DNA of 64,000 bases from sequence record NC_047979.1. One strand, given 5' to 3'. The translations under genes were made by a program, and so were the position numbers. Below are positions 1 to 64,000 of the stretch, piece after piece. Within the stretch, counting starts at the first letter, position 1. Each line of letters opens with the position of its first letter. The notes beneath the pieces were generated by a model that saw only the letters and a list, made by a program, of their open reading frames with translations, was not told the DNA's origin and ran no database searches. The DNA comes from Escherichia phage Gostya9.

Positions 1-30
1 CCCCCGTTACTATTACTCTGCTAACTATTT

Positions 31-59
31 CACCTTGCAACCATTTTAATTGCAAGGTG
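31..59 (-). other. 10-bp-stem inverted repeat downstream of dmp stop
   Basis: caccttgcaa...ttgcaaggtg seen in sequence; no clear U-run on either strand, so not called a terminator. Confidence 0.35.
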
Positions 60-80
60 AAACAATTTCAACTTTAATTA

Positions 81-812
81 TTACGCGACTTTTAATTTCT
101 CAATATATTGTTGTGGGCTGCAACTATATTCTGCGCGTTCTTCTTCGGTCATACCTTCCCAACATAATTGCAAGCGGTCGGCTAGGAACTGATAATCATT
201 ATCATCTTCAAGAGATTCATCAATAAAGGTTTCGCCGATCAATGTGACGCCTATTGATAGAATATCGTTAACGGCTTGCGCGTCCAGCGTTTTAAATCCA
301 TATGCCGCCGCCGCTGATAATACGCCTTTATGATCATCAATCATCGTGAAATCAGCGTTCGGATATAGCTGTTTGAATAGCTCAAAGTAATGGCTTTTAT
401 AAACAGCGTCTTTACTGTGGTATATCTCGCTAACCTTATCAGCCGAAAAATATTTGTGCAGTGTATCGCGGGAAAATACGCGGATATTGCTATTCCCTCG
501 CCCGCGCAGACCTTGCTTGCGTAGAAAATAATAATCTGATTTGCCCATCAGTCGAGCGGTGCAGATAATGTTTTGCGTGTTGCCGTCATTCATACACTGG
601 CGCATATAGGTAACTAGCGGCAAAAGCGTATCCTGCATTATTAACTCATGTTTGCACGCTTCATTTTTATACTTATTTAAATCTAAATCGCCTTCAATAT
701 CAAAGCAAGGCGCTACACGGTGAGCGGAGTTAATGATCGTGCCGTCCAGGTCCCAAATCATTACGCGGGAAATATGCGGGTAATTGCGGGTAATATTCGT
801 TACTTGATTCAT
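81..812 (-). CDS. dmp: 5'-deoxyribonucleotidase, HAD superfamily (Dmp-like)
   Basis: 243-aa ORF; HAD motif I DLDGT near N-terminus; size and terminal position match the T5 pre-early dmp gene (recalled, not searched). Confidence 0.75.
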   Translation of the reverse strand: MNQVTNITRNYPHISRVMIWDLDGTIINSAHRVAPCFDIEGDLDLNKYKNEACKHELIMQDTLLPLVTYMRQCMNDGNTQNIICTARLMGKSDYYFLRKQGLRGRGNSNIRVFSRDTLHKYFSADKVSEIYHSKDAVYKSHYFELFKQLYPNADFTMIDDHKGVLSAAAAYGFKTLDAQAVNDILSIGVTLIGETFIDESLEDDNDYQFLADRLQLCWEGMTEEERAEYSCSPQQYIEKLKVA

Positions 813-886
813 TTTGTTACGTTCTCCATTAAAGGGATAAAATTAATTTAATCCAGCCCACTGGACGGGCTGGAGTATTTCAGTCA

Positions 887-1303
887 TTAAAATGCCAGAC
901 CATAAGCCAAAGCATCAGCAACAAAACTAATATCCTCGCCTGATACGCTGGAACGAATACCGGCGCATGTAAATACTTTTGCAGTCATTAACTGATCATC
1001 AAGACAAGCGGGACAAGGCGCGACAACTGCGAAAGCTAGGCCAGCTTTTACGGCGTCAATGATAGTCGTCTCTTGTTTCATCATATCAATGTAAACGCCT
1101 TTCGCCTTGATACGGCTTGATAGCTTGCCCGTGGTATATGCGAAAGTAGTGACCTGTAGCGCCTCATTAAACTCCAGCAAATCATCAACAACGTGCCCCG
1201 CCTCGACGTGATACCGCTCACCATTAGAATAAACTAGGACGATTGCAGACTGCGCGCGATCGAATGGGATACGGTTGTAAGTAGTCATTTTTATAAACTC
1301 CAA
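887..1303 (-). CDS. hypothetical pre-early protein
   Basis: 138-aa ORF between A1-like gene and dmp; shares the TTAATTGGAG ribosome-binding context with neighbouring pre-early genes. Confidence 0.5.
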   Translation of the reverse strand: MEFIKMTTYNRIPFDRAQSAIVLVYSNGERYHVEAGHVVDDLLEFNEALQVTTFAYTTGKLSSRIKAKGVYIDMMKQETTIIDAVKAGLAFAVVAPCPACLDDQLMTAKVFTCAGIRSSVSGEDISFVADALAYGLAF

Positions 1304-1358
1304 TTAATTTAATAAACTTTTATAGCGGCGGTATATTTCAACCGCTCGCCTGATTTAT

Positions 1359-3023
1359 TTACGCGAAAAATTTGCCGTTTTTAAAGTCGATTAACGTGCG
1401 CTGCCCGTTCGCATATGTAATTACATGCGTTTGCGTCCAGCTTGATGCGCCCACGTTATAGCCCATGTCGAGGCTGCCCGATACGCCAGCAGTATATACG
1501 CCGCCGTAAATGCTGGCGGTATGGGTATGCCCCGTGTTTAATTTGCCCAACTTTTTAAACTGTTTCGGATTGCCACGACTCCCGTTAATGCCGTTGTGAC
1601 CGTGTACACCACACTCAATGCCTGCAATTTTAAATGATTGATCAGTGGTCAGGAAAATGGCGTTAAATTCACAACCTGCAACCTTACGTAGCGCATAATC
1701 AAGCACGTTGAAAGTATCGTCATTTTCTGCAATAGCTCCATAGATCGCGGCATTCAGGCGGTGATATAGTTCCGCGTTTGCTGGATCGTCTTTAATGTTA
1801 GCATTACGATCATCCAGCCAGCGAGATAGCGCCAGATCGTGGTTTGATTCAACGATGATTGTTTGCGAGAAATCGCGCTCCATTGATTCCAATACGCGGC
1901 CAGTATCAATGAGATCGTCCAGAACTTTATCACGTCCGGCGGCGTATTGTTTCGCTAGGAATACGCCCGATGCGCGGTTATGGTGGTTGCGTGATGTAAA
2001 GTCATGCACATCATGCACAAACTGATATTTTGGCTTGAGAATATCAAGCAAACTATTTTCGCCCGCCCATGACGCTGCGGCGCACGCCTTATCTAATTTT
2101 TCAGCGTGCACGTCGCCATACTGTAAACCTAAAACATGCCCCGATGTTTCATAGCATCCGGCGGGAGTGGCGCAAATATTCAAATCATAAAAAACGCCGG
2201 TTTCATCCATCGTCTCAAGCTGGCGAACAAAAAATGCCCCGTCCTCGTCGAACTCGACAATCAGCGCGCCAAAGTTATGTAACGCTTCGGCTTTTTGTCC
2301 TGCTTTCTGCTGAATGTAGTTTTTTAGCGTTGCCGCTCCCGTTGAGTACATACGGCGCACTACTTCACCTTTGAGCGCTGGGACACTTTCGGCGGTGATT
2401 TTTGCCGCTCCAATTGCCAGACCTTCAAGATCAAGCGCTGTTGCAGTCTCAGCGAATCCAGAAAGCGGATAGTCTGCCGTTGGCAAAACATTAATTTCAG
2501 CCATGAAAGCAAAGCGGCGATTATTTAAAAACACGTTTTTGCTGCAAATATATTTATCAAATACGGAGTCATATTTGATCCCGTCCGCGCCTTCTCCATT
2601 CTGGAATCCTTTTTTGTTATAAATGAACTTGCTAACCAGCAAATCAGCGCCGATAAATTGGGCGTAATGTTCAAGTGAGGCTAAAAAGTTTTTATGCGGG
2701 AACGTGTTGTTCTGGATTGATGTTATAATAAAGCGTTTACCCTGCTTTACTTCCCACTGTTCAACCGTGCTAGAAACAATACCCGCCGCCTCTGGGCGCT
2801 CGTCGTTTTTAATGGCTTTTTCTACTTTCGCCGCCTTTGGTTTCGCTGGTTTATTTGCTTCTAACCAATCACAGATCGCGGTGGAATGTTTTGTTGTATC
2901 GTACACCGCTTTTGATATATCGTCGCAGACTTCCAATCTAGTAGCGCGCAGACGTTTACCGTAAAAATTAAAATCAGCGGCCAGCTTCAGGATAACGGTT
3001 TGTTTTTCTGCGGAAATAACCAT
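1359..3023 (-). CDS. A1: A1-like pre-early protein with C-terminal metallophosphoesterase motifs
   Basis: 554-aa ORF; GVHGHNG and GHTHT phosphoesterase-type motifs near C-terminus; size close to T5 A1 as recalled (~556 aa). Confidence 0.75.
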   Translation of the reverse strand: MVISAEKQTVILKLAADFNFYGKRLRATRLEVCDDISKAVYDTTKHSTAICDWLEANKPAKPKAAKVEKAIKNDERPEAAGIVSSTVEQWEVKQGKRFIITSIQNNTFPHKNFLASLEHYAQFIGADLLVSKFIYNKKGFQNGEGADGIKYDSVFDKYICSKNVFLNNRRFAFMAEINVLPTADYPLSGFAETATALDLEGLAIGAAKITAESVPALKGEVVRRMYSTGAATLKNYIQQKAGQKAEALHNFGALIVEFDEDGAFFVRQLETMDETGVFYDLNICATPAGCYETSGHVLGLQYGDVHAEKLDKACAAASWAGENSLLDILKPKYQFVHDVHDFTSRNHHNRASGVFLAKQYAAGRDKVLDDLIDTGRVLESMERDFSQTIIVESNHDLALSRWLDDRNANIKDDPANAELYHRLNAAIYGAIAENDDTFNVLDYALRKVAGCEFNAIFLTTDQSFKIAGIECGVHGHNGINGSRGNPKQFKKLGKLNTGHTHTASIYGGVYTAGVSGSLDMGYNVGASSWTQTHVITYANGQRTLIDFKNGKFFA

Positions 3024-3120
3024 AATATTAAAACTCCATTAAAGGGATTAAGAACGTTTGTTATTGGCAAATATTGCCAAATATAACGCTGCTTATTAAC
3101 AGCGTTATAATTTGCAATAC

Positions 3121-3366
3121 TTAATTAAGCGGCATCAGGCTAGAACTAACACCACAAACAACGGCGGCAATAAAACAAAATAAGCCTAAACGCTTTGCCA
3201 GCTTTGACTTGCGTTTAAAATAATACGAATCCAGATCATTTTGGAAATATGCAAACAATAATGAGGCCGCCACAATAAATAAGCCTAGAATTAACGATTC
3301 AGTGGGATAAAAGATCATTTTAATAATTCCAGTTAAAGGGAAATTATAGTGGGGAGTATTCCCCAC
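3121..3366 (-). CDS. small membrane protein
   Basis: 81-aa ORF with two hydrophobic segments. Confidence 0.45.
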   Translation of the reverse strand: MGNTPHYNFPLTGIIKMIFYPTESLILGLFIVAASLLFAYFQNDLDSYYFKRKSKLAKRLGLFCFIAAVVCGVSSSLMPLN

Positions 3367-3375
3367 TAATTAAGT

Positions 3376-3792
3376 TTATTCACCTGCTGACTGTTTTACT
3401 TCATCTGCTACGCCTAGTAATTGCGCTACGGCGTCCAGCGTTTCTAATTTTGCGCTTTCCAGGCTTGCCAGATCGTCAGCGTCTTTGATAATGCCGGAAT
3501 CAATGGCGTGTTTTGCAATTACACGCACATAATGCGCCTTGCGGATTGAACTACCGCCGCCAACTTTGCGCGGTTTATCGCTTTTCTGATACGCTTTTGC
3601 GCTGGTCAATTTTGAGCGAACAGACACAGGGGAAGTAGCGCCCACTGTTTTGGCGATCTCTTTCAGGCCGTCGCTGTTGGCGAACTCAAGGCCGTTTTCA
3701 TTGATTAACTGCTGATACATAGAAACGGCTTTTTGGGTATTTTCTTCATTCCATGCAAATTTTGCGGATTTTTCGGTTTTAACGTTAGTCAT
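3376..3792 (-). CDS. putative HTH DNA-binding pre-early protein (possible A2-like)
   Basis: 138-aa ORF; helix-turn-helix-like segment LKEIAKTVGATSPVSVRSKL; conserved RBS context; A2 assignment is a guess. Confidence 0.45.
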   Translation of the reverse strand: MTNVKTEKSAKFAWNEENTQKAVSMYQQLINENGLEFANSDGLKEIAKTVGATSPVSVRSKLTSAKAYQKSDKPRKVGGGSSIRKAHYVRVIAKHAIDSGIIKDADDLASLESAKLETLDAVAQLLGVADEVKQSAGE

Positions 3793-3893
3793 GGTATAAA
3801 CTCCAATTAATTTAATTTAAGGGATAAGATTAACATAATGTTAATCGTTATATTTCCCCGAACTATTGGGGAAATATAAAGTTAACACTAAAC

Positions 3894-4145
3894 TTATGCT
3901 ACAGCTTCCCATTTTTCGTTACGCTGGGCAACCTTTACAACGTCGCCAGATTTAACGCGAACGCTAAAAACGGTTTTTCCGTTGTTGCTACGTTCCGTTT
4001 CTGCATATACTGCATCAATTACATCAAAAGGCATAAGCGCCGCGCCTTTGATGCGTTCGGCTTTTCCGGTTGCCTCGTCCGTTTTAGTAACGAAAGGGAT
4101 GAAAACGGATTGACCAATTTTTGGCGCGGTGATAGCGTTTTTCAT
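3894..4145 (-). CDS. hypothetical protein
   Basis: 83-aa ORF with GGAG RBS context upstream. Confidence 0.45.
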   Translation of the reverse strand: MKNAITAPKIGQSVFIPFVTKTDEATGKAERIKGAALMPFDVIDAVYAETERSNNGKTVFSVRVKSGDVVKVAQRNEKWEAVA

Positions 4146-5200
4146 GGTATAAACTCCAGTTATTTGATGGATTGTTCCGCATTACCTGCTAGAAAAGGGA
4201 TAACAGGTAATGGGTAACGATCCGTTCGCCGTTAAAATCAATTTAAGGAACTCCACACAGGCCGCTATATCCCGTTAGGGGGCGGGACACCTTATGGCAA
4301 GTGCCGGCCGTCAAATTGTACCAAGTTATTGCTCTTGTTGAATCGGGTACATCTTAAAGCCCATCGGCTAGGGTGTCAAATTATTTTTCGTTTTCTTTTA
4401 AATTAGAATTCTCCCAACTGAATTGCATCTCGCAAAATATTTTCCCATCTTTATGATGGTAAGATATTTCGCTCCCGTGGTTAGCACAAAAAGCGATCAC
4501 TGCCTCAGCTTGTTCCACCGTGATATTGTTAGCCGTTTCTTTGATTTTCATATCGTCGATTCCTTATAAGGTTAATAAGTTTGCCGCCGATAGGCTTTAA
4601 GGTGTACCTGATTTTTAAAGAGCGCGCGGCGGTAAACTCCCCGCCGTGTAGTCCGTTGCCGTCCTACGAGATAAATAATAGGGAATACCCAAAAATGGTG
4701 CAACCTTAATTTTGTAAAGAAATGTAAAGAAAGCAAATACTCGCACCGCGTCCGGTGATCGCCCAAGTTTAAAGGAAACGAGCGCGTGGATACCATAAAA
4801 CCGAGCTGATTGGCAAGTAATTTTTTCATTTTTATTTGCCTTGCCCTACTTGACAAATTCTAAAAAGCTCGTGGTGACGATAAACGGGCTGCCCCTTTAT
4901 GATGGGATACCTGAAAAAATTATCGCGTTAGAAAGCGTTTTTGGCCGCTTATTTTCGATTTAACAAATATTTAACAAAAGCAAAAATGAAAAATAGTTTG
5001 AAAAGGCATTGACTTTTAAAAATCAAGACTAAATGAGTTATTTTATAAAATTAATTAATTGACTTTTATTTGTTGTTGTGTAGTAGAAAGATAGCAGACT
5101 AATAATTACTAGAATGATAATCATGCTGGTGGGTTGTAACAGCCTGAACTATTAGCAGACTACTGATCCCGGAAAATATCATTAGCCAACTAACTATTCC

Positions 5201-5340
5201 ATAAGTTATAATAATTATAGAAATAATAACTATAGAAATAATAACTATAGAAATAATAACTATAGAAATAATAACTATAGAAATAATAACTATAGAAATA
5301 ATAACTATAGAAATAATAACTATAGAAATAATCACCGTTA
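5201..5340. repeat. 15-bp tandem repeat (TATAGAAATAATAAC), about 8-9 copies
   Basis: period-15 repetition read directly; produces the artefactual pentapeptide-repeat ORFs 5099..5350 and 5190..5414. Confidence 0.9.
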
Positions 5341-5394
5341 TAATAATCACTATAAGAAACTAATCGGCCTAAGTGAGAACCACTATCATTTAAG

Positions 5395-5486
5395 TTATCC
5401 ACAATGTTATCCACAGCACAAAATGATTTGACACGATAGGCGGCGATATAAGGACTTATCCACAGACTTATCCACAGGTTATCCTA
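5395..5486 (+). promoter_or_regulatory. cluster of four perfect DnaA boxes (TTATCCACA) plus one imperfect
   Basis: TTATCCACA at about 5395, 5407, 5456 and 5468, all same orientation; matches E. coli DnaA box consensus. Confidence 0.7.
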
Positions 5487-5504
5487 CTGTATATTTATAC
5501 AGGG
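5485..5504. promoter_or_regulatory. LexA (SOS) box-like palindrome
   Basis: TACTGTATATTTATACAGGG versus consensus TACTGTATATATATACAGTA; CTGT-N8-ACAG core intact. Confidence 0.6.
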
Positions 5505-5871
5505 TAAAAAGATAGTGTTTACAACTGCAATCAATTTTACGCGGCCTAAATCGCTTTCTAACGGGCTGATCGCTGTAGGGTAATATTAAAGTAAAGCCTC
5601 CAGCCGTTGCCCTGGAGGCTTCGCCGTGGTTTGCTCTTTACTGCACCGCTGCGCGGTTAGCATAAAACTAGGTGTTAGGCAAGAAAATAAAAAGTAAAGT
5701 AAACGTTGCCCCTAGAAAGAAAATAATTTTACCGGTAACATCGAAAGCGGGTAATAATTAACCTAGTGTAAAGTTTTGTAAGGCCAGCCATAATCGGCGG
5801 CCTTTATTGTTATAATGCCCTTACACCGTTTAAGGACGGTTAAAAATTTCCCACTAACTAGGAGAAGAAAA

Positions 5872-6051
5872 ATGGTTATTTTTCGATCTGTTCTGGCCGG
5901 TATCTTGGGCGCTATTCTGACTCTTTTTGCTACCGCTTACGGTATCCAGGATTCTTATTGTGGTTTAGTAAATACTAAACCGATGGTTATTATTGGCGCG
6001 GGTATCGCTGTTTTTTCTTATCTGCTGGGCTGCATGAATAAAGGGGAATAA
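5872..6051 (+). CDS. small membrane protein
   Basis: ATG preceded by AGGAGAAG RBS; 59 aa, two hydrophobic segments; first gene of a 4-gene plus-strand mini-operon. Confidence 0.45.
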   Translation: MVIFRSVLAGILGAILTLFATAYGIQDSYCGLVNTKPMVIIGAGIAVFSYLLGCMNKGE

Positions 6052-6052
6052 A

Positions 6053-6265
6053 ATGATCCGTAACGTTTCCCTTGCTCGTTCCAAAGGTTTTAAGCTGGTG
6101 GATGTAAACACGTTCGAGCGTCCTGATTGTAAAATCGAATATGTAGCGCGGAATAAAAACGCCTTTCGCGTTACAGAAAAGAGATTCGATAAGCGCGGCA
6201 ACATGATAATTGAAACGGTTAAATATTTTGCCACCTTTTACGCGGCCTTTCGTGGGGTACTATGA
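6053..6265 (+). CDS. hypothetical protein
   Basis: 70-aa ORF; start overlaps upstream stop (TAAAATG). Confidence 0.4.
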   Translation: MIRNVSLARSKGFKLVDVNTFERPDCKIEYVARNKNAFRVTEKRFDKRGNMIIETVKYFATFYAAFRGVL

Positions 6266-6369
6266 AGAGCGTTGTTATTGTTATCCTTGCAATGGTTGGC
6301 GGTTTTACTGCCACCTTATTAAAAAATGATCCTCTTTTATTGGGGGTTTTTATGCTTTTATCTGGTTAT
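6262..6369 (+). CDS. small hydrophobic protein (35 aa)
   Basis: ATG overlapping upstream stop; hydrophobic sequence; below the ORF-track size cutoff. Confidence 0.3.
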
Positions 6370-6388
6370 CTGATCGGGAGGTTATAAA

Positions 6389-6733
6389 ATGGTGATTTAT
6401 GAAGGTGATCGCTTTATTGCTGATTGCCGTCCGGCATTGTTAGCAAACTATTTAAATCAGCTTTCGCCAGTATATAAAGGCGTCCTAAATATTTATGAAG
6501 GTGAGGCGCATTATAAGGTCAATGCGGTCGTCGCCCGTGAACTAGCGTTTCAATTTTTGACCTTTGCATCTTGCGGTATTCAGGTCATGGGTGAAGCGTT
6601 AATAGCAGAAAATGAAGATGATTTTATTAATATCTTCCGCAAAATATGCACCGAGCGCCTGATAATGAAAGGGGCGTATATTCAATCAACTGCGGATAGT
6701 ATTGAAACGGCTTTTAGAAAGGGGGCACAATGA
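6389..6733 (+). CDS. hypothetical protein
   Basis: 114-aa ORF preceded by GGGAGG RBS. Confidence 0.45.
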   Translation: MVIYEGDRFIADCRPALLANYLNQLSPVYKGVLNIYEGEAHYKVNAVVARELAFQFLTFASCGIQVMGEALIAENEDDFINIFRKICTERLIMKGAYIQSTADSIETAFRKGAQ

Positions 6734-6859
6734 AGCTATATATTTTCGCGGGTAATGTTGAGGCTGCAAATGATTCCGCTGGTGGCGATAACGTTCGCCA
6801 TTATTGGCAAAATTATATTTACTAGGCGTAATAATCACGGGGCACAACTATCAGGGAGT

Positions 6860-6892
6860 GCCCCTGATTCTCAAATGAGAATGATTCTCATT
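6860..6892. repeat. palindrome AAATGAGAATGATTCTCATTT
   Basis: perfect inverted repeat; related palindromes recur at 7355-7380, 7553-7575 and 7588-7615. Confidence 0.7.
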
Positions 6893-7095
6893 TGACCGCG
6901 CCCGCTATGGTTAGCCTGCTAATGATTAGGGTGTTACGTGTCACCTTGCGTGATCGTTAGCCTGCAAATGATTAGCCTGCAAATGATTTGACCGCGCCCG
7001 CGATGGTTAGCCTGCAAATGATTAGCCTGCAAATGATTAGCCTGCAAATGATTAGGGTGTTATTTGTCGCCTTGTGTGATGGTTAGCGGGCTAAC
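6889..7095. repeat. two copies of a ~75-100-bp direct repeat containing 15-bp subrepeats (GATTAGCCTGCAAAT)
   Basis: TTTGACCGCGCCCGC..GGTTAGCCTGC..AGGGTGTTA unit seen twice with 2-3 tandem 15-mers inside. Confidence 0.8.
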
Positions 7096-7213
7096 TAATT
7101 TTCAAGCCTTCTTCAATTTTGCCCTTGTTTTAGTATCCCCACCAAAATAAAACGCGTTAGAAAGCGATTCAGGGCGTTTTAGGCCTATATTAGAATTATT
7201 CACTGCGTAGGAA

Positions 7214-7233
7214 TACTGTATAAATATACAGTA
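7214..7233. promoter_or_regulatory. LexA (SOS) box-like palindrome
   Basis: TACTGTATAAATATACAGTA, one mismatch to the LexA consensus; exact reverse complement of the 19-bp segment at 5484-5502. Confidence 0.65.
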
Positions 7234-7242
7234 GAATAACCT

Positions 7243-7323
7243 GGGGATAAGTCGGTGGATAACGCTTCAAAATGGCTAGAATTTTGTCAAGGCAAATCGT
7301 GCTGTTGATAAGTCTGTGGATAA
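7243..7323 (-). promoter_or_regulatory. DnaA-box cluster, opposite orientation to the 5395 cluster
   Basis: TGTGGATAA perfect at about 7315; GGTGGATAA and weaker GGGGATAAG / TTGATAAG nearby. Confidence 0.55.
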
Positions 7324-7340
7324 CTTAAATAACAGTGTTT

Positions 7341-7620
7341 CTCACTTCCGTTTTTAAATGCGAATCATTATCATTTGCACTCCACTTCTTGAATAGTTCT
7401 CATTCCACTTCTTGAATAGTTCTCATTCCACTTCTTGAATAGTTCTCATTCCACTTCTTGAATAGTTCTCATTCCACTTCTTGAATAGTTATCATTCCAC
7501 TTTTTAAATGATAATCATTCCACTTCTTAAATGATAATCATTTCACTTTTTAAATGAGAATGATTATCATTCGCATTCCACTTCTTAAATGCGAATCATT
7601 CTCATTCGCATTTAGGCGAG
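7341..7620. repeat. 23-bp tandem repeat array (CCACTTCTTGAATAGTTCTCATT, about 9 units with variants) containing palindromic sub-sites
   Basis: five near-identical units followed by diverged units; embedded palindromes AAATGCGAAT..ATTCGCATTT. Confidence 0.85.
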
Positions 7621-7636
7621 CAGGGCAATTGCCCTG
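7621..7636. repeat. perfect 16-bp palindrome CAGGGCAATTGCCCTG
   Basis: read directly. Confidence 0.7.
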
Positions 7637-7643
7637 CGCTTAT

Positions 7644-8443
7644 GTGCAAATCCGACAATTGCTCCAAGGGTTACGCGTGGGCATGTATGTGCAAATCCGA
7701 CCCATTTTTTGGTAGTGTGCAAATCCGACCCTAAAAATTTATAAATTCGTGAGAGTGACGAATCTGTCTCCCAAAAACTCCAGCAATCACGAACTGCGTT
7801 CGAATCCTGTGGGGTATGTGCAAATCCGACACGGTTTTTCTAGGATTAAGATGTGCGAATCCGATGAAATTTTTGTGACTTCGATGAGAGGGTGTGTGAT
7901 TGTATAGGTTTGAGGAGAAGGTGAGAGAGCGGGAGAAATTTTGGGACTAGAAGGATGTGGGCGCAGGATTGGTGCGGAGCACCTGATTTGCGGGGGTTTT
8001 GGGGGATAGTTGAGGTAATTTGGGGAAATTTGAGATAGGTGCAGAAAAAGTAAAATTTTATTAGCTAAATGGGGCAAAATAGCTTGACGAGTGAAAATTC
8101 TTGTGGCTCTAAAAACTCAGGCAATCACGGGCCTTCGGCCCGAAATAATGCTGCCATTTTCAGGAGATTATATGTTCCTAAAAACTTAGGCGTTTGTGCA
8201 AATCCGACCATAAGTTTCTAGAAACACAATGTACAAAACCGACAGTAATTTCTGGGAATGTGTTTTCAAAAAATGTCTTCTAGAAATAACCGCCCTCCCT
8301 ATAACCGCCCTATATTAACCGCCTATGCTAGAGTTTCTAGGAACAATGAAAACTGCCCTAGAATTTGTGCAAATCCGATGAATATTTCTGTGTGATCTCT
8401 AGAATTTATACTTATCAATTTCCTAGAATATGTGCAAATCCGA
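7644..8443 (+). repeat. dispersed direct repeat family TGTGCAAATCCGA(C/T), at least 8 copies, same orientation
   Basis: copies near 7644, 7688, 7716, 7817, 7853 (variant), 8194, 8365 and 8430; frequently followed by a T-run; one extra copy inside CDS at about 10107. Confidence 0.8.
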
Positions 8444-8495
8444 TGAATATTTTTGTGTGATCTCTAGAATTTATGCTTATCAATTTCCTAGAAAC
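8358..8495. repeat. ~70-bp tandem duplication
   Basis: TGTGCAAATCCGATGAATATTT..TCTCTAGAATTTAT..CAATTTCCTAGAA present twice in tandem with 3 substitutions. Confidence 0.8.
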
Positions 8496-8891
8496 TTAGG
8501 AGTCTGCTAGAAAGTGTTGAGCCATCCTAGCAGATGAGCGGCAACCGGTGTATCATCTTGAACACAGATATTGCCTTTAAATTTTTTATCAGTTATTTTT
8601 AAATATAAGATCCCCCAAGGTTCTCATATAGAGCTTTGCCCCCGCCAGAAGGTCTCGTGATGTTTCTAGTAATCTTTATTAAATTACCTATTGACTTGTC
8701 CTGTCGCTCCGTAACCTACGCTACAAGTCAGTAATTTAAGATTCCTGAACCACCACACCTTCTGTGTGGCAACTCTAAATGGTTAATTCTATTAACTCAT
8801 AGAGTTATGATAACATACATTTAGCTATCTGTCAACGAGAGTTTGTATTATTGTCTCGGTACAGGTATTGTGCACCGAGACTTGCAGAGTA

Positions 8892-9776
8892 TTATAATAA
8901 TTCTTGGTATGCTTTTTGATACGCCTCAGTATCTGTAGGTGTACCTTTTGCTAACGCAATTAGTTCATCCGTTATCTGAATATTCGTATTATAACGTGTG
9001 TGGAACTCGTCAGGGATTTCTAGATATCTATTTATGAACGCTGCAGCAAGCGGTGAAGCTACACCCATTTCTAGAACCCATCCAACATGGTTTTCAAACT
9101 TCAGATAAGGGGAATCAGATGGGGTTGGTGGGGTTACATCAATTTTCTCTGGTTCTTTTTCTGGAAGCAATGGATTACTATATAATGCTTCATCTGGAAG
9201 CACAGATTTACGCTCTTTAAATATATAAGTTTCTAGATCAGATGCCTTAGATCCTGAGTACACAGCAAAAACGCTAGCTTTACCTTGTGATGCCCTAACT
9301 GGTAGATAACTAGTAGGATAGCTTCTTAATGCATCATGGAATGGACTTCCTGAATATTTGTACGTATCTCCATAGAGATCATCAATATTCATTCGTTCAT
9401 CTTCAAAAATGTGAAATGACTTAAATGGTGGAATGGTGAAGTACTCCATCTGTAATCCATAAACTAAGAAACGATGTGCATATGCACTGATTTTTAAGAC
9501 TGTGAATGCTTTTTCACCTTCTTTATGGGCATTGCCCTTTGAAGTAACTGGGTAACGTTTACAAAACATCTCTACTAGACGTTTCTCATTAATATTGAGT
9601 GAGGAATATAAACGTCCATTTAGCCCTATAAGTGCATCGAACATAAATGCTAGTTTATCTTTTTCTTCTTGGGTTAGTCCAGGAAACGGAAGTACTTTAG
9701 CATTAGGAACACTATTATTCTCTTTAGGTTTTGTTTTACCAGCATTTTGTCTTAGTTTATCTTTAAAGTTATACAT
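8892..9776 (-). CDS. hypothetical protein
   Basis: 294-aa ORF; GGGAG RBS upstream; no motif recognised. Confidence 0.55.
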   Translation of the reverse strand: MYNFKDKLRQNAGKTKPKENNSVPNAKVLPFPGLTQEEKDKLAFMFDALIGLNGRLYSSLNINEKRLVEMFCKRYPVTSKGNAHKEGEKAFTVLKISAYAHRFLVYGLQMEYFTIPPFKSFHIFEDERMNIDDLYGDTYKYSGSPFHDALRSYPTSYLPVRASQGKASVFAVYSGSKASDLETYIFKERKSVLPDEALYSNPLLPEKEPEKIDVTPPTPSDSPYLKFENHVGWVLEMGVASPLAAAFINRYLEIPDEFHTRYNTNIQITDELIALAKGTPTDTEAYQKAYQELL

Positions 9777-9793
9777 TATTATCTCCCATTTTT

Positions 9794-9828
9794 AAGGTCT
9801 GGATGACCTTCTTTTTATTTTAGAGCCT
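9794..9828 (+). terminator. rho-independent terminator-like hairpin oriented on plus strand
   Basis: AAGGTC-TGGAT-GACCTT followed by CTTTTTATTTT; a second hairpin GAGCCTC-CGTA-GAGGCTC lies at 9831-9849. Confidence 0.45.
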
Positions 9829-9853
9829 CCGTAGAGGCTCATGTATTAGAGGG

Positions 9854-10450
9854 TTAACTACCTCTCTTATCTTCATTAATAACAGCTCCTAGTGCCCCCA
9901 TAATTGCATCTTCTATACTTCCATGCTTACTAGGATTGCTTAAGTGAATAGTATATGAGTTCCTAGAAACTCCAGAGTCCACAGGCGCTACGCTTTTCAT
10001 ATCAGACTCAAAAGCTTCTTGAGTATGTTTCAATTGTGCAGAAGGTCCATAATCTTCCCCAAACTTATATGACTGTGTACTACTTACCGCACCCCCACAT
10101 GGAACATTGTGCAAATCCGATGGATTATTTAACAGTGCAATGCCACTTCTCGGCCACAGGTCACTAACATGGGTACTAGGACGGTTAACCTCAGTCTTCA
10201 CAAGTTTATAACCAGCATCGATCAGTGCATTAATAAGGTTATCAGCTGGAATGCGAGCCTTGCCGAAAATCTCACGAGCGTTGTTGAGCCTACCTTCAAA
10301 ACCTTTACATGCTCTAATATTAGTGTGTGCAAAGGTTAGCTTCATAGATTTGAATTGTACAGTAGCAGTTAAATCTTTAAAGCTATAATCCCACGTATTC
10401 AGTTCATGATCTGGTACTACTTGAATAGATTGTTGTGCATATAAAGTCAT
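9854..10450 (-). CDS. hypothetical protein
   Basis: 198-aa ORF; contains an internal copy of the TGTGCAAATCCGA motif. Confidence 0.55.
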   Translation of the reverse strand: MTLYAQQSIQVVPDHELNTWDYSFKDLTATVQFKSMKLTFAHTNIRACKGFEGRLNNAREIFGKARIPADNLINALIDAGYKLVKTEVNRPSTHVSDLWPRSGIALLNNPSDLHNVPCGGAVSSTQSYKFGEDYGPSAQLKHTQEAFESDMKSVAPVDSGVSRNSYTIHLSNPSKHGSIEDAIMGALGAVINEDKRGS

Positions 10451-10635
10451 TATTTATTCTCCAGTTTGTCTAACAGCTTATGAGCTGCTAGATTATATTG
10501 TTTAAGCTCACGGTTAAGGCTTTGGTTCTCACATTTTAACTCTAGATTCTCTTTATTAAGAAGATTGCAAATAAATAGAAGTGCTAGTATAACTAGCAGG
10601 GAACCTACAAGCATTAAAAGAAAAAGACTTTCCAT
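10450..10635 (-). CDS. small membrane-anchored coiled-coil protein
   Basis: 61-aa ORF; N-terminal hydrophobic segment then charged helix. Confidence 0.4.
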   Translation of the reverse strand: MESLFLLMLVGSLLVILALLFICNLLNKENLELKCENQSLNRELKQYNLAAHKLLDKLENK

Positions 10636-11075
10636 TATTTTATCCCCAGTCTTAGCTTTGAAAACTTATTATACCAAACTATATGATTATCGTCAATTAC
10701 AAATTTATGATAACATGCTGGTACGGTATAGGTTCCATAATCCGTGACACGCTGCACAACCTTGTGTGCGCACAGTCGACATCCATGCCCTTCTAAATGA
10801 GATCTAGCAGTTTGCCAGTAATAGCCCTCATGGTCTGGACAATAGATCTCGACTTGCTGTTGCATTGTTTTATAATTTACACGCTCATACCCAAAGAAAG
10901 CCCCATGAGCTGCAATGGCTTTCTTGATAAATATAAGGTTTAGTGCTTCTTGCTGGAAGTCGGGATGTAGCTGCTTAATCTTAGTTCTATTAATAGATCC
11001 ATCCGATTTGATGAACCTATTTATTGGAAAGTTGTTAGCTTCCTCGATTAATAATTCATTTACTTTCTCTCTCAT
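10635..11075 (-). CDS. Cys/His-rich hypothetical protein
   Basis: start reassigned to internal Met (MREKVNELL) 2 nt after upstream stop; CPDH..H..CRLCAHK cluster. Confidence 0.45.
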   Translation of the reverse strand: MREKVNELLIEEANNFPINRFIKSDGSINRTKIKQLHPDFQQEALNLIFIKKAIAAHGAFFGYERVNYKTMQQQVEIYCPDHEGYYWQTARSHLEGHGCRLCAHKVVQRVTDYGTYTVPACYHKFVIDDNHIVWYNKFSKLRLGIK

Positions 11076-11076
11076 A

Positions 11077-11280
11077 TTATATACTCTCACAACTAAGGTG
11101 GAAACATTCGTAAGCATCCCCAGTAAACTCTTTACCCTGTAATAAACACTTAGCCTGGTCTTCTGGTACTCCAACATCTAATAATTGTTGTTTACTTGGC
11201 TTTTCAGCAAATACCTTTACAAAATACTCGCCATCCTGATTATACTCATTTATATCTCTAGTAAGGACATATACTTGCAT
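11077..11280 (-). CDS. hypothetical acidic protein
   Basis: 67-aa ORF. Confidence 0.4.
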   Translation of the reverse strand: MQVYVLTRDINEYNQDGEYFVKVFAEKPSKQQLLDVGVPEDQAKCLLQGKEFTGDAYECFHLSCESI

Positions 11281-11300
11281 TTGAAGTTCCTTGAAAACAT

Positions 11301-11330
11301 AAAAGGCCAGAACAATTAAGTCCTGGCCTC
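11301..11330 (-). terminator. rho-independent terminator
   Basis: GGCCAG..CTGGCC stem followed on minus strand by TTTTATGTTTTC. Confidence 0.5.
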
Positions 11331-11336
11331 CTAAAA

Positions 11337-11708
11337 TTAATGAAGTTGTTTACCACTTCTTAACATAGTGGCCGTTTCCATAAGACCTAGCGTAGTATCA
11401 CGCTTATTGATCTGTTTACCAAGTTCATCAGTACGTTTACTGATGTAAGCATTAATAGCCATATTCATAGCTGTAGCGAGATCTTCTTTGGTTATCTCTT
11501 CATCGTCTAAAGCTAGGTTAGCCAAAGAATCAAATGTGCTAGAGAGTCCTATAAGATCTGAGGTTTCTCCAGCCAAAATAGGATTAATATTATCTACTGT
11601 TACTTCTAGCATGGAGTTAACAATATCTTCACCGTCTATTAGACCAAATTCAATATTACTCTCCCACTCCTTCATCTGTTCCAGCAATGGATTTTTCTTT
11701 TCTGTCAT
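11337..11708 (-). CDS. hypothetical acidic protein
   Basis: start moved to Met preceded by AGGAAA RBS (MTEKKNPLL). Confidence 0.45.
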   Translation of the reverse strand: MTEKKNPLLEQMKEWESNIEFGLIDGEDIVNSMLEVTVDNINPILAGETSDLIGLSSTFDSLANLALDDEEITKEDLATAMNMAINAYISKRTDELGKQINKRDTTLGLMETATMLRSGKQLH

Positions 11709-12117
11709 GATAGAGGTTTCCTGTGTCAGTCGGTAAGAAGGATGATTGTGTCTTAGGTGGATGTTGCTTAGCAATCCAGTTAAGAATCAGCACGCGACTA
11801 GGAACAATATCGGTGTTATACCAAAAATCGTGAACCCATTGACGAGCATCTTCAAACTTACCAAATTTATACGCTTTCTTAAACAATTCAAATCCAAAAC
11901 AATCTGGTGTAAAGTCTACTTCGCGATATTGAACTACTTTAGAACCAGTTAGGTCTTGGATCGCTGCATTAATTTCTGTATGTGAGAATTTTGTTTCATG
12001 AAACTTATTAAAGAATCGGTAGTTGAAGCGTCCGTTCGTTTCGACAAACAACTGGATGAAAAGATCGTTAAATTGGTTATCAAACCAGTAATTCTGTAGT
12101 TGTTGTAGTGCTGTCAT
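11656..12117 (-). CDS. hypothetical protein
   Basis: 153-aa ORF; 3' end overlaps next gene by about 50 nt. Confidence 0.45.
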   Translation of the reverse strand: MTALQQLQNYWFDNQFNDLFIQLFVETNGRFNYRFFNKFHETKFSHTEINAAIQDLTGSKVVQYREVDFTPDCFGFELFKKAYKFGKFEDARQWVHDFWYNTDIVPSRVLILNWIAKQHPPKTQSSFLPTDTGNLYHDRKEKSIAGTDEGVGE

Positions 12118-12314
12118 TTACGAACTCCGTTAATTGCCGTGATAATGCCTTCGTACATAAAAGGAAGTAACCCAGAAGTGTAGAATATATTTTCCGTTAT
12201 TCCTAGATGTCGAAAAAGTATATTAAATAATGCTGTTAGAAATACAATCTGAGGAAGTAATACAAAATACTCAGTTACAATCTTTGGTGCTTGGTAAACA
12301 AGACGTTTTATCAT
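12114..12314 (-). CDS. small membrane protein
   Basis: 66-aa hydrophobic ORF. Confidence 0.4.
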   Translation of the reverse strand: MIKRLVYQAPKIVTEYFVLLPQIVFLTALFNILFRHLGITENIFYTSGLLPFMYEGIITAINGVRK

Positions 12315-12413
12315 TGTTTTTAAGTCTCCTTATTACTTTGGCCTGCTCCACAATAATGAAAACTGCAAGCACTAATAGTGCTATTAGCCCCGCAGTAATT
12401 GGTACTAAATCAA

Positions 12414-12758
12414 TCATGGGAGACGCCATACGTAATTAGCTGTCTGTAGAACTTCGGAAACATCATCATGTTGCATCACTACAGACGTTGGAGAGTAACT
12501 ATCCGCCAGTTCTGTACGAACCATCTCACGTTCTTCTCCAGTATCAATATTTTTAACAATCACTTTCATACTAAGAGGTGTTAATGCAGAAAGTGGTTTC
12601 CAAGAATCCTCAAGTTCAATCCCTACCTTTTTCTCGATTAACATGAGAACTTCTAGTGTATCATCTGGAATACTAATATTATTATTTACAAACTGCAACA
12701 GCTCATGCAAAGTATTTAATTCGTTAAAATTAAGTTTCATCTTTAATAATATCCTCAA
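12414..12758 (-). CDS. hypothetical protein
   Basis: 114-aa ORF. Confidence 0.45.
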   Translation of the reverse strand: MRILLKMKLNFNELNTLHELLQFVNNNISIPDDTLEVLMLIEKKVGIELEDSWKPLSALTPLSMKVIVKNIDTGEEREMVRTELADSYSPTSVVMQHDDVSEVLQTANYVWRLP

Positions 12759-12975
12759 TCATATCACAGGACTGTTGCAATTCGTCAGCAATGCGCTTAA
12801 CATCGGTCTTCGTCACTTTACCAATTAACATCACCAGTAACATAGAAAGTATAATAAGTGGTACTGGAATAACAAATAATGCTACCTTAGCTATATTCTT
12901 TGGTGTCCATGTGCGGTACTTGGTAACTAGAACTCCCACCACGACTAGATAAAATGCTAGAATAAACATTATCAT
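12730..12975 (-). CDS. small membrane protein
   Basis: 81-aa ORF with two hydrophobic segments. Confidence 0.4.
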   Translation of the reverse strand: MIMFILAFYLVVVGVLVTKYRTWTPKNIAKVALFVIPVPLIILSMLLVMLIGKVTKTDVKRIADELQQSCDMIEDIIKDET

Positions 12976-13253
12976 TTTTTAATCTCCGTGATTATCTGTG
13001 TACGCATTACTTTAGCAGGTAATTTATTATTCCCAACTATTGCTTCTATACTATTTAATTTTTCTTTAAGAATATCCGAGCGTCTTTGGGCTATTTCAAT
13101 ATCTTGTTCTTGCTCTATTAACCGGTGGTGTAGTCCATCATTAGTAATAAGCATACTTTCCATGTTTTTTCGTGCGTTTACAATCCCAATAACTCCGCCA
13201 ATCGCTACTAGCGTAGTAAGGACCAGTAACCCAATAAGGATTTCTATAATCAT
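12972..13253 (-). CDS. membrane-anchored coiled-coil protein
   Basis: 93-aa ORF; N-terminal TM segment. Confidence 0.4.
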   Translation of the reverse strand: MIIEILIGLLVLTTLVAIGGVIGIVNARKNMESMLITNDGLHHRLIEQEQDIEIAQRRSDILKEKLNSIEAIVGNNKLPAKVMRTQIITEIKK

Positions 13254-13786
13254 TTATTTAATTCCTCTAGAGTAGGTAAGGGTTTTGTAGGATCAAAAGT
13301 TTCTATAATAGCATTAGCTCCATGTAACTCTAACCGAAGCTCATTAGCTCTTTTAATCGCTAATCCTAAATCTAAGTAGTCAAAGAGTCCACCATACACA
13401 GGTTTTTTATTAATATCTTTATTTTGTACTTGCCATTTTTGGGCAGCTTTATGCCAAGAGATCCCTAAATACCCTGAATTACTGTAGCTAGTTCTATTCT
13501 TGTTATTTTCACTAGAAGTGACGTCTCTCAGGTTATCCCATCTATTATCCCATGTAACCCTATTTTTATGGTCAACTTCTTCGGGAATTTTACCCTCCAT
13601 GTACAAAAAGGCCAGTCGGTGAGCTTTATACCTTTCCCTATCGATACCTATGATAATATACCCATCTTTATCTGATGTTCCAGCTACAGAGCCTGCTTTA
13701 GCTCGGCCCCTGCTCACTTTTCTAATAAATTCGCCCGTTTCCGGGCGGTATTCAAATAGCTCTTTTAATCTTTCTTGTGTTAGCAT
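13250..13786 (-). CDS. HNH homing endonuclease (paralog 1 of 3)
   Basis: 178 aa; MLTQERLKEL..GYIIIGIDRERYKAHRLAF..VDHKNR..NRWDNLRDVT..ENN.NRT motif set; paralogous to 22939..23448 and 60885..61418. Confidence 0.75.
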   Translation of the reverse strand: MLTQERLKELFEYRPETGEFIRKVSRGRAKAGSVAGTSDKDGYIIIGIDRERYKAHRLAFLYMEGKIPEEVDHKNRVTWDNRWDNLRDVTSSENNKNRTSYSNSGYLGISWHKAAQKWQVQNKDINKKPVYGGLFDYLDLGLAIKRANELRLELHGANAIIETFDPTKPLPTLEELNK

Positions 13787-14076
13787 CTTTTCTTTAATTG
13801 CTTAACTTCACGCTCAAAGCTAGCTGCTCGGCGTTCTGCCACTGCCTGATGCTCTTTAGCAAAACGTGCTTCTTGTTTTGCGAGGTTGAATGCCATAGCG
13901 TTCTTGTTAAGAGAATCGTACATCTTTTTCATTGCTGGGATGGACATTTTCATCAGTTGCCCCTCAAATCCTTGCATGTCGAGGAGAATTGCTAATACGT
14001 TGGCCATCTCAGTCTTAGTAAGGTTAGAGGCGTCGAAGTCTTTAGTCATGTTTTCCATTAGAATTTCCTCTCTCAT
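13780..14076 (-). CDS. hypothetical protein
   Basis: 98-aa ORF directly downstream of promoter 14091-14119. Confidence 0.5.
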   Translation of the reverse strand: MREEILMENMTKDFDASNLTKTEMANVLAILLDMQGFEGQLMKMSIPAMKKMYDSLNKNAMAFNLAKQEARFAKEHQAVAERRAASFEREVKQLKKRC

Positions 14077-14090
14077 TAATTTATGAACTT

Positions 14091-14119
14091 ATTATACAGA
14101 ATTTTAAGGCTTAAAGCAA
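14091..14119 (-). promoter_or_regulatory. sigma70-type early promoter
   Basis: minus-strand TTGCTT-17-TATAAT (plus-strand attata-17-aagcaa) with conserved AATTTATGAA leader. Confidence 0.65.
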
Positions 14120-14136
14120 CTGAATTTTTTAATTAC

Positions 14137-14565
14137 TTACCAATCGTTAACGAAACCTGAGAACTCAGAAGTTAATACTTGTTCAAATTTCTCTGCAATT
14201 TCAGGATGATCTTTGCAGATCAGCTCAATACAGGCTTCTGGAGTCATTCCTTCATCTTCAGGATCACCATAATACTTGTCCCAAAGATCATCAGGGATGA
14301 TGTGCTCTGCCAAATCTTGGAAATAAACTGCCTGGTAACGTGGGGCTTCTTCAGCAAAGAGTTCTTCGATCTCTTCATCTGCCTCACCTTTGTAATCTGC
14401 CATTAATAAGGCATCAGTTGCGTAACACTCCCAGACCATCAAGCGTTCAGAAATAGGATTAGACTTATCCTGAACGTAAGACTGAAACAGGGTTCGGAAA
14501 GTTGCCTTAACTTGTTCAAACTTATCTGCTGCTGCGAAAACTAGAGCTTTATCAACTTTGTTCAT
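14137..14565 (-). CDS. hypothetical acidic protein
   Basis: 142-aa ORF. Confidence 0.5.
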   Translation of the reverse strand: MNKVDKALVFAAADKFEQVKATFRTLFQSYVQDKSNPISERLMVWECYATDALLMADYKGEADEEIEELFAEEAPRYQAVYFQDLAEHIIPDDLWDKYYGDPEDEGMTPEACIELICKDHPEIAEKFEQVLTSEFSGFVNDW

Positions 14566-14595
14566 TTTTATTCCTTCTCATCAATTTATAAAGTA

Positions 14596-14625
14596 ATTAT
14601 ACAGAAACTTAGGCATTTTAGCAAA
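14596..14625 (-). promoter_or_regulatory. sigma70-type early promoter
   Basis: TTTGCT-18-TATAAT on minus strand. Confidence 0.55.
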
Positions 14626-14732
14626 TAAAACTTTTAATTAAAATGCCTAGTCCTGTACCAACAGCAATACAAATGATTATAAGTATTGCTACTGCTTGTA
14701 TGATTCGTTTAATAATGGCCCCAGCTATACAC

Positions 14733-15254
14733 TTAGACATTTAACATCCAGCTAGTTTTATCATGAGAAGTATACTTACCACTCATGATGTCTTCCAGTC
14801 GTACCGGTGATTTTGCATACTCTACACAAACGTTAATATAGCGAGGGTCTCCCATTAACTCAAAGTGAGTATGCCCATGTAAGTTCTTCTTGCCCCTTAG
14901 CTCTCCCGGATGCACTGGAGCATGGGAAAGCCAGAAGTTTTTATATTTAACTAGTGATTGTATGTTATCTACAATTCCCACTAAGTCTTTGAAAGATAAC
15001 CCTTCTCGTTCTAAGTCGTGGTTCCCCAAAACTAATGTAGTTCTAACATTGCTAAAGAGTTTTTCGAACTTCTCCAAACCATTTCTAGATACAAATGCAT
15101 CTCCTAAAGTATAAAATACTGTACGCTTATCCTTCATGGATGTAATAGTATCCATGATAAATTCATCATGCTCTTCCATAGTAGAGAAGATTGGTCTGAA
15201 TTTAGTAATATTTGCATGTCCTAAATGGAGATCGCTCCAAAAGCAGACTTTCAT
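14733..15254 (-). CDS. calcineurin-like metallophosphoesterase
   Basis: 173 aa; DLHLGH, GDAF, LGNHD and GHTH motifs. Confidence 0.7.
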   Translation of the reverse strand: MKVCFWSDLHLGHANITKFRPIFSTMEEHDEFIMDTITSMKDKRTVFYTLGDAFVSRNGLEKFEKLFSNVRTTLVLGNHDLEREGLSFKDLVGIVDNIQSLVKYKNFWLSHAPVHPGELRGKKNLHGHTHFELMGDPRYINVCVEYAKSPVRLEDIMSGKYTSHDKTSWMLNV

Positions 15255-16129
15255 TAAAGAATCCTCTGTATGCCACAGCTATTATTTTTGTCAGTGGTAA
15301 ATGTTGTGATTTTGCCAGTTTCATCATTAACTTGCGCAACCGTCAACTGCCCGTTGAAGACACCGCCAGTATCTAGGTAAACACGATTCTGGTATAAAAT
15401 AGGGTAAGGTACTCCAGTATGCCCATGAAACACAAAGTCTACCTCATTAACTGGAGGTACTTCTACCATGTATTTTTCTTTAAATCCTGCATAACGCTGG
15501 AAATACGGGTGTTCCTCACTATTTTTGGACAAATGGAAGCCTATTTCTTGTATTACATCTCGATCCCATAAGTATGGTTCAACATGGTATTCAGGATGGT
15601 CATGTGGGTCTTCCTTAGCTGCTTCTACTTGTGCAATAAGGCTATCCCATACTGGGGTTTCTACTTCGTTACCGCATTCTTTGTACGTAAAAGGTACACC
15701 ACCATGAACAACACCATATTTCTTGCCACGATGCAGCACAGTCAGAAATACTGGAAGTTTTTCAGCCATGTCTTCGGCAATATTTTTAATGGTATCTGTA
15801 TCTAGTTCATTCATAGCCCACATACCACCGTTATACATCCAGTTAGTCCAATCTCCTCCAATCATAAACTGGTCGTGGTTTCCACGAACGCTACAGAAAC
15901 GTGGATTATACAAGAATTTGGCTAAAACTTGTAGGTTCTGCGTGCCTCGGTCAATTAAGTCCCCTACACATACAACGCAATCTTTCTTGCCGTTATACCC
16001 AGCTAATTGTAGTGCATCTTCTAGTAAATCGTTGCAACCATGAATATCACCAACAAAGAATAAGTTAACATCATCAGGTACTACTAGTGTTTTATGTACA
16101 TTAAATTCTTTTTTCATAATTATTCCCAA
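15254..16129 (-). CDS. Ser/Thr protein phosphatase (PPP family)
   Basis: 291 aa; GDIHGC, GDLIDRG and GNHD signature motifs. Confidence 0.8.
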   Translation of the reverse strand: MGIIMKKEFNVHKTLVVPDDVNLFFVGDIHGCNDLLEDALQLAGYNGKKDCVVCVGDLIDRGTQNLQVLAKFLYNPRFCSVRGNHDQFMIGGDWTNWMYNGGMWAMNELDTDTIKNIAEDMAEKLPVFLTVLHRGKKYGVVHGGVPFTYKECGNEVETPVWDSLIAQVEAAKEDPHDHPEYHVEPYLWDRDVIQEIGFHLSKNSEEHPYFQRYAGFKEKYMVEVPPVNEVDFVFHGHTGVPYPILYQNRVYLDTGGVFNGQLTVAQVNDETGKITTFTTDKNNSCGIQRIL

Positions 16130-16365
16130 ATAACATTTAAAATAGTTGTACCATAGTTATTAGATAGTTTGAGAGTATAACCCTCTTTATAAATGGCTTT
16201 TATGGCCTCATAACTAATTTCATCACGGTTAAACTGCACATAAGAACCACCAATCTCCACAGAAGAAACTATTCTCTTTTTAACATACTTATATGGTTTC
16301 TTTCTGTTCTTGAGAAGAGCAGCTCTATTAACCCTAGCTAAATGTTTTGCTTGCTCTGCTAACAT
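16120..16365 (-). CDS. hypothetical protein
   Basis: 81-aa ORF. Confidence 0.45.
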   Translation of the reverse strand: MLAEQAKHLARVNRAALLKNRKKPYKYVKKRIVSSVEIGGSYVQFNRDEISYEAIKAIYKEGYTLKLSNNYGTTILNVIWE

Positions 16366-16392
16366 TTAATCCTCCTATCAATCTATACAAAT

Positions 16393-16421
16393 ATTATACC
16401 AAAATTTTTAGCTGAAAGCAA
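16393..16421 (-). promoter_or_regulatory. sigma70-type early promoter
   Basis: TTGCTT-17-TATAAT on minus strand. Confidence 0.65.
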
Positions 16422-16424
16422 GTA

Positions 16425-16456
16425 AAATAAAAGCCTGATCCGCTAAGATCAGGCTT
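16425..16456 (-). terminator. rho-independent terminator
   Basis: AAGCCTGATC..GATCAGGCTT hairpin followed on minus strand by TTTTATTTT. Confidence 0.6.
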
Positions 16457-16462
16457 GCTTTA

Positions 16463-16753
16463 TTAATCTTCTGGATTATCATCCAGGAAATTTTTAATGG
16501 CTTCGTGCATGGTTTCTTTACGAAGCTGACGTCCAATCAAAATATGATTAGCTTCTATTCGACCATTAGGTAAGCGATCCGCCAGAACTACTACAGGTAC
16601 TTGGCGCACACCAAATTTCTGCATTAATTCTGCATTATCAGTCTCTTTATGGACTTCCAAATTATAGTCATTGACTACTTTATCAAATACTGGTTCGAAA
16701 AGTTTACATGGGTTACAGGTGGAACCTTTCAATAGATATACTAATTTACTCAT
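16463..16753 (-). CDS. thioredoxin/glutaredoxin-like redox protein
   Basis: 96 aa; CNPC (CxxC) motif near N-terminus in thioredoxin-fold context. Confidence 0.55.
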   Translation of the reverse strand: MSKLVYLLKGSTCNPCKLFEPVFDKVVNDYNLEVHKETDNAELMQKFGVRQVPVVVLADRLPNGRIEANHILIGRQLRKETMHEAIKNFLDDNPED

Positions 16754-17177
16754 AGTTATTAATGGCCTCTAAGAAGTTTTTCATAGTTTTTACTGTTGCG
16801 GTGCTCAGATCAAGATTTACACCCAAACATTCTGTTAATGCTGCCTGGTAAGGCGCTTTTAATCTGCCTTCTGGGACTTCTACCTTTTTATATTCTTTAT
16901 TTTTGACCTTTTTAATCATAGTCTCTAGTACAAGAAGTGGTAATTTAGCACCTTCAATATCAGTACCCAAAAGTTCAGTTAAAATTTTATTAAGATCAAG
17001 ACGAGTTAACTTTTTGCCCTTAGACATAGATGCACCTACCTTTGTACCAATAGATTTTTCCGCTTTCTTTTCGAGCTTTTTGTACTCAGGAGAGTCATGA
17101 TCACGGAGTGCAATGTTTAGCTCGTAATGTGGTATACGAAAATGTTCCGCCATTTGAGTGTAGAAACGATCAGACAT
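16746..17177 (-). CDS. hypothetical protein
   Basis: 143-aa ORF. Confidence 0.5.
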   Translation of the reverse strand: MSDRFYTQMAEHFRIPHYELNIALRDHDSPEYKKLEKKAEKSIGTKVGASMSKGKKLTRLDLNKILTELLGTDIEGAKLPLLVLETMIKKVKNKEYKKVEVPEGRLKAPYQAALTECLGVNLDLSTATVKTMKNFLEAINNYE

Positions 17178-17210
17178 AATATATACCTCTCTTAACTAAT
17201 TTATGTATAT

Positions 17211-17239
17211 ATTATATAATAACTAGGGCTAAAAGTCAA
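17211..17239 (-). promoter_or_regulatory. sigma70-type early promoter
   Basis: TTGACT-17-TATAAT on minus strand. Confidence 0.6.
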
Positions 17240-17252
17240 CTACTTTTTTATC

Positions 17253-17669
17253 TTAATCTACTGTATGTATACATCTTTTCCTAACTAGATACATAGTTAT
17301 TGGGTAAATTGAGTACATAAGTATCGGGGAGAAAAGAGTGAAATATGCTGTAACTCCCCCAGCTAACATCAAAGGTATTAATGCTAGAGTAAGGGCCATA
17401 AGAATCATACCGAATGAAACAGCCAAAGCTATGGATATAGGATTCTCTAGTTCCACCCATAACCAACAATATTTCGAATCTCTATGGCAATTGCATTTAC
17501 AAACGCCGAATGAACCCATAATTATATACTCTAGTCCGTGAATAACCTTTATTAATAAGCTATTTCGGGTAGTTAATGCAATGATAGTAAAGACTATCAT
17601 TAAAACGAATACTACTAGACTTATTTTCCAGATACCTAGCAGTATCATAATGAATAGTTCTGCAAACAT
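17253..17669 (-). CDS. multi-pass membrane protein
   Basis: 138 aa, several hydrophobic segments. Confidence 0.45.
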   Translation of the reverse strand: MFAELFIMILLGIWKISLVVFVLMIVFTIIALTTRNSLLIKVIHGLEYIIMGSFGVCKCNCHRDSKYCWLWVELENPISIALAVSFGMILMALTLALIPLMLAGGVTAYFTLFSPILMYSIYPITMYLVRKRCIHTVD

Positions 17670-17746
17670 GTCTTTCTCCTATCTTTAAGAAAAATTATTA
17701 AAGCCCCCTTGACTAAAAGCGGGAATATTCCCGCCTAAGTTATTAC

Positions 17747-18160
17747 TTAAACTAGTTCGACATGACCGCCATCATAGGTACCACGTTTTATTTCATCGTG
17801 ATAGTCTCCCGAAGCATTCCAATCAGCACCAAAACGAAGTTTAATGCCTAGTTCTTTACCAGCTTGTTCAAAAGCCTTTTTAATTGCCCAAAATGCTTCT
17901 AAATCATTCCAATCAATTTTGCCATTAATATATGGAGCAAAATCGATAGCATCCCCAGTAATATGTTTGCTTTTACTAGGATCTTTTAGAAATGAAGTAC
18001 CATTAGCAATGTTCTGGGCACTTTGTGCTACTGTACGAATACCTTGCACGATTGTGAAATCGTACGGAGATAATTCTAAAGCCCTACGAGCTACTTTTTG
18101 TAGTTCAGGCTTAACGGTTGCTAATTGTTTTTCGCTATTTTTACCAAATTTAAAACTCAT
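17747..18160 (-). CDS. endolysin, L-alanyl-D-glutamate peptidase type
   Basis: 137 aa; H..D..H zinc-peptidase pattern (KHITGDAIDF ... GGHVEL); same length as T5 endolysin as recalled. Confidence 0.7.
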   Translation of the reverse strand: MSFKFGKNSEKQLATVKPELQKVARRALELSPYDFTIVQGIRTVAQSAQNIANGTSFLKDPSKSKHITGDAIDFAPYINGKIDWNDLEAFWAIKKAFEQAGKELGIKLRFGADWNASGDYHDEIKRGTYDGGHVELV

Positions 18161-18813
18161 ATTGACCTACCTAAAGATCTCTGTTGTGGGGAACAGAGCT
18201 TTGCTAAATATTCCTTGAACTGTTCAGAATCGGCTGTATCTACCGGATTATCTTTCCAAGCAATACCAATGTACCCAGCATAGATATTTTTTAGATTGAA
18301 GTATGGGCAAGTGTATATGTACTTAAAAGTAACGTTTTTAAACGCAGGTATATTTAACCCCATATATTTATTTACTCTTACCCTTAAATCCGATACGTAG
18401 TTAAAGCCCTCTAAATGACGTCTGTATAATTCAGACGTTTTATTTACCGCTTTATCGGCCAAGTCAGCCCTATCTAATTGCGCATTACTTTCCCATGCAA
18501 TAATATTGGAATAATCATTGATAGCATCTGGTTTATACTTGACTACAAAAACAGCATCTGCACCCGTCTGAGAGAAGAGAACCATGCTCTTTTCCCTCGC
18601 CACATTAGGGAAGTTATCTATCCTCTGGGTTTGTAAATCTTGTAAAACTGCAGACGTGGAAAAAGTCTTTAAGAATGACATCACCTCACTAGTATGACTA
18701 ACAAATAAGAAAATAATGACAGCAACTAAGATAGTTAGCAGACGTTTAAGAAGCGATGCTGGGTCTTTCGCTTCTTGGAGCAGTACTGTTAATAATTGTA
18801 AGAACTTTTCCAA
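18157..18813 (-). CDS. putative holin
   Basis: immediately upstream of endolysin; TM segment LTILVAVIIFLFV; TTG start 7 nt after AGAGGAGG RBS gives 218 aa. Confidence 0.55.
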   Translation of the reverse strand: MEKFLQLLTVLLQEAKDPASLLKRLLTILVAVIIFLFVSHTSEVMSFLKTFSTSAVLQDLQTQRIDNFPNVAREKSMVLFSQTGADAVFVVKYKPDAINDYSNIIAWESNAQLDRADLADKAVNKTSELYRRHLEGFNYVSDLRVRVNKYMGLNIPAFKNVTFKYIYTCPYFNLKNIYAGYIGIAWKDNPVDTADSEQFKEYLAKLCSPQQRSLGRSI

Positions 18814-18838
18814 TTTGTAACCTCCTCTAACCAATACC

Positions 18839-18867
18839 ATTATACTAATTTTGGAGGAAAATTACAA
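18839..18867 (-). promoter_or_regulatory. sigma70-type promoter (weaker -35)
   Basis: TTGTAA-17-TATAAT on minus strand. Confidence 0.45.
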
Positions 18868-18927
18868 TGTGTTTTTAAAGATTTTCTTTGGAGCACAAAA
18901 TTATGTCGTTGTCAAGAAGAATTTTAG

Positions 18928-18958
18928 ATAAAAGAAAAGCCAGAGTCGTTAAACCCTG
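18928..18958 (-). terminator. rho-independent terminator
   Basis: AAGCCAG..CTGGCTT stem followed on minus strand by TTCTTTTATC. Confidence 0.5.
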
Positions 18959-18970
18959 GCTTAAAATTAC

Positions 18971-19570
18971 TTACTCTTCGTTGTGTTCCTCGGATTGAGG
19001 TAACTGAGCTTTATTACATTGCTCAGATCGATATTTTGCCAAGATTTCAATACGCTTATGGATTTCCTCGCTATCTAGATAGATGTTTTTGTTGTCTTTT
19101 ACCATCTCGTCGATTTCATCTATTGAGAAGAACGGATAGTAGACATCTAGCATCATATCTTCTACGAACTTGTTATAAGATTCATAGGCTTTCTTGATTT
19201 CTTGACCTTTCTCACAGAACCCGCCAGAGAACGTGTGTCCCATTAGTGTAGCATGTGGATGTACTACCCATCCATGACAAGATAAGAAAATTGTGCAGTA
19301 AGCAGAAGCACTAGGACCAATTAGGTGTCCTATAACTGTTCCACGGCAATTAGCAATTAAGTTAGATAACTGTGCAGCGGTATCAACATAGCCACCAGGG
19401 CCGTTAATCATCAGATTAATTTCGTCGTCCTCATTTGCCTGCATAAGTACCATTGATAAATCACGGTATTCATCCGGCGGACCTAGTTCTTCATCAAAGA
19501 AAAAGGTATACTCGTTAGATTGGCGAATGGAGTGAAACAGGTTAGTCTTTTCTTCTTTTTTATTAGTCAT
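18971..19570 (-). CDS. ClpP-like serine protease
   Basis: 199 aa; INGPGG, GPSAS and VVHPH segments parallel ClpP INSPGG / catalytic Ser / His regions. Confidence 0.55.
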   Translation of the reverse strand: MTNKKEEKTNLFHSIRQSNEYTFFFDEELGPPDEYRDLSMVLMQANEDDEINLMINGPGGYVDTAAQLSNLIANCRGTVIGHLIGPSASAYCTIFLSCHGWVVHPHATLMGHTFSGGFCEKGQEIKKAYESYNKFVEDMMLDVYYPFFSIDEIDEMVKDNKNIYLDSEEIHKRIEILAKYRSEQCNKAQLPQSEEHNEE

Positions 19571-19582
19571 AGCGATCCTTGA

Positions 19583-20335
19583 TTATCCAACTAGTGGTTC
19601 TAGCTCTAAGTCACAGAAGTTATATACTTCTAGTTTAAGGTTATTGATGCCATTGAATTTATTAACTAATTCGTGAGTAATATATTTTGCAGGAATACCA
19701 CTTTCAGATGGATGATCTGATTTAATAGTGAACTTCTGCTCAGCGGGCACTATATTTACTAGTAAAGAATCCATATCTAAATGGTTCGTTTCTCTGAGTA
19801 ACTCTCCCTCATTGGGGAATCTCACATCTGTTATTACGGCGACATCTGGGTCGTCTTTAGCGATGGATTGCTCCAGAATTATGAGCCAAATGCGTTCATG
19901 TACCAGCTGTCTTCCTAGCTCTGTTCCTACGAGCTGTAACATTTTTCTCGGAGAAATAAATAAACTATAAAGTCCGTCTTCTTTATTCTCTGAGATAAGT
20001 TGTTGAGGATTAAGATATTTTTTCTCAAAAATCGGCCAAACGTACGAGAAGTCTTCAAACTTATTGATACCGTACTTAGACCATACGTCTCTAGCTCGCT
20101 CCAATTGAGATTGTGTGATCGTAAACCATTGGTCAATCTCTTTTCCCCTGCGCTCTCCTAGAATCTCTGGAGTTACACCGAGGATTACGGATGCAAGTTC
20201 ATAAACGGGCTTAGCAAAACTATAACGACGGGGTAAACGCGTTGGATACATATCATTACACCAATCGATAATTAATTTTGCAACAGTGTCTTTTCCAGAA
20301 CCAGCCCCGCCATGTAAACCTACTAATACTGACAT
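19583..20335 (-). CDS. dnk: deoxynucleoside monophosphate kinase
   Basis: 250 aa; P-loop GGAGSGKDT at N-terminus; size matches T5 dNMP kinase as recalled. Confidence 0.7.
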   Translation of the reverse strand: MSVLVGLHGGAGSGKDTVAKLIIDWCNDMYPTRLPRRYSFAKPVYELASVILGVTPEILGERRGKEIDQWFTITQSQLERARDVWSKYGINKFEDFSYVWPIFEKKYLNPQQLISENKEDGLYSLFISPRKMLQLVGTELGRQLVHERIWLIILEQSIAKDDPDVAVITDVRFPNEGELLRETNHLDMDSLLVNIVPAEQKFTIKSDHPSESGIPAKYITHELVNKFNGINNLKLEVYNFCDLELEPLVG

Positions 20336-20688
20336 TAATCTTTCCTATTGTTAATTGGTGGATAGTAAACTAAGCAACGTTTTTCTTGTAAATCTTGGCG
20401 GTAGAAGCAAACCATACTAGTCAATCGTGAGATATATGAATATTCTGCCTCCCGGCATTTTGCTAACATATTCCAATCTTTATAAGGTACAACAACTACT
20501 ACGCCATCTTCGCCATTTGTAGCTAATTTCTTTTCAAATTTGAAATCAAAGCTACAAGGTTGAAGCCCTTTAGGCCAGTCCACATGAGCTGTTGGTAGCT
20601 CATGTGATAGCTCTGGTACTACCGTTTCTGCACAGCCTGTGATTGTGATTGCGGCTGCGAGCAGTATTCCACGCTTCCAGAAAGACAT
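20335..20688 (-). CDS. lipoprotein (possible outer-membrane spanin)
   Basis: 117 aa; signal peptide with lipobox ITGC. Confidence 0.5.
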   Translation of the reverse strand: MSFWKRGILLAAAITITGCAETVVPELSHELPTAHVDWPKGLQPCSFDFKFEKKLATNGEDGVVVVVPYKDWNMLAKCREAEYSYISRLTSMVCFYRQDLQEKRCLVYYPPINNRKD

Positions 20689-21062
20689 GCTAATCTCTCC
20701 TCAAATTCTTTACTCTGCTTTTTAGCAATTAATGTAACCAATCCAGGCTTTGCAGCTATAATATCTTGACGACTAAGTGCTTTATCAAGCTGACTAATTT
20801 TCTTGTCTAGATCTGCTTGCGAAACATTATTCATTGTGAAATACTGATTCATTCTAGTCTCACGAAGTTCACTCTCAGCCCTCACATTATTAAGGGAGGT
20901 TTCTAGAGAAGAGATCTTTTTAGTAGCTACTGCAAGATCACCTGATAGAGTCTCAACCTTATTAAGTAAGTGATAAGCACCGAATCCGATGCCTATCGCT
21001 AGACCTGCTCCCAGGATAAACCATTTACCTTGCCATAGAGAACTAATAAAGTTTTTTATCAT
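20619..21062 (-). CDS. membrane-anchored coiled-coil protein (possible inner-membrane spanin)
   Basis: 147 aa; N-terminal TM then long helical region; overlaps downstream lipoprotein gene. Confidence 0.45.
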   Translation of the reverse strand: MIKNFISSLWQGKWFILGAGLAIGIGFGAYHLLNKVETLSGDLAVATKKISSLETSLNNVRAESELRETRMNQYFTMNNVSQADLDKKISQLDKALSRQDIIAAKPGLVTLIAKKQSKEFEERLACLSGSVEYCSQPQSQSQAVQKR

Positions 21063-21739
21063 CTTTTCATATTCCTAAAAGAAGTAACAGTATCAAATCC
21101 ATGTGCTGCTAGGCGGTCTTTATCAGATGTGGTGATAATATCAGGCTCACCAGTACCTAGTACTCCCCAAATATACTGTTCTATAACCTGATGTAAACGG
21201 TATAGGTTAGGTTCCACACTCTGCCACGGTATTCCTGATAGGTGTAGGCGTGGATTAGTTATAACCTTGAAGTATTTATTGTTATCTTTATCATTTGGAA
21301 CTAATGAATCTAGAATCGCTAACGGTACTCTTATCTCAGATAATGCCTCTTTAGCTTTCGGGGTAACTTCCTCTTGCCATGCTAGGATAGACTCTTTTGG
21401 CTTCTCCCTATTTATGTCTAGTAAAGAAAATCCTGCTGACCATCCATTCTCTTCCAGAATTTCTAATGCTTCATCCAGACTGAAGGTTTTTACTTGGGTA
21501 TCCAGTACATCAATGTGGTATAACCAGTAAATCTCTCCAGCTAGGAAGAAAGGCAAAATTTTAAAGTAGCCAATCTTTCCCTCAATACGAGCAATCATAC
21601 GTTCTTGCATGATCATATAGTTGCCATCATCTGGGGCTTTTATTGTTAGCTCTTCAGTTTTACGCTCCCAAACACGATCTGAGTCAAATAAACTGTTCTG
21701 CAAATCATACACATCTGCAAATTTAGAAATGATTCTCAT
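21059..21739 (-). CDS. hypothetical protein
   Basis: 226-aa ORF downstream of promoter 21771-21799. Confidence 0.5.
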   Translation of the reverse strand: MRIISKFADVYDLQNSLFDSDRVWERKTEELTIKAPDDGNYMIMQERMIARIEGKIGYFKILPFFLAGEIYWLYHIDVLDTQVKTFSLDEALEILEENGWSAGFSLLDINREKPKESILAWQEEVTPKAKEALSEIRVPLAILDSLVPNDKDNNKYFKVITNPRLHLSGIPWQSVEPNLYRLHQVIEQYIWGVLGTGEPDIITTSDKDRLAAHGFDTVTSFRNMKR

Positions 21740-21770
21740 ATTTAATCCTCTTGCCTCAATCTATGAATAT

Positions 21771-21799
21771 ATTATACAAAAGTTTAGGCATCTATGCAA
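21771..21799 (-). promoter_or_regulatory. sigma70-type early promoter
   Basis: TTGCAT-17-TATAAT on minus strand. Confidence 0.65.
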
Positions 21800-21817
21800 C
21801 TAAAATTTATCACAAAA

Positions 21818-21850
21818 ATAGCCCAGTCGCAAAAGTGCAAGCTGGGCTTT
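21818..21850 (-). terminator. rho-independent terminator
   Basis: AGCCCAG..CTGGGCT hairpin followed on minus strand by ATTTTTGTG. Confidence 0.55.
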
Positions 21851-21892
21851 GTCATTATTTGCTTTTGCTAGTAAGTTGACTTAGAGTCAATC

Positions 21893-22273
21893 TTATGTAA
21901 TATTAGTTTCTCTAGCTTTGCGTAGTACCCCTGCATTTCTCCATAATTTGATGTTAGTAACTGTTTCTTTATACGGAGCAATAGTAGAACCAATTGGGCC
22001 AGCAATTAATAACCCCAAGAACCCTATAATACGTAGGTAGAATAAACATTCTTTGGCTGTCAGTTTCTCTATTGCCTTTTTCTGTTTTTCATCCTTAAAT
22101 TCACGTTCCTGATCGTCAATACGAAGGTGTTTAATGAACCATTCAGCAGAATATTCATCTAAGTGTCTAAGTATGGCTACTGCATACCCAGCACCAATTA
22201 AAAACCAGGTGGTAATAAGAATTAATACTATAGTCATATCATCTCCAGTTAGGGCTAGCAGCCACCTCACCAC
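21893..22273 (-). CDS. membrane protein
   Basis: 126 aa with hydrophobic segments. Confidence 0.4.
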   Translation of the reverse strand: MVRWLLALTGDDMTIVLILITTWFLIGAGYAVAILRHLDEYSAEWFIKHLRIDDQEREFKDEKQKKAIEKLTAKECLFYLRIIGFLGLLIAGPIGSTIAPYKETVTNIKLWRNAGVLRKARETNIT

Positions 22274-22347
22274 TCACCGCACTAAGGGGCACGACTCCCT
22301 TATCCGTAACAGTTGCAGGTGACGCAACTCGGTCCTACGCGAGTTCT

Positions 22348-22632
22348 TTACTTCCCAAAGTATTTAGCTTTGAGTTGTTTCATCTTGCGGGTTTTACGAT
22401 AGAATCCGTAGAGAGCTACTGGACCTAATAATGTGTCAACTATAATAAACATCACTAGGGCGATCTTGTATCCCTTTTCCGCACCAAAGAAGATTAAGGT
22501 ATCTGGGGAAGTTCGCCACAGATGCTCTAATAATACAGCCTTGTTTTTCGAGAAGAACACATCGTCAACACAGCTGTAAATCGCAACGACTGCACCAATG
22601 ACGAACCAAAGAGCAAATGGAGAGATAATCAT
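22348..22632 (-). CDS. membrane protein
   Basis: 94 aa hydrophobic. Confidence 0.4.
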   Translation of the reverse strand: MIISPFALWFVIGAVVAIYSCVDDVFFSKNKAVLLEHLWRTSPDTLIFFGAEKGYKIALVMFIIVDTLLGPVALYGFYRKTRKMKQLKAKYFGK

Positions 22633-22958
22633 TTCAGATCCTTTTCGTTAATTAGAATATCAGTAAACAGTGGAGTAAATCCTAGAATCATAGGAGGTCC
22701 AAAGGTTTGCATAGCTACCCACAGTTGCATAGTGATCATCCCATCTTTAATCTCTGGATCTTTATACTCTTCGATACGTTTTTTGGCAAAGGCAACTACA
22801 TCTGGAGTGCTACCATTCTTTATAACATGATCATGCCAAAATTGTGTATTCTCACTACGCAGGAATGTTAAGACGTCCTTAGTTGCTGGAATCTGCACTG
22901 TGCTATTGATGTTTAACTTTTTCACGTTCTTCTCTCTGTTATTCTTTAGGAAACCCAT
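22629..22958 (-). CDS. hypothetical protein
   Basis: 109-aa ORF. Confidence 0.45.
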   Translation of the reverse strand: MGFLKNNREKNVKKLNINSTVQIPATKDVLTFLRSENTQFWHDHVIKNGSTPDVVAFAKKRIEEYKDPEIKDGMITMQLWVAMQTFGPPMILGFTPLFTDILINEKDLK

Positions 22959-23448
22959 TAAACTCTTCGATGACTGCTAGAGTTCCGTGCAACTCTAATC
23001 GTAATCCATTAGCTTTGTATACTGCAGATTCTAAGTCTTCATAATCGAATAGACCACCGTAAACTCTAATACCTTCGTTATTATTAGTATAAACTCTCCA
23101 TTTCTGGAGATGAGTATCCCAAGATACTCCTAAGTATCCCGAATTGCTAGTAGCAGTCCTATTTCTATTATTTTCCTGCCTAGAACTATCTCTGAGATTA
23201 CTCCACCTATTATCATCCCTAATTCTATTGATATGATCAACAAATTCAGGAATATACCCTTCCATAAACAAGAAGGCTAATCTATGCGCTAGTTCCCTGT
23301 GTCCATCTCCAACTCTAATCTGAATATATCCATAGTTATTAGGCTTATTATTTATAGGTTTTATTCTACCACTTTTTAGACGTCTAGAAAATAATCCTGT
23401 TTCTGGATCATATATCAGCAGTTCTTTTAACCTTTCTTGTGTAATCAT
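22939..23448 (-). CDS. HNH homing endonuclease (paralog 2 of 3)
   Basis: 169 aa; MITQERLKEL..HRLAF..VDH.NR..NRW.NLRD..ENN.NRT, same architecture as 13250..13786. Confidence 0.75.
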   Translation of the reverse strand: MITQERLKELLIYDPETGLFSRRLKSGRIKPINNKPNNYGYIQIRVGDGHRELAHRLAFLFMEGYIPEFVDHINRIRDDNRWSNLRDSSRQENNRNRTATSNSGYLGVSWDTHLQKWRVYTNNNEGIRVYGGLFDYEDLESAVYKANGLRLELHGTLAVIEEFNGFPKE

Positions 23449-23741
23449 TCTTCCATCTCAATATCACAGTCGTAACGGCAAGTGAAGGAATCTGAATTGT
23501 TCGAACGCTGGGTAGTAATATTACCATTACGGTGAATAGTTACTGCTGGTGTAGAGAAATTTTTGTTAGTGTATACCTCTACTTTACCATTACGTTCTCT
23601 AACATCACGAACTTTACCATATTCGGTAATAATGCCGTTCTGTTGTATCCTAACACTACCATTTTTCATAAAAACTTTGGTAGATGCTAGAGAACCGAAA
23701 CTAACTGCCGAAACCATCAGTGCAATAATAAACTTATTCAT
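23445..23741 (-). CDS. small secreted protein
   Basis: start at Met after GAGGAAG RBS; N-terminal signal-peptide-like segment. Confidence 0.4.
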   Translation of the reverse strand: MNKFIIALMVSAVSFGSLASTKVFMKNGSVRIQQNGIITEYGKVRDVRERNGKVEVYTNKNFSTPAVTIHRNGNITTQRSNNSDSFTCRYDCDIEMEE

Positions 23742-24015
23742 CAGTATCTTCCTCATTACAGTCACGGCATACATCATAATCGTTGAAGGAATGTTCGTGA
23801 GCTTCACACCACCAAGAACAAGAATCACAGAGGAATATTTCGGTTTTCTCAAGTGCTTGGCCTAAAAGATCGTCAGCTTCATCAGCAGTAATCTTCAATC
23901 CACATACATCTGCCACACGTTCTTTAATTAAGCGACCTGCTTCATGGTAAGACATACAGGTTCCAACAACACTATGCTCGACAACGTGAATAGCACAGTC
24001 TAGGCGATTTTTCAT
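23734..24015 (-). CDS. Cys-rich small protein
   Basis: 93 aa with CDSCSWWC..C..CRDC cluster. Confidence 0.45.
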   Translation of the reverse strand: MKNRLDCAIHVVEHSVVGTCMSYHEAGRLIKERVADVCGLKITADEADDLLGQALEKTEIFLCDSCSWWCEAHEHSFNDYDVCRDCNEEDTDE

Positions 24016-24045
24016 TTCAAACCTCTCTCATCAATTTATAAATAT

Positions 24046-24074
24046 ATTATAACAAGAAAAGAGAGGTTTAGCAA
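24046..24074 (-). promoter_or_regulatory. sigma70-type early promoter
   Basis: TTGCTA-17-TATAAT on minus strand. Confidence 0.65.
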
Positions 24075-24091
24075 ATGAATTATTTCAGAAG

Positions 24092-24439
24092 TTAATCATA
24101 TGCCCACCATAACCCACGCTTACGCATGTCATGATCACGATTATAGTCGTAATTTTCTGGATCTTTCATTACGCGGTGGAGTTCTTGACGATTCCCTTGA
24201 CGAACCATTTTATTAGAGTGCCACTTAACATTCTTACTAACAGAATTCCAGCTAAAACCATCCTTTTTCTCATTACGAATGGTTGCTTCTTCCATTTCCT
24301 GTTCTACCTCATCCCAGGATTTAGCATAAGTAACACGAATCCAATAGCCACTTGCTCTGAGGAAAGTATATCCCTGGGTGTAATTAGCTTTAGACTTCCA
24401 CCACTGATCACCAGATTGTTTACGATAAGTACGGCTCAT
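24092..24439 (-). CDS. hypothetical protein
   Basis: 115-aa ORF. Confidence 0.45.
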   Translation of the reverse strand: MSRTYRKQSGDQWWKSKANYTQGYTFLRASGYWIRVTYAKSWDEVEQEMEEATIRNEKKDGFSWNSVSKNVKWHSNKMVRQGNRQELHRVMKDPENYDYNRDHDMRKRGLWWAYD

Positions 24440-24516
24440 ATTACCTCCATTAAGTCTTTTGAATTAACCTAATGTGGATGAATTTTATTATACATAAATT
24501 ATCTACCTGTATACAG

Positions 24517-24552
24517 AAAAACCCCAGACTACTTATTCAATAGCTGGGGTTT
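24517..24552 (-). terminator. rho-independent terminator
   Basis: ACCCCAG..CTGGGGT hairpin followed on minus strand by TTTTTCTG. Confidence 0.55.
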
Positions 24553-24560
24553 GTTATTAA

Positions 24561-24875
24561 TCACAGATCGGGGTACTTATCTTCTAAACAGTCCGAGCTA
24601 ACATATTCTTCGAATCCTACAAAGCCATCAAATTCATCATTTGAAATATCCGTAATCAGTGCTTCCATTTTCCTAATTTCCGAGGTTTTCATGCCTGCTT
24701 TACTATTCTTAAAGTATTTGCGAGGATTCCCACACATCCAACAAGAACAGATACAAGGAGTAGTAGTGATAAGACCTAACCGTTTAGGGCTTTCTTCATG
24801 AGGGAAGACTGTCCAATACTTTTTGCGGTTGTTCTTTACACGTTGCCGGTGATGACGTCTTAATGCTCGATCCAC
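24561..24875 (-). CDS. hypothetical protein
   Basis: 104-aa ORF. Confidence 0.45.
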   Translation of the reverse strand: MDRALRRHHRQRVKNNRKKYWTVFPHEESPKRLGLITTTPCICSCWMCGNPRKYFKNSKAGMKTSEIRKMEALITDISNDEFDGFVGFEEYVSSDCLEDKYPDL

Positions 24876-24956
24876 ACATTTCTCCTAAAACTTGGGAGAT
24901 AAATGGAGTTTGCTCGACTACCTTACGTAGTTCGTAGAAACCGTATCCAAACCCCA

Positions 24957-25325
24957 TTACATCGCCTGAGTAAATGTACGACTAATAACGTCGTTCTGCT
25001 GTTCACGCGTCAGTGCGTTAAAACGTACAGCGTACCCTGAAACACGGATAGTTAATTGAGGGTATTTTTCAGGATGTTTCTGTGCATCCAAAAGCTGATC
25101 ACGACTTAACACATTGACATTTAGGTGCTGACCACCTTCAATTTGAGGGGCGACCTCCACCTTGACTTCACGAAAGGATTCAGAGTCAAAGTGAGGTGTG
25201 ATACCTTCAAGATCTTCAACTAGAACTTTTTGTTTAAGTTCACCATCTTTAGAGTACAGTTGAATAATCTGATTATCATGAACAATATTAATTACTCCAG
25301 ACTTAAGATTTTGATATGCTTTCAT
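24957..25325 (-). CDS. autonomous glycyl-radical cofactor (GrcA/YfiD-like)
   Basis: C-terminal [44 protein letters not shown] closely parallels E. coli GrcA from memory; start set at Met after AGGAGA RBS (about 122 aa). Confidence 0.7.
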
Positions 25326-25510
25326 TAGCTCTCCTGTTTGGTAGTTAGTAGGGGGTTTTGAACCACTGTAGTCGCTCCGTATGAAGGAGGTGCATAACCA
25401 CTCTGCCAACTAACTAGTATGTTTTACTAGACTAAGTAAGTATTCTTTATACTCTTTAGACCAGCTAGCTTTTTAAACTTTCCTGGACGCATAGTCTTAA
25501 TTCCTAGATT

Positions 25511-25587
25511 TGGTACTCCGGGAGGGATTTAAGCCCCCGATCTCTCGGTTATCAGCCGAGTGCTTTAGATCGCTAAGCTACCGAAGT
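25511..25587 (-). tRNA. tRNA, tentative Ile (anticodon GAU); atypical T-loop
   Basis: 7-bp acceptor complementarity, anticodon stem CTCGG/CCGAG with loop CTGATAA, encoded CCA; hand-folded. Confidence 0.4.
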
Positions 25588-25602
25588 ATTAAAATATTTA
25601 CA

Positions 25603-25893
25603 TCACACACTGTCTAAGTAAGAAGTATAATGGAATTTAGTTTCTCCAGTCTTATCTACTTCTACCTCAGTTCGTGGTACTTGATGAACCACACCATGAA
25701 TCATCTTATAGCGAATGCCTTTAGCTGGTTCATGATCTTTTGGAAATACTTGTTTAACCGTTACTACTTTATATCCTTCACGCGGTGTTAACACTACTAC
25801 TTGATCCCCCTCTTTGATTTTCCAAGAGGGTGGGAATTCATAGGTGTATCTTTGGCCACCGGTTTGGAACATAACAGAAAGATAACGTTTCAT
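25603..25893 (-). CDS. hypothetical protein
   Basis: 96-aa ORF downstream of promoter 25924-25952. Confidence 0.45.
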   Translation of the reverse strand: MKRYLSVMFQTGGQRYTYEFPPSWKIKEGDQVVVLTPREGYKVVTVKQVFPKDHEPAKGIRYKMIHGVVHQVPRTEVEVDKTGETKFHYTSYLDSV

Positions 25894-25923
25894 TTGGTTT
25901 CCCTCTCATTAATTTATATAAAT

Positions 25924-25952
25924 ATTATAGCAATAAATAAGAGAGAAAGCAA
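25924..25952 (-). promoter_or_regulatory. sigma70-type early promoter
   Basis: TTGCTT-17-TATAAT on minus strand. Confidence 0.65.
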
Positions 25953-25967
25953 ATGAATTTTTAAACT

Positions 25968-26043
25968 TGGTGCGGGATACGAGAGTCGAACTCGTGTCTA
26001 CTGGTTGGAAGCCGGTTATTCTAGCCGCTGAACTAATCACGCA
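25968..26043 (-). tRNA. tRNA, tentative Gly (UCC)
   Basis: CCA + acceptor + T-arm GTTCGACTC; anticodon loop CTTCCAA; hand-folded. Confidence 0.5.
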
Positions 26044-26053
26044 TTAATTTGGC

Positions 26054-26131
26054 TGGCAGGGGATATTGGATTTGAACCAATGATCTCGACTTCAAATGCC
26101 GTAGCTTTAGGCCAAGCTAAGCTAATCCCCA
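26054..26131 (-). tRNA. tRNA, tentative Gln (UUG)
   Basis: T-arm ATTGG-TTCAAAT-CCAAT; anticodon loop ATTTGAA; unpaired 1-72 as in tRNA-Gln. Confidence 0.5.
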
Positions 26132-26137
26132 ATTGTT

Positions 26138-26231
26138 TGGCAGAAGGTAGTGGATTTGAACCACTGATCAGGATTTCAGAGACCTCGGCCTTAACCGACT
26201 TGGCTCAGGTTCTTCAAGGCGCTTACCTTCA
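26138..26231 (-). tRNA. tRNA-like element with canonical 3' half; 5' boundary and anticodon unresolved
   Basis: CCA, acceptor 3' strand and T-arm GGTTCAAATCC are clear; D-arm GCC-AAGTCGGTTAA-GGC present but acceptor closure is ambiguous; overlaps 3' end of ORF 26168..26377. Confidence 0.3.
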
Positions 26232-26377
26232 TGATCTACTCGAATGACTCCGCATCCTTCGCAAACCACAACTGCACCATAACCTTCTTTGACTTCGGCT
26301 TCTGTAATCAGACCAGATAAGTCACCAGTATCTCTGCCCCACATATCAATGGAGCATTGTTTGCAGAAATCAGCCAT
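26168..26377 (-). CDS. small zinc-ribbon protein (uncertain)
   Basis: 69 aa with CKQC..CEGCG; C-terminal tail overlaps a tRNA-like element. Confidence 0.35.
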   Translation of the reverse strand: MADFCKQCSIDMWGRDTGDLSGLITEAEVKEGYGAVVVCEGCGVIRVDHEGKRLEEPEPSRLRPRSLKS

Positions 26378-26379
26378 AA

Positions 26380-26607
26380 TTAATCCTTATTACAAGTGGT
26401 AGAGAGGATGGTACGATCGGAGATCCAACCGCCAGTGTAAGCACCATTGACTTTATATTCAGTCAAAGTACCGTGACCACGAATAGCGAAAACTGTTAGG
26501 GTTTTCGTGCCCCCATAACCATCTTTAACAGTTACGGTACAATCTAATGATGTGCCGATAGTGCAGCCAGCTAAAGTCAGAGCAGCAATCAATACTAAGT
26601 ATTTCAT
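26380..26607 (-). CDS. small lipoprotein
   Basis: 75 aa; signal peptide with lipobox LAGC. Confidence 0.5.
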   Translation of the reverse strand: MKYLVLIAALTLAGCTIGTSLDCTVTVKDGYGGTKTLTVFAIRGHGTLTEYKVNGAYTGGWISDRTILSTTCNKD

Positions 26608-26630
26608 GTTGTTATCCTTGTTAAGTTAAT

Positions 26631-26703
26631 TGGTGCATCCTCAGGGAATCGAACCCCAATCGTAAAGTTCGTGGCTTTACATTCTTTCCATTGAAATAAG
26701 GAC
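26631..26703 (-). tRNA. tRNA, tentative Arg (ACG)
   Basis: CCA + acceptor GCGTCCT/AGGATGC; anticodon loop CCACGAA; hand-folded. Confidence 0.4.
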
Positions 26704-26711
26704 GCAATATT

Positions 26712-26788
26712 TGGGGTGGCTAGTGGAATTCGAATCCACATAGGCCTGATTCACAATCAGGATCATTAACCAATTATGATATAGCCAC
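26712..26788 (-). tRNA. tRNA-His (GUG)
   Basis: perfect 7-bp acceptor, T-arm GTGGA-TTCGAAT-TCCAC, anticodon stem CCTGA/TCAGG with loop TTGTGAA. Confidence 0.6.
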
Positions 26789-27011
26789 AATTGAAAACTC
26801 GCAGGGTTAGCGAAACCATCCTCAATTAGCATGTCTAGAATACTAATCAAGTTATCTCCTATTGCATGCAGCTCAAGACGAGTACGAATTTTCAATTGTG
26901 GCGGCTCTCCGAAACTCTTCTATTCTAGTCCCAGAAGCTTACTCCCGAACGCATGTCGGGGAAGTCTTTCCAAGCGCACCAAATAGCACCGTTACACTTT
27001 GAGCCATTATT

Positions 27012-27106
27012 TGGAGGTAGGTAAGGGGATCGAACCCTTACACCGTATCACTACGATCAACCGATTTCAAGTCGGAGTCCAGCGCCAGCCGTTGGATTGA
27101 CCTACC
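27012..27106 (-). tRNA. tRNA-Ser (UGA), type II
   Basis: 95 nt; perfect acceptor GGTAGGT; anticodon loop CTTGAAA; long variable arm. Confidence 0.5.
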
Positions 27107-27118
27107 ATATAAATTGTT

Positions 27119-27209
27119 TGGCGGAAGAGGAGAGATTTGAACTCTCAAGCCGTTTTACCAGTCAGCCACTTTCCAAGCGGTTTTCGTCGCCAATTCGATT
27201 TGCTCTTCC
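27119..27209 (-). tRNA. tRNA-Ser (GGA), type II
   Basis: 91 nt; perfect acceptor GGAAGAG; anticodon loop TTGGAAA; long variable arm. Confidence 0.5.
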
Positions 27210-27321
27210 AATCATAAGATGATGCCTCTATCACGCCAGGCAGTTACGCCTCGCTGGGATTCGAACCCATTAAAACAGCTCAACCGAGATAGTAGGTTTA
27301 ATTTACTCTGACCATCAAATT

Positions 27322-27398
27322 TGGTGCGTGACAAGGGATTCGAACCCTCAAAACCCGACTTCTAGGGACGGTATGTATGCCAATTCCATCAATCACGC
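27322..27398 (-). tRNA. tRNA, anticodon unresolved (loop CCUAGAA)
   Basis: CCA + acceptor GCGTGAT/GTCACGC + T-arm AAGGG-TTCGAAT; anticodon stem has one mismatch. Confidence 0.45.
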
Positions 27399-27406
27399 GT
27401 ATTTTG

Positions 27407-27477
27407 TGGAGAAAGAGGGAGTTGAACCCTCGTCTTCTGCGTGCAAAGCAGATGTTCTACCATTAAACTATATCCCC
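27407..27477 (-). tRNA. tRNA-Ala (UGC)
   Basis: anticodon stem TCTGC/GCAGA with loop TTTGCAC; G3-U70 wobble pair present; CCA not encoded. Confidence 0.55.
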
Positions 27478-27714
27478 AAATTCTTTAGTTTACTAAGGCT
27501 ATTAGCTCGGCGTAACTACAGCACCTTCGCTTCGAGCGGAAGGAACCGCGTCATCTCGCAAACCCGATACACTATTCAGTTGCCGCTGAATCTAGTGGAC
27601 TAATCTAGAACTTCTCCCGAGTCGTAGGATCGTGCTTTTTGGCAGCCAGTCCTAGGTCGAGCTAATACCTTAGTGAACTATGATGAGGATTTCTCCCCAT
27701 CAATTTATATAAAT

Positions 27715-27743
27715 ATTATAACAAGAAATTAAGCATCAAGCAA
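27715..27743 (-). promoter_or_regulatory. sigma70-type promoter heading the tRNA / small-RNA unit
   Basis: TTGCTT-17-TATAAT on minus strand; no protein gene downstream before tRNAs. Confidence 0.6.
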
Positions 27744-27761
27744 ATGAGTTTTTCTTGAAAT

Positions 27762-27837
27762 TGGTAGCGGGTTCCAGTACTGCCCTGGACTTACTTAGCT
27801 TATGAGACTAAGAAGAACTCTATGCCTTCCACCCGCA
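27762..27837 (-). tRNA. tRNA, tentative Met/Ile2 (CAU); atypical T-loop
   Basis: CCA + acceptor; anticodon stem CTTAGT/GCTAAG with loop CTCATAA; T-loop GGCAGTA non-canonical. Confidence 0.4.
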
Positions 27838-27843
27838 ATTATT

Positions 27844-27907
27844 TGGTCAGTGCGGCAGGACTCGAACCTGCGACCCGAATCATCCAGGGATCCCACGCTA
27901 CGCACTG
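27844..27907 (-). tRNA. truncated tRNA-like element (64 nt)
   Basis: perfect 7-bp acceptor CAGTGCG/CGCACTG, CCA and canonical T-arm GCAGG-TTCGAGT-CCTGC, but only 29 nt between them. Confidence 0.3.
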
Positions 27908-27915
27908 AAATTTTA

Positions 27916-28263
27916 TTAGTTTAACCGTAAAGTATTATCTACTTCACCATTAATTGTTCGGCATTCCTCTGGGATTGTCGGAGTGGCCTTGTATTCCCAC
28001 CACTCAGCACCATCATATTCCCCACGTTCTAGCCAAGTTCCATCGGCAAACCATACATTACCATAAAGTAATTGTCCACCGTATCCAGAATCATATTCAA
28101 AGTCTAGGTTATTAAGAAAATCCCCAATATCTTCTTCTGTATAACCTAAAGGTAATACCCAAACTTTTTTGTCCCCATAATACCCGAATTCTATTTTAAT
28201 ACACTTAACTTTAGAATTGGTATTTTTTAAGGCGAGTAGCAGCTCTTCTTTAGCATTACGCAT
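27916..28263 (-). CDS. hypothetical protein
   Basis: 115-aa ORF. Confidence 0.45.
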   Translation of the reverse strand: MRNAKEELLLALKNTNSKVKCIKIEFGYYGDKKVWVLPLGYTEEDIGDFLNNLDFEYDSGYGGQLLYGNVWFADGTWLERGEYDGAEWWEYKATPTIPEECRTINGEVDNTLRLN

Positions 28264-28288
28264 AGTATATTCTCATACTGAGTTAATT

Positions 28289-28362
28289 TGGCGCGACCGA
28301 TGGGATTTGAACCCACATTCCCCGTGACAGGGGAGTACCATTACCAAGCCAGCCCCTGTCGC
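28289..28362 (-). tRNA. tRNA-Asp (GUC)
   Basis: anticodon loop CTGTCAC flanked by CTCCC/GGGGA stem; T-arm GGGTTCAAATCCC; CCA encoded. Confidence 0.55.
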
Positions 28363-28371
28363 ATAATTCAT

Positions 28372-28557
28372 TTACTCATATTTGAGTTTTTCAATAGCTG
28401 CATTAAGTTCTTTTAGAGCTTCACGACGTTCTACCTGACCTTGAAGTTCTTCAAGAAGTTCCGCTTTCAGAGTCTCAATAATTTTACCACGAACCTTGAT
28501 ATTATTAATCAGATTATCACGATCAGCTTCTAGTCGAGCAATTGCATGAGTTGTCAT
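28372..28557 (-). CDS. small coiled-coil protein
   Basis: 61-aa ORF. Confidence 0.4.
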   Translation of the reverse strand: MTTHAIARLEADRDNLINNIKVRGKIIETLKAELLEELQGQVERREALKELNAAIEKLKYE

Positions 28558-28584
28558 ATCTATTTCCTCAGTTATTAATGAAAA

Positions 28585-28658
28585 TGGTATCTGTGGCTGA
28601 ATTTGATGTCAGCAATGATAGCTGGTTGGCTACCGGTTTACTTAACTCTACACAGAAT
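28585..28658 (-). tRNA. tRNA, anticodon unresolved
   Basis: CCA + acceptor + T-arm GCTGA..TCAGC; candidate anticodon loop TATCATT. Confidence 0.4.
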
Positions 28659-28659
28659 T

Positions 28660-28740
28660 TGGCGGGCCGTGTAGGATTCGAACCACCAACCCCGAAGGGC
28701 ACGGATTTACAGACCGCTGCAATAGCCATTCTGCCAACGA
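28660..28740 (-). tRNA. tRNA-Tyr (GUA)-like, type II; acceptor closure not confirmed
   Basis: anticodon loop CTGTAAA, variable arm CCC-TTCG-GGG, T-loop TTCGAAT and CCA; no complementary 5' acceptor strand found. Confidence 0.4.
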
Positions 28741-28939
28741 TGTACATTTAAAAGTATTCAAATACTTGTTTAAACACTTTTAAATATGTTTCCAACTTAG
28801 ATAACTATTATATCTAGTTTTAAGGCACTGAGCAAGTCAGATTTTGAAGAATTTGCTCAGTGCTATATTAGTTAGTCGAACTTAGGAGTAACAATTAAAG
28901 AGAATGGGAGTTCGAAAACTTCATCAATTTATACAACTA

Positions 28940-28969
28940 TTATACCAGAAATTTAAAGCAAAAGGCAAG
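28940..28969 (-). promoter_or_regulatory. sigma70-type promoter (weaker -35 TTGCCT)
   Basis: TTGCCT-18-TATAAT on minus strand, upstream of a tRNA pair. Confidence 0.5.
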
Positions 28970-28998
28970 TACATTTTTAAAAATTCTGTTCGGAGGAG

Positions 28999-29205
28999 CT
29001 AAACTCCAGATTCTTCAGCCAAGTCTAGACTAATAAGAGTTATAGCCATAATTGCTGCACCGTGTTCTTTTTCTCCGGTGTTTTTAGCAGAGTCTATAAT
29101 ACCCTTAATCTGTTCGTAATAACTTTTTACTTCTTGTTCAATGCCCGCCTCGGCTATCATGCCTTTAGTCATGAGTCGTTGCATGGTAATTTCACGGTTA
29201 GCCAT
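28999..29205 (-). CDS. hypothetical protein
   Basis: 68-aa ORF; start overlaps stop of an upstream unlisted small ORF. Confidence 0.4.
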   Translation of the reverse strand: MANREITMQRLMTKGMIAEAGIEQEVKSYYEQIKGIIDSAKNTGEKEHGAAIMAITLISLDLAEESGV

Positions 29206-29365
29206 GATGTTTCTCCAGCTTCATTTTTAATAGTTTACAGATGAAATCAACGTCTTCATCCGTGCCTAAGTCTCTATCCCCAAGGGTCGCCTTGAAGTTT
29301 TTCGTTAGTTCCATAAGAATAACTTCCCTAGAACGACGTGTTGGCGGAGGTGGATGTCTATACAT
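29199..29365 (-). CDS. small Pro-rich protein (about 55 aa)
   Basis: ATG after AAGGA RBS; stop overlaps next start (ATGGCTAA); below ORF-track cutoff. Confidence 0.3.
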
Positions 29366-29380
29366 CTTATTTCCTTAATT

Positions 29381-29455
29381 TGGTGGGTCGGAGGAGAATC
29401 TAACTCCTACTCGTTAGCTTATGAGGCCACCGCTTTAACTTTAAGCTACCGACCC
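29381..29455 (-). tRNA. tRNA-Met (CAU) family
   Basis: perfect acceptor GGGTCGG/CCGACCC, T-arm AGGAG-TTAGATT-CTCCT, anticodon loop CTCATAA. Confidence 0.5.
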
Positions 29456-29461
29456 TATGTT

Positions 29462-29550
29462 TGGTGGAAGAAGTGGGAATCGAACCCACAAGGCTATATT
29501 TCAAACCGACAGATTAGCAATCTGCTGCAATACCGTTATGCTATTCTTCC
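29462..29550 (-). tRNA. tRNA-Ser (GCU), type II
   Basis: 89 nt; perfect acceptor GGAAGAA/TTCTTCC; anticodon stem GCAGA/TCTGT with loop TTGCTAA; T-arm GTGGG-TTCGATT-CCCAC. Confidence 0.55.
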
Positions 29551-29565
29551 GAATTTATAAGATAT

Positions 29566-29594
29566 ATTATATTAGAAATTTAGCTTCATAGCAA
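29566..29594 (-). promoter_or_regulatory. sigma70-type promoter driving tRNA-Ser/tRNA-Met
   Basis: TTGCTA-17-TATAAT on minus strand. Confidence 0.6.
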
Positions 29595-30090
29595 GAAAAT
29601 TTTTCAAGTTTTCGGTAGACATCTCATCCACATCTACAGGAGAAACAAACCCATTTAATTGTCTAGCAAATTTTTCACCGGCAGGATCATTATCCCCAAC
29701 AGCTACCAATTTAAAAGGTAGTAATTTCAATTGCTTTAACAACGCTTTTCCGGGGGAAGAACCCAACATTGCTAGGGCAGGATAACCAGCATTATGTAAT
29801 GCTACAGCCTTAAATACAGATTCAGCAATCAATACTACTTTTTCATCCCCACTGAGAGTTTCTAGCCCCCATACACACTGTGCGGTAGAATAAGTAAAAT
29901 ATCTAGCTTCAGAGGGGCACTTACCATGACCTTTTGGAGCAGAAGGATTATAAGTCTGATAGCCTCTCAACATTCCAGAGAAGTCATACAACGGGACTGT
30001 TAGCCATCCTTCCGGACTTAACCAGCAATGATATTTATCTGTATCAAACCCTCTGGATAAGAGATGTTCTGTTAGTTCATCAACAGTCAT
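29572..30090 (-). CDS. hypothetical protein
   Basis: 172-aa ORF. Confidence 0.5.
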   Translation of the reverse strand: MTVDELTEHLLSRGFDTDKYHCWLSPEGWLTVPLYDFSGMLRGYQTYNPSAPKGHGKCPSEARYFTYSTAQCVWGLETLSGDEKVVLIAESVFKAVALHNAGYPALAMLGSSPGKALLKQLKLLPFKLVAVGDNDPAGEKFARQLNGFVSPVDVDEMSTENLKNFLAMKLNF

Positions 30091-30124
30091 ATTAGATTCC
30101 TCTCTCTCTCAAATTTATAAATAT

Positions 30125-30153
30125 ATTATACAGAGAATTTAGCATTCAAGCAA
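30125..30153 (-). promoter_or_regulatory. sigma70-type early promoter
   Basis: TTGCTT-17-TATAAT on minus strand. Confidence 0.65.
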
Positions 30154-30249
30154 TTGAATTTTTAAACTTTTTAGTGGAAAAATCTCAAGGCATTTAATGG
30201 CAGCACGTTGTTGCTGTAATAAGAGTATATGGTTCTAAAGAACCAAATA

Positions 30250-30284
30250 ATAAAGCCCTGCGCTCTCCAGGGAACGCAGGGCTT
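30250..30284 (-). terminator. rho-independent terminator
   Basis: AGCCCTGCG..CGCAGGGCT stem followed on minus strand by TTATTATTTGG; second small hairpin TGGTTC-TAAA-GAACCA adjacent. Confidence 0.55.
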
Positions 30285-30307
30285 ACTTCGAATATTACGT
30301 GTAGGTA

Positions 30308-31258
30308 TTACTTGTTACGCATATCCATAATCATCTGGCCATCGTAACCAGTGCCAACCACAGTCTGAGGTACACCACCTTGATACTTCTGAGCACGAAT
30401 CATTTCAACTTCTAGTTGCTTCCAGCGAATCATCTCAGGAGTAATGGTACGTTGCAGAGCGGCGTTAGCTTCAGCCTCTTTCTTAGCTGCGTACAGTTTA
30501 GCATCTGCATCACGTTCGTTTGCAATAGCTTGGTTGTTACGAGCTTCACGATCTGCTTCTGCTTGTTTAACCTTCTGCTGTGCTTCTTGTTCAACACGAG
30601 CCAACTCAGCTTTCGCAGCATTAACTTGTTCTTCACGAACTTTGGTATTCTGTACCTGTTCCATGATTACAGGCGGCAAAGTAATATCCTGAAGGAACAC
30701 TTGCTTAACTGTGTAACCATAAGGGCGTGCATACTCTTCAACTTCCTGTTGAATTGCAGTTTGTAATTGAGCCTGAATTTTAGCATCAAACAAATCTTGT
30801 GCTTTAGGAACAGACTTGCCGAACTCACGAATAGTGGATAACAGCTTCTCTGTTACGTACTTATCTAGAGCCTGATCCTGAGTACCTGCGTTAATACGGT
30901 TAATCGGTGCCTTAGAACCATCAAACTGCAACATAACAGTCAGATCAACAGTGGATTTAAACTTATCCTGACTAGGAACCTGAAGTTTATCTAATTTTAC
31001 CGCAATGTCTTTTGTACTAAAAGTATCAAAAGATGCAAATGGGTTTACAATATGGAAACCCGGTAATACTGGATTAGGGTCTACTTTACCCAGGAATGTT
31101 TGAGTTTTAACCGTACCATCAGAAACAATAGTATATGAATTAAAAGCTAAAATCAAGCCTGCTAAACCAACTACAGCACCAACTACGATGCGCTTAACAG
31201 CGCGAATGTTCTTTTGTTCGGTGGTCAACGGCTTGTCAGATTTGTTTTTGCTAAACAT
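30308..31258 (-). CDS. SPFH/band-7 (prohibitin-like) membrane protein
   Basis: 316 aa; N-terminal TM, SPFH-like core, Ala/Gln/Glu-rich coiled-coil C-terminus. Confidence 0.6.
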   Translation of the reverse strand: MFSKNKSDKPLTTEQKNIRAVKRIVVGAVVGLAGLILAFNSYTIVSDGTVKTQTFLGKVDPNPVLPGFHIVNPFASFDTFSTKDIAVKLDKLQVPSQDKFKSTVDLTVMLQFDGSKAPINRINAGTQDQALDKYVTEKLLSTIREFGKSVPKAQDLFDAKIQAQLQTAIQQEVEEYARPYGYTVKQVFLQDITLPPVIMEQVQNTKVREEQVNAAKAELARVEQEAQQKVKQAEADREARNNQAIANERDADAKLYAAKKEAEANAALQRTITPEMIRWKQLEVEMIRAQKYQGGVPQTVVGTGYDGQMIMDMRNK

Positions 31259-31294
31259 ATAGTTCCTTTACTTTTGGTTATGATGAATGAAAAT

Positions 31295-31371
31295 TGGTAC
31301 TCCGTAAGGGATTCGAACCCCTAATCAAGAACTTAGAACGATCTTGCCTTATCCAATTTGGCCAACGGAGC
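31295..31371 (-). tRNA. tRNA, anticodon unresolved (possibly Arg UCU)
   Basis: CCA + acceptor GCTCCGT/ACGGAGT + T-arm GGGGTTCGAATCCC + D-arm GCC..GGC; anticodon stem has one mismatch. Confidence 0.5.
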
Positions 31372-31899
31372 ATGAATCTGGGCTTTAATTAGTTCTTCTA
31401 CAAGTGAAGGGTTTAGTTTAAACCATTCTCCTGTGGTGTTGTAGTCTTTAAATGTTCTATGCACTAGGTTCTCTACTGAATAAGCATCTTCACAGAAGAA
31501 CCATCTGAGTATACTGAAGGATTTTTCCGGTGAGAAACAATTTGCTTCTTCTAACCTGCGAGCAGGTTCTATGGACTTACCTACTTTTATAAACTCAGGG
31601 CATTTGGAATCTTGCATTATGTAGACAAAACCTTCCCTAGACCTTAACTTGCTAACCACCGTACAATCACGATATTTTAATAGGTTGATAGCTGCTAGTC
31701 TGAAATATTGTCGCAGTAAACTTTTTTGTTTACTTGGTCTTAGTTTTGAGAATGCTAGTTTATCTTCTATTTTTAGTAAAGCCACTTGATTTACTAAACT
31801 GTAAGTAATTTTGAACCATTCATTACATTTAGGGATCAGCCCTAAATTAATGGCTTTGGTTATTTGTCCTATGTCATAGGAGTTATCTCTCATATACAT
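31333..31899 (-). CDS. T5orf172-domain / GIY-YIG-like protein
   Basis: 188 aa; GFVYIM..FIKVGKS..P..R..E pattern typical of the T5orf172 family as recalled; 3' end overlaps the tRNA, so the exact stop needs checking. Confidence 0.5.
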   Translation of the reverse strand: MYMRDNSYDIGQITKAINLGLIPKCNEWFKITYSLVNQVALLKIEDKLAFSKLRPSKQKSLLRQYFRLAAINLLKYRDCTVVSKLRSREGFVYIMQDSKCPEFIKVGKSIEPARRLEEANCFSPEKSFSILRWFFCEDAYSVENLVHRTFKDYNTTGEWFKLNPSLVEELIKAQIHAPLAKLDKARSF

Positions 31900-32408
31900 A
31901 TTCCTGTGTCGATATTTTTAAGAACTCTCGTAAAAACTCTTAAAAATACAGACGATACCGGGAGAGTCATAAGTCTCACTCATTAAGTATTTCAAGACAA
32001 AATACAGTAACGTCTATTATTTTCCAGTTTAAGTCAAGGTGACTTAGTGGTTATGCCCTGCGGTATACTGGGGACTCGGTTAGGTTAGGGTCATGACTTC
32101 CTACCTTTTTGCTGCTACTCAACAGGAGTTATCGCGAATTACCTGTGCTATTGTGCACCATTAGTGGCATCTCTCATGCCAGCATTTCCCACTTTGTGGA
32201 TAGTTTGAAAAACTACTCCGATATGGAGGGAGAACTTCACTATCCTAGAATACCTTCTAAAGTTCTTCTTTAGCCTGGACATAGTTAAATCGTAATAAAA
32301 CTATTCAGCAGACTGGTTGGTTAGCCTGGAACCAACTACCGCGTGGTTTAGGCAGTGCGCAACTAACCTCGGAAGCTTTTACGTTAAAAGCACCAGTTAT
32401 CCAGTTCT

Positions 32409-32480
32409 TACCGATCGTAGGATTCGAACCTACATCTTCCACCAGTTACGGCTTGATAATACCGTTTATACTAGATCGGC
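32409..32480 (-). tRNA. tRNA, anticodon unresolved
   Basis: acceptor GCCGATC/GATCGGT, T-arm GTAGG-TTCGAAT-CCTAC; CCA not encoded. Confidence 0.45.
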
Positions 32481-32556
32481 AGTGTTACTACATAAGTGAT
32501 TTCCACACCCCACTATTTATAACTTAGAGAAGAATTACTCTCTAATTTATGAATAT

Positions 32557-32585
32557 ATTATACAGAATTTATAAGCATTTAGCAA
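32557..32585 (-). promoter_or_regulatory. sigma70-type promoter upstream of isolated tRNA
   Basis: TTGCTA-17-TATAAT on minus strand. Confidence 0.6.
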
Positions 32586-33036
32586 ATGAATTTTTAGAAA
32601 ACTCGCTAGCAATCAAGGCGGCTGTTTTACCATCATAACGCCCTGGAAATTCTGCCTTAATAGTTTTCATTAAGAGAGCTTTGGTAATGCCTGGGTTTAG
32701 TTTAACTAATTCTGCAAAGTATTTACGAATTTCAGTATCAGATAACTGAGGAGGCAGATACTCCTGCAACCACTTATTTAGAATGTATTCATACTGAGCG
32801 GACTGCAAGCTATAACTATCAAGATCTTGACCATGAAGTTTAGCTTTCATTTGGTTAATGCTTTTTAGTTGAGCTTTGAGATAAGACACAAATTGTTCAG
32901 AAGTGATGAAATCTTTATCAATACGCTGAAGATCCCCGATTATGGTCTGGTAGCTTTTAGCGACTTCTTTATCAGAACCATTAAACTTAGAATCCTGCAA
33001 AGCTCTACGCAAAACAGCTAAAATATTCTCTTCCAT
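32569..33036 (-). CDS. hypothetical protein
   Basis: 155-aa ORF. Confidence 0.45.
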   Translation of the reverse strand: MEENILAVLRRALQDSKFNGSDKEVAKSYQTIIGDLQRIDKDFITSEQFVSYLKAQLKSINQMKAKLHGQDLDSYSLQSAQYEYILNKWLQEYLPPQLSDTEIRKYFAELVKLNPGITKALLMKTIKAEFPGRYDGKTAALIASEFSKNSFAKCL

Positions 33037-33206
33037 TATTTCATCCCCAATGCTTGGTTGAAAGATTGTTCTGTCATAACTGCTGAGACTTTGGCGAAAT
33101 CAAACTTTTTAGGGTTCGTAGTGATCTCAGCAACGTTGGAAGTTTTAACAGTTTTCGTAGTACGAATACCGCGAGTGTTAACACCAATGACGACCAAGTT
33201 TTTCAT
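33036..33206 (-). CDS. small protein (56 aa)
   Basis: ATG after GAGG RBS; stop overlaps next start (TAATG); below ORF-track cutoff. Confidence 0.35.
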   Translation of the reverse strand: MKNLVVIGVNTRGIRTTKTVKTSNVAEITTNPKKFDFAKVSAVMTEQSFNQALGMK

Positions 33207-33237
33207 ATTTCGCTTCCTCTCATTAATTTATGAAAGT

Positions 33238-33266
33238 ATTATACAGAAGTTTAAGTATTTAAGCAA
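33238..33266 (-). promoter_or_regulatory. sigma70-type early promoter
   Basis: TTGCTT-17-TATAAT on minus strand. Confidence 0.65.
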
Positions 33267-33281
33267 ATAAATTTTTAAGTT

Positions 33282-33749
33282 TTAAGTTTTAGTGACAGCA
33301 GGCTTATAAAATGTATGCCCCTTAATCTTAGTTGTTTTCTTAAACTTCTTTGTCCAGTACGGTTTATCTTTACCACTATGGAAGTATAAGGCTCCATGTG
33401 TAGGATCTTGTGGTAAATCAACGTAGTATATCACTCTAGCTAAATTCTTGGCGGTTTGCCAAGCCTCATCGGTTTTATCAACTTTTGGTCTCTTAGATAC
33501 CCAAGAGAACTGGTTAGACTGATATACTACTTTACAGTAGGAATCTGGGAATTTACCGGAGTTTACACGGTTTTTAGTAACATGTGCAATCGCCGTCATT
33601 CCCTTTATGCCCTCACCACGACTTTCGAAATAGATATTTTTAGCAATGCAATCTATTTCTTTTGCATCGTGCGATGCCTGACTACTAAAGCTGAAGGTAA
33701 GGGCAGCTACTAAAAGCAAAGCTGCCTTCATTCTTTTTACTCCTGCCAA
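33282..33749 (-). CDS. secreted cell-wall hydrolase (SleB-like Hydrolase_2 family)
   Basis: 155 aa; signal peptide; AKNIYFESRGE..AIAHVTKNRV..YCKVVYQSNQFSW pattern. Confidence 0.6.
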   Translation of the reverse strand: MAGVKRMKAALLLVAALTFSFSSQASHDAKEIDCIAKNIYFESRGEGIKGMTAIAHVTKNRVNSGKFPDSYCKVVYQSNQFSWVSKRPKVDKTDEAWQTAKNLARVIYYVDLPQDPTHGALYFHSGKDKPYWTKKFKKTTKIKGHTFYKPAVTKT

Positions 33750-34054
33750 TCGTATTCAATACGATTGGGGTTTTCTTTGTATCCCAAGTCAAGCAAATCA
33801 TTACGCATAGTTTGCTTAGCTACGGGATTCGAGGTTACTAGTACCACTTTCTTTGGTCTCTGCCCAAATTCTAAGAGTAAACGAAGAATTTGATAACCTT
33901 CCATACCATCTACAGCCAAATCGTTGTCGAAATAAACAAAATGGCCAGTGGTATCAGTCTTATTCAGAAACTCAACAGCGGCTTCTGGGGTTCGAATGAT
34001 AATGTCCATTCCGTGAAGATTACGCACATCATCAATCAAAATATGAAAAGTCAT
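33737..34054 (-). CDS. hypothetical protein
   Basis: 105-aa ORF. Confidence 0.45.
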   Translation of the reverse strand: MTFHILIDDVRNLHGMDIIIRTPEAAVEFLNKTDTTGHFVYFDNDLAVDGMEGYQILRLLLEFGQRPKKVVLVTSNPVAKQTMRNDLLDLGYKENPNRIEYDWQE

Positions 34055-34083
34055 AATAGCCTCGTTTCACCAATTTAAAATAT

Positions 34084-34112
34084 ATTATACAGAAAACTTA
34101 ATAAATTAGCAA
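34084..34112 (-). promoter_or_regulatory. sigma70-type early promoter
   Basis: TTGCTA-17-TATAAT on minus strand. Confidence 0.65.
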
Positions 34113-34495
34113 ATACATTTTTAAATTGTGAAACTAGTAAACCGATAAACAGCCTAGGGGCGCCACAGGCCATATCTTATGAGCCATGTACCTTTGATCT
34201 AGGGTTTGAATCATCAACGAATACTTTGCATCTTTTAGCTTTAGAAGTTTAGAAGTTTGAGTTCTTTAAACTTTTCAGCTTTCATACTTAAATGTTGATC
34301 TTTGAAGTTGTGTCGGTAATATCAACGACGCTTTGTTTTTACGTGTCAGATTAAATGTCTGATGTAATAAACATAATCTCCAATAGATTATACTTTATAG
34401 TATGGTCAGCGGTCTTATTTAACCTCGTATTTCAACCGCTGCTGCGAGGTAAGATGCTTGGGCTTTCGTCTACCGATTTACTAGCTTTTAAATTA

Positions 34496-35134
34496 TTACT
34501 CTACTTCAATGAAAGTAGAGGCATTGGACTCAGACAGAACAAAGTCAACATTAGTTGCAAAGTCCTGGTATTCTTCGTCGTGCTGCTTGATCAGCTTTTC
34601 CAGCTCCAGCGGATCAATCAAGAATGGGGTATTCTTGAGTTCCAACAGGTTGAGCTGCATTTTAACTTCATCTTCGGAAGTTTTCTTATCGCGGGTAGCC
34701 ATGCTATCCTGCAAACGCTCATATTTAGCATCAAACTGTGCTTTCTGCGTATTAAACTTAACCGTAGCGGCATGGAACTGCTTACGCATATTAGCCAGCA
34801 ACTGAGCTTTAAGTTCCATAGAACGTTTAGCTTCAATTGCTTCTGCAACAGTCATTTTACGAGAACCAATCTCAACGATTGTTTCCGCATTGCTCTTAAT
34901 CAATGCTGCTTTGATACGATCACGTTGGGACAGCATATCTAGTAGGGATTGGAAATCTGTCTTAATACGATTAGACAGATCTTCTACTTCGATTGCGGCA
35001 CCAACTACAACCTGGTTTTTATCCTTACCTTCACCAACAGCGATCAGAAGCTGTTGTTCAGTAGCTTTACGGATTTTAGCTTCCAGAGATTTGATGGTTG
35101 CCAGAGCACGAGTTTTAGAGATACGAGTGGTCAC
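34496..35134 (-). CDS. coiled-coil protein
   Basis: 212-aa ORF; preferred over overlapping plus-strand ORF 34355..34942 because of strand context. Confidence 0.45.
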   Translation of the reverse strand: MTTRISKTRALATIKSLEAKIRKATEQQLLIAVGEGKDKNQVVVGAAIEVEDLSNRIKTDFQSLLDMLSQRDRIKAALIKSNAETIVEIGSRKMTVAEAIEAKRSMELKAQLLANMRKQFHAATVKFNTQKAQFDAKYERLQDSMATRDKKTSEDEVKMQLNLLELKNTPFLIDPLELEKLIKQHDEEYQDFATNVDFVLSESNASTFIEVE

Positions 35135-35186
35135 TGTTTCTTCCTTACATGAAGTTTAAGGTTTGAATTTGTTTAAAGTTGGTCTA

Positions 35187-35369
35187 TTACAGACCCATTG
35201 CCAGTAAGGTACGCAGAACAGTATCTTTACTATTATCAATTTTAGGATTAGCACGATTTAGCAGATCAAAGATTTTCTGGACACCTGATTGACGTTCAGC
35301 CATACGACGGATACCCAGATTACGAGTAGCTTTCTTACCATTTTTACGAACATTTTTAGATACTGGCAT
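35187..35369 (-). CDS. small basic protein
   Basis: 60-aa ORF downstream of promoter 35411-35439. Confidence 0.4.
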   Translation of the reverse strand: MPVSKNVRKNGKKATRNLGIRRMAERQSGVQKIFDLLNRANPKIDNSKDTVLRTLLAMGL

Positions 35370-35410
35370 ATTTGTTTTCCTTTTATTGTTTTCTCAAATT
35401 TATGAAATAT

Positions 35411-35439
35411 ATTATACAGAATTTTGGAGCCGGAAGCAA
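35411..35439 (-). promoter_or_regulatory. sigma70-type early promoter
   Basis: TTGCTT-17-TATAAT on minus strand. Confidence 0.65.
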
Positions 35440-35440
35440 A

Positions 35441-36142
35441 TCAAATTTTCATTTTTTCGATCATAGCTGCAACACAATAGCTCTCAACTAAGGCATCGAA
35501 TGCTGGGTCGTGCTTAACCGGATATATCCCGTAACGAATGGTGTCCATCTTCTCCATTTTAGCTATTGCCCAGCTAATACCTTCGGTCTCTAGAGCCTTA
35601 TAACTGTATCCAGCTTGCATCCAGAGATTACGAAGGGATCGAACATTACCCAAATTCCAGAATTTCCACGGAACTATTTCTTCATTGGTTCCAGCATGGA
35701 AAGTGTTTGCAGAGTAGATAGTCATATCAAACTCTGGGCCATTGCCATAATACAAAGCATTTTCGCCTAGAGCCAATTCCATAATGTTTTTAGCCATAGA
35801 ATAAGCTGCATAGTTAGAGCCGAGCTTATTAGTACAGTGATGTTTACCATCTTGAAAAGCAATCAGCTTTGGATTACGCTCGTTCATAGCTTCCATAATG
35901 TGGAAAGCAGACGGACTATTTTTAGCTTGATCCATCCAGAATGCTAGAGTAGATGCTGTAACTTTGGCACCAGAATTAAGCTGATCCTGCACATCCAAAG
36001 TAACAAACACTAGATCAGGGTCTTTATCAATTCCGTGCATAGCCACAAAAGCGAAAGAAGGCATTACGATATGAGTAGTACCACAATCTCCCGGAGTTCC
36101 TAGAGATTCAATATCTAACATACCAAATGGTTTTACTTTCAT
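35441..36142 (-). CDS. DEDDh-type 3'-5' exonuclease-like protein
   Basis: 233 aa; MLDIESLG (Exo I-like D-x-E) and HDPAFDA (Exo III-like) motifs. Confidence 0.5.
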   Translation of the reverse strand: MKVKPFGMLDIESLGTPGDCGTTHIVMPSFAFVAMHGIDKDPDLVFVTLDVQDQLNSGAKVTASTLAFWMDQAKNSPSAFHIMEAMNERNPKLIAFQDGKHHCTNKLGSNYAAYSMAKNIMELALGENALYYGNGPEFDMTIYSANTFHAGTNEEIVPWKFWNLGNVRSLRNLWMQAGYSYKALETEGISWAIAKMEKMDTIRYGIYPVKHDPAFDALVESYCVAAMIEKMKI

Positions 36143-36170
36143 AACTTATCCTTTATTGTGTAGAAAACTA

Positions 36171-36407
36171 TTAAAGAGCTGTCTCTTTAATAGACTCCCA
36201 CTTCTTGGGGTCTTTAAAACCAGGAAGCATATCTTCACTAACATCCCAGTTTTCTTCCGTAGAAAAGTCTGGCCATTCATTCCAACTATCTTCCAGCTCT
36301 TCATACCAGGTATCCATTACCTCATGACTAGAAAGTCGTGTATAATCTCTAGCGGATTTATGAGTGCTAGCACGGTTAAAATCATTCTTTGCTACAAAAT
36401 TACGCAT
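36171..36407 (-). CDS. small acidic protein
   Basis: 78-aa ORF. Confidence 0.4.
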   Translation of the reverse strand: MRNFVAKNDFNRASTHKSARDYTRLSSHEVMDTWYEELEDSWNEWPDFSTEENWDVSEDMLPGFKDPKKWESIKETAL

Positions 36408-36420
36408 AGTTTCTCCAAAA

Positions 36421-36442
36421 ATATGAGGGGCTTTCGCCCCTC
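36421..36442 (-). terminator. rho-independent terminator
   Basis: GAGGGGC-TTTC-GCCCCTC hairpin followed on minus strand by ATATTTTTGG. Confidence 0.55.
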
Positions 36443-36449
36443 TTATCTA

Positions 36450-36965
36450 TTACTTCGCTTTACGTTTACGAGCTGGTTTAGCGGATTTACGAGCAGAATC
36501 ACCCGTAAATTTAATACCCACACCATAGCATAGAGCACGAACGTTATCTTTGCTATATTCTACGCCGAAGATATTTGGCTTAACAGAACCAAACTGGCCA
36601 CGAGTATCACGCAGTACATCTGCCGTTGGTTTACGCTTCTGGTTAACTGCTTTCTCATAGTCTTTCATGGCCATGCCATTACGAGGGAACAACTCAGCTC
36701 CAGCATTGAAACTCAGTGTTACTGGAACAGATTTGTGACCGTAACCCTGTACATAGGTTACGAGGCGGACTACAGAACGAGTAGCATTCTTAGCCTTCGG
36801 CTTTTGACGAATCGGAGCCGGACGATTCAGTGCCTGTGCAGCTTGAGCATCAGTAGGATGCTTGCGCAGGTGGCGTTCCAGACGAGCTTTGCGGTTAGCC
36901 TCAGTCTGTGGGAAAGTTTTAACTGCCGGAGCTGCTTGAGTTTTTGCGTTTTTCTGCTTAGCCAT
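36450..36965 (-). CDS. basic hypothetical protein
   Basis: 171-aa ORF, Lys/Arg-rich. Confidence 0.5.
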   Translation of the reverse strand: MAKQKNAKTQAAPAVKTFPQTEANRKARLERHLRKHPTDAQAAQALNRPAPIRQKPKAKNATRSVVRLVTYVQGYGHKSVPVTLSFNAGAELFPRNGMAMKDYEKAVNQKRKPTADVLRDTRGQFGSVKPNIFGVEYSKDNVRALCYGVGIKFTGDSARKSAKPARKRKAK

Positions 36966-37003
36966 TATTTGTTTTCCTTTTTGTTTATCAATTTATGAAG
37001 TAT

Positions 37004-37032
37004 ATTATACGAGAATTTGAAGCGTTTAGCAA
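37004..37032 (-). promoter_or_regulatory. sigma70-type early promoter
   Basis: TTGCTA-17-TATAAT on minus strand. Confidence 0.65.
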
Positions 37033-37048
37033 ATGAATTTTTTAAAAA

Positions 37049-37327
37049 TTATCTGCCAACCATCTTAGCTTGTTCGGCATCTGAGACATATTGATACGCT
37101 CCTTTATTATACGCTGGAGCAGTACACATTTTCTTACGCTCAATCTCTTCTTGAGCTTTTCTTTCGCGTTCAGCTAATTCTTCATCCAGATAAACTAAAC
37201 GTTGTTCTGGAGGAGGTGGAAGACGTGTTTCTGGCTCCCCAATATTAGCCTTTCTTATTTGACGAGGTGATTGTACACGTTTTCTCAACGGTTTAAATCC
37301 TAATGAATTTGAGTTATAAATTCGCAT
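37049..37327 (-). CDS. hypothetical protein
   Basis: 92-aa ORF. Confidence 0.45.
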   Translation of the reverse strand: MRIYNSNSLGFKPLRKRVQSPRQIRKANIGEPETRLPPPPEQRLVYLDEELAERERKAQEEIERKKMCTAPAYNKGAYQYVSDAEQAKMVGR

Positions 37328-37354
37328 AAAGCCCTCCTCACTTTCAATACGAAT

Positions 37355-37383
37355 ATTATACTAAATTAGAGGGCTTTAAGCAA
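37355..37383 (-). promoter_or_regulatory. sigma70-type early promoter flanked by 9-bp inverted repeat
   Basis: TTGCTT-17-TATAAT; AAAGCCCTC / GAGGGCTTT flank the element. Confidence 0.6.
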
Positions 37384-37403
37384 CTGAATTTTTAAATTAT
37401 TTA

Positions 37404-37880
37404 TTACATCTCCGCAAGTTCTTGCTCAGTAATAACTGTGTTACACAGTGCATCTACAGCTTCATTACCACTAATACCAGAATGTCCTTTAACCTTAATA
37501 AAGGTAGGATTAGTATTATGAAAGTTGATATACTGCTGTGTTAATTTAAATGCTTCCTGCCACAGCTCTAGGTTAAGAGGAACTTCACCATCTGCTTTCT
37601 TCCAGCCTTTCCTTTGCCAAGAGAACATCCAGCTTTCCATGCCATTTTTGCAATAAGCAGAGTCAGTATAGATAACACTTGGTCTATTATCCTTTTTAAC
37701 GGACCAACGTAGAGCTTCTACAATAGCCGTGAGTTCCATCTCATTATTTGTAGTTTTAGGATTATAACCAGATTTAGAGCCTAAACGATCGTCATTATCA
37801 TCATAGACAATAAAACCCCAAGCACCCGGGCCAGGGTTGGACTTACAAGCACCATCTGTGTAAATGTGGAAAACCGACAT
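37404..37880 (-). CDS. rnhA: ribonuclease HI
   Basis: 158 aa; YTDGAC..NPGPG..NNEMEL..YTDS..GHSG..NE.VD motifs of RNase H. Confidence 0.8.
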   Translation of the reverse strand: MSVFHIYTDGACKSNPGPGAWGFIVYDDNDDRLGSKSGYNPKTTNNEMELTAIVEALRWSVKKDNRPSVIYTDSAYCKNGMESWMFSWQRKGWKKADGEVPLNLELWQEAFKLTQQYINFHNTNPTFIKVKGHSGISGNEAVDALCNTVITEQELAEM

Positions 37881-37882
37881 TA

Positions 37883-38392
37883 TTATTCCCCTTCGTAGGT
37901 ATCTTCAGGCCAATGTGATGGTTCACTATCTGCTGGTTTATACATTCTAGGTAGTGCTAATAGTGAGAGAAAAGCTGGCTCACTAAAGTAGTGAGTATAT
38001 TCTTTAAACTCTGAGAACCACTCAGTTACCTCTTGAATATCCTCTTCACAAGGTGAGAGAGTTTCTATGGAACAGGTTGCACCCCTCTTAGGTTTGGTTT
38101 TATAATAGTCATCTAGTACTCTTTGAACCTTCTGTGCTGTTTCCTCAGCAGTTAAAGATTCATCACACTCTATACTATCTATCTCCTCTGCTAGATAGTC
38201 CGGCCATTCCTCTCCCTGACCTACTCCATCATAACGAATGACTGGCTGGCAGTCCTCATCACTATTTAGTGCATGTAGTTCCATATAATGGAACGTTTGG
38301 GCTATTACATCTAGCAGCAACTTTAGTTGCTCTTTTGAGGCTGTCCCTTCTTTGTACTTAATATAGGCATTAGCTACTTTTGGATTAATCAT
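37883..38392 (-). CDS. hypothetical acidic protein
   Basis: 169-aa ORF. Confidence 0.45.
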   Translation of the reverse strand: MINPKVANAYIKYKEGTASKEQLKLLLDVIAQTFHYMELHALNSDEDCQPVIRYDGVGQGEEWPDYLAEEIDSIECDESLTAEETAQKVQRVLDDYYKTKPKRGATCSIETLSPCEEDIQEVTEWFSEFKEYTHYFSEPAFLSLLALPRMYKPADSEPSHWPEDTYEGE

Positions 38393-38426
38393 ATTCGTAT
38401 TTATCCTTTGTTTATTAATTGAGTAT

Positions 38427-38455
38427 ATTATATTTAAATTTCACTAAATAAGCAA
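38427..38455 (-). promoter_or_regulatory. sigma70-type early promoter
   Basis: TTGCTT-17-TATAAT on minus strand. Confidence 0.65.
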
Positions 38456-38493
38456 ATGAAATTTAAGTATAATAGCCCCGAAGGCTATTTAAA

Positions 38494-39267
38494 TTATACA
38501 AACTCATACGCCGGGAACTTAGGTGAACGAACTCTATTACCTATAGTCGCTGTGGAACACCCCAATGCTCTAGCTGCTGCACTCATACTAACGTATTCCA
38601 CACCATCCACACGTACTGCCTTAAAGTGAGTAGGAATGGGTGTCTTTCCCTCTCTAATACTTTCTTGGTACTGCTTAGAAGCCTGAGACATCTTGCTCAG
38701 AGCCTCTTCAGTGTGCTTCTTCCCATAAAAGGAGTTATTCTCACCTGTTCGATCCCTACAACTATTACAGTACTCCCCATTAGTGTTATTAAGGGCTAGT
38801 AGGGAACCACAATCAATACATGTTTTTGAGCGAGTAGATACTCCTCCCTTCCAGTTATAGTTTAGCTCGCCTGGTCTACTCCACCGGGCTTTTCTTTCTT
38901 CTTTAGATAAGGACGCTATATGCTTTCTAACACTCTCACTAATTCTCTTAATAATCTCCTCTCTTCGAGGATTATTTGTGAGATTATCCCCGCCACCGTA
39001 GCTACCTATGTTGAACTCTGCTCCCAGCTCCTTAGCCCACTCTTCTTCTAGTAAGAACTGCTGATCTACTTCTTCAGTAGTATCTAAGATGTCAAATACA
39101 AAGTCTTGCTTTCCGGTTTTATCATAAGCTCTCTGTAGAAAAGCGTTATGGTGGTTCCCCTTACTTAGTGAGTAAAAATGTTTACGCTTTCTAGCCTCAA
39201 TATCCTTAGTCGATCCAACGTACTGTCTTCCCGTAGATAGCTGAGTTATACTATAGATGTAAATCAT
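38494..39267 (-). CDS. GIY-YIG homing endonuclease with NUMOD-like repeats and C-terminal HTH
   Basis: 257 aa; N-terminal IYIYSITQLSTGRQYVGST..R..H (GIY-YIG), repeated N..GG..NSFYGKKHTEE modules, C-terminal HTH; start overlaps thyA stop. Confidence 0.7.
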   Translation of the reverse strand: MIYIYSITQLSTGRQYVGSTKDIEARKRKHFYSLSKGNHHNAFLQRAYDKTGKQDFVFDILDTTEEVDQQFLLEEEWAKELGAEFNIGSYGGGDNLTNNPRREEIIKRISESVRKHIASLSKEERKARWSRPGELNYNWKGGVSTRSKTCIDCGSLLALNNTNGEYCNSCRDRTGENNSFYGKKHTEEALSKMSQASKQYQESIREGKTPIPTHFKAVRVDGVEYVSMSAAARALGCSTATIGNRVRSPKFPAYEFV

Positions 39268-40097
39268 GCTGCCATTTTACCAGTTAATTTAGGGTGATGT
39301 TTATATTCTTCCAGGATAAAGTCTTTGGGTGTTAGGGCCAGAAGATCTTCTAAGGAAGAGAAGTTTGGCAGTACTAGTCTAGGTAGCTCCAGGGGTTCTC
39401 TAGTTACTTGCTCCTTTACTTGGTCTAGGTGATTTAAGTAAATATGAGTGTCCACAAGATGTCCTGTTACTGACCCAGGTTTCTTTCCTGTGAGTGCAGC
39501 TAAAATATGACAGAGTAAGGCATAGCTAGCTATATTAAATGGTAATCCTAGAAATACATCACAACTAACCTGGTACCATGTTAAGTGTAGGTGTCCATCT
39601 CTTTGGTTTACAGAGAACATTACGTGGCAGGGAGAAAGCACAACGTCGTCAAGTTTTGCAGGATTCCATGCTGAGACTACCATTTTTCTATTATGAAAAA
39701 TATCGGATTTGATATCCTCGATTAGTTTCATAATCTGGTCTGTACCGAAGAAGTCTCTCCAGTTTTTCCCATAAATATATCCCAGATAACCTTCAGTGTA
39801 GCCTTTTTCGACCCCTTGTTTTTCATAATTAGGATGCCAGATAGTACGCTTCTCTCCTCTAGTCCCATGAGTATACTCTTCTAGATCATACAAGTTAGTA
39901 GATCCTGAGAGGAACCACAACAACTCCCCTACCACGGATTTCCACGCTAGTGCTTTTGTTGTTACTGCTGGAAACCCTTTAGTAAGGTCAAAAGAGACAA
40001 TATTATTTAGGGAAGAGATAGTACCTACACCTGTCCGGTCAGACACGTGGGTTCCCTCAGATAAAACTTTATTAATTAAATCAATATACTGTTTCAT
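39264..40097 (-). CDS. thyA: thymidylate synthase
   Basis: 277 aa; catalytic region SPCHVMFSV..LTWYQVSCD..LGLPFNIASYALL conserved. Confidence 0.9.
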   Translation of the reverse strand: MKQYIDLINKVLSEGTHVSDRTGVGTISSLNNIVSFDLTKGFPAVTTKALAWKSVVGELLWFLSGSTNLYDLEEYTHGTRGEKRTIWHPNYEKQGVEKGYTEGYLGYIYGKNWRDFFGTDQIMKLIEDIKSDIFHNRKMVVSAWNPAKLDDVVLSPCHVMFSVNQRDGHLHLTWYQVSCDVFLGLPFNIASYALLCHILAALTGKKPGSVTGHLVDTHIYLNHLDQVKEQVTREPLELPRLVLPNFSSLEDLLALTPKDFILEEYKHHPKLTGKMAA

Positions 40098-40630
40098 TAA
40101 TAAGTAACCAATTCCTGTACAAATCGCAGGCTGTTATCACTGTTTGCGCCAACTGCATAGACTAATCTAGTGGATTCATAGTTATAATCCAGTATCATAC
40201 TATCTAGGTATGTATCTGCCTCTAGCTTCTGTTCGCTAAAGATTGTAGATACAAAAGCACTTTCTATATGCCCATGTTGGTACATTTCTAGAAGAAGATT
40301 AGCTCCGCCTAGAACTACTGTTTGCTGATCTTTTAGAAAAGTAGGTAATGTATCACCTATCATTGATATGGGAGTGTAAATATCATGTGTAATATCGTCT
40401 GGCAGTGGACGATCAGCACGAATAAATAGGTCAGAAGTTCCAATCATACGTTCCCTAACGGCGTATGGAAGAGCTAAATAAGTACCTGCCCCAATAATAA
40501 TATTATCAGGATTTAGTACATCTAATTGTGAATAAAAAGCATCTAGTTCTTCTTTAAAAGAACCCCAGGGAAGCTTACCTCGGAGGCCGAACTCCCCATT
40601 CGGCCCAACTGCATACATTGCACTAATCAT
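40097..40630 (-). CDS. dihydrofolate reductase
   Basis: 177 aa; N-terminal MISAMYAVGPNGEFG..LPW DHFR signature; start overlaps nrdB stop. Confidence 0.8.
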   Translation of the reverse strand: MISAMYAVGPNGEFGLRGKLPWGSFKEELDAFYSQLDVLNPDNIIIGAGTYLALPYAVRERMIGTSDLFIRADRPLPDDITHDIYTPISMIGDTLPTFLKDQQTVVLGGANLLLEMYQHGHIESAFVSTIFSEQKLEADTYLDSMILDYNYESTRLVYAVGANSDNSLRFVQELVTY

Positions 40631-41772
40631 AGGAAATCTCCAAATTCATTGCCCAGATCTTTTAGAGTATCAGTAGAAGTCTCAGTTACCTGACCTACAC
40701 GATAGGCTGCACCAATCTGGATTTCTTGTGGAGCAGGCTGTAGAGAAGTAGTATCCAACCAGTTCATGATCCACGGAATAGGGTTTTTAGTGATTACTGG
40801 TAAGTGACTAGGCCATTCTACGCCAATGTGCATAAACGCGTTACGTCCCACAAAGTACAGGTACTCTTCTAGCAGTTCTGCATTCAGACCAATCAGACTG
40901 CGACCTTTGAAAATGAAATGACCCCATTCAATTTCAGTTTTCAGAGTTTTCAGGAGCTGTGCTGGTGCTTTAGCCACTGCCTCATCTACCAGATCTTTGT
41001 CAAACTGCTGGAACATAATCTGGATGATTGTTTTAGACATCTGGGTGTGCAGAGCTTCATCTTTAGCGATCAATTGCAGATTTTTAGCGATACCTTGCAG
41101 AATATCGTTCTCTGCTAACGCAAAGGTGCACGCAAAGGATGCGTAGAATTGCATTGCTTCCAGACCGTAGATTGCAAAATAAGCATCTAACAGTTTAGCC
41201 TGAGTTTCACGCTTAACTTCAGGGAACTCAGTTTCTGGGTACGTATTGTCACCACGATGATCACGTACTGCGATGAAATACTGACCTAACTGGTACAGTT
41301 CATCGAACAGCTCAACAGAATCTGCGATACGTGCAAATGCTTCTTGGTTTTTAGTTACAGAATCAATAAATTCTGCCGGATCAGTCAGCACATTACGAAT
41401 AATGTTACTATAAGCACGGCTATGCAGGTCTTCAAAGTAGCTCCACTGCTTGAGCATACCTTCTAGTTCTGGACGGCTTACCAGCGGCATAATAGCTGCT
41501 TCAGGCGCTCGACTGATAAAGGAATCAGTTTGAGTCTGCCATGCTAAGTTCAGGAGTGTGATTTCCTGAATTTCACGTGGGAGATTGGGCCATTGTTTCT
41601 TATCGGCTTCTAAACTGATTTCTGTCTCAGTCCAAAATTGCGAGCGTTGCAGAAGTGCCAGACGCTCTAATTCTGGGTGTGCTACGCGTACATAATCTGC
41701 GATACCTAGAGAATCGCCCAGGAAAAGATCAGCGTTAGTATGATCCCAATTCAGGTTTAGTAAAGTAGTCAT
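40627..41772 (-). CDS. nrdB: ribonucleotide reductase class Ia beta subunit
   Basis: 381 aa; di-iron/tyrosyl-radical family architecture with conserved E..H and FY regions. Confidence 0.85.
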   Translation of the reverse strand: MTTLLNLNWDHTNADLFLGDSLGIADYVRVAHPELERLALLQRSQFWTETEISLEADKKQWPNLPREIQEITLLNLAWQTQTDSFISRAPEAAIMPLVSRPELEGMLKQWSYFEDLHSRAYSNIIRNVLTDPAEFIDSVTKNQEAFARIADSVELFDELYQLGQYFIAVRDHRGDNTYPETEFPEVKRETQAKLLDAYFAIYGLEAMQFYASFACTFALAENDILQGIAKNLQLIAKDEALHTQMSKTIIQIMFQQFDKDLVDEAVAKAPAQLLKTLKTEIEWGHFIFKGRSLIGLNAELLEEYLYFVGRNAFMHIGVEWPSHLPVITKNPIPWIMNWLDTTSLQPAPQEIQIGAAYRVGQVTETSTDTLKDLGNEFGDFL

Positions 41773-41803
41773 TGATTTTCCTCTTTCTCACTATTTCAGG
41801 AAT

Positions 41804-41832
41804 ATTATAGCAAATCAGATAGCGATTAGCAA
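41804..41832 (-). promoter_or_regulatory. sigma70-type promoter for nrdB
   Basis: TTGCTA-17-TATAAT on minus strand. Confidence 0.65.
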
Positions 41833-41848
41833 GTAAAATTTCAAAGAA

Positions 41849-41877
41849 AAAGGAGACCCGAAGATCTCCTTATTTTT
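41849..41877 (-). terminator. rho-independent terminator after nrdA
   Basis: GGAGA..TTCG..TCTCC hairpin followed on minus strand by TTTTT. Confidence 0.5.
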
Positions 41878-41878
41878 A

Positions 41879-44209
41879 TTAGATAGTACAACCACCAGAA
41901 GCACAGCCCGCTGCTTCTTCACCAGCCCCACCACCATTTGCAGTGTTGAAGTTAGCATAATACCAAGTCTTCCAACCATATTTAACAGCAGTCATGAAAT
42001 CACGAACTACTACTGGGCCAGGAATAATTTCATTCTCAAACTTGGTGTAGTCATAGTACATATTCGTACTGATAGACTGACTGAAGAATTTCTGCATAGT
42101 TGCTACCCATTTGATCCATTCAATACGATCCACATCATAAGCCAGTTTATAGCTCATGAGAGTATCCCAATCAGTTGCACCTGGAGCGATTGCAATTACT
42201 TTATTCACTGCACTACCCTTGATAGATACAATCTTACGAGGTGGTTCAATAGAGTTAGTAACCCCCAACAGAACGGAAGAACTTTCTCCAGGCATCTGCG
42301 CAGTCAGAACAGAGTTACGCATACCGTATTTCAGAATATCTGCACGCAGAGATTCCCAATCCATTTCTAGACCTACGGATACCAGCTCATCAACAGTTTT
42401 CTTATACGTGTCGATTACCAGTGTTCCTTTAGATGGTTTAGTACGATTAAACCATTCACACGCACCTTGCTCTTTGGCTAGACGTACAGAGGCTTTATGC
42501 AGGAAGTAAGACAGTTTTTCAGCTTCACGATGAATCCAGTTACGTGCTTCAACGCCTTCATAAGCCAAACCTTCCGCCGCCATTGCACCTGCTGCGTTCA
42601 TCAGACCAATACCAACGTTACGACGTTTCTTAGCTGTATATTCCATAGTTGGGAACGGGTAATCCTGAATTTCAATGATGGTATCAACGAATTTCAGAAG
42701 AATATAGCAAGTTTTTTCCCACTCAGCCAGAGATTCCATGCGTCCAAGTACAACACCACCTAAGTTACACAGAGATACTTCCCCAATATCCTCCGGCTTC
42801 ATTTGATCAAGTTGTTCTTTTGTTTTATACAGCTCTGTAATGTGGTGGAATGGGCGTGTAGGCTGAGTAATTTCAAGGCATAAGTTACTCATACGGATCG
42901 GATCAAGGAAGTTACCGTGACGATTAGATTCCCCGATGTGGTGCGCATACATACGTCCTGTTTCCATTCGGATACGTAGCCAAGTATCTAGGATTTCTTT
43001 TGCAGAGACTTTAGGAGCTGCTGGAACTGTTTTTCCTTCGTGGTCGATCTTTGTAAGAGATGCCACACGTTTCTCCGCTGCCGCATAGATTTCTTCAAAT
43101 TTAGCCTCGTCATCACTATAAAACGCTTCATGAACTTCTGGAGCATAGAAGTATGACATTAGCGTAATATCTTCATTTTTCAGATAACGTTTTAACAAAA
43201 GATTATTAAAGTTCAGAGAATAATCCATCTTATCGATTTTATTCTCGTCTGTAGCACGTTGTTGCTTAACCTGCATCAACTGAATGATTTCAGGGTCAAA
43301 GTAAGGATAGGATACAGTAGCAGAACCACCACGAGTTTGCTGAGTATTAGCCTTTACTGATCGGTCAATGTGTCGATAATATGGCAGTTTTCCGGAATGC
43401 GGGAATGCCCCGTTTCGCACCGGATCAGCAATTGATCGGCTTTCAAGATGATACCCGATTCCCGCTCTGGCTGCAACCATTTTGAAGACGATGTGTTCGG
43501 CTGTGTCGATTGAATCCAATGTGTCAGTGGAATCAACGAGGCAACAACTAGCAAATCCACGGTCACTAGAGCGCAAGCCAACCAATGGCGGCGTAGGAAC
43601 GTTGATCTTGTGGAGTGACATTGCATTGTAGAGATCGATTGCATCTAGAATTGTCCAGTTAGGTTGAGATAGCATCGCCATTGCCATGCCCATATAGGCA
43701 AACTGCGGGGTTTCGTAAATTTCGCCAGTTGCGATATTACGACGGGAATACTTATCAAAGAATTGTTTCAGTCCTCCACTAGTGAAAAGACGGTCGCGAT
43801 CATGGTCGATAACCTGATTCAGAGCCTCAAACTGCTCATCGGTAATCCATGCACTCATGTCTTCCCATGCACCTACACTAACCATATGATCGTGGAAGAA
43901 GCGTAGAGAAGGCGGTTCGAAGGAATCATAAAGGCGTTTACGCATCTGCGCAAGACGTAATTCCTTTGCTGGCACGTCGTATGCTGGGTTATCTTTGATA
44001 AGACTTTCAGCAGCTTTAATTAACGCATCCATCAGAGTATCGGAATCTACAACCCCTTTAGGTAGAGTTTTTTGAGCAGCCATAGTAATGGCTGACCAAC
44101 TTACATCAACTGTTTTGCAACCATACTCTGCCCAACCATTGAGTTTTTCAGGAGCAAAGTCTTCTACAGTACCGTCACGTTTAATTACTTTTTCAATGCG
44201 ATGGCTCAT
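41879..44209 (-). CDS. nrdA: ribonucleotide reductase class Ia alpha subunit
   Basis: start set at Met preceded by AAAGGA RBS (777 aa); N-terminal ATP-cone (MSHRIEKVIKRDG), C-terminal Cys pair. Confidence 0.85.
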   Translation of the reverse strand: MSHRIEKVIKRDGTVEDFAPEKLNGWAEYGCKTVDVSWSAITMAAQKTLPKGVVDSDTLMDALIKAAESLIKDNPAYDVPAKELRLAQMRKRLYDSFEPPSLRFFHDHMVSVGAWEDMSAWITDEQFEALNQVIDHDRDRLFTSGGLKQFFDKYSRRNIATGEIYETPQFAYMGMAMAMLSQPNWTILDAIDLYNAMSLHKINVPTPPLVGLRSSDRGFASCCLVDSTDTLDSIDTAEHIVFKMVAARAGIGYHLESRSIADPVRNGAFPHSGKLPYYRHIDRSVKANTQQTRGGSATVSYPYFDPEIIQLMQVKQQRATDENKIDKMDYSLNFNNLLLKRYLKNEDITLMSYFYAPEVHEAFYSDDEAKFEEIYAAAEKRVASLTKIDHEGKTVPAAPKVSAKEILDTWLRIRMETGRMYAHHIGESNRHGNFLDPIRMSNLCLEITQPTRPFHHITELYKTKEQLDQMKPEDIGEVSLCNLGGVVLGRMESLAEWEKTCYILLKFVDTIIEIQDYPFPTMEYTAKKRRNVGIGLMNAAGAMAAEGLAYEGVEARNWIHREAEKLSYFLHKASVRLAKEQGACEWFNRTKPSKGTLVIDTYKKTVDELVSVGLEMDWESLRADILKYGMRNSVLTAQMPGESSSVLLGVTNSIEPPRKIVSIKGSAVNKVIAIAPGATDWDTLMSYKLAYDVDRIEWIKWVATMQKFFSQSISTNMYYDYTKFENEIIPGPVVVRDFMTAVKYGWKTWYYANFNTANGGGAGEEAAGCASGGCTI

Positions 44210-44289
44210 TTGGTTTTCCTTTTTATGGTTATCAGAATTTAGGAAATAGTTTACTTTATTCTCAGTCATTTGGCAAATAAAATTTTCTG

Positions 44290-44324
44290 ATAGAAAAGGC
44301 CCGGGTATTTTCATACCCAGGCCT
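44290..44324 (-). terminator. rho-independent terminator
   Basis: AGGCCCGGGTAT..ATACCCAGGCCT hairpin followed on minus strand by TTTTCT. Confidence 0.55.
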
Positions 44325-44353
44325 TCTGTGTTGTCAGTCTAGTTTTTGGCCAC

Positions 44354-44551
44354 TTAAGTTCTCAGCAGAATATCTATTGAGGTACTTAGTTCATTATAAT
44401 TGAAGGGCCGATTTGGATTTGAGGTTACAATTTTCCACGCTAGGGTAGTCTTAGGACTATCTTCCCCTTCCTTACGTGTAATCATATTAGCAGCGCTCAA
44501 TGAGGTATGATGAATTTTAGTTTTTCGGCGTAGATGTACAACGTTTCCCAT
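44354..44551 (-). CDS. small hypothetical protein
   Basis: start moved to Met just downstream of phoH stop (65 aa). Confidence 0.4.
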   Translation of the reverse strand: MGNVVHLRRKTKIHHTSLSAANMITRKEGEDSPKTTLAWKIVTSNPNRPFNYNELSTSIDILLRT

Positions 44552-44552
44552 A

Positions 44553-45314
44553 CTACACCTTCCCCATGTCTTTAAAAATATCGTAGAATGCTTTAGACTC
44601 AGCAGAACGAACGTTATCAATCAATTCGATCATTGAGAATGGGGCATTTTCATACTTCTCATAAACTTCCATAAGAAGTGCTAGACCTGAGTCACCTTTA
44701 ATGTCTTTTTGGGCTATATCTCCACAGATAATTAAACGGCAGTCTTGTCCTACACGAGTTAGGAGACAAACCATTGCCTCAACGGAAATATTCTGAGCTT
44801 CATCGACAATTACATAGGAGTTGTTGAAAGTTCTGCCACGAGCATGTTCTATAGCCAAAAATTTAATTTTCTGACGTTCGACATATCCCTTATAGGCGTG
44901 ATCACCGATGGCCCATTTCATACCATCAGCTATTGGCTCCAACCAAGGCTCTAGCTTTTCTGCTAGATCACCAGGAAGCATACCAAGAGACTTACCTAGA
45001 GGTTCATTAGGACGGACGAGAATCACTTGCTCAATATCTGAGTGAGTGTCTACGAGTTCCTGAGCTGCAAGAACGGACGGGATAAAGGTTTTACCAGTAC
45101 CTGGCTCACCGATACCCACAGTCACTGTGTTGTTCTTGATCATATTGATATATGATTTTTGCTCGCGGTTTTTACCTACTAGGGATTTAGCAACTGGGTT
45201 GACGTAATCATTAGAAAAATCAGCCTGAATTACGTTACTCTCATATTTGTTGCCACGCTTTCTTGAACCATTGCGGTTCTCTCTTTTTTGACGTGCTTTT
45301 CCCATAAATAACAC
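44553..45314 (-). CDS. phoH: PhoH-like ATPase
   Basis: 253 aa; Walker A GEPGTGKTF; PhoH-family architecture. Confidence 0.8.
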   Translation of the reverse strand: MLFMGKARQKRENRNGSRKRGNKYESNVIQADFSNDYVNPVAKSLVGKNREQKSYINMIKNNTVTVGIGEPGTGKTFIPSVLAAQELVDTHSDIEQVILVRPNEPLGKSLGMLPGDLAEKLEPWLEPIADGMKWAIGDHAYKGYVERQKIKFLAIEHARGRTFNNSYVIVDEAQNISVEAMVCLLTRVGQDCRLIICGDIAQKDIKGDSGLALLMEVYEKYENAPFSMIELIDNVRSAESKAFYDIFKDMGKV

Positions 45315-45381
45315 TCCTATAGTGTACTTCGCTTCTAACAGAGGATCAACAAAAAGATCTTGTTTATCAACTTACAAATAT

Positions 45382-45410
45382 ATTATACCAGTATATATAG
45401 TAAAAAGCAA
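45382..45410 (-). promoter_or_regulatory. sigma70-type promoter for phoH
   Basis: TTGCTT-17-TATAAT on minus strand. Confidence 0.65.
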
Positions 45411-45547
45411 CTACAATTTTAAATAAGCCTATGATATTGCATTTAAATAAAAAATTTGCTTGCTTATAAAGGTAGAAATATGATACTAGATAATCATTTA
45501 TTTATACGCGAAATATTACAGTATTAGATGGCGAAAGAAAAATTTAA

Positions 45548-45576
45548 TTGACATAGTGGGTAATATTTAGTATAAT
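45548..45576 (+). promoter_or_regulatory. sigma70 promoter for nrdD (divergent from phoH promoter)
   Basis: TTGACA-17-TATAAT on plus strand; a second candidate TTGCTT-17-TATGAT near 45455. Confidence 0.6.
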
Positions 45577-45709
45577 AAGTGTAAAAATTCTGAGGAGAAA
45601 ACTAACCCACAGTAACTACTGTAAAGAGTAGAACTGTCAGTACAGAAGTTTTAACGGGGTATAGAGGTCCTCGGTACTGTAGCTACAAAATTTATAGAGG
45701 AAATAATTA

Positions 45710-47536
45710 ATGACAGAGAATGAATTAATTGAGAATTGCAAAGGTCTGCTCACTCTAACTGCGGATAAAGACTTACAACATAATAATGCTAATAAGCCTA
45801 GTGAGATGTTCCATACTCAAAGAGACTTATTGGCCGGAGAAATCAACAAGTATTTAGTATCGCAGGAATTACCCAAACATCTATTAGACGCCCATAATCT
45901 AGGTAAGATACACATTCATGATATGGATTACAGAGCGCAGGGGTACACTAACTGTTGCTTAGTAGACCTTGGTGGCATGCTGAAGAATGGTACTAAAATT
46001 GGTAATGCAAATATTGAAACTCCTAAATCCATAACTACTGCATGTGCAATCACTGCCCAGATTATTGCACAAGTATCTGGTGCTCAGTATGGTGGCACCT
46101 CTATTGATCGTATCGACGAGGTTCTAGCCCCGTATGTCAGAAAGTCTTACAATAAACATCTGGGTCGTGGTCTACGTTGGCTCAAGGATGAAAGAAAAGC
46201 TGCCGTGTACGCTACTGAGCTTACTGAAAAAGAGTGTTATGATGCATTCCAAGCTCTAGAGTATGAAACTAATTCATTATTTAACTCTAACGGGCAGACT
46301 CCTTTTGTTACGCTTGGCTTTGGGCTAGGACAGGGGTGGGAGGAAAGGATGATTCAGAAAGCCATCCTCCAAAATCGTATTAAAGGTTTAGGTGCTGCTG
46401 AGTCAACCCCTATCTTCCCTAAACTAGTATTCTCAGTTAAAGAAGGATTAAATAAAAATCCAGGGGATCCTAACTACGATATAAAACAGCTAGCACTTGA
46501 GTGTTCTGCTACTCGTATGTATCCAGACTATTTAAGTTACGAGAAAGTTGTAGCTGTTACTGGTGATTTTAAAGCCCCTATGGGTTGTCGTAGTTTTTTA
46601 TCTGCTATCCCCTCTGGAGAAATTGCAGGGCGTAATAATTTAGGTGTAGTGTCTATCAATCTACCTATGGTTGCTGCTGAGGCAGATGGAGTTTTTGAAG
46701 ATTTCTGGGATATTCTAGACAAATATGTGGATGAGGCTTTTGAAGCGCATGACTTCTTCTTAAACAGACTGAAGAAAGTTAAGGCTAAACAAGCCCCTAT
46801 TCTTTATATGCACGGCGGTTTTGGTGTACGTTTAGATGGGGAAGAATATGTATGGCCTATTTTTGAAGGTAGATCTTCTGTATCTCTTGGGTACATTGGG
46901 GTCTATGAGATGTGTCAAATAATGTTTAGTTTACCACAGACTCATAGGGACTGTATTGAGTTTACAGAGGAAGTTCTCACTCACCTAAAAAATCGTTGCG
47001 AAGTTAAAGCTAACGAGACTAATCTTGGGTTTAGCTTGTATGCAACTCCTAGTGAGTCTCTATGTAATCGCTTTAATAAACTACTGGAACGTAGATTCCC
47101 AGAGTATTCTTGGCTAACAGATAAAGGCTATCTCACTAATAGTCACCATTTGGACGTAAGAGAGAAGGTAGCTCCGGATACTAAATTTGAGTATGAAGCT
47201 CATTTCACCAAAATAGCTAATGGTGGTAATATATCGTTTGTGGAACTACCACAAATGAAAAAGTTCCATAAAGCTCTTGAATACGTAGTAGATAAGGGAT
47301 TAGAATGTAGCCATTATATTGGTGTTAATATACCAATTGATGAGTGCTTCAACTGTGGGTATATGGGTGAATCTGTTGCCTCTGAACGTGGGTTTGTATG
47401 TCCGAGTTGTGGATCTGAAGAAATAGAGGTTACACGTAGGGTTTGTGGGTACCTGGGATCCCCGGGCAGTAGGCCTTTCAATTCTGGGAAACAAAAAGAA
47501 GTGCTTGGTAGAGTAAAACACTTAAATCTTAAGTAA
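45710..47536 (+). CDS. nrdD: anaerobic ribonucleoside-triphosphate reductase (class III)
   Basis: 608 aa; C-terminal zinc ribbon CxxC..CxxC and glycyl-radical motif RVCGY. Confidence 0.85.
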   Translation: MTENELIENCKGLLTLTADKDLQHNNANKPSEMFHTQRDLLAGEINKYLVSQELPKHLLDAHNLGKIHIHDMDYRAQGYTNCCLVDLGGMLKNGTKIGNANIETPKSITTACAITAQIIAQVSGAQYGGTSIDRIDEVLAPYVRKSYNKHLGRGLRWLKDERKAAVYATELTEKECYDAFQALEYETNSLFNSNGQTPFVTLGFGLGQGWEERMIQKAILQNRIKGLGAAESTPIFPKLVFSVKEGLNKNPGDPNYDIKQLALECSATRMYPDYLSYEKVVAVTGDFKAPMGCRSFLSAIPSGEIAGRNNLGVVSINLPMVAAEADGVFEDFWDILDKYVDEAFEAHDFFLNRLKKVKAKQAPILYMHGGFGVRLDGEEYVWPIFEGRSSVSLGYIGVYEMCQIMFSLPQTHRDCIEFTEEVLTHLKNRCEVKANETNLGFSLYATPSESLCNRFNKLLERRFPEYSWLTDKGYLTNSHHLDVREKVAPDTKFEYEAHFTKIANGGNISFVELPQMKKFHKALEYVVDKGLECSHYIGVNIPIDECFNCGYMGESVASERGFVCPSCGSEEIEVTRRVCGYLGSPGSRPFNSGKQKEVLGRVKHLNLK

Positions 47537-47543
47537 GCTAATC

Positions 47544-47576
47544 AGCCAGGTTGCTAGTCGACCTGGCTTTTATTTT
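47544..47576 (+). terminator. rho-independent terminator after nrdD
   Basis: GCCAGGT..ACCTGGC hairpin followed by TTTTATTTT. Confidence 0.6.
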
Positions 47577-47578
47577 AT

Positions 47579-47607
47579 TTGCTTTCAGCTAAAAATATAT
47601 GTATAAT
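47579..47607 (+). promoter_or_regulatory. sigma70 promoter
   Basis: TTGCTT-17-TATAAT followed by conserved leader and GAGGAGG RBS. Confidence 0.65.
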
Positions 47608-47636
47608 AGATTTATAAATTTGAGGAGGTAGGAATT

Positions 47637-48017
47637 ATGGCTTTAAAACCGTATATAGTGGAGTCTACGTGTGGTGGTTTCCACCTGGGTGTGGATGATA
47701 TTGCTGAGGCTGTCTTTGCTGCCACAGGTGATTACTCTCATATAGAGGGTGCTGGATACCCCACCGTTATTGGTGATTGGGTGGAAACAAATCTAGATGT
47801 ATCGCCTTATAACCCGTATTGCTTGTTTGATGAAGACAGAGATGAAGTAAAATGTAATCTTGAATTTGTGTATAATAGAGTGTTAAAAGTATACCAACGT
47901 AGTCCCGAGGGATACGAAGATATTACTTGGAGTATTAAACAGTATCTTAAAGATGTATACTCTAGTTTTTCTGACGAAGGCCTAGAAACAGTTGCAGTGG
48001 AGTTTAATAATGACTAA
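47637..48017 (+). CDS. hypothetical protein
   Basis: 126-aa ORF with strong RBS. Confidence 0.5.
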   Translation: MALKPYIVESTCGGFHLGVDDIAEAVFAATGDYSHIEGAGYPTVIGDWVETNLDVSPYNPYCLFDEDRDEVKCNLEFVYNRVLKVYQRSPEGYEDITWSIKQYLKDVYSSFSDEGLETVAVEFNND

Positions 48018-48243
48018 GAATGTGAAACACCTTAAATATCGTTTAATCTATAACGGACGTATGGAAACTGAAGAGCTAGCTCAATTAGCTATTAACTCTA
48101 ATGAGGTTATGGTGCGTGCGCTAGCAATTGAAAAGTTGCGGGCTTCTTATGAAAGTCGTATTATGGAACTAGAGGAGAAACTTTATGGACTTCTCGAAGC
48201 CGAAGCTAGAAGCAATTCAGAGGACAGGCCTACTAAGCAATAG
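48010..48243 (+). CDS. hypothetical protein
   Basis: internal ATG after GTGGAG RBS; overlaps upstream stop. Confidence 0.4.
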   Translation: MTKNVKHLKYRLIYNGRMETEELAQLAINSNEVMVRALAIEKLRASYESRIMELEEKLYGLLEAEARSNSEDRPTKQ

Positions 48244-48311
48244 AAGGTATGTATATAGGGAGTAATTTTACCTCAAAACATTATTGAAGGATTTAAGAGA
48301 GGGATTGTACA

Positions 48312-49139
48312 GTGCGTAGATTAATTATTATTAGCGGTGCAGGTTTGAGTGTTGAAAGTGGTGTACGAGCCTTCCGTACTGATACTGCTAGTGGTAAAGC
48401 ATTGTGGGATGATTATGATCTAGAAGAAGTATGTAATATTCATGCCTTTCGTGGTAATTTTTATCATAAAACTCATATGTTTTACAACAAGCGTCGTGAA
48501 GAGTTAGAAACTGTTGAACCCAATCTTGCACACTTGCGTATTGGTGAATGGCATAAGAAATACCAGGGTCAAGTAGTAAACTTGACTACCAACGTTGATG
48601 ACCTTATTGAGCGTGCTGGCGTTCCACATAGTGACATTCTGCACATTCATGGGTATTTAAAAGAGGTTGTTGTAGCTGATAGCTACAATAGTAGCAATAA
48701 ACGAGTTATTGATGTTGGGTATAGCTCTATTGACCCAGAGGATTATAAATGGGTTAAACCTAATGTAGTCTTCTTTGGTGAGCATGCTCCAGCGTACGCA
48801 GAAATGTACAATATTTTTGATGGTATTACCAGTCAAGATATGATTATTGTGGTTGGTTGCTCTAACCAAGTAATTAACTTCTACTGGGAATTATTCCCTG
48901 TTCTTAACCGTACTGCTGCGAAACTTATGGTGGTTAACTACTACGATATTACCCTCGCGGCAGAACCAGGCTATCAAGGTATGACTCGTAGTGAGATGTA
49001 CCAACTGGAAGAACGGGGTATTCCTTACTGGGGTAAAGGTGCGGTAGATGCTTTCAGTGACCCTGATTTTATTGCTCGTGTGGAAGCCCATTTAGAGGGT
49101 AGACCTTATATGCCGGGGAACAAATATGTCCATAGTTAA
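48312..49139 (+). CDS. Sir2-family NAD-dependent deacetylase / ADP-ribosyltransferase-like protein
   Basis: 275 aa; N-terminal GAGLSVESGVRAFR matches the sirtuin GAGIS.ESGIP.FR NAD-binding motif. Confidence 0.65.
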   Translation: MRRLIIISGAGLSVESGVRAFRTDTASGKALWDDYDLEEVCNIHAFRGNFYHKTHMFYNKRREELETVEPNLAHLRIGEWHKKYQGQVVNLTTNVDDLIERAGVPHSDILHIHGYLKEVVVADSYNSSNKRVIDVGYSSIDPEDYKWVKPNVVFFGEHAPAYAEMYNIFDGITSQDMIIVVGCSNQVINFYWELFPVLNRTAAKLMVVNYYDITLAAEPGYQGMTRSEMYQLEERGIPYWGKGAVDAFSDPDFIARVEAHLEGRPYMPGNKYVHS

Positions 49140-49308
49140 ATCTGTATGTACACATCCCGATGATATATTTGTATGGGCGGATGGTAGTTGGTGTTATCGA
49201 TGTGAGCTATGGGAAATGGACTATAAATCCGATGACTATGGTGTCATATATGTTGATACGGTTGAGTATGATACGTTCTTAGAAAGGAACAAAAATGGAA
49301 ATAAGTAA
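49126..49308 (+). CDS. small Cys-rich protein
   Basis: 60 aa with C..C..CYRC pattern. Confidence 0.4.
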   Translation: MSIVKSVCTHPDDIFVWADGSWCYRCELWEMDYKSDDYGVIYVDTVEYDTFLERNKNGNK

Positions 49309-49681
49309 TACTCCAATTATTTTTCTAGACATTGATGGGGTGCTTAATTCGAGCATCTCCCATCACCATGCACCTGATGATGAAAAGGTTTTCTTTGGAA
49401 GTGACTGGGTTTTTAAACCGCTTCTCAAGGTTTTTCAGGACTTTATTCGTCCTTCTCCAATAATGATTGTTGGGGTATCCTCATGGTTCTCTGTCAGGAA
49501 TGAGATGGAGAACGTTCAGATTATGACCGGATTAGGTCTTATCGATCGTTTTCTTGGTATAACGGGTTTTACTGGTGGTGGGCTATCTAGAGGTAATTCT
49601 GTTCTTCACTTCGTTGAAAAGCATAAGCTCAAACATTGGTGCTATGATGTATCAGTATCCAACGGTTATAGTCAACGGTAG
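49295..49681 (+). CDS. HAD-like phosphatase
   Basis: 128 aa; HAD motif I FLDIDGVLN at N-terminus. Confidence 0.5.
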   Translation: MEISNTPIIFLDIDGVLNSSISHHHAPDDEKVFFGSDWVFKPLLKVFQDFIRPSPIMIVGVSSWFSVRNEMENVQIMTGLGLIDRFLGITGFTGGGLSRGNSVLHFVEKHKLKHWCYDVSVSNGYSQR

Positions 49682-49783
49682 AACTGGAATAAATCTTCAA
49701 GATTTAAGAGCTGTTAGCTATATGCTAGAATTTAGTCCAGATCTTGAAATGTGTAAAGCTCTACAACAATTTAAGGTGTAAAT

Positions 49784-50212
49784 ATGTTCAATAATGTATT
49801 CTCTAAAGAAGCTAACCCAATATTGGTTAATTTTTGGCGTACTCTTCCAGCCAACCTGTACAATGAGGCTATTAATGCTCTGAAAATATGGTGTGAGAAT
49901 AATGAAATCTCCTTTGCTTTTAAGGATGAGATTGAAGAAGCTCCCTGTATTGGTTTAATTGTGCAGGTAGAGGATGGCTTTGAAGAGATTGTCGGCTGGA
50001 AAGAGTTGGATGAAATGGGATTGGTTTTTGCATTAAACTATAAGCTGTTTATGCCTAATAAACACCGTATTGTTGTTAATTATAAAACCAGTGAATCTCC
50101 TGGTTTTCAAGTTAATGAACATTACGGTTGGTCTTACTCACCGGAAGAAGTAAATGATGGTATCCAAAGACTTCGTCGTTTTGGTTATCAAATTCCGGGT
50201 TTAACTGCCTAA
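49784..50212 (+). CDS. hypothetical protein, tandem paralog A
   Basis: 142 aa; shares EE.PC.G..L..MGL..AL...LF.P and C-terminal GY.IPGL with 50222..50614. Confidence 0.5.
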   Translation: MFNNVFSKEANPILVNFWRTLPANLYNEAINALKIWCENNEISFAFKDEIEEAPCIGLIVQVEDGFEEIVGWKELDEMGLVFALNYKLFMPNKHRIVVNYKTSESPGFQVNEHYGWSYSPEEVNDGIQRLRRFGYQIPGLTA

Positions 50213-50221
50213 GGGGGCACA

Positions 50222-50614
50222 ATGGAACAAGTATATTGGCGTCAGATTGATCCTAGTTTGGTGAAGAGTGCGGAGAAGCTGCTACAACGTTGGTTGGGGG
50301 TAAGACAAGCCTCCTTCACTTTTCCGGAGCAGCAAATAGACGATCCCTGTGTTGGTGTTTTCCTATCAGGCTACGCTAGGGAAGTGGAATTGGATTGGAA
50401 TGAATTGTCTGCTATGGGTTTAATTGTTGCACTAGATTTCTCTTTGTTCCATCCAAGTGGTTTGGCAATATGTCGTGTGCCTGATGACGGTTGTTCGCCC
50501 CATCTTTTACAGGTGGAAGATAATATTTGGGAGTACCCTCCAGATATTCTCAAAGAAGCTAAAGAACAATTAAATCGTGTTGGGATTTATGTTCCAGGCC
50601 TGAATGATGAATGA
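50222..50614 (+). CDS. hypothetical protein, tandem paralog B
   Basis: 130 aa; paralog of 49784..50212. Confidence 0.5.
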   Translation: MEQVYWRQIDPSLVKSAEKLLQRWLGVRQASFTFPEQQIDDPCVGVFLSGYAREVELDWNELSAMGLIVALDFSLFHPSGLAICRVPDDGCSPHLLQVEDNIWEYPPDILKEAKEQLNRVGIYVPGLNDE

Positions 50615-50635
50615 TTTTTATTAGCTGAACTCTGA

Positions 50636-50663
50636 TTACCGAGTCATTTTGGCTCGGTTTTCT
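50636..50663 (+). terminator. rho-independent terminator
   Basis: ACCGAG..CTCGGT hairpin followed by TTTTCTC. Confidence 0.55.
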
Positions 50664-50705
50664 CTATGCTCAAAGACACTGGTAGCAGCATCCGGAAAAT
50701 TTTAC

Positions 50706-50734
50706 TTGCATGATGCCCAAAATCTTGATATAAT
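50706..50734 (+). promoter_or_regulatory. sigma70 promoter
   Basis: TTGCAT-17-TATAAT; followed by about 600 nt without a convincing ORF. Confidence 0.65.
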
Positions 50735-51331
50735 ATTTATATTGAATTGAGAGACATTAGTAAAAATTGATTTTGCTAATTTTTCTTAGTGAAGCTGACA
50801 AGGGATTTACGGCGAGAGGAATCGATGACCCGTAAATAGCTGCATAAGGTACGTTGCTAGAGCTTTACGAAAAAGTTTTTTCTTGTTTACAATCCGCGAT
50901 ACGGAACAGTTAGGCTGCCCCATTAAGGGTTGTTTTAACTGTTACGTGTTAGTTTTTAAACAACTAATTAATAGAATACTTAGCGATCTGCGTCCCATAG
51001 GAACCCTGGTAAGGCCTCGAAGCAACCTAGTATGAGGTGGTTGTGAAGTGAGATGGGAGGAGTGAAAAACTACCGAGACGTGATTCTGTAAGTTATATTG
51101 CATCTAGTATGAGCTAGTATATGAAGCATTAGGTGAGCAAATCTGGCTTAGCGGCCATCCTCAAGGATTTGTGCGGTATAATGAGGCAGCAGCGCAGCGT
51201 GAAAGTGGAAGTTGCCACCCCACTTCAGTATTTGCAATTAATTTGTTGAGAAATTGACAGTAACAGTTGTTCTATTCTTTCTGAATAGTCCTAAAGAAAA
51301 CTTATTTCATTTCCAACACAGGAGTATTGTT
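50735..51331 (+). ncRNA. candidate structured non-coding RNA / long leader (function unknown)
   Basis: promoter-proximal; only tiny ORFs; multiple hairpins (ATTTACGG..CCGTAAAT, ACAGTTA..TAACTGT, CCC-ATTAA-GGG); higher GC than flanks. Confidence 0.35.
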
Positions 51332-54121
51332 GTGTTTTCAATCCTACAAGGTCATGCAGGATTTCATCGCGATTTAGCCACGGGCAATTGGCGAGAAGTT
51401 AAAGCAGAAGATTATCTTTTTGCTAAAAGATTTTCCTCAAAGCATCCTGAAGGTAAACCAGCTTCAATGCCCTTCAAGTTTGATGTAATTGACGAAGTTG
51501 ATCCTCAAACCCTAGTAGAAATGCTCCCTCTTATGAGACGTTTAACGTCTGACCCTCATATCGTTGCGGTACGAGGTCGATGTCTTGCACCTAAAAATAA
51601 TGTGCGGCGTAAGAAGGGCAACTTTAATGTATCTAATCCTAGTAATATTATTGCTATGGACGTGGATGGTATTGTAGATACAGGTGGTTGTAACAAGTTT
51701 GATCTTGTTGGCATGGCTCGACATATTATTAGGATGTTAAATAGTATTAGTGAGGATATGTTTCCTCTTGATGCAGGGTTTATTGCTCATGCATCGTCTT
51801 CGGCTGGGCTAAAACCAGGTATCCGAATGCACTTAATACTAGAATCTAATGTTAAAGTAACTCAGGGTCAAATCAAGTTCTTATTTACATCTATCAACGA
51901 AAGTAGTAGACAAAAGTATGGCTTTGATATTGCCGACTTAGCTTATTACTCTTCCGTACAGCTCCATTATTTTGCAGATCCTCTATTTATTGATGGTATA
52001 GTTGATCCGTTTAAAGCGGAGGGTGCTTCACGTCTGGTATTTGTTAAGGGTTCTAAAGTAAATTTACCTAATAATCTAGTTGACTATGAAACAACTAGAG
52101 GAGAGTTTAAAGAGGAATTCTACTCTTTACTCGATCAAATTAAAGGTAAAAAAGCTGCCTCTGATAAAGTAGAGGAAACTATCAGTGAGCTAGAAGAGGC
52201 TGATGATGGGGTATACTTACGTATTATTCCAAAGCTATATCACCGAGCGTTAGAGGATGGGGTAGATTTTGGTTGGCTAGAAAAAGAAATCCGCCCAGCT
52301 TTATCAGAATATATTGCAACTAAAGATAATAGCCGTAATATTCAAGACTACTTTAACAACGGTCGAAAACAGGCTCTGAAAGCATTTGTTAATAATTCTA
52401 AACGTGATATACCCGATGTTTTAAAAGGTATTCCGCTTAAAAAGCTAGAAACTAATTCACTAGAGACCGACAACTTCTTGAAATTAAATACTGTACCACC
52501 AGAAGGCTATATGACTTTTGTAAAAGCAAGTCTAGGTACAGGTAAAACCACGGCGGTTGTGCGTTGGCTGGATTCAGGAGTTATTAAAGGTAATTTCTTA
52601 GCAGTTACCAACACTAGAGCACTGGTATCTTCAAATGCTAAGAAATTTAGTGCAGGACAATACGATAAGTCTGTAGATATGCTTAATTTTAAGCGTGGTG
52701 CTATTGACCGTATGTCCACAACCATTCACTCTTTGCATAAGTTTAAGAGTTTTATTGGTCAAATTGATGCAATCTTTATAGATGAATGTGATGCAGTAAT
52801 GAATGACCTATTATTCGCCCCGGTTGTTAAGCAACGTCGTGAGTGTATTCAGGTTCTTCGTGATATTCTTGCAACTGCAAAAATCATTATACTATCCGAT
52901 GGTGATATTAGTGCCGAGACGATTGAAGCATATGGTTCTTTGATTGAGTTCGATAAACCAGTTGCATTCTATAATCATCACCGTAAGATGCTGTCAAAAG
53001 CTCATGCTTATGAGTTCCCTGATGAGTCCAGTATTTGGGTTGCACTTCAGACTTCTCTAGAGATGGGTGAGAAATCTATTCTAGTATCTGATTGTGGCCC
53101 TGATGAGCTGAATGAGAAGGGTATGGCACTACGTCGTAATACTGGTGCATTAGTTAAAGAAATCCATTCAAACTCCACTTCAGATGTGGATATTCGACGT
53201 ATTCTGGATTATACAACTAATGAGCTAATTGATCAACAAATTGATTGCTTATTATGTAGTCCATCCGTAACGAGTGGTGTTGACTTTAACTATTTCGATA
53301 ATGTATTTGTTATTACTAGAACCAGTAATCAGGCGCCAAACATGCGTTTTCAAGCAATCAGGCGCGACCGTGGTGCTCAGAATATCTATTATTTTATTGA
53401 TAAATCCACTAGTGGATTCTCTGCGGGTTCTGAACAATATAATATCGATGAAGGTTGGCTGGAGTTAGCACAGCAATTATATGCACGTCGCAGGGAGCTG
53501 GAGTCTAGGAACTATACTAGTACTTTACGTTATTACTTGCTTGATCAGGGTGCAACTATTGATATTTTCAGTGAAAGCTGGGGAACTATTGAAGGTGCTG
53601 GTAAAGAATACACAGAAGAGCGAATCAAAGCTATTCTACATTCAACTCCTGATTATTGTGCTCCACGTCATGCGGATGCGTATGAGGCTAAACTACTTAT
53701 TGTTCGCTATTATCATCTTGAGTCTATTAAAGATGTAACAGTTGAGCATGTTGAACAATATATCAAAGATAAGCCGAATGATCGAGCTGCATTCTTCCAT
53801 AAGATGCACGAGATGTTCTGGGAAGATATTAAGAAGTGTTCAAATGTGACCATTAAACCATTCATAGAAGCTCTGAAAGGTAAGAAGAAAGATTTCTTCC
53901 TTAAAACAGGTCAGAGTGCTAACCCAAAATATGCTAGAATGTATCTTGGTATGATGGGTATTGGTAAAGATATGAACACGGAGAATATCGTAGACTGGTA
54001 TAGAACCTACTGCAAAATCGAATGTATGCCAATTCCTTTCAAATTCATGACAGAAGAAGAGAAAGCTATGGCAGAAGAAGCAATGTCAGAGCTAGGTGCT
54101 AGAAATGACAGTGAAGAATAA
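51332..54121 (+). CDS. superfamily helicase-like protein (putative replication-origin-binding protein)
   Basis: GTG start 8 nt after AGGAG RBS (929 aa); Walker A GTGKTT and Walker B IFIDECD. Confidence 0.6.
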   Translation: MFSILQGHAGFHRDLATGNWREVKAEDYLFAKRFSSKHPEGKPASMPFKFDVIDEVDPQTLVEMLPLMRRLTSDPHIVAVRGRCLAPKNNVRRKKGNFNVSNPSNIIAMDVDGIVDTGGCNKFDLVGMARHIIRMLNSISEDMFPLDAGFIAHASSSAGLKPGIRMHLILESNVKVTQGQIKFLFTSINESSRQKYGFDIADLAYYSSVQLHYFADPLFIDGIVDPFKAEGASRLVFVKGSKVNLPNNLVDYETTRGEFKEEFYSLLDQIKGKKAASDKVEETISELEEADDGVYLRIIPKLYHRALEDGVDFGWLEKEIRPALSEYIATKDNSRNIQDYFNNGRKQALKAFVNNSKRDIPDVLKGIPLKKLETNSLETDNFLKLNTVPPEGYMTFVKASLGTGKTTAVVRWLDSGVIKGNFLAVTNTRALVSSNAKKFSAGQYDKSVDMLNFKRGAIDRMSTTIHSLHKFKSFIGQIDAIFIDECDAVMNDLLFAPVVKQRRECIQVLRDILATAKIIILSDGDISAETIEAYGSLIEFDKPVAFYNHHRKMLSKAHAYEFPDESSIWVALQTSLEMGEKSILVSDCGPDELNEKGMALRRNTGALVKEIHSNSTSDVDIRRILDYTTNELIDQQIDCLLCSPSVTSGVDFNYFDNVFVITRTSNQAPNMRFQAIRRDRGAQNIYYFIDKSTSGFSAGSEQYNIDEGWLELAQQLYARRRELESRNYTSTLRYYLLDQGATIDIFSESWGTIEGAGKEYTEERIKAILHSTPDYCAPRHADAYEAKLLIVRYYHLESIKDVTVEHVEQYIKDKPNDRAAFFHKMHEMFWEDIKKCSNVTIKPFIEALKGKKKDFFLKTGQSANPKYARMYLGMMGIGKDMNTENIVDWYRTYCKIECMPIPFKFMTEEEKAMAEEAMSELGARNDSEE

Positions 54122-54338
54122 AAAATGGGAAACAAGGAAGTTTCCAGTAAAAGAACGTAAAGTTCCCATTTATGATACTTCGGAGAAGCTATGTAGGGTG
54201 GTACCGCACAGATTAGCTGGCATCCCTAACATATCCGAGTGGCTACTTAAACAACGGAGGACTAGCGTATCCCTTCGCATAGGGTTTGAGTTAGATAAAG
54301 TATATGCTGAACTTTCTTCTTTGCTCAAAGAATCATAA
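54096..54338 (+). CDS. small hypothetical protein
   Basis: 80-aa ORF overlapping upstream gene end. Confidence 0.35.
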   Translation: MLEMTVKNKKWETRKFPVKERKVPIYDTSEKLCRVVPHRLAGIPNISEWLLKQRRTSVSLRIGFELDKVYAELSSLLKES

Positions 54339-54348
54339 AAAATTTATT

Positions 54349-54377
54349 TGCATAGTTCAAAAAATTTCTGTATAATA
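54349..54377 (+). promoter_or_regulatory. sigma70 promoter
   Basis: TTGCAT-17-TATAAT with AT-rich upstream element and conserved leader. Confidence 0.7.
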
Positions 54378-54407
54378 GATTCATAAATTTGAGAGAGGAG
54401 TTTAAAT

Positions 54408-55112
54408 ATGGCTGGTTCTCGCAGAAAGAAACATATCCATGAAATCCCGGATGAAGTCTTTAAAAAGGTTATAGAGCATCTGGAGAACGGCGGTACTAAG
54501 AAAGCAGCATGTGAAATGCTCGGCGTATCATCCAACCCAACTATGGAAAGGATGATAGAAGAGTGGCAAGATCGCCAAATTCAAGTTGCCGAGATGAAGA
54601 AAAAGAAACGTGGTACACTCATTGAAGGCATCGAGTTAGCTAACGTTATTGAACAGTATTTATCTGGTGATTCTTTTGAAGAGATTGCCGATCGTAATTA
54701 CCGCTCTGTAGCAATGGTTAAATCTGTTCTGGAACGATATGGTGCTCTACTTCGTTTGAACGATATTGTAGATCCATTGAATCCACCAATTATTCCTGAC
54801 GATGCTGTAGCAGAAGAATTTGAGGTAGGTGAGCTTGTTTGGGTTCCTGGATACCAGTGTATCGGTGAAATCAAAAAAGCAATGGATAATCCTGTTGGTT
54901 GTTACCGTGTATGGCTTCTATCAGAAGGCAAACAACAGAACGTTCATTATATGAATTACGAGCTGGCTTCTGTTAAACATCTGGAAAAGCTAGGGGTTGA
55001 CGTAAAATCTCTGGGGTATAAATGGTCTCGGGAAGAAGTTATCACACTGATTAACGAAGCTGTTAAGGCCGCCCTGAAACTTGATAAAGAAAAAGGAAAA
55101 CGCCGTGAGTAA
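54408..55112 (+). CDS. putative DNA-binding protein
   Basis: 234-aa ORF with strong RBS; N-terminal HTH-like segment. Confidence 0.45.
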   Translation: MAGSRRKKHIHEIPDEVFKKVIEHLENGGTKKAACEMLGVSSNPTMERMIEEWQDRQIQVAEMKKKKRGTLIEGIELANVIEQYLSGDSFEEIADRNYRSVAMVKSVLERYGALLRLNDIVDPLNPPIIPDDAVAEEFEVGELVWVPGYQCIGEIKKAMDNPVGCYRVWLLSEGKQQNVHYMNYELASVKHLEKLGVDVKSLGYKWSREEVITLINEAVKAALKLDKEKGKRRE

Positions 55113-55356
55113 ACTAACTGATTTACTTAAAGATGGGGAAGTAAAAACACTATATCGTAGAAGCTGGGGTAACGATAATAACGGCTTAGTGTTACTAACT
55201 TTAGATGCTGACTCGGATGTAGCTACTCAACATACCTGGGTAGCGGGCAACTATCCATATAGCGAGGTTGTTTCATTAACAGTATGCGAAGCTGTTGCAG
55301 ACGATTGGGAGATTGCCAGCATTGATGATATGCTCGCTGTTGGCCTAGTGGAGTAA
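55081..55356 (+). CDS. hypothetical protein
   Basis: 91-aa ORF. Confidence 0.4.
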   Translation: MIKKKENAVSKLTDLLKDGEVKTLYRRSWGNDNNGLVLLTLDADSDVATQHTWVAGNYPYSEVVSLTVCEAVADDWEIASIDDMLAVGLVE

Positions 55357-55373
55357 CTACTTAAAAATTTCAG

Positions 55374-55402
55374 TTGCTTAATCCTACAATTCTTGATATA
55401 AT
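55374..55402 (+). promoter_or_regulatory. sigma70 promoter
   Basis: TTGCTT-17-TATAAT. Confidence 0.65.
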
Positions 55403-55459
55403 ATTCTCATAGTTTGAAAGAACTATTCTGTTTAATTCTTAATTAAGGAAATATAAAAT

Positions 55460-55870
55460 ATGACTACTCCAACTCAGTGGACTGATGAACTGTTTGAAAA
55501 AATGTCTTCCGAATACGTTGCTCGTATGGAGCAATTCCCAGAGGATGAACGTCCGAGTGTTAGCATGGAAATTGTTAGTGAAATTGCCCAGGAAAATGGT
55601 GTAACTCCGAACGGTTTTCGTATGAAGCTGACTAAAGCAGGTTTGTATATCAAGAAAGCTGCTGGCTCCGCTTCTAAATCTAGTGCATCTACTGGAGAAA
55701 AAGCTTCCGGTGGTTCTCGTACCTCCAAAGCCCAGGCCCATGCGGATCTTCGTTCAGCATTCTCTGATGCTGGCTTAGCACCAGATTTTCTGGATGATGC
55801 AATTATCGACAAACTGACTGGTAAAGCGGCTGCTCATCTGGCTGAAGCAATCCGAGCTATCACTAAGTAA
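55460..55870 (+). CDS. hypothetical protein
   Basis: 136-aa ORF with Ser/Ala-rich linker. Confidence 0.45.
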   Translation: MTTPTQWTDELFEKMSSEYVARMEQFPEDERPSVSMEIVSEIAQENGVTPNGFRMKLTKAGLYIKKAAGSASKSSASTGEKASGGSRTSKAQAHADLRSAFSDAGLAPDFLDDAIIDKLTGKAAAHLAEAIRAITK

Positions 55871-55884
55871 TAGGGAGATTATAC

Positions 55885-56172
55885 ATGAATAAACAAGAAA
55901 TTATCTCCGCATGTGAAGCCCATAATGAGTTCTACCTTCATTATGAGAAACTACGCCAAAAGGGTACTACATACCTTCAGGGTACTATGGATTTTTCTGA
56001 TAAGTACCTAAGTAAACGTTTTGCTCAGGAGCGTATCCGTCAACCAAAAGATGACGAAATTCTAGTGTTTAGTCGCACTAATGACAGCTTCCGTTTCATT
56101 CCTGTTGCGAAAGTTCGTCGCATTACGAGCCTTCAGTCAGAGTTAGATCGTGCTTCTCCAGTAGGCCGATAA
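55885..56172 (+). CDS. hypothetical protein
   Basis: 95-aa ORF with RBS. Confidence 0.45.
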   Translation: MNKQEIISACEAHNEFYLHYEKLRQKGTTYLQGTMDFSDKYLSKRFAQERIRQPKDDEILVFSRTNDSFRFIPVAKVRRITSLQSELDRASPVGR

Positions 56173-56223
56173 GATAGCAATTAAGCCCCTATATGGGGCT
56201 TTTTGTGTATTTGAGAAACGTAA

Positions 56224-56532
56224 ATGAGCGATCAGGTAAACCAAAACTATGAAGGACACGTTGATGATCAGTCAATCCTTCTATGGGAAAAAGAAGGGGA
56301 ACAAATAAGATTGACAGTATCTGAATTTCGTGGGAATCTATACATGGGAATTAGGTATTGGCTCCAGGATATTACTGGAGAATGGTTTCCAACGAAATCC
56401 GGCTTCTCTTTTCCGTACACTCTAGAAACTACTTCGCAGCTATTCTATGCTTTTACGCAAATCCTTAGTGAATCTGAGGTTCTTGCCGAAGTACAGAAAC
56501 GAGCTGAAGAACTCAAAGCCAAGAATGCCTAG
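56224..56532 (+). CDS. hypothetical protein
   Basis: 102-aa ORF. Confidence 0.45.
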   Translation: MSDQVNQNYEGHVDDQSILLWEKEGEQIRLTVSEFRGNLYMGIRYWLQDITGEWFPTKSGFSFPYTLETTSQLFYAFTQILSESEVLAEVQKRAEELKAKNA

Positions 56533-56548
56533 TTCTTGGCTTTTTCTT
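56519..56548 (+). terminator. rho-independent terminator
   Basis: GCCAAGAA..TTCTTGGC hairpin followed by TTTTTC. Confidence 0.6.
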
Positions 56549-56559
56549 TATAAATGTAT

Positions 56560-56588
56560 TTGCTTTCAACTCAGTTTTGTTATATAAT
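56560..56588 (+). promoter_or_regulatory. sigma70 promoter for ligase A
   Basis: TTGCTT-17-TATAAT. Confidence 0.65.
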
Positions 56589-56619
56589 ATTTATATAAAT
56601 TAATGAGAGATATAAATAA

Positions 56620-57591
56620 ATGACTAATGTAAAAGAATTTATTAAACGCTGTCAAGAAGCATATTATCAGGGCATGTCTTTAATCTCTGATGAGGAGTAT
56701 GATCGCCTGGTAAAACGCTTCCCGTTAGAGGAAGAGATCGGGCCTAAGGGTGATATTCCACACCTATATCGTATGTATTCTTTACAGAAAGTTTATTATA
56801 ATCGTGGAGATAAACCCCCATTTGACCCGTTAGGTCAAGTAGAAACTGATAAGTTAGATGGTTGTGCGATTTCCCTGCTATATATTAACGGTGAATTTGT
56901 TCAAGCACTAACTCGTGGTAATGGTATTCTGGGAAATGATGTCACAAGCAACGTAAGATTGCTGAACATCCCTAAAAAGATTTCCCAAAAAGTACCTACT
57001 CAAATCACTGGTGAAGTTCTAATTACAAAAGAAGTAGAAAATAAACGTAACTTTGCCTCTGGTGCTATTAACCTCAAAGATAGTGATGATTTCATGCAAC
57101 GTATCGGGGAAGGTGGTTTAATCTTCGTTGCATACGGTATCCAGTGTTCTGCTGAATCTGTAGGTATTACAGAAGCGTATTTAAAAGATATGCTTTGGCT
57201 AGAGAATGAGAACTTCTTAACAGTTGTTAATGTGCGTTCCTTCTTTAAATGGATTCCGACGGACGGTAAAGTTGTTCGTATTAATGACAATAACAAATTC
57301 TTCCGTGAAGGTTGGACTAATAAATTTCCTCGTGGGGCATTCGCTATTAAAGAGGATGAAGAAGGCGAGATTACAACTCTTACTAAAGTTGAATGGCAGG
57401 TAGGGGCTTCTGGTAAAGTAACTCCAGTCGGTTATTTTGAACCAGTAATTATTGATGATGCTACAATTGTTAAAGCGACTCTTAATAATGTTGATTATAT
57501 TAACTCTCTCGATCTAGAGATCGGTTGCCAGATTCGAGTGATTCGTGCTGGTGGTGTAATCCCGTGCATAGTAGAGCGAGTTTATGATTAA
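56620..57591 (+). CDS. NAD-dependent DNA ligase, N-terminal (adenylation/OB) part
   Basis: 323 aa; adenylation motif KLDG (ETDKLDGCAIS) with flanking LigA-type sequence; ends before the Zn-finger/HhH/BRCT region. Confidence 0.75.
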   Translation: MTNVKEFIKRCQEAYYQGMSLISDEEYDRLVKRFPLEEEIGPKGDIPHLYRMYSLQKVYYNRGDKPPFDPLGQVETDKLDGCAISLLYINGEFVQALTRGNGILGNDVTSNVRLLNIPKKISQKVPTQITGEVLITKEVENKRNFASGAINLKDSDDFMQRIGEGGLIFVAYGIQCSAESVGITEAYLKDMLWLENENFLTVVNVRSFFKWIPTDGKVVRINDNNKFFREGWTNKFPRGAFAIKEDEEGEITTLTKVEWQVGASGKVTPVGYFEPVIIDDATIVKATLNNVDYINSLDLEIGCQIRVIRAGGVIPCIVERVYD

Positions 57592-57639
57592 TACATAACC
57601 CTTTGCTACCCCTCTACCATATCGGAATTATAAAGTGGT

Positions 57640-57668
57640 TATTGACATTTTCGCCGCTTAGGTATATA
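57640..57668 (+). promoter_or_regulatory. sigma70 promoter in the ligA-ligB spacer
   Basis: TTGACA-17-TATACT. Confidence 0.5.
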
Positions 57669-57734
57669 CTATTATCATTCAGTTGAGGGATAGAAAGTTA
57701 TGGCGAGGGTAAGCAAAGTTAGTTAAAATTGTAG

Positions 57735-57763
57735 TTGCTAAATGCTTAAATACTTGCTATAAT
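57735..57763 (+). promoter_or_regulatory. sigma70 promoter for ligase B
   Basis: TTGCTA-17-TATAAT. Confidence 0.65.
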
Positions 57764-57790
57764 ATTTATATAAATTGATAAGGAAGAAAT

Positions 57791-58573
57791 TTGATGAAAA
57801 TCGAAATTCCAACACAATGTCCCTCTTGTGGTTCTAAGCTAGATCTTGTCAACGGACAATTATTCTGTCGTAATAAGTCCAACTGTCCAGCGCAATCAAG
57901 TAAGTTAATTGAGAACTTCTGTACAAAAATGAAGTTAAAGGGCTTTGGCCCGAAAACTATTGAGAAGCTGGAGCTGACGAAGATTTCAGAACTATTTTAC
58001 CTAACCGAAGAAGATTTGGTTAGAGCCGTGGGTAGCAAGGTTGCCGCTAAGTTAATTAGCGAATTAAATACTAAAGTTCGCGGAGACATTGACTTTGGTT
58101 CAGTTCTCGGTTCTTTAGGAATCCCTCTAATTGGAGAGGTTGCAGCAAAGAAATTATCCCAAAATTGCACTAGCTTCCACGATGTGAAGGCTGACGGCAG
58201 GGCTGGAGAAAACTATAAAGCCTGGCTAAATTCCCCACAAGGCAAGGATGTTATCGAATTACCGTGGAAATTCACAACCGGTATTAAAGGTGCTAAAGCT
58301 GAGGTCAGCATTACTGATGGTCTAGTAGCCCAACCAAATGGAATCACGGTGTGTATTACCGGATCTTTGCAAGATTTTGCAAATAGAACGGATGCAACAA
58401 ACTATCTAGAAGGTCTAGGGTATACTGTTAAAAAATCAGTTACCAAAGACGTTAAATACCTCATCTGTGAGGATGAATCTAAGCGTTCTTCCTCATCTTA
58501 TAAGAAAGCCGAAACGAATGGGATAGAAATCCTGTCGATTAAAGAACTATTGGAGAAAAATAATAATGTCTAA
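57791..58573 (+). CDS. NAD-dependent DNA ligase, C-terminal (Zn-finger/HhH/BRCT) part
   Basis: 260 aa; N-terminal CPSCGS..C..C zinc finger then helix-hairpin-helix-like and BRCT-like regions. Confidence 0.7.
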   Translation: MMKIEIPTQCPSCGSKLDLVNGQLFCRNKSNCPAQSSKLIENFCTKMKLKGFGPKTIEKLELTKISELFYLTEEDLVRAVGSKVAAKLISELNTKVRGDIDFGSVLGSLGIPLIGEVAAKKLSQNCTSFHDVKADGRAGENYKAWLNSPQGKDVIELPWKFTTGIKGAKAEVSITDGLVAQPNGITVCITGSLQDFANRTDATNYLEGLGYTVKKSVTKDVKYLICEDESKRSSSSYKKAETNGIEILSIKELLEKNNNV

Positions 58574-59333
58574 ACTGAACTGGAACGTAGAAGGTGTAAC
58601 CGAGTCTCTGAAAGCAAAAGCCACTGCTCTGGGTGTTGCTGTAATCTCTCAAGAACAAGTAGCTGCTATCGCTGCTGAACTGGCTGCTGAAACTGGCAAA
58701 GACGTTACCGCTCGCTCTGTTGGCTCTAAGCTGCGTAAAGAAGGTTTCGAAGTACAGAAAGCTAACGAAGTACAGAAATCCCCGTGGACTCCTGAGCAGG
58801 AAGCTGAACTGGTTGATTTCCTGAACTCTCATGCTGGTCAGTATACTTATGCTGAAATCGCTGCTGCTGTAGCTGGTGGTCAATTTGGTGCTAAGCAGGT
58901 ACAGGGTAAGATCCTGAGTCTGGAAATGACCGCTTCTGTTAAACCAACTGAAAAAGCTGCTGCTGTTCGTTCCTTCACTCCTGATGAAGAAACTGATTTT
59001 GTTAATCAGGTTGTTGCTGGTGCTACTATTGAAGCTATTGCTGCTCACTTCGGTCGTAATATCAAGCAGATCCGTGGTAAAGCTCTGAGTCTGCTTCGTG
59101 AAGGTCGTATCGCTGCTATGCCGGTACAGGAAACTTCAAGTGCTAAAACTCGTGAAGATCTGCTAGAAGGTCTGGATCTGGCTAACATGACTGTTGCTGA
59201 GATCGCTGAGAAAACTGGTAAGTCTGAGCGCGGTGTTAAATCTATGCTGTCTCGTCGTGGTCTGGTTGCTAAGGACTATGATGGTGCCGCTAAGCGTGCT
59301 AAACTGGATGCAAAAGCTGCGGCTGCTGAATAA
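58566..59333 (+). CDS. protein with three tandem HTH-like repeats, GC-rich codon usage
   Basis: 255 aa; repeated T..E.A...G...R.V..KL...G modules; strong CTG/GCT codon bias unlike neighbours. Confidence 0.5.
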   Translation: MSKLNWNVEGVTESLKAKATALGVAVISQEQVAAIAAELAAETGKDVTARSVGSKLRKEGFEVQKANEVQKSPWTPEQEAELVDFLNSHAGQYTYAEIAAAVAGGQFGAKQVQGKILSLEMTASVKPTEKAAAVRSFTPDEETDFVNQVVAGATIEAIAAHFGRNIKQIRGKALSLLREGRIAAMPVQETSSAKTREDLLEGLDLANMTVAEIAEKTGKSERGVKSMLSRRGLVAKDYDGAAKRAKLDAKAAAAE

Positions 59334-59351
59334 TCTGGTAAATTAAACCTA

Positions 59352-59386
59352 AGGGGTGGGGGCTATGCCTCTACCCCTTTTTGCAT
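59352..59386 (+). terminator. terminator-like hairpin
   Basis: AGGGGTG..CACCCCT-like stem followed by TTTTT; lies inside the ORF-track N-terminus of the next gene. Confidence 0.45.
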
Positions 59387-59415
59387 TTAGAAGGCACGAA
59401 AGCGTGCAAAGGAGA

Positions 59416-60888
59416 ATGACCTTGTTTAACGTGCAAGCTGTAGTGTTGAAGATGCTTCTAGCTTCCGAACAGAAGCAAATAGCATTGGAAACATTCTCAA
59501 AACTGCATAAAGATCATTTTAATGACGCTTTCTCCTCAATTTACCAAGCCGTCCAGAATTATTATAAAAAATATAACACAATGCCGTCCATTGACGCACT
59601 GATGCTTGAGGCTAATAGGAACGCCCGCCTTTCTCAAGCTCTAGTCGTTTTAGCTAACACTCAAATTCCAGAAGTTAGCATGGAACAGGCACTTGAAGTC
59701 CTAGAGGCCGAGTATACACAGGATTTATTCCTGAAGCTTCTAGAAACAGACGTGCTTCAAGATTTAACAATGCTGGATCAGGGAGAAATTCTTAACCGAG
59801 TTGCCTCCCTTCACTTAAAATTAGAAGAGAAAGTAACGAATACTGGAAAAGTATTCAACGCAGATAACATGCGTATTTTCCAGAGAGAAGAAGATACCAA
59901 ACTGAACTTAATCGCTCTTGGTATTTGTAATGAGTTCGACGCTCAAATTGGTTTAGCTCGCACAGAAACGTTACTGCTTGGTGGTTGGCGTGGTACTGGT
60001 AAATCCATTATCTGTTCAAACATACAGGTTCAGCAATATTTGAATGGAGATATTGCTCCATACTTCTCAATTGAGATGAAAGAACATGAAGTATTTAGAC
60101 GTAATCTAGCTATGTTAGCTGGTGTATCAGCACTAGCAATGCGTAATAATACTCTAGAAGGTGCAGCTCTGTTGAGATTAGCCAGAACTAGAGCTAGGAT
60201 GTTTAACGGTGGTGAAGAGCTTTTCGATAACTTCGTTAAACAGTACACAATGGCTAAGATGAGTGATTTCTACGATATGGAAAGTAAGCTAATAGAAGGA
60301 TATGAGCTACATACTCCTATGATTATTGTTTATGATCCTGAGCTGTCTATTACAACAGTTGACGTAGAATTAAATAAATTAGTTGCTAGATATGGGGATA
60401 AAGTTACAGTAGCTTTACTAGACTATATTAACCAAACCCGACTTCCAGACTCTAAAACCATTGATATGTATGACTGGAAAGAACAGATGGTTGTTAGCTC
60501 GTCTTTCAAATCTATCTGCCAGAAACATAACGTGGCTGGTGTAGCTCCTTACCAGATCGATCAAGATGGTAGAACACGTATGTCGAAGGGGATTCTTGAT
60601 TCCGCAGACATGGCTGCTAATCTTAATGCTGCAAAAGCTGATAATGGTCAAGGTGCTATTATGTTTGACTTCGTTAAGACTCGGTCTTCTGATAGCGTGA
60701 AGTTTATGCCTAAAATGAACTGGGAAACCCTGCGGATGGATAACACTACCAACCTAGCAATGGAAGATATATCTCAAATGGAAGCTGAGTTCGTTATCCC
60801 TATTGAGAAGGATAAGCCGACTCAATCTAAACGTGCTAAGAAAGACAAAGCTGAAAATTCAACAGGTGAACAGGCCAGCGATATATGA
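59416..60888 (+). CDS. DnaB-like replicative helicase
   Basis: ATG after AAGGAG RBS (490 aa); RecA-fold Walker A GWRGTGKS. Confidence 0.65.
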   Translation: MTLFNVQAVVLKMLLASEQKQIALETFSKLHKDHFNDAFSSIYQAVQNYYKKYNTMPSIDALMLEANRNARLSQALVVLANTQIPEVSMEQALEVLEAEYTQDLFLKLLETDVLQDLTMLDQGEILNRVASLHLKLEEKVTNTGKVFNADNMRIFQREEDTKLNLIALGICNEFDAQIGLARTETLLLGGWRGTGKSIICSNIQVQQYLNGDIAPYFSIEMKEHEVFRRNLAMLAGVSALAMRNNTLEGAALLRLARTRARMFNGGEELFDNFVKQYTMAKMSDFYDMESKLIEGYELHTPMIIVYDPELSITTVDVELNKLVARYGDKVTVALLDYINQTRLPDSKTIDMYDWKEQMVVSSSFKSICQKHNVAGVAPYQIDQDGRTRMSKGILDSADMAANLNAAKADNGQGAIMFDFVKTRSSDSVKFMPKMNWETLRMDNTTNLAMEDISQMEAEFVIPIEKDKPTQSKRAKKDKAENSTGEQASDI

Positions 60889-61418
60889 TAACACAGGAAA
60901 GGCTAAAAGAGTTATTTGATTACTCCCCAGTTTCTGGGGAGTTTACTAGAAAAGTATCTAGAGGTAATCAGAAAGCTGGTAGTATAATAACCAGAAAAGA
61001 CTCTAACGGTTATATAATTATTGGTATAGATGGCAAGGATTACAAAGCCCATCGGATGGCTTTTCTATTTATGGAAAATACATTGCCGGAAAAAGTAGAC
61101 CATGTAAACAGAATACCTTTTGATAATAGGTGGTGTAATCTAAGAGACGCCACAGCTCAGGAAAATAGTAGAAATAAAACCGCATGTAGTAAGTCTGGAT
61201 ATTTGGGAGTTGCTTGGGATATCGAAAAACAAAGATGGAGAGTTCAAGTAAGAGACTCTAATAGCACTCTTAAAAATGGTGGCAGATTTAAGTATGAAGA
61301 GCTAGAGCTAGCTGTAAATTCAGCAAATATATTAAGGACTAAGTTACATGGAGAACGTGCTGTTATAGAAATTTTTGATACATCTAATTATCCTTCACTG
61401 GAGGAGTTAAATTCATGA
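60885..61418 (+). CDS. HNH homing endonuclease (paralog 3 of 3)
   Basis: 177 aa; MITQERLKELFDY..GYIIIGIDGKDYKAHRMAF..VDHVNR..NRWCNLRDAT..ENSRNKT; overlaps both neighbours. Confidence 0.75.
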   Translation: MITQERLKELFDYSPVSGEFTRKVSRGNQKAGSIITRKDSNGYIIIGIDGKDYKAHRMAFLFMENTLPEKVDHVNRIPFDNRWCNLRDATAQENSRNKTACSKSGYLGVAWDIEKQRWRVQVRDSNSTLKNGGRFKYEELELAVNSANILRTKLHGERAVIEIFDTSNYPSLEELNS

Positions 61419-62305
61419 GTCGAATAACAGAATTACTTGATCTTAAGGGAATTGAGTATAAAGATACTGGTGGAGATATTTTAATCTGTTGTCTAAATCC
61501 AGATCATGATGATAAACACCCAAGTTTGCGTATTGACCCTGAAACAGGTATTATGCACTGCTTGAGTTGTGGCTTCGGTAAAGGTATACCGAGCATTTAC
61601 CATTATTTTAATGAGACTCAGTACCGACAGTCCCCAAGACTATCCCAAGTACGTAAAAAGATTTCAGAGATTAGAAATGGATCTACAAATCTTGCAATCC
61701 CAGAATCTGCTTTTCTTTTTGAAGGTGATTTCCGAGGTATCAGTTCTAAGACCTTAAAGAAATATTTTGCTTTCCAACACCAAGAGGACTGGGAGGGCAG
61801 AATTGTATTCCCAATCACAGATGCTGTTGGACGCAATATCCTATTTTTGGGTCGTTCTATAAACAGTTCTGCCCCTCCTAAATACTTAGTAAAACCAAAA
61901 CAAGTTTCACCACCAATTTTCCCTGTACGATATAATACTCCAGTTCTTATTCTAGTTGAAGGCATCTTTGATATGCTGAAGCTAGAGGATAATGGTATAG
62001 ACTATGCTTCCTGCTGTTTTGGTACACATCAGTTTACTTCCGATAACATTGCAGATAAGTTCAGTCCTTATATTATTGCCGGTGTAAAAGTTGTTGTTAT
62101 CTTACTAGATAATGATGCTTCTGGTAATAAAGCTGCCCAGTCTCTAGCGAAGTTAATTCGTACAAAAACGCGTTTAACACCTGTAGTTGCTAACTTTCTT
62201 CTGCCTGAAGGTAAAGACCCTGGTGACTTAAATAAAGAAGAAGTCGATACGTTAGCAAAACGTATTGAAATTTTAGTTGCTGAATCGCTTAAAGATTTGG
62301 TATAA
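61415..62305 (+). CDS. DNA primase (zinc-binding + TOPRIM)
   Basis: 296 aa; zinc motif CCLNPDHDDKHPS..CLSCGFGKG; TOPRIM-like acidic patch EGIFD..LLDNDASG. Confidence 0.7.
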   Translation: MSRITELLDLKGIEYKDTGGDILICCLNPDHDDKHPSLRIDPETGIMHCLSCGFGKGIPSIYHYFNETQYRQSPRLSQVRKKISEIRNGSTNLAIPESAFLFEGDFRGISSKTLKKYFAFQHQEDWEGRIVFPITDAVGRNILFLGRSINSSAPPKYLVKPKQVSPPIFPVRYNTPVLILVEGIFDMLKLEDNGIDYASCCFGTHQFTSDNIADKFSPYIIAGVKVVVILLDNDASGNKAAQSLAKLIRTKTRLTPVVANFLLPEGKDPGDLNKEEVDTLAKRIEILVAESLKDLV

Positions 62306-62367
62306 TATATTGGTAAGTTAGAGAAGAAACACTGAAGTTATACTTACTTACCAAGAGGAGATTAAAT

Positions 62368-64000
62368 TTGAAAATTGCAGTAGTTGATAAAGCTCTAAAC
62401 AACACTCGTTATGATAAACATTTCCAGCTATACGGCGAGGAAGTTGATGTATTCCATATGTGTAACGAGAAGTTATCCGGTCGTTTGCTCAAAAAGCATA
62501 TTACTATCGGGACCCCGGAAAACCCATTTGACCCGAATGATTATGATTTTGTTATACTGGTAGGTGCCGAACCTTTCCTGTACTTTGCGGGTAAGAAAGG
62601 TATTGGTGATTATACTGGTAAACGTGTAGAGTATAATGGATATGCTAACTGGATTGCTAGTATCAGCCCAGCCCAGTTACACTTTAAACCTGAAATGAAA
62701 CCAGTTTTTGATGCAACAGTAGAGAGTATCCACGATATTATCAATGGTCGTGAGAAGATTGCAAAAGCTGGTGATTACCGTCCTATTACTGACCCTGATG
62801 AGGCAGAAGAATATATCAAGATGGTGTATAATATGGTTATCGGACCTGTCGCATTCGACTCCGAAACCTCAGCACTATACTGTCGAGATGGTTATCTGCT
62901 TGGTGTTTCTATTTCTCACCAAGAGTATCAGGGTGTATATATCGATTCTGATTGTCTCACAGAGGTTGCAGTATATTATCTCCAGAAAATTCTGGATAGT
63001 GAAAACCACATTATTGTTTTTCACAACTTGAAGTTTGATATGCACTTTTATAAGTACCATCTGGGACTTACTTTTGATAAAGCACATAAAGAACGCAGGC
63101 TCCATGATACCATGTTGCAGCACTATGTTCTAGATGAACGTCGTGGTACTCATGGCTTGAAATCTCTAGCAATGAAGTATACCGATATGGGTGACTATGA
63201 CTTCGAACTAGATAAGTTCAAAGATGATTACTGCAAAGCACATAAAATCAAGAAAGAAGATTTCACCTATGATCTGATTCCGTTTGATATTATGTGGCCA
63301 TATGCATGTCTTACTCACGATTCCCAAGTTCGGATGGCTTCAGGGAATTGGAAGACTATTGGGGAACTTGTTCGCACCAAATCTACAGAAGCTGTAGTAT
63401 CATTCAACGAGTCAACTGGGCAATTTGAGAACAAACCGATTACTGGATGGTATAAAAATGAACATAAATCCAAGCAATGGAAGAAGTTAATAGTTAAATC
63501 TCAGCAAAGAAACTCTAAGGGTACTATTAATGGGCCAGTATTTACACCAGATCATAGGGTATTAACTCAGAATGGATACATAGAAGTCCAAGATATTATT
63601 CCAGGACAGGATAAAATCCTAACTGAAGAACTTGCTTTACCATCTGATAGTAAGCAAGTATTAATGGCATCCCTATTTGGGGATGGTGCTCTGGTATCTA
63701 GAAATAATTGGGGCGCGGGTCTACAACTGACACAGTCAGAAGCGCATAAAGAGTATCTAGATTTTAAGGCAGCCTCTCAAGTAGAAACACCAACTCTTAG
63801 TTCCTCTACAAAAGGAGATAAAAAAGCATATACGTATAGTTTCCCCTATACCTCGGAGTATTCTGACTTATTCTCTACCTTAGAGGTACGAGATAATACT
63901 ACAAAATATAAGTTAAAAATTACTAAGAAAAATCTAGAAGGGTTAGATGAAAAAGCACTAGCTATTTGGTATCAAGATGATGGTAACCTGCCACAAGGAA
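62368..64000 (+). CDS. DNA polymerase (family A), N-terminal part, interrupted by an intein; partial
   Basis: TTG start after AAGAGGAG RBS; Exo I FDSETSALY and Exo II HNLKFDMHFY present; reading frame continues into the intein at 63307. Confidence 0.8.
   Translation, partial: MKIAVVDKALNNTRYDKHFQLYGEEVDVFHMCNEKLSGRLLKKHITIGTPENPFDPNDYDFVILVGAEPFLYFAGKKGIGDYTGKRVEYNGYANWIASISPAQLHFKPEMKPVFDATVESIHDIINGREKIAKAGDYRPITDPDEAEEYIKMVYNMVIGPVAFDSETSALYCRDGYLLGVSISHQEYQGVYIDSDCLTEVAVYYLQKILDSENHIIVFHNLKFDMHFYKYHLGLTFDKAHKERRLHDTMLQHYVLDERRGTHGLKSLAMKYTDMGDYDFELDKFKDDYCKAHKIKKEDFTYDLIPFDIMWPYACLTHDSQVRMASGNWKTIGELVRTKSTEAVVSFNESTGQFENKPITGWYKNEHKSKQWKKLIVKSQQRNSKGTINGPVFTPDHRVLTQNGYIEVQDIIPGQDKILTEELALPSDSKQVLMASLFGDGALVSRNNWGAGLQLTQSEAHKEYLDFKAASQVETPTLSSSTKGDKKAYTYSFPYTSEYSDLFSTLEVRDNTTKYKLKITKKNLEGLDEKALAIWYQDDGNLPQG
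63307..64000 (+). mobile_element. intein with LAGLIDADG homing-endonuclease domain inside DNA polymerase (partial, N-terminal part)
   Basis: begins with Cys after extein ..IMWPYA; Block A CLTHDSQV, Block B TPDHRVLT; endonuclease motifs LMASLFGDGAL and LAIWYQDDGNL. Confidence 0.7.

Follow-up and report, generated by a model that had tools for sequence, protein, structure and literature searches.

The closest described counterpart of the locus analysed here is the first early-gene cluster of T5, which carries genes T5.018–T5.030. Among its products, gpT5.026 has been described as binding the beta subunit of the host RNA polymerase (RNAP) and tuning the transition from early to late genes (Klimuk et al. 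2020, PMC7472727). The T5 protein binds residues 1–151 and 703–795 of the E. coli beta subunit with nanomolar affinity, and its effect in vitro is weak (PMC7472727). In a CRISPRi-ART knock-down of T5, every screened counterpart of the genes studied here was scored 'Not Fit' (dispensable) except T5.026, which was scored 'Fit' (PMC11879866 supplement); this screen took in the genes annotated in T5 and left out one ORF, p9, that is unannotated there. Apart from T5.026, the counterparts have thus been shown for T5 to be dispensable on laboratory E. coli. The cluster is among the best-conserved genomic dark matter of a classic model phage and is still mostly orphan. Knowledge of the functions of T5.018–T5.030 would help explain the takeover of the cell by T5-like phages once second-step DNA transfer has occurred, as well as the strong resistance of these phages to host defences.

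A known early-gene cluster with mixed contents

We analysed a window of 64,000 nucleotides from Escherichia phage Gostya9 (NC_047979.1), which belongs to the T5-like phages (Tequintavirus) and shares ~92% identity with T5. Positions 8892–13253 hold twelve ORFs (p1–p12), arranged head-to-tail and all on the minus strand, in agreement with the gene count of the initial annotation. By megablast, 99% of this region aligns with T5 at 92% identity. Eleven of the twelve ORFs are orthologues of the annotated genes T5.018, T5.019, T5.020, T5.023, T5.024, T5.025, T5.026, T5.027, T5.028, T5.029 and T5.030, with protein identities of 77–98% to their T5 counterparts. Gene order, orientation and position beside the left terminal repeat are the same as in T5 (NC_005859/AY543070; ORF018–ORF027 of AY587007), and so are the promoter and terminator positions and an intragenic copy of repeat D. 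The block lies immediately to the right of the terminal-repeat/injection-stop repeats, where it had been placed initially. Three T5 records that are independent of one another, together with five further tequintaviruses, support this orthology and synteny, and all twelve ORFs were found intact in T5, Shivani, APCEc03, fp01 and HASG4 (for T5.019 of HASG4, see below).

The T5 synteny comparison that the initial annotation had proposed therefore returns T5.018–T5.030 minus T5.021 and T5.022. These two genes, present in T5, have no counterpart in the region and are likewise missing from fp01 and HASG4. Two further differences from T5 are the T5.019 allele, which is of the Gostya9 type (p2 is 100% identical to Gostya9 gp014), and the right border, where an HNH-AP2 homing endonuclease gene occupies the place of T5.031. 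This HNH gene, at 13250–13786, flanks the block. The block is thus the known first early-gene cluster of a T5-like phage, already known and ordinary, and it is a mixed bag rather than one system. As an explanation of the whole, a left-most early (second-step-transfer) cluster, orthologous gene for gene to T5.018–T5.030 and of mixed contents, is very probable.

The block had been called AT-rich, which holds modestly: its GC content is 36.6%, compared to 39.3% for the whole window, placing it in the bottom ~5% of windows of its size. Relative to the five relatives, the dN/dS ratios of the ORFs are 0.02–0.35, with the exception of the 52-aa ORF p9, for which the ratio is uninformative because dS (0.03) is too low. 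T5.023–T5.030 are under strong purifying selection and are conserved, several of them across T5-like genera: tblastn located T5.023, T5.025, T5.028 and T5.030 in Tequintavirus and Epseptimavirus, and T5.023, T5.028 and T5.030 also in Sugarlandvirus.

Where promoters and terminators are annotated in T5, the window shows invariant blocks and consensus matches. On the minus strand, the 3' end of p4 contains a sigma-70 promoter for p3, p2 and p1 (10668–10696; TTGACG-17-TGgTATAAT, an 11/12 match plus TG), which falls in a 42-nt invariant run (10656–10697) and is coordinate-equivalent to the promoter annotated within T5.023 in NC_005859. The gap between p6 and p5 carries a minus-strand intrinsic terminator (11300–11333) with a 14-bp stem and a U-run (−22 kcal/mol, z −4.9); the stem is invariant and equivalent to the T5 terminator at 13864–13898. 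A third element, an early-promoter region within p8 (minus strand, about 12184–12264), includes a promoter-like site at 12213–12184, and coordinate transfer would place promoter T5P7 of AY587007 in p8. Transcription would proceed leftward by host sigma-70 RNAP in at least three units, from one promoter ahead of the block and others within p8 and p4; a strong terminator lies at 11333–11300. Orthology, the T5 literature (PMC7472727) and these promoter-like sites suggest that the block is the counterpart of the early T5 region delivered with the second-step-transfer DNA.

The variable left end and its hairpin element

The left end of the block consists of p1 (8892–9776, minus strand), a 294-aa orphan, cassette-like orthologue of T5.018 ('33.8 kDa early protein'), and p2 (9854–10450, minus strand), the 198-aa orthologue of T5.019, whose N-terminal half is conserved and whose centre and C-terminal half are mosaic and rich in indels. 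Of 28 related loci, 16 lack T5.018 or carry a replacement; in DT57C and S124 the T5.018 slot is filled by another family (phrog_8993) together with a T5orf172 nuclease ORF. T5.019 is the fastest-evolving gene of the block (dN 0.10–0.20), forms 268 clusters at 90% identity compared to 39 for T5.018, and is broken into two ORFs, and hence pseudogenised, in HASG4. The T5.018 slot and the mosaic T5.019 are therefore the variable part of the block. A fold search with the T5.018 structure model (pLDDT 75) gave no match and the AF2 model of T5.019 was poor (pLDDT 42), so that structure points to a mechanism for neither protein.

Between p1 and p2 lies an invariant element of two hairpins (9789–9841), at 9794–9810 and 9823–9840. 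The first, a weak terminator-like hairpin, has a 6-bp stem (3 GC) followed by CTTTTTATTTT, so that the element at 9794–9820, with its hairpin and U-run, reads as an intrinsic terminator on the plus strand only. The two hairpins together fold much more stably than shuffled sequences do (z-scores of −4.2 and −5.4). The plus-oriented terminator previously noticed between these minus-strand genes is accordingly present as a putative, conserved element, although a promoter scan of the window found no plus-strand promoter-like site between 8400 and 9794. The two-hairpin element is identical in six phages and, with at most one mismatch, occurs at 9 of 11 loci with a close T5.018 and at none of the 16 loci that lack T5.018. 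We propose that the left end may form a two-gene module in which a mosaic T5.019 is joined by a T5.018 cassette, the latter carrying a conserved 5' hairpin element of its own. Such a module, apparently exchanged between phages, would be the best candidate in the block for a host-specific accessory function. The initial view of the block as an accessory region is thus apt for T5.018/T5.019, to which the truly accessory, exchangeable part is limited, and not for T5.023–T5.030, which are strongly constrained and turn over slowly.

An alternative is an island for anti-defence or host range, diversified in an arms race, whose products neutralise host immunity and which would comprise the whole block or at least T5.018/T5.019. 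This reading could accommodate the allelic cassettes, indels and cluster number of T5.019, its pseudogenisation in HASG4, the swapped or missing T5.018, the dispensability of the genes in the laboratory, and the presence of small acidic proteins (pI 4.3–4.5) whose size and charge match those of DNA mimics. We consider it unlikely, given that even T5.019 has dN/dS values below 0.35, that T5.023–T5.030 are conserved across genera, and that protection of T5 from restriction is ascribed to pre-early, not early, functions (PMC10644984). Nor does any product resemble a known defence-associated model or a characterised protein that would speak for it: PADLOC defence models matched the block proteins at chance level only (E ≥ 0.0018), and Pfam, NCBIfam and PDB searches returned no anti-defence or defence family. 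The anti-defence functions suggested initially thus find nothing pointing to them. A clear homologue among structural or housekeeping proteins, named beforehand as the result that would refute the host-takeover or anti-defence idea, was found for no block protein, and the idea as such is not refuted.

Orthologues of T5.026, T5.023 and the small proteins

The host-takeover part of that idea is supported by p7 (11656–12117, minus strand), the orthologue of gpT5.026 (phrog_4215), which is identical to it at 150 of 153 residues (98%, E 8e-118). p7 occupies the same locus and shows no detectable difference from the T5 protein (PMC7472727). [quoted passage not shown]

The Cys/His-rich protein mentioned in the initial annotation is p4 (10635–11075, minus strand), the basic, 146-aa orthologue of T5.023, which contains 4 Cys and 8 His residues. 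Five of these, C79, H82, H93, C99 and C102, are invariant among 12 family sequences of 44–96% identity, a pattern expected of metal ligands. Over 103 aa, p4 shares 63% identity (E 4e-47) with the N-terminal part of P0169, a T5-like phage protein that carries a T5orf172 domain (PF10544) at residues 129–226 (27.6 bits, cutoff 20). PF10544 is absent from p4, which ends with an unrelated 43-aa tail; p4 is thus not a homing endonuclease, and we rejected its assignment as a T5orf172 (GIY-YIG-like) enzyme. Weak PHROG matches were to endonuclease families (E 1e-8 and 2.5e-5), and the zinc-finger segment matches genes annotated 'endonuclease' or 'DUF723' in ~1000 phage records, those in Vibrio phages being annotated 'DUF723 domain-containing'. 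Direct hmmscan of p4 and P0162 did not detect PF05265 (DUF723) even at E ≤ 10, and p4 reached no Pfam threshold; the DUF723 label therefore comes from precomputed annotation, where PF05265 appears in 11 of 11 p4 homologue clusters, and from the homology to the endonuclease N-terminus.

Zinc fingers of the DUF723/CapR type are DNA-binding domains of homing endonucleases, and CapR is the precedent for a stand-alone repressor (Barth et al. 2023, PMC10448857). p4 and CapR, which is encoded by the Vibrio PLE satellite, are both stand-alone, nuclease-less proteins with a Cys/His zinc-finger signature (PMC10448857). Unlike the DUF723/CapR-type modules of T5orf172 endonucleases, p4 has its own conserved 40-aa C-terminal tail, and this private tail of T5.023 is conserved across Tequinta-, Epseptima- and Sugarlandvirus. 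The T5.023 orthologue would represent a sequence-specific zinc-finger DNA-binding module of the T5orf172 homing endonuclease type. Because this module was retained without the nuclease, the most likely role of p4 is that of a regulator or blocker that binds DNA.

The remaining products are small. Five ORFs, all on the minus strand, contain a hydrophobic segment of transmembrane (TM) length, consistent with the membrane proteins noted earlier: p3 (10450–10635; T5.020; 61 aa, an N-terminal TM segment and a charged helical tail), p8 (12114–12314; T5.027; 66 aa), p9 (12271–12429; 52 aa), p11 (12730–12975; T5.029; 81 aa, two TM segments) and p12 (12972–13253; T5.030; phrog_4984; 93 aa, an N-terminal TM segment and a long charged helix). 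p11 matches DUF7442 (PF24226) over its full length (E 5e-41; 138.8 bits, cutoff 23.8). p9, which is probably 48 aa long from 12417, with an ATGA overlap with the p10 stop, matched no PHROG or Pfam family in profile searches. It is unannotated in the T5 RefSeq record and annotated in HASG4; its frame is open in 5 of 5 relatives compared, and the divergent phage S124 keeps it as a 36-aa hydrophobic peptide. Three minus-strand ORFs encode acidic proteins: p5 (11077–11280; T5.024; 67 aa, pI 4.5), p6 (11337–11708; T5.025; 123 aa, or 112 aa from M12, pI 4.3) and p10 (12414–12740; T5.028; 108 aa, pI 4.5). Homologues of p6 were found in 437 phage records, all T5-like, and those of p10 in 525, including T5-like phages of Klebsiella and Proteus. 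The block had been described as unannotatable and devoid of known families; this is incorrect for T5.026, the DUF723-like zinc-finger protein and the DUF7442 protein, and correct for the rest, which is orphan.

Sequence features tentatively suggest that these five very small membrane and three small acidic proteins probably act soon after infection by modifying the envelope or proteins of the host. By analogy, p3, p8, p9, p11 and p12 could be more specifically a set for superinfection exclusion or envelope remodelling that seals the cell early or times lysis. We regard this as rather improbable. In its favour, five of the twelve products are 48–93 aa long and have one or two TM segments, and two of the five have long charged helices; orthology classes their genes as early, these are conserved in all T5-like genera examined, and Pfam describes DUF7442 as a phage membrane protein family. 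However, no known exclusion or holin/antiholin protein is homologous to them, and they were 'Not Fit' in the T5 screen, which included no superinfection challenge.

The repeat D copy within T5.019

As the initial annotation had noticed, one gene carries an internal copy of a dispersed motif. The 13-mer TGTGCAAATCCGA occurs nine times exactly in the 64 kb, with eight copies at 7643–8443 and one at 10108–10120 within p2; at most two mismatches yield 12 sites in total, compared to 1.3 expected by chance. The intragenic copy extends over 10108–10130 on the plus strand and matches the copy at 8431 at 21 of 23 positions. The 13-mer is identical to that of the T5 'direct repeat D' array, as given in AY587007 (annotation of Wang et al. 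2005) and in Davison 2020 (bioRxiv 10.1101/866236), and the T5 array has the same strand and the same tenth copy within ORF019, labelled 'direct repeat D copy 10' in AY587007.

The opposite strand of this copy encodes N-N-P-S-D-L-H in p2. Every position uses a single codon in 29 of 29 distinct coding sequences, down to 53% protein identity, and a Leu/Met polymorphism falls within the variants found among the array copies. Of 28 loci, 27 retain the copy with no more than one mismatch and invariably on the strand of the array, and the copy borders an indel hotspot of T5.019. This copy, kept at synonymous sites, is the one lead of the block. Its nucleotide-level constraint provides a concrete handle on the long-unexplained injection-stop repeat array.

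The same-strand array might mark the boundary between first-step and second-step DNA beside the terminal-repeat end. The repeat D sites and the invariant leftward promoter just downstream of T5.018 could then form a nucleoprotein or RNA element that controls second-step transfer, terminal-repeat processing or early transcription, and T5.023, the zinc-finger protein without a nuclease whose gene lies 0.5 kb away, might recognise this element. That repeat D is a protein-binding site across Demerecviridae, with the T5.019 copy deliberately kept as part of such an element, is decidedly unlikely.

It is very improbable that part of the block is debris of selfish elements, with T5.023 a homing endonuclease in decay and the copy of repeat D a scar of recombination with the repeat array, both without function: the 103 N-terminal residues that T5.023, itself lacking the nuclease, shares with a full T5orf172 endonuclease, the flanking homing endonuclease genes (HNH, 13250–13786) and the adjacent indel hotspot would fit, but no gene of the block is more constrained than T5.023 (dN/dS 0.04–0.10), which has a private C-tail conserved in three genera, and the copy is intact at every synonymous position in the 29 distinct sequences, the opposite of a decaying scar. 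Overall, the problem of the cluster is narrowed, not solved, with T5.026 already explained and T5.023 a probable domesticated endonuclease DNA-binding module. The repeat D motif and its array are also present in Sugarlandvirus; this persistence and the synonymous-site fixation go beyond what is stated in the T5 records and the passages of Davison 2020 (bioRxiv 10.1101/866236) consulted here.

Identity and composition of the block

The initial annotation described 8892-13253 as an AT-rich stretch of twelve unannotatable early genes with possible host-takeover or anti-defence roles. Its observation is accurate and its interpretation is partly supported, with three refinements: two of the genes can be named, the accessory part is confined to T5.018 and T5.019, and a repeat copy within T5.019 is constrained in its nucleotides. 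We found no evidence for an anti-defence function.

All of 8892-13253 is filled by twelve minus-strand ORFs, which make up a gene block already known and long annotated in a model phage family. By megablast, 8800-13300 matched 438 phage-genome records, mostly of Salmonella and Escherichia phages, with T5 itself at 92% identity and 99% query coverage. Window position 1 aligned with T5 position 44, indicating that the window begins at the left end of the genome. In three independent T5 annotations the counterpart lies at 10844-15814 (NC_005859 coordinates) and comprises genes T5.018 to T5.030, located after the left terminal repeat of T5 with its injection-stop repeat region. The closest protein to the T5.019 homolog was that of phage Gostya9 (100% identical), and four other block proteins were closest to those of DT57C or DT571/2 (98-99% identical).

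Eleven of the twelve ORFs are T5 genes 018, 019, 020, 023, 024, 025, 026, 027, 028, 029 and 030. The synteny with T5, a comparison that had been proposed, extends across the block, except for T5.021 and T5.022, which are likewise missing from fp01 and HASG4. The T5 segment carrying this pair (12695-13206, about 0.5 kb) is missing here at the 10635/10450 junction, and is carried by T5, Shivani, APCEc03 and DT57C. Because some relatives carry both genes and others neither, we regard the pair as a within-operon presence/absence polymorphism. The twelfth ORF (12271-12429) is without annotation in the T5 RefSeq record and is annotated in HASG4. Its likely start is at 12417, in an ATGA overlap with the stop of the upstream gene; in the divergent phage S124 the overlap is retained as GTGA, and the peptide kept there is hydrophobic and 36 aa long. 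Five relatives keep all twelve ORFs intact; dN/dS ranges from 0.02 to 0.35 and is uninformative for the small twelfth ORF, where dS is only 0.03.

The block is indeed AT-rich, only mildly so, since its GC content, 36.6% compared with 39.3% across the window, falls within the lowest ~5% of equal-length windows. The membrane and Cys/His-rich proteins noted earlier were recovered: five products have hydrophobic segments of transmembrane length, and one, a basic protein, contains 4 Cys and 8 His. Three products are acidic (pI 4.3-4.5). At the right border, 13250-13786 (minus strand) encodes an HNH_3 homing endonuclease with a weak AP2-like C-terminus, found in APCEc03 and fp01 and absent from T5, which has T5.031 there instead. 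The next two early genes on the minus strand, 13780-14076 and 14137-14565, belong to DUF7179 and DUF7020, named but uncharacterised Pfam families.

The T5.026 and T5.023 orthologs

Contrary to the claim that these genes are unannotatable, two of them can be named. The first is the protein at 11656-12117, which is identical to gpT5.026 at 150 of 153 positions. gpT5.026 co-purified with the RNA polymerase of T5-infected cells, and an amber mutant showed increased early transcripts, decreased late transcripts and a five-fold lower phage yield (PMC7472727). In a genome-wide dCas13d knock-down screen of T5, in which T5.018-T5.030 were all annotated as unknown, every one of these genes was 'Not Fit' except T5.026, which was 'Fit' with p = 0.012 (PMC11879866 supplement). 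Searching the literature by name (T5.018-T5.030, T5p017-T5p029), we found functional work for T5.026 only.

The second is the Cys/His-rich T5.023 ortholog (10635-11075), a member of phrog_4605 that also weakly matched two endonuclease families in PHROGs. Over its N-terminal 103 residues it shares 63% identity (E 4e-47) with the N-terminal part of a 242-aa Salmonella phage S124 protein labelled 'endonuclease', which ends in a T5orf172 domain scoring over the Pfam threshold. In place of that domain, the T5.023 ortholog carries a 43-aa tail that is conserved within its family, as are the invariant residues C79, H82, H93, C99 and C102. Full-length homologs were found in 523 records from Tequinta-, Epseptima- and Sugarlandvirus, and the zinc-finger segment alone matched 'endonuclease' or 'DUF723' genes of Vibrio and Klebsiella phages. 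A direct Pfam scan of the T5.023 ortholog itself gave no match, which leaves it a possible DUF723 member. In T5orf172 homing endonucleases, an abundant class in T5-like phages, DUF723/CapR/DUF4397 zinc fingers serve as the DNA-binding modules, and stand-alone CapR is a domesticated repressor (Barth et al. 2023, PMC10448857). Judged by its sequence, the T5.023 ortholog is a predicted DNA-binding protein without a nuclease, and a maintained gene rather than debris, because its dN/dS is 0.04-0.10. Matches to GajA (PADLOC, E 0.0018) and to the uS14 zinc-ribbon (PDB, E 0.2-0.8) reflect Cys/His spacing only, and a promoter-like site at 11104-11076, adjoining the start codon, was judged to be a chance occurrence.

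Elsewhere in the block, the product of 12730-12975 is Pfam DUF7442, none of the ten proteins tested matched NCBIfam, and sequence searches of Pfam, NCBIfam, PADLOC and PDB returned nothing credible for the others.

The variable T5.018/T5.019 end

Accessory behaviour is limited to T5.018 and T5.019. T5.023-T5.030 share 84-98% identity among the tequintaviruses compared, and T5.025, T5.028 and T5.030 also occur in other T5-like genera at 35-65% identity. T5.019 (9854-10450), in contrast, combines a conserved N-terminal half with a central mosaic of indel alleles (residues 93-127) and alternative C-terminal cassettes, and forms 268 clusters at 90% identity. Apparent internal stops in its orthologs, considered as pseudogenisation, were caused by indels, save in HASG4, where the gene is split in the record itself. 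The AlphaFold model is poor (pLDDT 42), and PADLOC matches to Cas1 (E 0.03-0.05) are at chance level.

T5.018 (8892-9776) goes by the name '33.8 kDa early protein' in T5 record AY692264, and just 12 of the 28 IMG/VR loci with T5.019 have it. Two large protein collections contain only 39 clusters of it at 90% identity and 18 at 50%, none with a Pfam domain. Its slot in DT57C and S124 holds a ~245-aa phrog_8993 protein followed by a 118-aa ORF. The N-terminal part of the T5.018 profile weakly matched the slot proteins of S124 (hhalign E 2.6e-4, probability 42%) and Sugarland (E 7.6e-4, probability 25%). The 118-aa ORF of these T5.018-less phages encodes a T5orf172 nuclease domain only (230-583 in the DT57C locus L036, 3827-4183 in the S124 locus L034), ~2 kb from the nuclease-less zinc-finger T5.023, so that in both phages the homing-endonuclease halves are separate genes.

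T5.018 and T5.019 are separated by a 77-nt spacer that is near-invariant in six phages with 20-60% synonymous-site difference. It folds into two hairpins (z -4.2 and -5.4), of which only the first, when read on the plus strand, precedes a U-run. The plus-oriented hairpin and T-run reported here as a terminator are present at 9794-9820; we searched upstream for a plus-strand promoter and found none, and Rfam and tRNA scans of 7000-14000 gave no match. Among loci with a close T5.018, 9 of 11 carry the 52-nt element of this spacer, compared with 0 of 16 loci lacking T5.018, and the element is thus part of that gene's cassette. A role as a 5'-UTR, processing or junction element is as plausible as one as an antisense terminator.

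Just left of the block, 8745-8880 (minus strand) contains 94-nt and 28-nt runs that are 100% invariant in six phages, with a hairpin directly after the T5.018 stop. A predicted near-consensus sigma-70 promoter, TTGACA-17-TGtTATCAT (8835-8807, minus strand), follows the hairpin and heads leftward into the non-coding repeat region, with no ORF downstream. It is kept in S124 as TTGACA-17-TGTTATAAT. No T5 record annotates the promoter, and the region has no Rfam match.

Repeat D within T5.019

The motif TGTGCAAATCCGA occurs in nine exact copies, eight in the array at 7643-8443 and one, as first reported, within a gene (10108-10120, T5.019); allowing up to two mismatches gave 12 sites where 1.3 would be expected by chance. 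The intragenic motif carries the label 'direct repeat D copy 10' in T5 record AY587007. Its coding-strand sequence, AAT AAT CCA TCG GAT TTG CAC A (N-N-P-S-D-L-H), matches the array copy at 8431 at 21 of 23 positions, and the copy adjoins the T5.019 indel hotspot.

This copy is under nucleotide-level constraint. Of 28 loci, 27 retain it with no more than one mismatch, in every case on the strand of the array and never on the other. Among 29 distinct T5.019 coding sequences, whose proteins are as little as 53% identical, one codon each is used for S, D, H, N and the next V, a state found in only 28% of conserved degenerate T5.019 columns (rough probability 0.002-0.006, ignoring phylogenetic non-independence). 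Klebsiella phage Sugarland carries a nine-copy same-strand array of the motif (4141-4704 in its locus, L037), which starts 2 nt past the PhageTerm-predicted end of the terminal repeat and includes TGTGCATATCCGA, the variant corresponding to the Met allele of the T5.019 copy. Fixation of the intragenic copy at the codon level, together with retention of the array in Sugarland, points to a candidate sequence-specific ligand of repeat D, on DNA or on leftward RNA, and we consider the system a modest lead. The array is conserved in Sugarland's genus, a different one of Demerecviridae. Directly left of the repeat D array, 7400-7610 contains at least 5 tandem copies of a 23-nt repeat (TCATTCCACTTCTTGAATAGTTC) together with related units of 35 nt, and similar CATTCGCATTC-type units lie ahead of the Sugarland array.

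Follow-up and report, generated by a model that had tools for sequence, protein, structure and literature searches.

Homing endonuclease genes and an intein at polymorphic sites in a T5-like phage genome segment

Phage genomes may carry several nuclease genes at once, and the question raised by this locus is whether such genes are selfish mobile elements or serve the phage that carries them. The window, i.e., the entire 64,000-nt stretch of Escherichia phage Gostya9 (NC_047979.1) that was analysed, is a segment of a Tequintavirus (T5-like) genome with 92–98% nucleotide identity to DT57C, T5, H8, and others, and it matches T5 gene by gene. It contains three HNH_3 genes, an I-TevI-like gene beside thyA, and, within the DNA polymerase, a LAGLIDADG intein. 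Across the approximately 500 related genomes compared, each of these five elements is either there or missing, and its site is exactly conserved. The first-pass annotation had interpreted these genes as a heavy load of selfish nucleases and had proposed that the HNH enzymes may make the T5 nicks. The former interpretation stands, as nuclease motifs are intact and the elements are polymorphic at precisely conserved sites in otherwise syntenic T5-like genomes, but the latter is not supported. We consider the account as a whole, a T5-like phage with five independently mobile homing-endonuclease elements, highly probable.

Comparison of syntenic positions found every element to be polymorphic among relatives, and HMM searches returned Pfam nuclease hits. 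Over approximately 470–550 T5-like records, full-length copies were found of HNH1 (21 of ~470 records by megablast), HNH2 (8 records), HNH3 (43 records), and the intein (6 of ~500 records). Slots in related loci were filled in 10 of 28 cases for HNH1, 3 of 22 for HNH2, 9 of 42 primase-anchored loci for HNH3, and none of 42 IMG/VR loci for the intein. None of the five elements occurs in DT571/2, the closest relative (~97% identical overall), whose primase is 100% identical. No record with all five was seen among the matches listed, and the best matches to the individual elements fall in different phages. The elements are already annotated in relatives; their combination in the window is new, and the finding is ordinary in kind. 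Mobile nucleases such as these are a well-known sort of phage parasite, and T5-like genomes have been described as differing from one another mainly through their homing endonucleases (PMC10644984; PMC3326045).

The three HNH genes, HNH1 (13250..13786, minus strand; 178 aa), HNH2 (22939..23448, minus strand; 169 aa), and HNH3 (60885..61418, plus strand; 177 aa), were all recovered where they had been annotated. Their identity, previously estimated by eye at 50–60%, measured 54–58% over the full length (pairwise BLASTP, E 1e-57 to 1e-74), and the reported overlaps with neighboring starts and stops were found in all three as ATGA or 7-nt overlaps. All score above the Pfam gathering score for HNH_3 (E 4e-15, 9e-14, and 6e-8 for HNH1, HNH2, and HNH3, respectively) and match PHROG 99 “HNH endonuclease” (E 1e-55 to 1e-64), and His73, Asn85, and Asn94 are invariant in 11 HNH paralogs. 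A family profile matches the nickase I-HmuI (PDB 1U3E) with E 4e-9 over query positions 37–110, i.e., the nuclease core, which makes biochemical nicking plausible. I-HmuI of SPO1 shares the catalytic His-Me finger and the Pfam family with these proteins, but it is intron-encoded and the match is limited to the core, whereas the T5-like proteins bear at the C terminus a DNA-binding domain that is weakly AP2-like (Pfam 19 bits vs a cutoff of 33.3; a weak AP2 hit in HNH2); the AF2 model is of low confidence. On sequence grounds, the HNH_3 genes probably encode free-standing, I-HmuI-like homing endonucleases of the nicking type.

Each HNH gene lies between conserved early genes as an insert that has no promoter of its own and is translationally coupled. 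During mixed infection, the enzyme would be expected to cut the allele without the homing endonuclease gene (HEG) near the insertion site, and repair from the HEG-bearing genome would then copy the gene plus flanking sequence. This corresponds to the intronless-homing framework, which is described in PMC2988022, as is nicking by MobA and MobE. The T5 heg genes share with the window genes the HNH_3 family and the promoter-less layout with overlapping codons, and seven of them (hegA, C, D, F, G, H, and I) are absent from the window. T5 hegA–hegJ are free-standing HNH endonucleases, of which F-TflI, II, and IV are characterised and P-TflV–X putative.

HNH1 lies between DUF7179 (13780–14076) and the T5.030 homolog (12972–13253), overlapping by ATGA at its end and by 7 nt at its start. 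It replaces the small ORF T5.031 (54 aa), which occupies this slot in T5, where no HEG is found; related loci without HNH1 have T5.031 or are empty. HNH2, which overlaps at its start by ATGA, occupies the slot of T5 hegE (F-TflV) as a different allele with 67% amino acid identity to hegE. Copies of HNH2 in H8, IrisVonRoten, vB_Sen_I1, and vB_Sen_SG_WM_RUS_R2 are 99.0–99.6% identical at the nucleotide level, whereas the surrounding 13 kb is only ~92–94% identical.

HNH3 is an ortholog of T5 hegJ (P-TflX) with 98% amino acid identity and sits in the same slot, with the replicative helicase gene on one side and the primase gene on the other. It forms a precise 530-nt insertion, invariably identical in the filled loci, in which ATGA is duplicated and overlaps at both ends; the empty site reads helicase-ATGA-primase. 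Primase nt 1–90 (61415..61504, plus strand), the putative target and immunity region, are nearly invariant in 18/18 HEG-less genomes, whereas 10/10 HEG-bearing genomes have synonymous changes, and positions 51, 66, and 69 fully discriminate between the two groups. The encoded protein is unchanged across groups except for conservative D30E and D32E substitutions in a single locus (L023). Between-group divergence is 0.18–0.19 at primase nt 31–90 compared with 0–0.14 elsewhere (mostly <0.09), and the HEG-linked synonymous divergence peaks there (permutation 0/5000, which overstates independence, as the sampled genomes are phylogenetically related). Diversity at the helicase 3′ end is lower among hegJ-type carriers, which fits hitch-hiking.

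Because the synonymous changes are confined to HEG-bearing genomes, primase nt 31–90 is likely the target and immunity site of the hegJ-type HNH enzyme: the target would lie within nt ~30–90 and the substitutions would protect carriers. Co-conversion of donor flanks alone, instead of selection for immunity, could also produce this signature. No description of a primase signature of the hegJ type was found in the literature searched. Intergenic insertion between conserved genes, a target (here putative) in the conserved gene next door, flank co-conversion, and a scattered distribution are features shared with the free-standing endonucleases of the T4 seg/mob system (SegF, SegG, MobE), which belongs to another phage family (PMC2988022). 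The putative hegJ target differs in lying ~30–90 bp from the insertion, compared with hundreds or thousands of bp for the free-standing endonucleases in that study.

The GIY-YIG/NUMOD endonuclease was correctly placed next to thyA, as its ATG overlaps the thyA stop (38494..39267, minus strand). It is a free-standing, full-length I-TevI homolog with a catalytic domain, a zinc finger/NUMOD3 linker, and, at the C terminus, a domain for DNA binding; Pfam GIY-YIG and NUMOD3 score above cutoff, while I-TevI_DNA-bd and I-TevI_ZnF stay a little under their 27-bit cutoffs (26.9 and 20.7 bits, respectively). Its sole PDB sequence hits are the I-TevI domains 1mk0/1ln0 (aa 4–86) and 1i3j (aa 126–251), and the residues aligned to the I-TevI GIY/YIG motifs, R27, H31, H40, and E75 are kept. 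The gene occurs in 8 records at 95–99% identity, and the next-best phage homologs are the I-TevI enzymes of td introns (35–36% identity over 96% of the length). I-TevI, too, is linked to a thymidylate synthase gene, but it is intron-encoded, whereas the window gene is free-standing in the manner of the T4 seg genes: it lies directly 3′ of a thyA that is uninterrupted, and no group I intron was found in the window.

This thyA (39264..40097, minus strand; Pfam Thymidylat_synt E 1e-82), here termed W-type, has only 54% amino acid identity to T5 thy. Related loci that have it always have the HEG as well (SP01, SelmaRatti, Kenya-K42) or a degenerate HEG remnant (SP3, ~600-nt deletion in the GIY-YIG gene), and T5-type thy is never found with the HEG. 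At 39564..39572 (minus strand), W-type thyA encodes Gln-Val-Ser (CAGGTTAGT), whereas T5-type thy has CAACGCTCT (Gln-Arg-Ser); the Gln-Arg codons form the native I-TevI cleavage motif CAACG, replaced by CAGGT in the HEG-linked allele, and T4 TS (1TIS) has Arg at the residue aligned to the Val. The cleavage sequence of I-TevI is CA^AC^G, in which C1 and G5 are critical (PMC5009752). The GIY-YIG enzyme would thus cleave the common T5-type thy, the presumed recipient, at or near this motif, although it need not share the CAACG target, since it is only ~35% identical to I-TevI.

The left recombination junction lies in the frd 3′ end (40150..40210, minus strand): upstream of it, the window is 95–100% T5-like and 67–93% like SP01/SP3, and downstream it is 97–100% SP01/SP3-like and ~55% like T5. 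The right edge (38424..38500, minus strand) is conserved intergenic sequence that directly follows thy in HEG-less phages, e.g., just past the thy stop in IrisVonRoten, and it is the only part of 37883–40097 common to ~140 T5-like records. Whereas I-TevI spreads with its intron, the GIY-YIG gene would spread together with a thyA of its own, highly divergent and resistant to cleavage, the two forming an obligatory cassette.

The polymerase intein claimed by the first-pass annotation is real, but it lies outside the interval 13250–61418 assigned to the set and starts at 63307. The polymerase gene starts at 62368 (TTG), and its N-extein (residues 1–313; 62368..63306, plus strand) contains the 3′-5′ exonuclease domain (Pfam DNA_pol_A_exo1 E 1e-32) and matches T5 polymerase up to A313 (96.6% over the tblastn stretch). 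The intein (63307..64000, plus strand; Pfam LAGLIDADG_2 E 8e-10) is inserted between A313 and A314 of T5 polymerase (WPYA^AKDTDAT) and has Cys1 (codon 63307), block A CLTHDSQV, block B TPDH, and the LAGLIDADG motifs LFGDGAL and WYQDDGNL. The window ends after 231 of its 359 residues, so that the C-terminal splicing junction lies beyond it; the full-length ortholog ends in VVHN followed by Cys +1. SelmaRatti (Bas34, BASEL collection) and the Salmonella phages smaug and Kenya-K36/K42/K44 have a 359-aa LAGLIDADG intein at the same site with 96–97% nucleotide identity, and it is already annotated as an intein in MZ501103. Through its LAGLIDADG domain the intein would home into intein-less polymerase alleles, within the 3′-5′ exonuclease domain, and would leave the polymerase by protein splicing.

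The sequence comparisons show which genes these are, that their motifs are intact, exactly where they are inserted, which relatives have them, and where the mosaic junctions and HEG-linked signatures lie; that the enzymes are active, where they actually cleave, and that inheritance is biased (super-Mendelian) are inferred. It is unlikely that the genes are instead domesticated and kept for a benefit such as exclusion of competing T5-like phages, host DNA degradation, or gene regulation via the AP2-like domain. Expression of T5 HegG damages host DNA and the roles of the nine T5 HNH genes have been called unclear (bioRxiv 10.64898/2026.04.02.716235), marker exclusion by seg/mob favours the carrier genome in co-infections (PMC2988022), and the HEGs have intact ORFs whose translation is coupled to that of essential genes; however, even phages that are ~97% identical differ in which elements they carry, and this sporadic distribution, together with the decayed GIY-YIG copy in SP3, fits a selfish cycle of gain, decay, and loss better than a conserved function.

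Equally doubtful is that some elements are inactive relics which persist only by linkage. Once fixed, a HEG is predicted from its life cycle to decay; SP3 has its deletion in the GIY-YIG gene, and the second intein motif of SelmaRatti reads IWYQDAGTL, with Ala in place of the Asp in IWYQDDGNL of the window. In the window, however, the five ORFs show no truncation in what is visible of them and have their catalytic residues, and copies across phages are 95–99.6% identical, above their flanks, implying recent transfer.

The targets of a homing nuclease are genomes without it, not its own, which counts against the HNH enzymes as makers of the T5 nicks. Although hegJ is present in T5 and no paper identifying a T5 nickase gene was found in the literature searched, it is most improbable that they are the site-specific nickases behind the single-strand interruptions of T5 type in virion DNA: T5, the classic nicked phage, has no HNH1; the HNH2 allele is not that of T5 hegE; most T5-like genomes, the closest relative among them, have nothing in the HNH3 slot; the only genetics found, a passage of PMC3517423 citing Rhoades 1984, reports that sciA/sciB, the nick genes, map to the late region, whereas the three HNH genes are early; and three major T5 nick motifs CCCTGCG^C, conserved at ~7638, 20152, and 30262, are kilobases from any nuclease gene or inferred target, with no GCGC motif in the putative primase target.

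Two other ORFs were observed. In the tRNA region, a nuclease-like ORF missed by the first-pass annotation (31333..31899, minus strand), 30% identical to T5.069, has a T5orf172/MUG113 domain of the GIY-YIG clan (Pfam MUG113 E 4e-17, T5orf172 E 3e-14; PHROG 5032). Directly upstream of rnh, an acidic 169-aa orphan ORF (37883..38392, minus strand) common to SelmaRatti only has no Pfam or PHROG hit and is not recognisable as a nuclease. In its slot, abutting rnh, six related loci (L055, L058, L062, L069, L070, and L075), including H8, have an HNH1-like endonuclease with 59–63% identity to HNH1.

Comparison of presence and absence in relatives, set beforehand as the test, showed that the three HNH genes, the GIY-YIG gene and the pol intein of Gostya9 are all polymorphic at syntenic sites. 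Presence or absence at exact sites, together with the nuclease motifs, supports the reading of these five elements as selfish nucleases put forward in the first-pass annotation. Megablast searches with 12000-25000 and 50000-62500 returned 470-549 phage records, nearly all of them Escherichia or Salmonella T5-like phages, with DT57C and DT571/2 as the best matches (about 97%) and T5, H8, VEc33 and IrisVonRoten at 92-96%. Gene-by-gene tblastn showed colinearity with T5 (AY543070) between A1 and the beginning of pol, which together with these matches identifies the window as the Tequintavirus early region.

Among about 470-550 related T5-like records, full-length HNH1 was found in 21, HNH3 in 43, the HNH2 allele in 8, the GIY-YIG protein in 8 (95-99% identity) and the pol intein in 6. 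Slot occupancy was assessed in IMG/VR loci anchored on the flanking genes. The helicase/primase slot was occupied in 9 of 42 loci, each time by an identical 530-nt insert, and the T5.052/T5.050 slot, which holds HNH2 in the window, contained a homing endonuclease gene (HEG) in 3 of 22. Between DUF7179 and T5.030, 10 of 28 loci carried an HEG, and the others had the small ORF T5.031 or nothing. In syntenic relatives the free-standing HNH genes are thus present sporadically, each at a single precise position flanked by conserved genes. DT571/2, the closest relative, has a 100% identical primase and is without all five elements. Compared with T5, the window phage lacks hegA, hegC, hegD, hegF, hegG, hegH and hegI, and it has hegJ, another allele in the hegE slot and an HEG at a site that is HEG-free in T5. 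HNH2 is 99.4-99.6% identical to its copies in H8, IrisVonRoten and vB_Sen_I1, where the flanks are 92-94% identical. Across phages, copies of the elements resemble each other more closely than the sequence around them does. Different phages supply the best matches to the five elements, which indicates that the elements assort independently.

The three HNH ORFs do exist at 13250-13786 (minus strand, HNH1), 22939-23448 (minus strand, HNH2) and 60885-61418 (plus strand, HNH3), and the overlaps of their start and stop codons with those of neighboring genes were confirmed. Their identity to each other, previously guessed at 50-60%, was computed as 54-58% across the full length. All three match Pfam HNH_3 (55.5, 51.4 and 32.6 bits for HNH1, HNH2 and HNH3, respectively; cutoff 24.8) and PHROG 99, and they contain the beta-beta-alpha-metal (His-Me finger) catalytic motif with conserved His and Asn. 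None of 11 paralogs, namely the three from the window and eight further T5-family proteins, varies at His73, Asn85 or Asn94, and a profile of the family hits I-HmuI, a nicking endonuclease (1U3E; E 4e-9). A separate sequence-specific DNA-binding module, proposed to be AP2-like, may also be present in these proteins. Pfam AP2 scores 19 bits against a cutoff of 33.3, in HNH2 only, and the profile has a weak match to the WRI1 AP2 domain (E 0.16). The AF2 model of HNH3, which was built from a 3-sequence alignment and has a low pLDDT of 63, contains a three-strand sheet and a helix at 108-158, and a Foldseek search of this model against the PDB gave nothing significant (AtERF1 1gcc, E 1.9).

HNH3, the ortholog of T5 hegJ, sits between helicase and primase. 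In the empty site, GCGATAT-ATGA-GTAGAATAAC, the primase start overlaps the helicase stop, and in the occupied site the HEG is flanked by ATGA at either end. Primase nt 1-90 are near-invariant in 18 HEG-less genomes and carry synonymous substitutions in all 10 HEG carriers, in at least four haplotypes, with positions 51, 66 and 69 separating the two groups perfectly. The encoded peptide is unchanged in carriers, save for two conservative changes in one locus (L023). Across the whole gene, profiled in 30-nt windows, divergence between the groups is 0.18-0.19 at nt 31-90 and 0-0.14 elsewhere, mostly below 0.09; none of 5000 label permutations reached the observed value, a statistic made over-optimistic by the kinship of the genomes. 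The last 600 nt at the 3' end of the helicase gene are less diverse among HEG carriers, as expected for hitch-hiking flanks. As an alternative, the primase signature may have arisen from co-conversion alone, that is, it would mark sequence carried in along with the HEG. From the position of the signature we infer instead that an HNH3-type enzyme recognizes about nt 30-90 of the primase gene in HEG-less genomes and that carriers would be immune.

A GIY-YIG/NUMOD endonuclease abutting thyA, also suggested in the first-pass annotation, is borne out at 38494-39267 (minus strand), where its ATG overlaps the stop codon of thyA (39264-40097, minus strand). The protein matches the Pfam GIY-YIG domain (35.1 bits; cutoff 22.6) and NUMOD3 (33 bits; cutoff 20.4), with a borderline match to I-TevI_DNA-bd (26.9; cutoff 27) and an I-TevI zinc-finger match that is also slightly below cutoff. 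Its only sequence matches in the PDB are domains of I-TevI, namely 1mk0/1ln0 (aa 4-86) and 1i3j (aa 126-251). The first alignment spans I-TevI residues 5-87, with the YVGS motif present and conservation at the positions of R27, H31, H40 and E75, and the second (phmmer, E 5e-10) includes the CxxC...CxxC region. Both the I-TevI-type zinc-finger linker and the C-terminal DNA-binding domain of the minor-groove helix/HTH kind are therefore present. Beyond a few T5-like orthologs, the best matches among 50,697 phage records are I-TevI enzymes from td introns, which align over 96% of the length with 35-36% identity. An intron-encoded gene is ruled out, as thyA is a single uninterrupted ORF of 277 aa whose stop the HEG start overlaps. 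Rfam found no group I intron in the window, and with thyA uninterrupted this makes the GIY-YIG gene a free-standing (seg-like) I-TevI homolog. I-TevI is encoded by the intron within td, whereas the gene described here stands alone, 3' of an intact thyA.

Three alleles of thy occur in T5-like phages. Besides the common T5-type there are the W-type of the window (54% amino acid identity to the T5-type) and a third type at about 30%. The W-type was found only with the GIY-YIG HEG (SP01, SelmaRatti and Kenya-K42) or, in SP3, with what is left of that gene, and the T5-type never with this HEG. Coming through frd, the window is 95-100% identical to T5-like sequence down to about 40210-40150; from about 40150, across thyA and the HEG as far as about 38480, it is 97-100% identical to SP01/SP3 and about 55% to T5-like sequence. 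Such a switch at the cassette edges indicates that the cassette has moved between backgrounds. The whole of thyA travels with the nuclease because the alleles are too dissimilar in DNA sequence to allow crossing over in the interval from target to HEG. A blastn hint of a junction inside thyA was rejected, since the identity profile shows that the entire gene was replaced, with the junction in the 3' end of frd. Likewise, a common stretch of 75 nt (38424-38500) is not left over from the resident thy gene but is conserved intergenic sequence past the thy stop.

The SP3 copy of the GIY-YIG gene has a deletion of about 600 nt (about 5364-5530 of its locus, L067; equivalent to 38640-39235 of the window), and the W-type ThyA of this phage is 100% identical in amino acid sequence to that of the window. 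A decayed copy of this kind is consistent with the homing-endonuclease life cycle.

The thy codons that we take to correspond by homology to the homing site in T4 td differ between the alleles, reading CAACGCTC in the T5-type and CAGGTTAG in the HEG-linked allele. There the T5-type reads CAACGCTCTGTGGATTGTTTCCTCGGTTTACCTTTCAATATTGC, which opens with the I-TevI cleavage motif CAACG, and the W-type has CAGGTTAGT at the same codons. In the native I-TevI motif CAACG, C1 and G5 are critical (PMC5009752). The GIY-YIG enzyme would, on this correspondence, cleave T5-type thy at the CAACG motif.

Codons 176-178 of the W-type allele (39564-39572) encode Gln-Val-Ser versus the canonical Gln-Arg-Ser. The lost arginine is presumably the equivalent of E. 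coli R166, which binds the dUMP phosphate; Arg166 of thymidylate synthase has been described as essential and intolerant to substitution. T4 thymidylate synthase (1TIS) has Arg at the position aligned to the W-type Val. The closest relatives of the W-type protein, 66-83% identical and including that of Pectobacterium phage DU_PP_V, have Gln-Val-Ser or Gln-Pro-Ser, and they share with it the changes of RR to RK (HNRK) and of PPCH to SPCH (LSPCH for LPPCH; proteins P0002-P0005). In the CNNNG cleavage motif of I-TevI, the critical G comes from exactly this lost Arg codon. It is possible, if rather unlikely, that in this small phage ThyA clade without the phosphate-binding Arg, and provided the enzyme is active, pressure from the HEG drove a rebuilding of the active site that escapes cleavage, in which case the HEG would spread the escape allele as an immunity cassette.

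The intein claimed for the polymerase is real, but it starts at 63307, outside the range given in the first-pass annotation. The pol gene, with its TTG start at 62368, corresponds to T5 pol as far as A313 (WPYA), after which the intein is inserted in frame (WPYA^AKDTDAT in T5); T5 and all 42 IMG/VR loci are intein-less here. As in class 1 inteins, it begins with CLTHDSQV (Cys, block A), has the block B TxxH region in FTPDHRVL and contains two LAGLIDADG motifs, LFGDGAL and WYQDDGNL (LAGLIDADG_2, 39.4 bits; cutoff 25; E 8e-10). The window ends after residue 231 of an element that has 359 aa in its orthologs. The C-terminus lies beyond the window; in orthologs with 96-97% identity it reads VGVVHN, followed by Cys at +1. 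A pol intein is annotated in the SelmaRatti record. In that phage (L006) the second LAGLIDADG motif is IWYQDAGTL versus IWYQDDGNL in the window, where the acidic residue is kept, and judged from this residue the SelmaRatti endonuclease may be inactive. SelmaRatti nrdA also carries an annotated intein (L003, 6498-7216); no intein was found in nrdA of the window, which at 811 aa has the same length as in T5.

The suggestion that the HNH enzymes make the single-strand interruptions of T5 DNA found no support. T5 lacks HNH1, its hegE is only 67% identical to HNH2, and HNH3 (hegJ), the only one of the three found in T5, occupies a slot that is empty in most relatives. The T5 nick consensus is Pu^GCGC. 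The sequence of three major T5 nick sites, CCCTGCG^C, is retained in the window near 7638, 20152 and 30262 (7619-7660, 20133-20174 and 30243-30284), where the window phage probably carries the same nicks. Neither the nuclease genes nor the targets inferred for them are related to these sites. The genes sciA and sciB, on which the T5 interruptions depend, are placed in the late region in a passage of PMC3517423 that cites Rhoades 1984, unlike HNH1, HNH2 and HNH3, which are all among the early genes. Our literature search found no paper naming a T5 nickase gene, and a 2026 preprint describes the role of the nine HNH genes of T5 as unclear (bioRxiv 10.64898/2026.04.02.716235). HNH1-3 as a source of the T5 nicks are thus not supported; by sequence alone hegJ stays an improbable candidate, with nothing in favor of it. 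This removes a tempting tie of HNH genes to nicks that are still unexplained.

Free-standing HNH genes are established in T5 (hegA-J), and F-TflI, F-TflII as well as F-TflIV have been characterized. T5-like phages differ in gene content mainly through their homing endonucleases (PMC10644984, PMC3326045), their number of free-standing HNH genes varies (PMC3326045; PMC10644984), and intronless homing is documented in T4 (PMC2988022). The elements of the window are a new combination of a known kind, four of the five being already annotated in relatives; the BASEL annotation of SelmaRatti, for example, has a “putative homing endonuclease” next to thy. In the literature searched we found no description of the signature in primase, of the homology to I-TevI with the matching CAACG motif, or of the mosaic structure of the cassette. 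These comparative signatures offer testable targets: the hegJ type would be directed to primase nt 31-90, and the I-TevI homolog to the Gln-Arg codons of thy at CAACG. The window phage and DT571/2 form a near-isogenic pair differing at five homing loci that is ideal for crosses. The same nuclease lineage would here exploit thymidylate synthase through a free-standing gene-replacement cassette and not through an intron, a strategy that bears on the origin of intron/endonuclease partnerships.

Other genes of the window also vary. The homologs of T5.047 (21059-21739, minus strand) and T5.049 (22348-22632, minus strand) are 53-56% identical to those of T5, among neighbors that mostly exceed 80% (T5.045, 88%; T5.048, 81%; T5.050, 83%). 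T5.047 adjoins the hegF slot, which is empty in the window, and T5.049 is one gene away from the hegE slot; the low identity may reflect divergence tied to endonuclease traffic. The gene nrdD (45710-47536, plus strand; 608 aa) is 57% identical to T5 nrdD, whose annotated CDS is shorter, and its neighbors exceed 92%. It looks like another whole-gene allelic replacement; no endonuclease gene adjoins it. Directly upstream of rnh and next to the GIY-YIG gene, an ORF at 37883-38392 (minus strand) encodes an acidic protein of 169 aa that has no Pfam or PHROG match and is shared only with SelmaRatti. In six related loci (L055, L058, which is H8, L062, L069, L070 and L075) this slot is occupied by an HNH1-like endonuclease (59-63% identity).

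ARAGORN called 12 tRNA genes at 25339-32481 (minus strand), among them an unusual tRNA-Ser with anticodon ACT (32408-32481), and a further one, at 26141-26213, was detected with Rfam; the corresponding region of T5 holds about double the number. Also in the tRNA region, an ORF at 31333-31899 (minus strand) has a T5orf172/MUG113 domain of the GIY-YIG clan and is 30% identical to T5.069. It may represent a sixth nuclease-like element, which had been overlooked earlier.

Follow-up and report, generated by a model that had tools for sequence, protein, structure and literature searches.

For PN25 and several other promoters of bacteriophage T5, recognition by sigma-70, the start site and the early kinetics are known from experiment (PMC7472727; PMC12464699). 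In the T5-like phage AKFV33, 32 promoters were described with TTGCTw and TATAATA elements 17–18 bp apart, an AAAAATT in the −43 region and a TAAATT in the +1 region (Niu, 2012; PMC3326045), and an ATATT discriminator present in all early promoters sets these apart from the late ones (Klimuk, 2020; PMC7472727). Polymerase escapes quickly from PN25 with its native initial transcribed region, and the anti-sequence cuts the amount of product about 10-fold (PMC12464699; PMC10911233); as far as the work of Kammerer (1986) and the Hsu laboratory is relayed in PMC12464699, replacement of +3 to +20 leads, through impaired promoter escape, to about 10-fold less productive transcription. This effect of the replacement is transcriptional, at the level of DNA. 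In the T5 GenBank entry (AY543070), the sites orthologous to those considered here are annotated as 75-nt “promoter” features, which by our alignment reach from about −55 to +20.

The stretch of DNA analyzed here (“the window”) comprises 64,000 nucleotides of Escherichia phage Gostya9 (NC_047979.1); it is 97% identical to DT57C and belongs to a Tequintavirus, a T5-like coliphage. The exact pattern TTGCWW-N17-TATAAT occurs 24 times in the window, where 0.12 matches are expected, and 100 shuffles of the window never gave more than one match; all 24 have the orientation of their neighboring genes. Eighteen of them lie on the minus strand, from 14091-14119 to 45382-45410, and the range marked out by the first-pass annotation ends exactly at these two outermost matches. 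That annotation had counted more than 20 minus-strand cassettes with an exact 17-bp spacer: the count is too high for the exact pattern, but holds under relaxed criteria, which add sites at 17216 (TTGACT), 28812 (TTGCTC) and 28944 (TTGCCT, 18-bp spacer) to give 21 cassettes on this strand and, with seven on the plus strand, 28 in all. The spacer measures 17 bp in 26 of the 28 and 18 bp in the other two. The six exact plus-strand matches, from 47579 to 57763 (47.6–57.8 kb), fall outside the range first annotated.

The proposed kinship with the strong early promoters of T5 was borne out. Collinear alignment and sequence matches to T5 features identified orthologs of T5 P11, P13b, P14a, P15a, P15b, P15c, P-K28a and an unnamed promoter preceding pol, and PN25 itself is present in this Tequintavirus window. 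On the minus strand, the cassettes at 14065..14139 (about −48 to +20, with its −10 at 14096-14091; leader ATAAATTAATGAGAGAGG) and 14570..14644 (leader ATAAATTGATGAGAAGG) have homologs of T5.032 and T5.033 (142 aa), respectively, downstream. The cassette at 16367..16441, joined to a terminator hairpin upstream (leader ATAGATTGATAGGAGG), drives the T5.036 homolog; that at 17185..17259, with TTGACT as its −35 (leader ATAAATTAGTTAAGAGAGG), drives the T5.038 homolog and thioredoxin; and that at 21745..21819 (leader ATAGATTGAGGCAAGAGG), with TTGCAT and again after a terminator hairpin, drives the operon of the T5.047 homolog. Downstream of 24020..24094 (leader ATAAATTGATGAGAGAGG) lies the T5.053 homolog, and the P11 ortholog (25898..25972) drives the T5.058 homolog, with tRNA-Ile and tRNA-Met next. 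The P13b ortholog (27689..27763), in which a 5′ hairpin comes after ATAAATT, precedes an RNA2H-like stable-RNA gene and then tRNA-Ala and tRNA-Leu. A weaker cassette with TTGCTC and a long leader (CTAAGTTGGAAAC) is the P14a ortholog (28781..28855); for the P15c ortholog (28913..28988; TTGCCT, 18-bp spacer, leader ATAAATTGATGAAG), no ORF of at least 40 aa opens within 150 nt. At the P15b ortholog (29540..29614), tRNA-Ser begins 8 nt past the predicted start site (ATAAATTC-GGAAG...), and the P15a ortholog (30099..30173; leader ATAAATTTGAGAGAGAGAGG) drives the T5.076 homolog (172 aa).

Further along the minus strand, the cassette at 32531..32605 stands before a non-coding RNA and a tRNA-like gene, its leader ATAAATTAGAGAG folding as a 5′ hairpin, and 33212..33286 (leader ATAAATTAATGAGAGG) has the T5.082 homolog downstream. 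The start-site motif is displaced by −1 at 34058..34132 (TTAAATTGGTGAAACGAGG), which drives the T5.084 homolog, and by +1 at 35385..35459, which has a longer leader with the Shine-Dalgarno sequence (SD) further downstream (ATAAATTTGAGAAAACAATAAAAGGA) and drives the T5.086 homolog; the leader is also longer at 36978..37052 (ATAAATTGATAAACAAAAAGGA), with the T5.089 homolog downstream. Two promoters, at 37329..37403 and 38401..38475, combine a cassette-like upstream half with divergent leaders (ATTGAAAGTGAGGAGG and ATTAATAAACAAAGGA) and drive the T5.090 homolog and a 169-aa ORF, respectively. Another divergent leader (CTGAAATAGTGAGAAAGAGG) is found at 41778..41852, where the promoter follows a terminator hairpin and drives nrdB, and at 45356..45430 (leader GTAAGTTGATAAAC) phoH lies about 60 nt further on.

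The plus-strand cassettes are likewise of the early type. One follows a terminator at 47559..47633 (leader ATAAATTTGAGGAGG), another at 50686..50760 has a long and structured leader (ATTGAATTGAGAGAC), and the PN25 ortholog is located at 54328..54402: positions 54333-54402 are identical to published PN25 (reference sequence from PMC4447248) at 62 of 70 sites, and completely so from −10 to +20. The leader is long at 55354..55428 (ATAGTTTGAAAGAAC). At 56540..56614 (leader ATAAATTAATGAGAG), a cassette after a terminator drives a 323-aa ORF, which judged by size and position is probably ligA, and the P-K28a ortholog (57715..57789; leader ATAAATTGATAAGGAAG) drives what is, from its position, probably ligB. 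The site at 62257..62332 (TTGCTG, 18-bp spacer, leader GTAAGTTAGAGAAG) matches the unnamed annotated T5 promoter before pol.

About 75 gene starts were called on the window's coding strands, together with 12 tRNAs. Since many more than 21 genes depend on the 21 cassettes of the minus strand, most cassettes head operons. A strong hairpin with a T-run lies directly upstream of four of the 28, and a weaker version upstream of two more; the modular order of promoter, gene and terminator suggested in the first-pass annotation thus holds only in part.

The cassettes have a clear anatomy. The AT-rich upstream element noted earlier is an A-rich block just 5′ of the −35, where positions outside the search pattern have A in as many as 27 of 28 cassettes. 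An A immediately follows the −10 in 27 of 28, and the consensus discriminator reads ATATT. The distance from the −10 to the predicted start is 6 nt in 21 cassettes and 7 nt in four more, with A at the predicted +1 and T at +2. From +1 to +7 the heptamer ATAAATT is shared by 23–28 of the 28 cassettes at each position; a purine-rich stretch follows at +8 to +17, and from about +17 onward the information content is nearly zero. In total, the 23 positions 3′ of the −10 (consensus ATATTT-ATAAATTGA-purine run) carry some 15 bits; upstream of 57 internal genes the figure is 2.7 bits, from the SD only. The conservation claimed for the leader is therefore real, and the logo contradicts the notion that it is no more than an AT-rich ribosome-binding region. 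ATARATT precedes 14 of 18 promoter-proximal starts and none of the 57 internal ones.

We consider it very probable that the cassettes are early-class sigma-70 promoters of a T5-like phage, in which the leader is made up mainly of the promoter's initial transcribed region together with a ribosome-binding site. By orthology with PN25 and T5, they would be recognized by sigma-70, start at the A of ATAAATT and act early. Epseptimavirus, Sugarlandvirus and Novosibvirus have the same architecture, as have two Vibrio phages. Each unit of about 75 bp would be read by unmodified host RNA polymerase. In order, it has the “−43 region” (A-rich and UP-like), TTGCTW as its −35, a 17-bp spacer, a perfect −10 (TATAAT(A)) and a discriminator that is AT-rich and 6 nt long (ATATT-like); transcription would begin at the A of ATAAATT and continue into sequence that is first AT-rich and then purine-rich. 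The part from +1 to about +17 would belong to the promoter as DNA: easily melted and scrunched, and purine-rich, it would speed the exit of polymerase from a tightly bound, escape-limited promoter, a role that we assign to it by analogy with the published work on PN25 and T5. In cassettes that make mRNA, a strong SD (GAGAGG or AAGGA) would lie within a short, unstructured, A/U-rich 5′UTR of about 20–27 nt, and in short leaders SD and purine run would overlap.

From leader conservation, the first-pass annotation had proposed a shared post-transcriptional element as well, an inference that is weakly supported. Of the leader, the SD GAGAGG alone plainly acts after transcription, a trivial point; ATAAATT is anchored to the −10, is unstructured and is kept before RNA genes. 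In a fuller form of the idea, the common 5′ end, AUAAAUUGA and then the purine run, would enhance translation (through an A/U-rich S1 site before the SD) or govern mRNA stability or processing in all early transcripts. The start codon lies 27–41 nt past the −10 in 18–19 cassettes, so that the whole conserved block, SD included, is 5′UTR, and the leaders are A/U-rich and unstructured, as are efficient translation initiation regions in general, where ribosomal protein S1 and A/U-rich enhancers play a part. Against this, the register of the heptamer is set by the −10 or start site and not by the ATG, even in the cassettes shifted by 1 nt, and ATAAATT is missing from all 57 internal translation starts. 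It is kept atop long leaders, where the ATG sits 57–148 nt away, and in cassettes whose gene encodes a tRNA or stable RNA: the claim that the cassettes extend to tRNAs was correct, those at 29571 (8 nt before tRNA-Ser), 27720 and 32562 preceding tRNA or stable-RNA genes. Purines make up a fraction of 0.79 of +8 to +17 in the nine cassettes without a nearby start codon and 0.86 in the coding ones, over a background of 0.53, and in long-leader cassettes the SD travels with the ATG while the purine run remains at the start site. No conserved structure was found in the mRNA leaders (z near 0; MFE from 0 to about −6 kcal/mol, with one exception), and Rfam returned no leader match, its sole hits above thresholds being tRNAs. 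In PN25, the effect of the region was measured on RNA synthesis itself (PMC12464699). A function of the leader RNA may exist alongside the promoter function, in a dual role; as an explanation of the conserved block, the RNA-level element appears doubtful. Still harder to credit, and in our view very improbable, is that the likeness among cassettes reflects recent copying of a single mobile or recombining module, after the manner of the promoter-stem-loop cassettes of T4-type phages, and not selection at each position. Several breakpoints of homology between the window and T5 do lie at cassette edges (10640, 25973, 27762, 28919 and 30187), and some cassettes are fused to terminator hairpins. 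Yet only six of 28 adjoin a hairpin, and indels of whole genes must end in intergenic regions, where promoters sit anyway. The similarity, moreover, is position-specific and not block-wise: mean pairwise identity among cassettes is 0.70 at +1 to +9 and 0.60 in the discriminator, but 0.42 in the spacer, 0.39 at +10 to +20 and 0.31 at +21 to +40 (random, 0.26), and distant genera with unrelated flanks conserve the identical positions.

By itself, a demand for AT-rich plus purine-rich sequence would not fix one heptamer (matched at each position by 23–28 of 28 cassettes), nor would it preserve that heptamer in phages with a dNMP kinase of only about 30% identity; part of the conservation may thus lie beyond promoter escape. 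Selection experiments on other promoters found escape slowed by a TG near +6 and by −10-like sequences at +3/+4 (PMC5961368); TG at +7/+8 and TAnnnT at +2 to +7 both belong to the T5 motif, which counts against the escape reading. The start-site motif might be a class-specific control site, acting as a −10-like element that makes sigma-70 hold polymerase in a pause at about +10 to +20 or serving as the shut-off target of phage factors (D5, gpT5.026 or others), a reading that we regard as unlikely. TAnnnT occupies +2 to +7 in 24 of 28 cassettes against a background of 0.024 per position, although it is possibly a by-product of AT-richness. E. coli promoters at which polymerase makes sigma-70-dependent proximal pauses are reported to combine a canonical −10 with a spacer of 6-7 nt, Y-R(+1)-Y and, about 11 bp past the −10, a −10-like element (PMC7876045). 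The cassettes have the first three, taking the start site as predicted; TAnnnT lies 13 bp past the −10, and the hexamer at 11 bp is TATAAA or CATAAA, without the key final T. GreB leaves the rate of escape from the native N25 sequence unchanged, which argues against strong backtracking there (PMC12464699). As to shut-off, the T5 promoters P-G25, P-J5, P-K28b and P12, late or of other classes, have neither TTGCTW nor ATAAATT, gpT5.026 acts near the discriminator in a temporal switch that is described as having no known mechanism (PMC7472727), and the window encodes homologs of gpT5.026 and D5; both pausing and factor binding at the motif are putative. In Vibrio phage 70E37-3, which is divergent, ATAGAATGA or ATAAACTGA takes the place of the motif, with TAnnnT preserved. 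Extended to the family, T-A-n-n-n-T (+2 to +7) followed by GA would be more than a sequence that eases escape: as a control element of the early class, it would be read by sigma-70 region 2, so that each early transcript meets a promoter-proximal pause or retains sigma, or by a conserved phage factor that turns early transcription off; this, too, we think improbable. We know of no antiterminator like lambda Q in T5. Were the control-element reading true, the unsolved early-to-late switch of T5 would become directly testable.

Among known systems, the early-class promoters of the window invite comparison with the PeSL promoter-stem-loop cassettes that Arbiol and colleagues reportedly described in T4-type phages in 2010. 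Both comprise many near-identical early promoter modules, some joined to hairpins, in a plastic region of small genes and tRNAs; most window cassettes, however, are hairpin-free, and a role in recombination is here putative. With the sigma-70 proximal-pause promoters (lambda PR′ and lac; G1p/G1d, Sun et al., 2021) they share the −10, the 6-nt spacer, Y-R-Y and an early TAnnnT, but differ from G1p/G1d in where the −10-like element lies (at 13 bp, or at 11 bp for a hexamer without the final T), and a pause is putative. The AKFV33 logo has the same consensus, −43 and +1 regions included, and a similar number of promoters; there, the +1 region is read as AT-richness only, the start-site part and the SD are not split, and no comparison is drawn across the family (PMC3326045). 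The likeness to the T5 early promoters themselves (PN25, those of the P25/P26 type, P-K28a, P15a and others; Bujard laboratory; AY543070) extends from the UP-like A block, TTGCTW, the 17-bp spacer and TATAAT to the ATATT discriminator, the transcribed region of ATAAATT and purines, and positional orthology. Nothing essential differs between these promoters and the cassettes, apart from a few spacer substitutions and some promoters gained or missing through indels. Early promoters of this class, very strong ones used by host polymerase, are already published, and the finding is real but ordinary; its sole and modest addition is that the start-site motif recurs across the Demerecviridae, including Proteus and Vibrio phages.

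The promoter cassettes lie in the early region of a Tequintavirus. With a 20-kb stretch of this region as the query, Escherichia phage DT57C was matched at 97% identity over 91% of the length, as were some 600 other T5-like phages; DT57C coordinates minus 275 approximate those of the window. The minus strand encodes the genes between ~10 and 45.4 kb and the plus strand those beyond 45.7 kb; a tRNA cluster of 12 genes is found at 25.3-32.5 kb. At 32408-32481 (minus strand) ARAGORN predicts a tRNA-Ser whose anticodon, ACT, is unusual and whose Rfam score is only 39 bits; in the corresponding area DT57C carries an annotated stable RNA of unknown function. At 13250-13786 (minus strand) a 178-aa ORF stands in place of the sequence that T5 and DT57C have there; it shares ~65% DNA identity with the T5 HNH endonuclease gene hegE and looks like a homing-endonuclease insertion. 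Tandem repeat arrays at 5208-5332, 6890-7055, 7381-7612 and 8357-8493 lie in non-coding sequence of the terminal-repeat (first-step-transfer) region. One is a nearly perfect array of 8.3 copies of the 15-bp unit ATAATAACTATAGAA, and another has ~7 copies of a 23-bp unit; the arrays are probably part of the repeat-rich stretch described close to the injection stop signal of T5 and BF23.

The pattern TTGCWW-N17-TATAAT has 24 matches in the window against 0.12 expected from dinucleotide-preserving shuffles, and each match is oriented as the local genes are. Eighteen of these are on the minus strand, the outermost at 14091-14119 and 45382-45410, which confirms the stereotyped cassette described by the first-pass annotation over exactly these limits; six plus-strand matches, at 47579-57763, had been left out. 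Allowing for one deviation adds minus-strand cassettes (named here by their -10-side coordinate) at 17216 (TTGACT), 28812 (TTGCTC) and 28944 (TTGCCT, 18-bp spacer) and a plus-strand cassette at 62301, for totals of 21 and 7, so that the claim of more than 20 minus-strand cassettes holds with the relaxed definition but not with the exact pattern (18). A generic sigma-70 and terminator scanner found 30 promoters versus 33.6 in shuffled sequence, and was too permissive to inform. The proposed organization into promoter, gene and terminator modules is borne out in part: a hairpin abuts six cassettes, but most cassettes head multi-gene operons. A strong hairpin with a T-run lies immediately upstream of cassettes 16398, 21776, 47602 and 56583, and a weaker hairpin upstream of 41809 and 38432. 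The terminator hairpins adjoin the promoters at 16420-16460 and 21800-21840 (minus strand) and at 47540-47580 and 56520-56560 (plus strand), and in the hairpin-abutting cassettes the T-run occupies the place of the upstream A/T-rich element of other cassettes.

A logo anchored on the -10 was informative at positions outside the search pattern. Just 5' of the -35 there is an A-rich block, with A in up to 27 of the 28 cassettes; the spacer has weak preferences; A immediately follows the -10 in 27 of 28, and the discriminator is ATATT-like. The start-site motif ATAAATT (+1 to +7, numbered from the predicted start site) is matched by 23-28 of the 28 cassettes at each position and is followed by a purine-rich run, with information near zero from ~+17 on. 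Mean pairwise identity (random, 0.26) is 0.70 over +1 to +9, 0.60 in the discriminator, 0.42 in the spacer, 0.39 over +10 to +20 and 0.31 over +21 to +40. TGCT recurs at roughly 10-bp intervals in some promoters, such as 57735-57763 (plus strand; TTGCTAAATGCTTAAATACTTGCTATAAT), and a GCT in the upstream part of the spacer is moderately conserved (13-17 of 28 cassettes).

The leader is more conserved than AT-rich ribosome-binding regions, contrary to the outcome that the first-pass annotation had named as refuting its reading. On the coding strands 75 gene starts were called, 57 of which are internal, that is, not within 45 nt of any cassette. Aligned on the start codon, the internal starts have ~0 bits over -45 to -21, and over -20 to -1 they have 2.7 bits, which are those of the Shine-Dalgarno (SD) sequence only. 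The cassettes, aligned on the -10, have 4.4 bits in the discriminator, 5.8 in ATAAATT and 4.8 over the ten bases that follow. ATARATT is found upstream of 14 of the 18 promoter-proximal starts and of none of the 57 internal ones. In most cassettes ATAAATT starts 6 nt past the -10; in six the register is shifted (by 1 nt in five and by 2 nt in the sixth), and the motif tracks the predicted start site, not the ATG. It is kept 8 nt 5' of tRNA-Ser in cassette 29571, ahead of a stable-RNA gene and then tRNA-Ala and tRNA-Leu in 27720, ahead of a non-coding stretch in 32562, and at the leader 5' end in 28812, 45387, 50729, 55397 and 62301, where the first ORF is 57-148 nt off. Coding cassettes have the ATG 27-41 nt past the -10, in most cases a 5'UTR of ~20-27 nt, and an SD at roughly +12 to +19; in 35416 and 37009, which have somewhat longer leaders, the SD (AAGGA) shifts with the ATG and a purine run remains at +8 to +13. 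Coding cassettes have a purine fraction of 0.86 over +8 to +17 and the nine others one of 0.79, compared with 0.53 for the sense strand overall. Because ATAAATT tracks the start site while the SD tracks the ATG, the leader is made up of two elements, one anchored on the start site and an SD anchored on the ATG, which coincide in short UTRs.

The suggestion that leader conservation reflects a shared post-transcriptional element is largely unsupported, given the anchoring on the -10, the retention of the motif before RNA genes and the lack of a common structure. Over their first 45 nt the mRNA leaders fold weakly, all but one having a minimum free energy of 0 to about -6 kcal/mol, with z near 0; an Rfam scan of the window returned tRNAs and nothing else, and no RNA structure common to the cassettes was found by folding or Rfam. 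A structured RNA leader is rejected on these z values and the absence of an Rfam family, and an element for translation only, as sole explanation, on the retention of the motif in RNA-gene and long-leader cassettes and its absence from the 57 internal starts. A 5' hairpin occurs in only some of the RNA-gene and long-leader cassettes (in 27720, z = -3.4). Stable hairpins lie immediately 3' of ATAAATT at 27689-27720 and 32531-32562 (minus strand) and 50729-50775 (plus strand), an example being GATGGGGAGAAATCCTCATC (z = -3.4); such hairpins might protect or mark the 5' ends of stable RNAs.

For a comparison of early and late promoters, rebuilt from the T5 record AY543070, we considered P-G25, P-J5, P-K28b, P12 and P10a, which are late or otherwise different; they have a -35 of the TTGACA or TTGATA type and are without ATAAATT. 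Two promoters of the window, that of the holin gene (18844) and one at 10673, are also without the motif, which therefore marks one class, not every strong promoter. The holin promoter (18810-18870, minus strand, -10 at 18844) is TTGTAA-17-TATAAT with its own conserved leader, GGTATTGGTTAGAGGAGGTTACAAATTG, seen also in T5, an Epseptimavirus and a Sugarlandvirus, and may represent a different promoter class for lysis genes. At 45548-45576 (plus strand) a perfect consensus TTGACA-17-TATAAT faces nrdD, divergent from the phoH cassette 45387, and its leader, AAGTGTAAAAATTCTGAGGAG, is unlike that of the cassettes. Relatives were chosen via a dNMP kinase probe, down to 28-35% protein identity, and in all of them TTG-N20-TATAAT is over-represented 15-40x on the gene strand. 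Logos from 9-13 sites each (four loci were searched with W at the last base, dropping ~40% of sites) show an A-T-rich discriminator, ATAAATTGA and a purine run after the -10 in Salmonella phage 100268_sal2 (Epseptimavirus), Klebsiella phage AmPh_EK80 (Sugarlandvirus), Proteus phage Stubb (Novosibvirus) and Vibrio phage VPG01 (Vipunavirus); the unclassified Vibrio phage 70E37-3 has the variant ACTTGT-ATAGAATGA/ATAAACTGA-AGAAACGGAG. The latter phage has its own stereotyped cassette, TTGTCA/TTGCTT-17-TATAAT-ACTTGT-ATAGAATGAAGAAACGGAG, near-verbatim before many genes (in its locus, L006, for example at 18021-18080, 22915-22974 and 30646-30705).

The cassettes are most probably early-class sigma-70 promoters of a T5-like phage, the leader being mainly the initial transcribed region. 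This reading rests on the anatomy, statistics and orthology of the cassettes, all observed directly; their start site, timing and escape mechanism we infer from experiments on T5 and on PN25 (N25), a classic T5 early promoter. The conserved leader would act on DNA, in open-complex formation, scrunching and escape, and in mRNA cassettes the initial transcribed region would merge with a short unstructured 5'UTR bearing a strong SD. When +3 to +20 of PN25 is replaced with an "anti" sequence, the yield of full-length RNA falls ~10-fold and escape takes about 45 min instead of 3, and the native initial transcribed sequence has been described as evolved for faster escape (PMC12464699). This reading may not account for all of the conservation, in that a need for AT- and purine-rich sequence would not fix one heptamer across genera. 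In high-throughput selection on other promoters, escape was slowed by a TG close to +6 and by -10-like sequences placed at +3 or +4 (PMC5961368); in the T5 motif, TG falls at +7/+8 and TAnnnT at +2 to +7. An element acting purely on RNA is unlikely to explain the leader by itself; that the leader also acts as an A/U-rich enhancer of translation is possible, at a low probability.

We regard as quite improbable a class-specific control role for the start-site motif, through a sigma-70-dependent pause or in the early-to-late switch, the mechanism of which was stated to be unknown by Klimuk et al. (2020; PMC7472727). Such a role would be in keeping with TAnnnT, which 24 of the 28 cassettes have at +2 to +7 (background, 0.024 per position) and which the divergent variant of Vibrio phage 70E37-3 keeps. 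It would also be in keeping with the presence in the window of homologues of gpT5.026, at 11659-12117 (minus strand), and of D5, at 58566-59285 (plus strand). The cassette also shares the canonical -10, 6-7-nt spacer and Y-R(+1)-Y of those E. coli promoters on which polymerase pauses at +10 to +20 in a sigma-70-dependent manner (Sun et al., 2021; PMC7876045). The distal class of these promoters has in addition a -10-like element ~11 bp downstream of the -10 (PMC7876045), to which the fit is loose, the element of the cassette lying 13 bp away, or 11 bp away as a hexamer that lacks the final T. GreB gives no faster escape from native N25 (PMC12464699), which argues against strong backtracking; one paper that links N25 with sigma-dependent pausing deals with the artificial N25anti, not the native sequence. 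Readings of the motif as an IHF site or as a signal for NAD capping gave no fit when it was compared by eye with the consensus sequences. That the cassettes resemble one another through recent copying, or as a mobile module, is very unlikely, in that conservation is position-specific and recurs in distant genera with unrelated flanks. T5 homology does break at or within ~20 bp of cassette edges at 10640, 25973, 27762, 28919 and 30187, as a mobile module would have it, and judging from sequence the cassettes could be joints at which gene modules are exchanged by recombination, although indels must fall in intergenic DNA anyway.

T5 early promoters have featured in textbooks since the 1980s and gave rise to the "T5 promoter" of expression vectors; Gentz and Bujard reportedly described, in 1985, homologies particular to the class, both near -43 and in the early transcribed region. 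The orthologous sites are annotated in the GenBank record of T5 (AY543070) as 75-nt "promoter" features, among them P-F30, P10a, P11, P13a/b, P14a/b, P15a/b/c, P-K28a/b and P31A/B, with sequences that match the window cassettes; as extracted, they span about -55 to +20 and therefore include the conserved transcribed region. Window positions 54333-54402 are the orthologue of PN25, with 62 of 70 positions identical to the published sequence (taken from primers in PMC4447248); the differences are confined to the last two -35 bases and the spacer, and -10 to +20 is identical. The identification as T5-type early promoters was thus correct. The ATATT discriminator is common to all known early T5 promoters and is their main difference from late ones (Klimuk et al., 2020; PMC7472727), and for the T5-like phage AKFV33 a logo of 32 promoters has been published, with the consensus TTGCTw, TATAATA, 17-18 bp spacing and AT-rich sequence at -43 (AAAAATT) and +1 (TAAATT) (Niu et al., 2012; PMC3326045). 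With annotation in the T5 record and a published logo for a T5-like phage, the cassettes and their leader are already known. The value of our analysis is in telling a start-site-anchored DNA element apart from the ribosome-binding site, which corrects the post-transcriptional reading. A family-wide comparison of the initial transcribed motif was not found in the literature examined, and its conservation, as judged from the family logos of 9-13 sites each, would be a modest addition: the motif is kept across Demerecviridae of Escherichia, Salmonella, Klebsiella, Proteus and Vibrio and is lacking in T5 late promoters, a class specificity that exceeds the needs of AT- or purine-richness and offers a concrete sequence to test in the early-to-late switch of T5.
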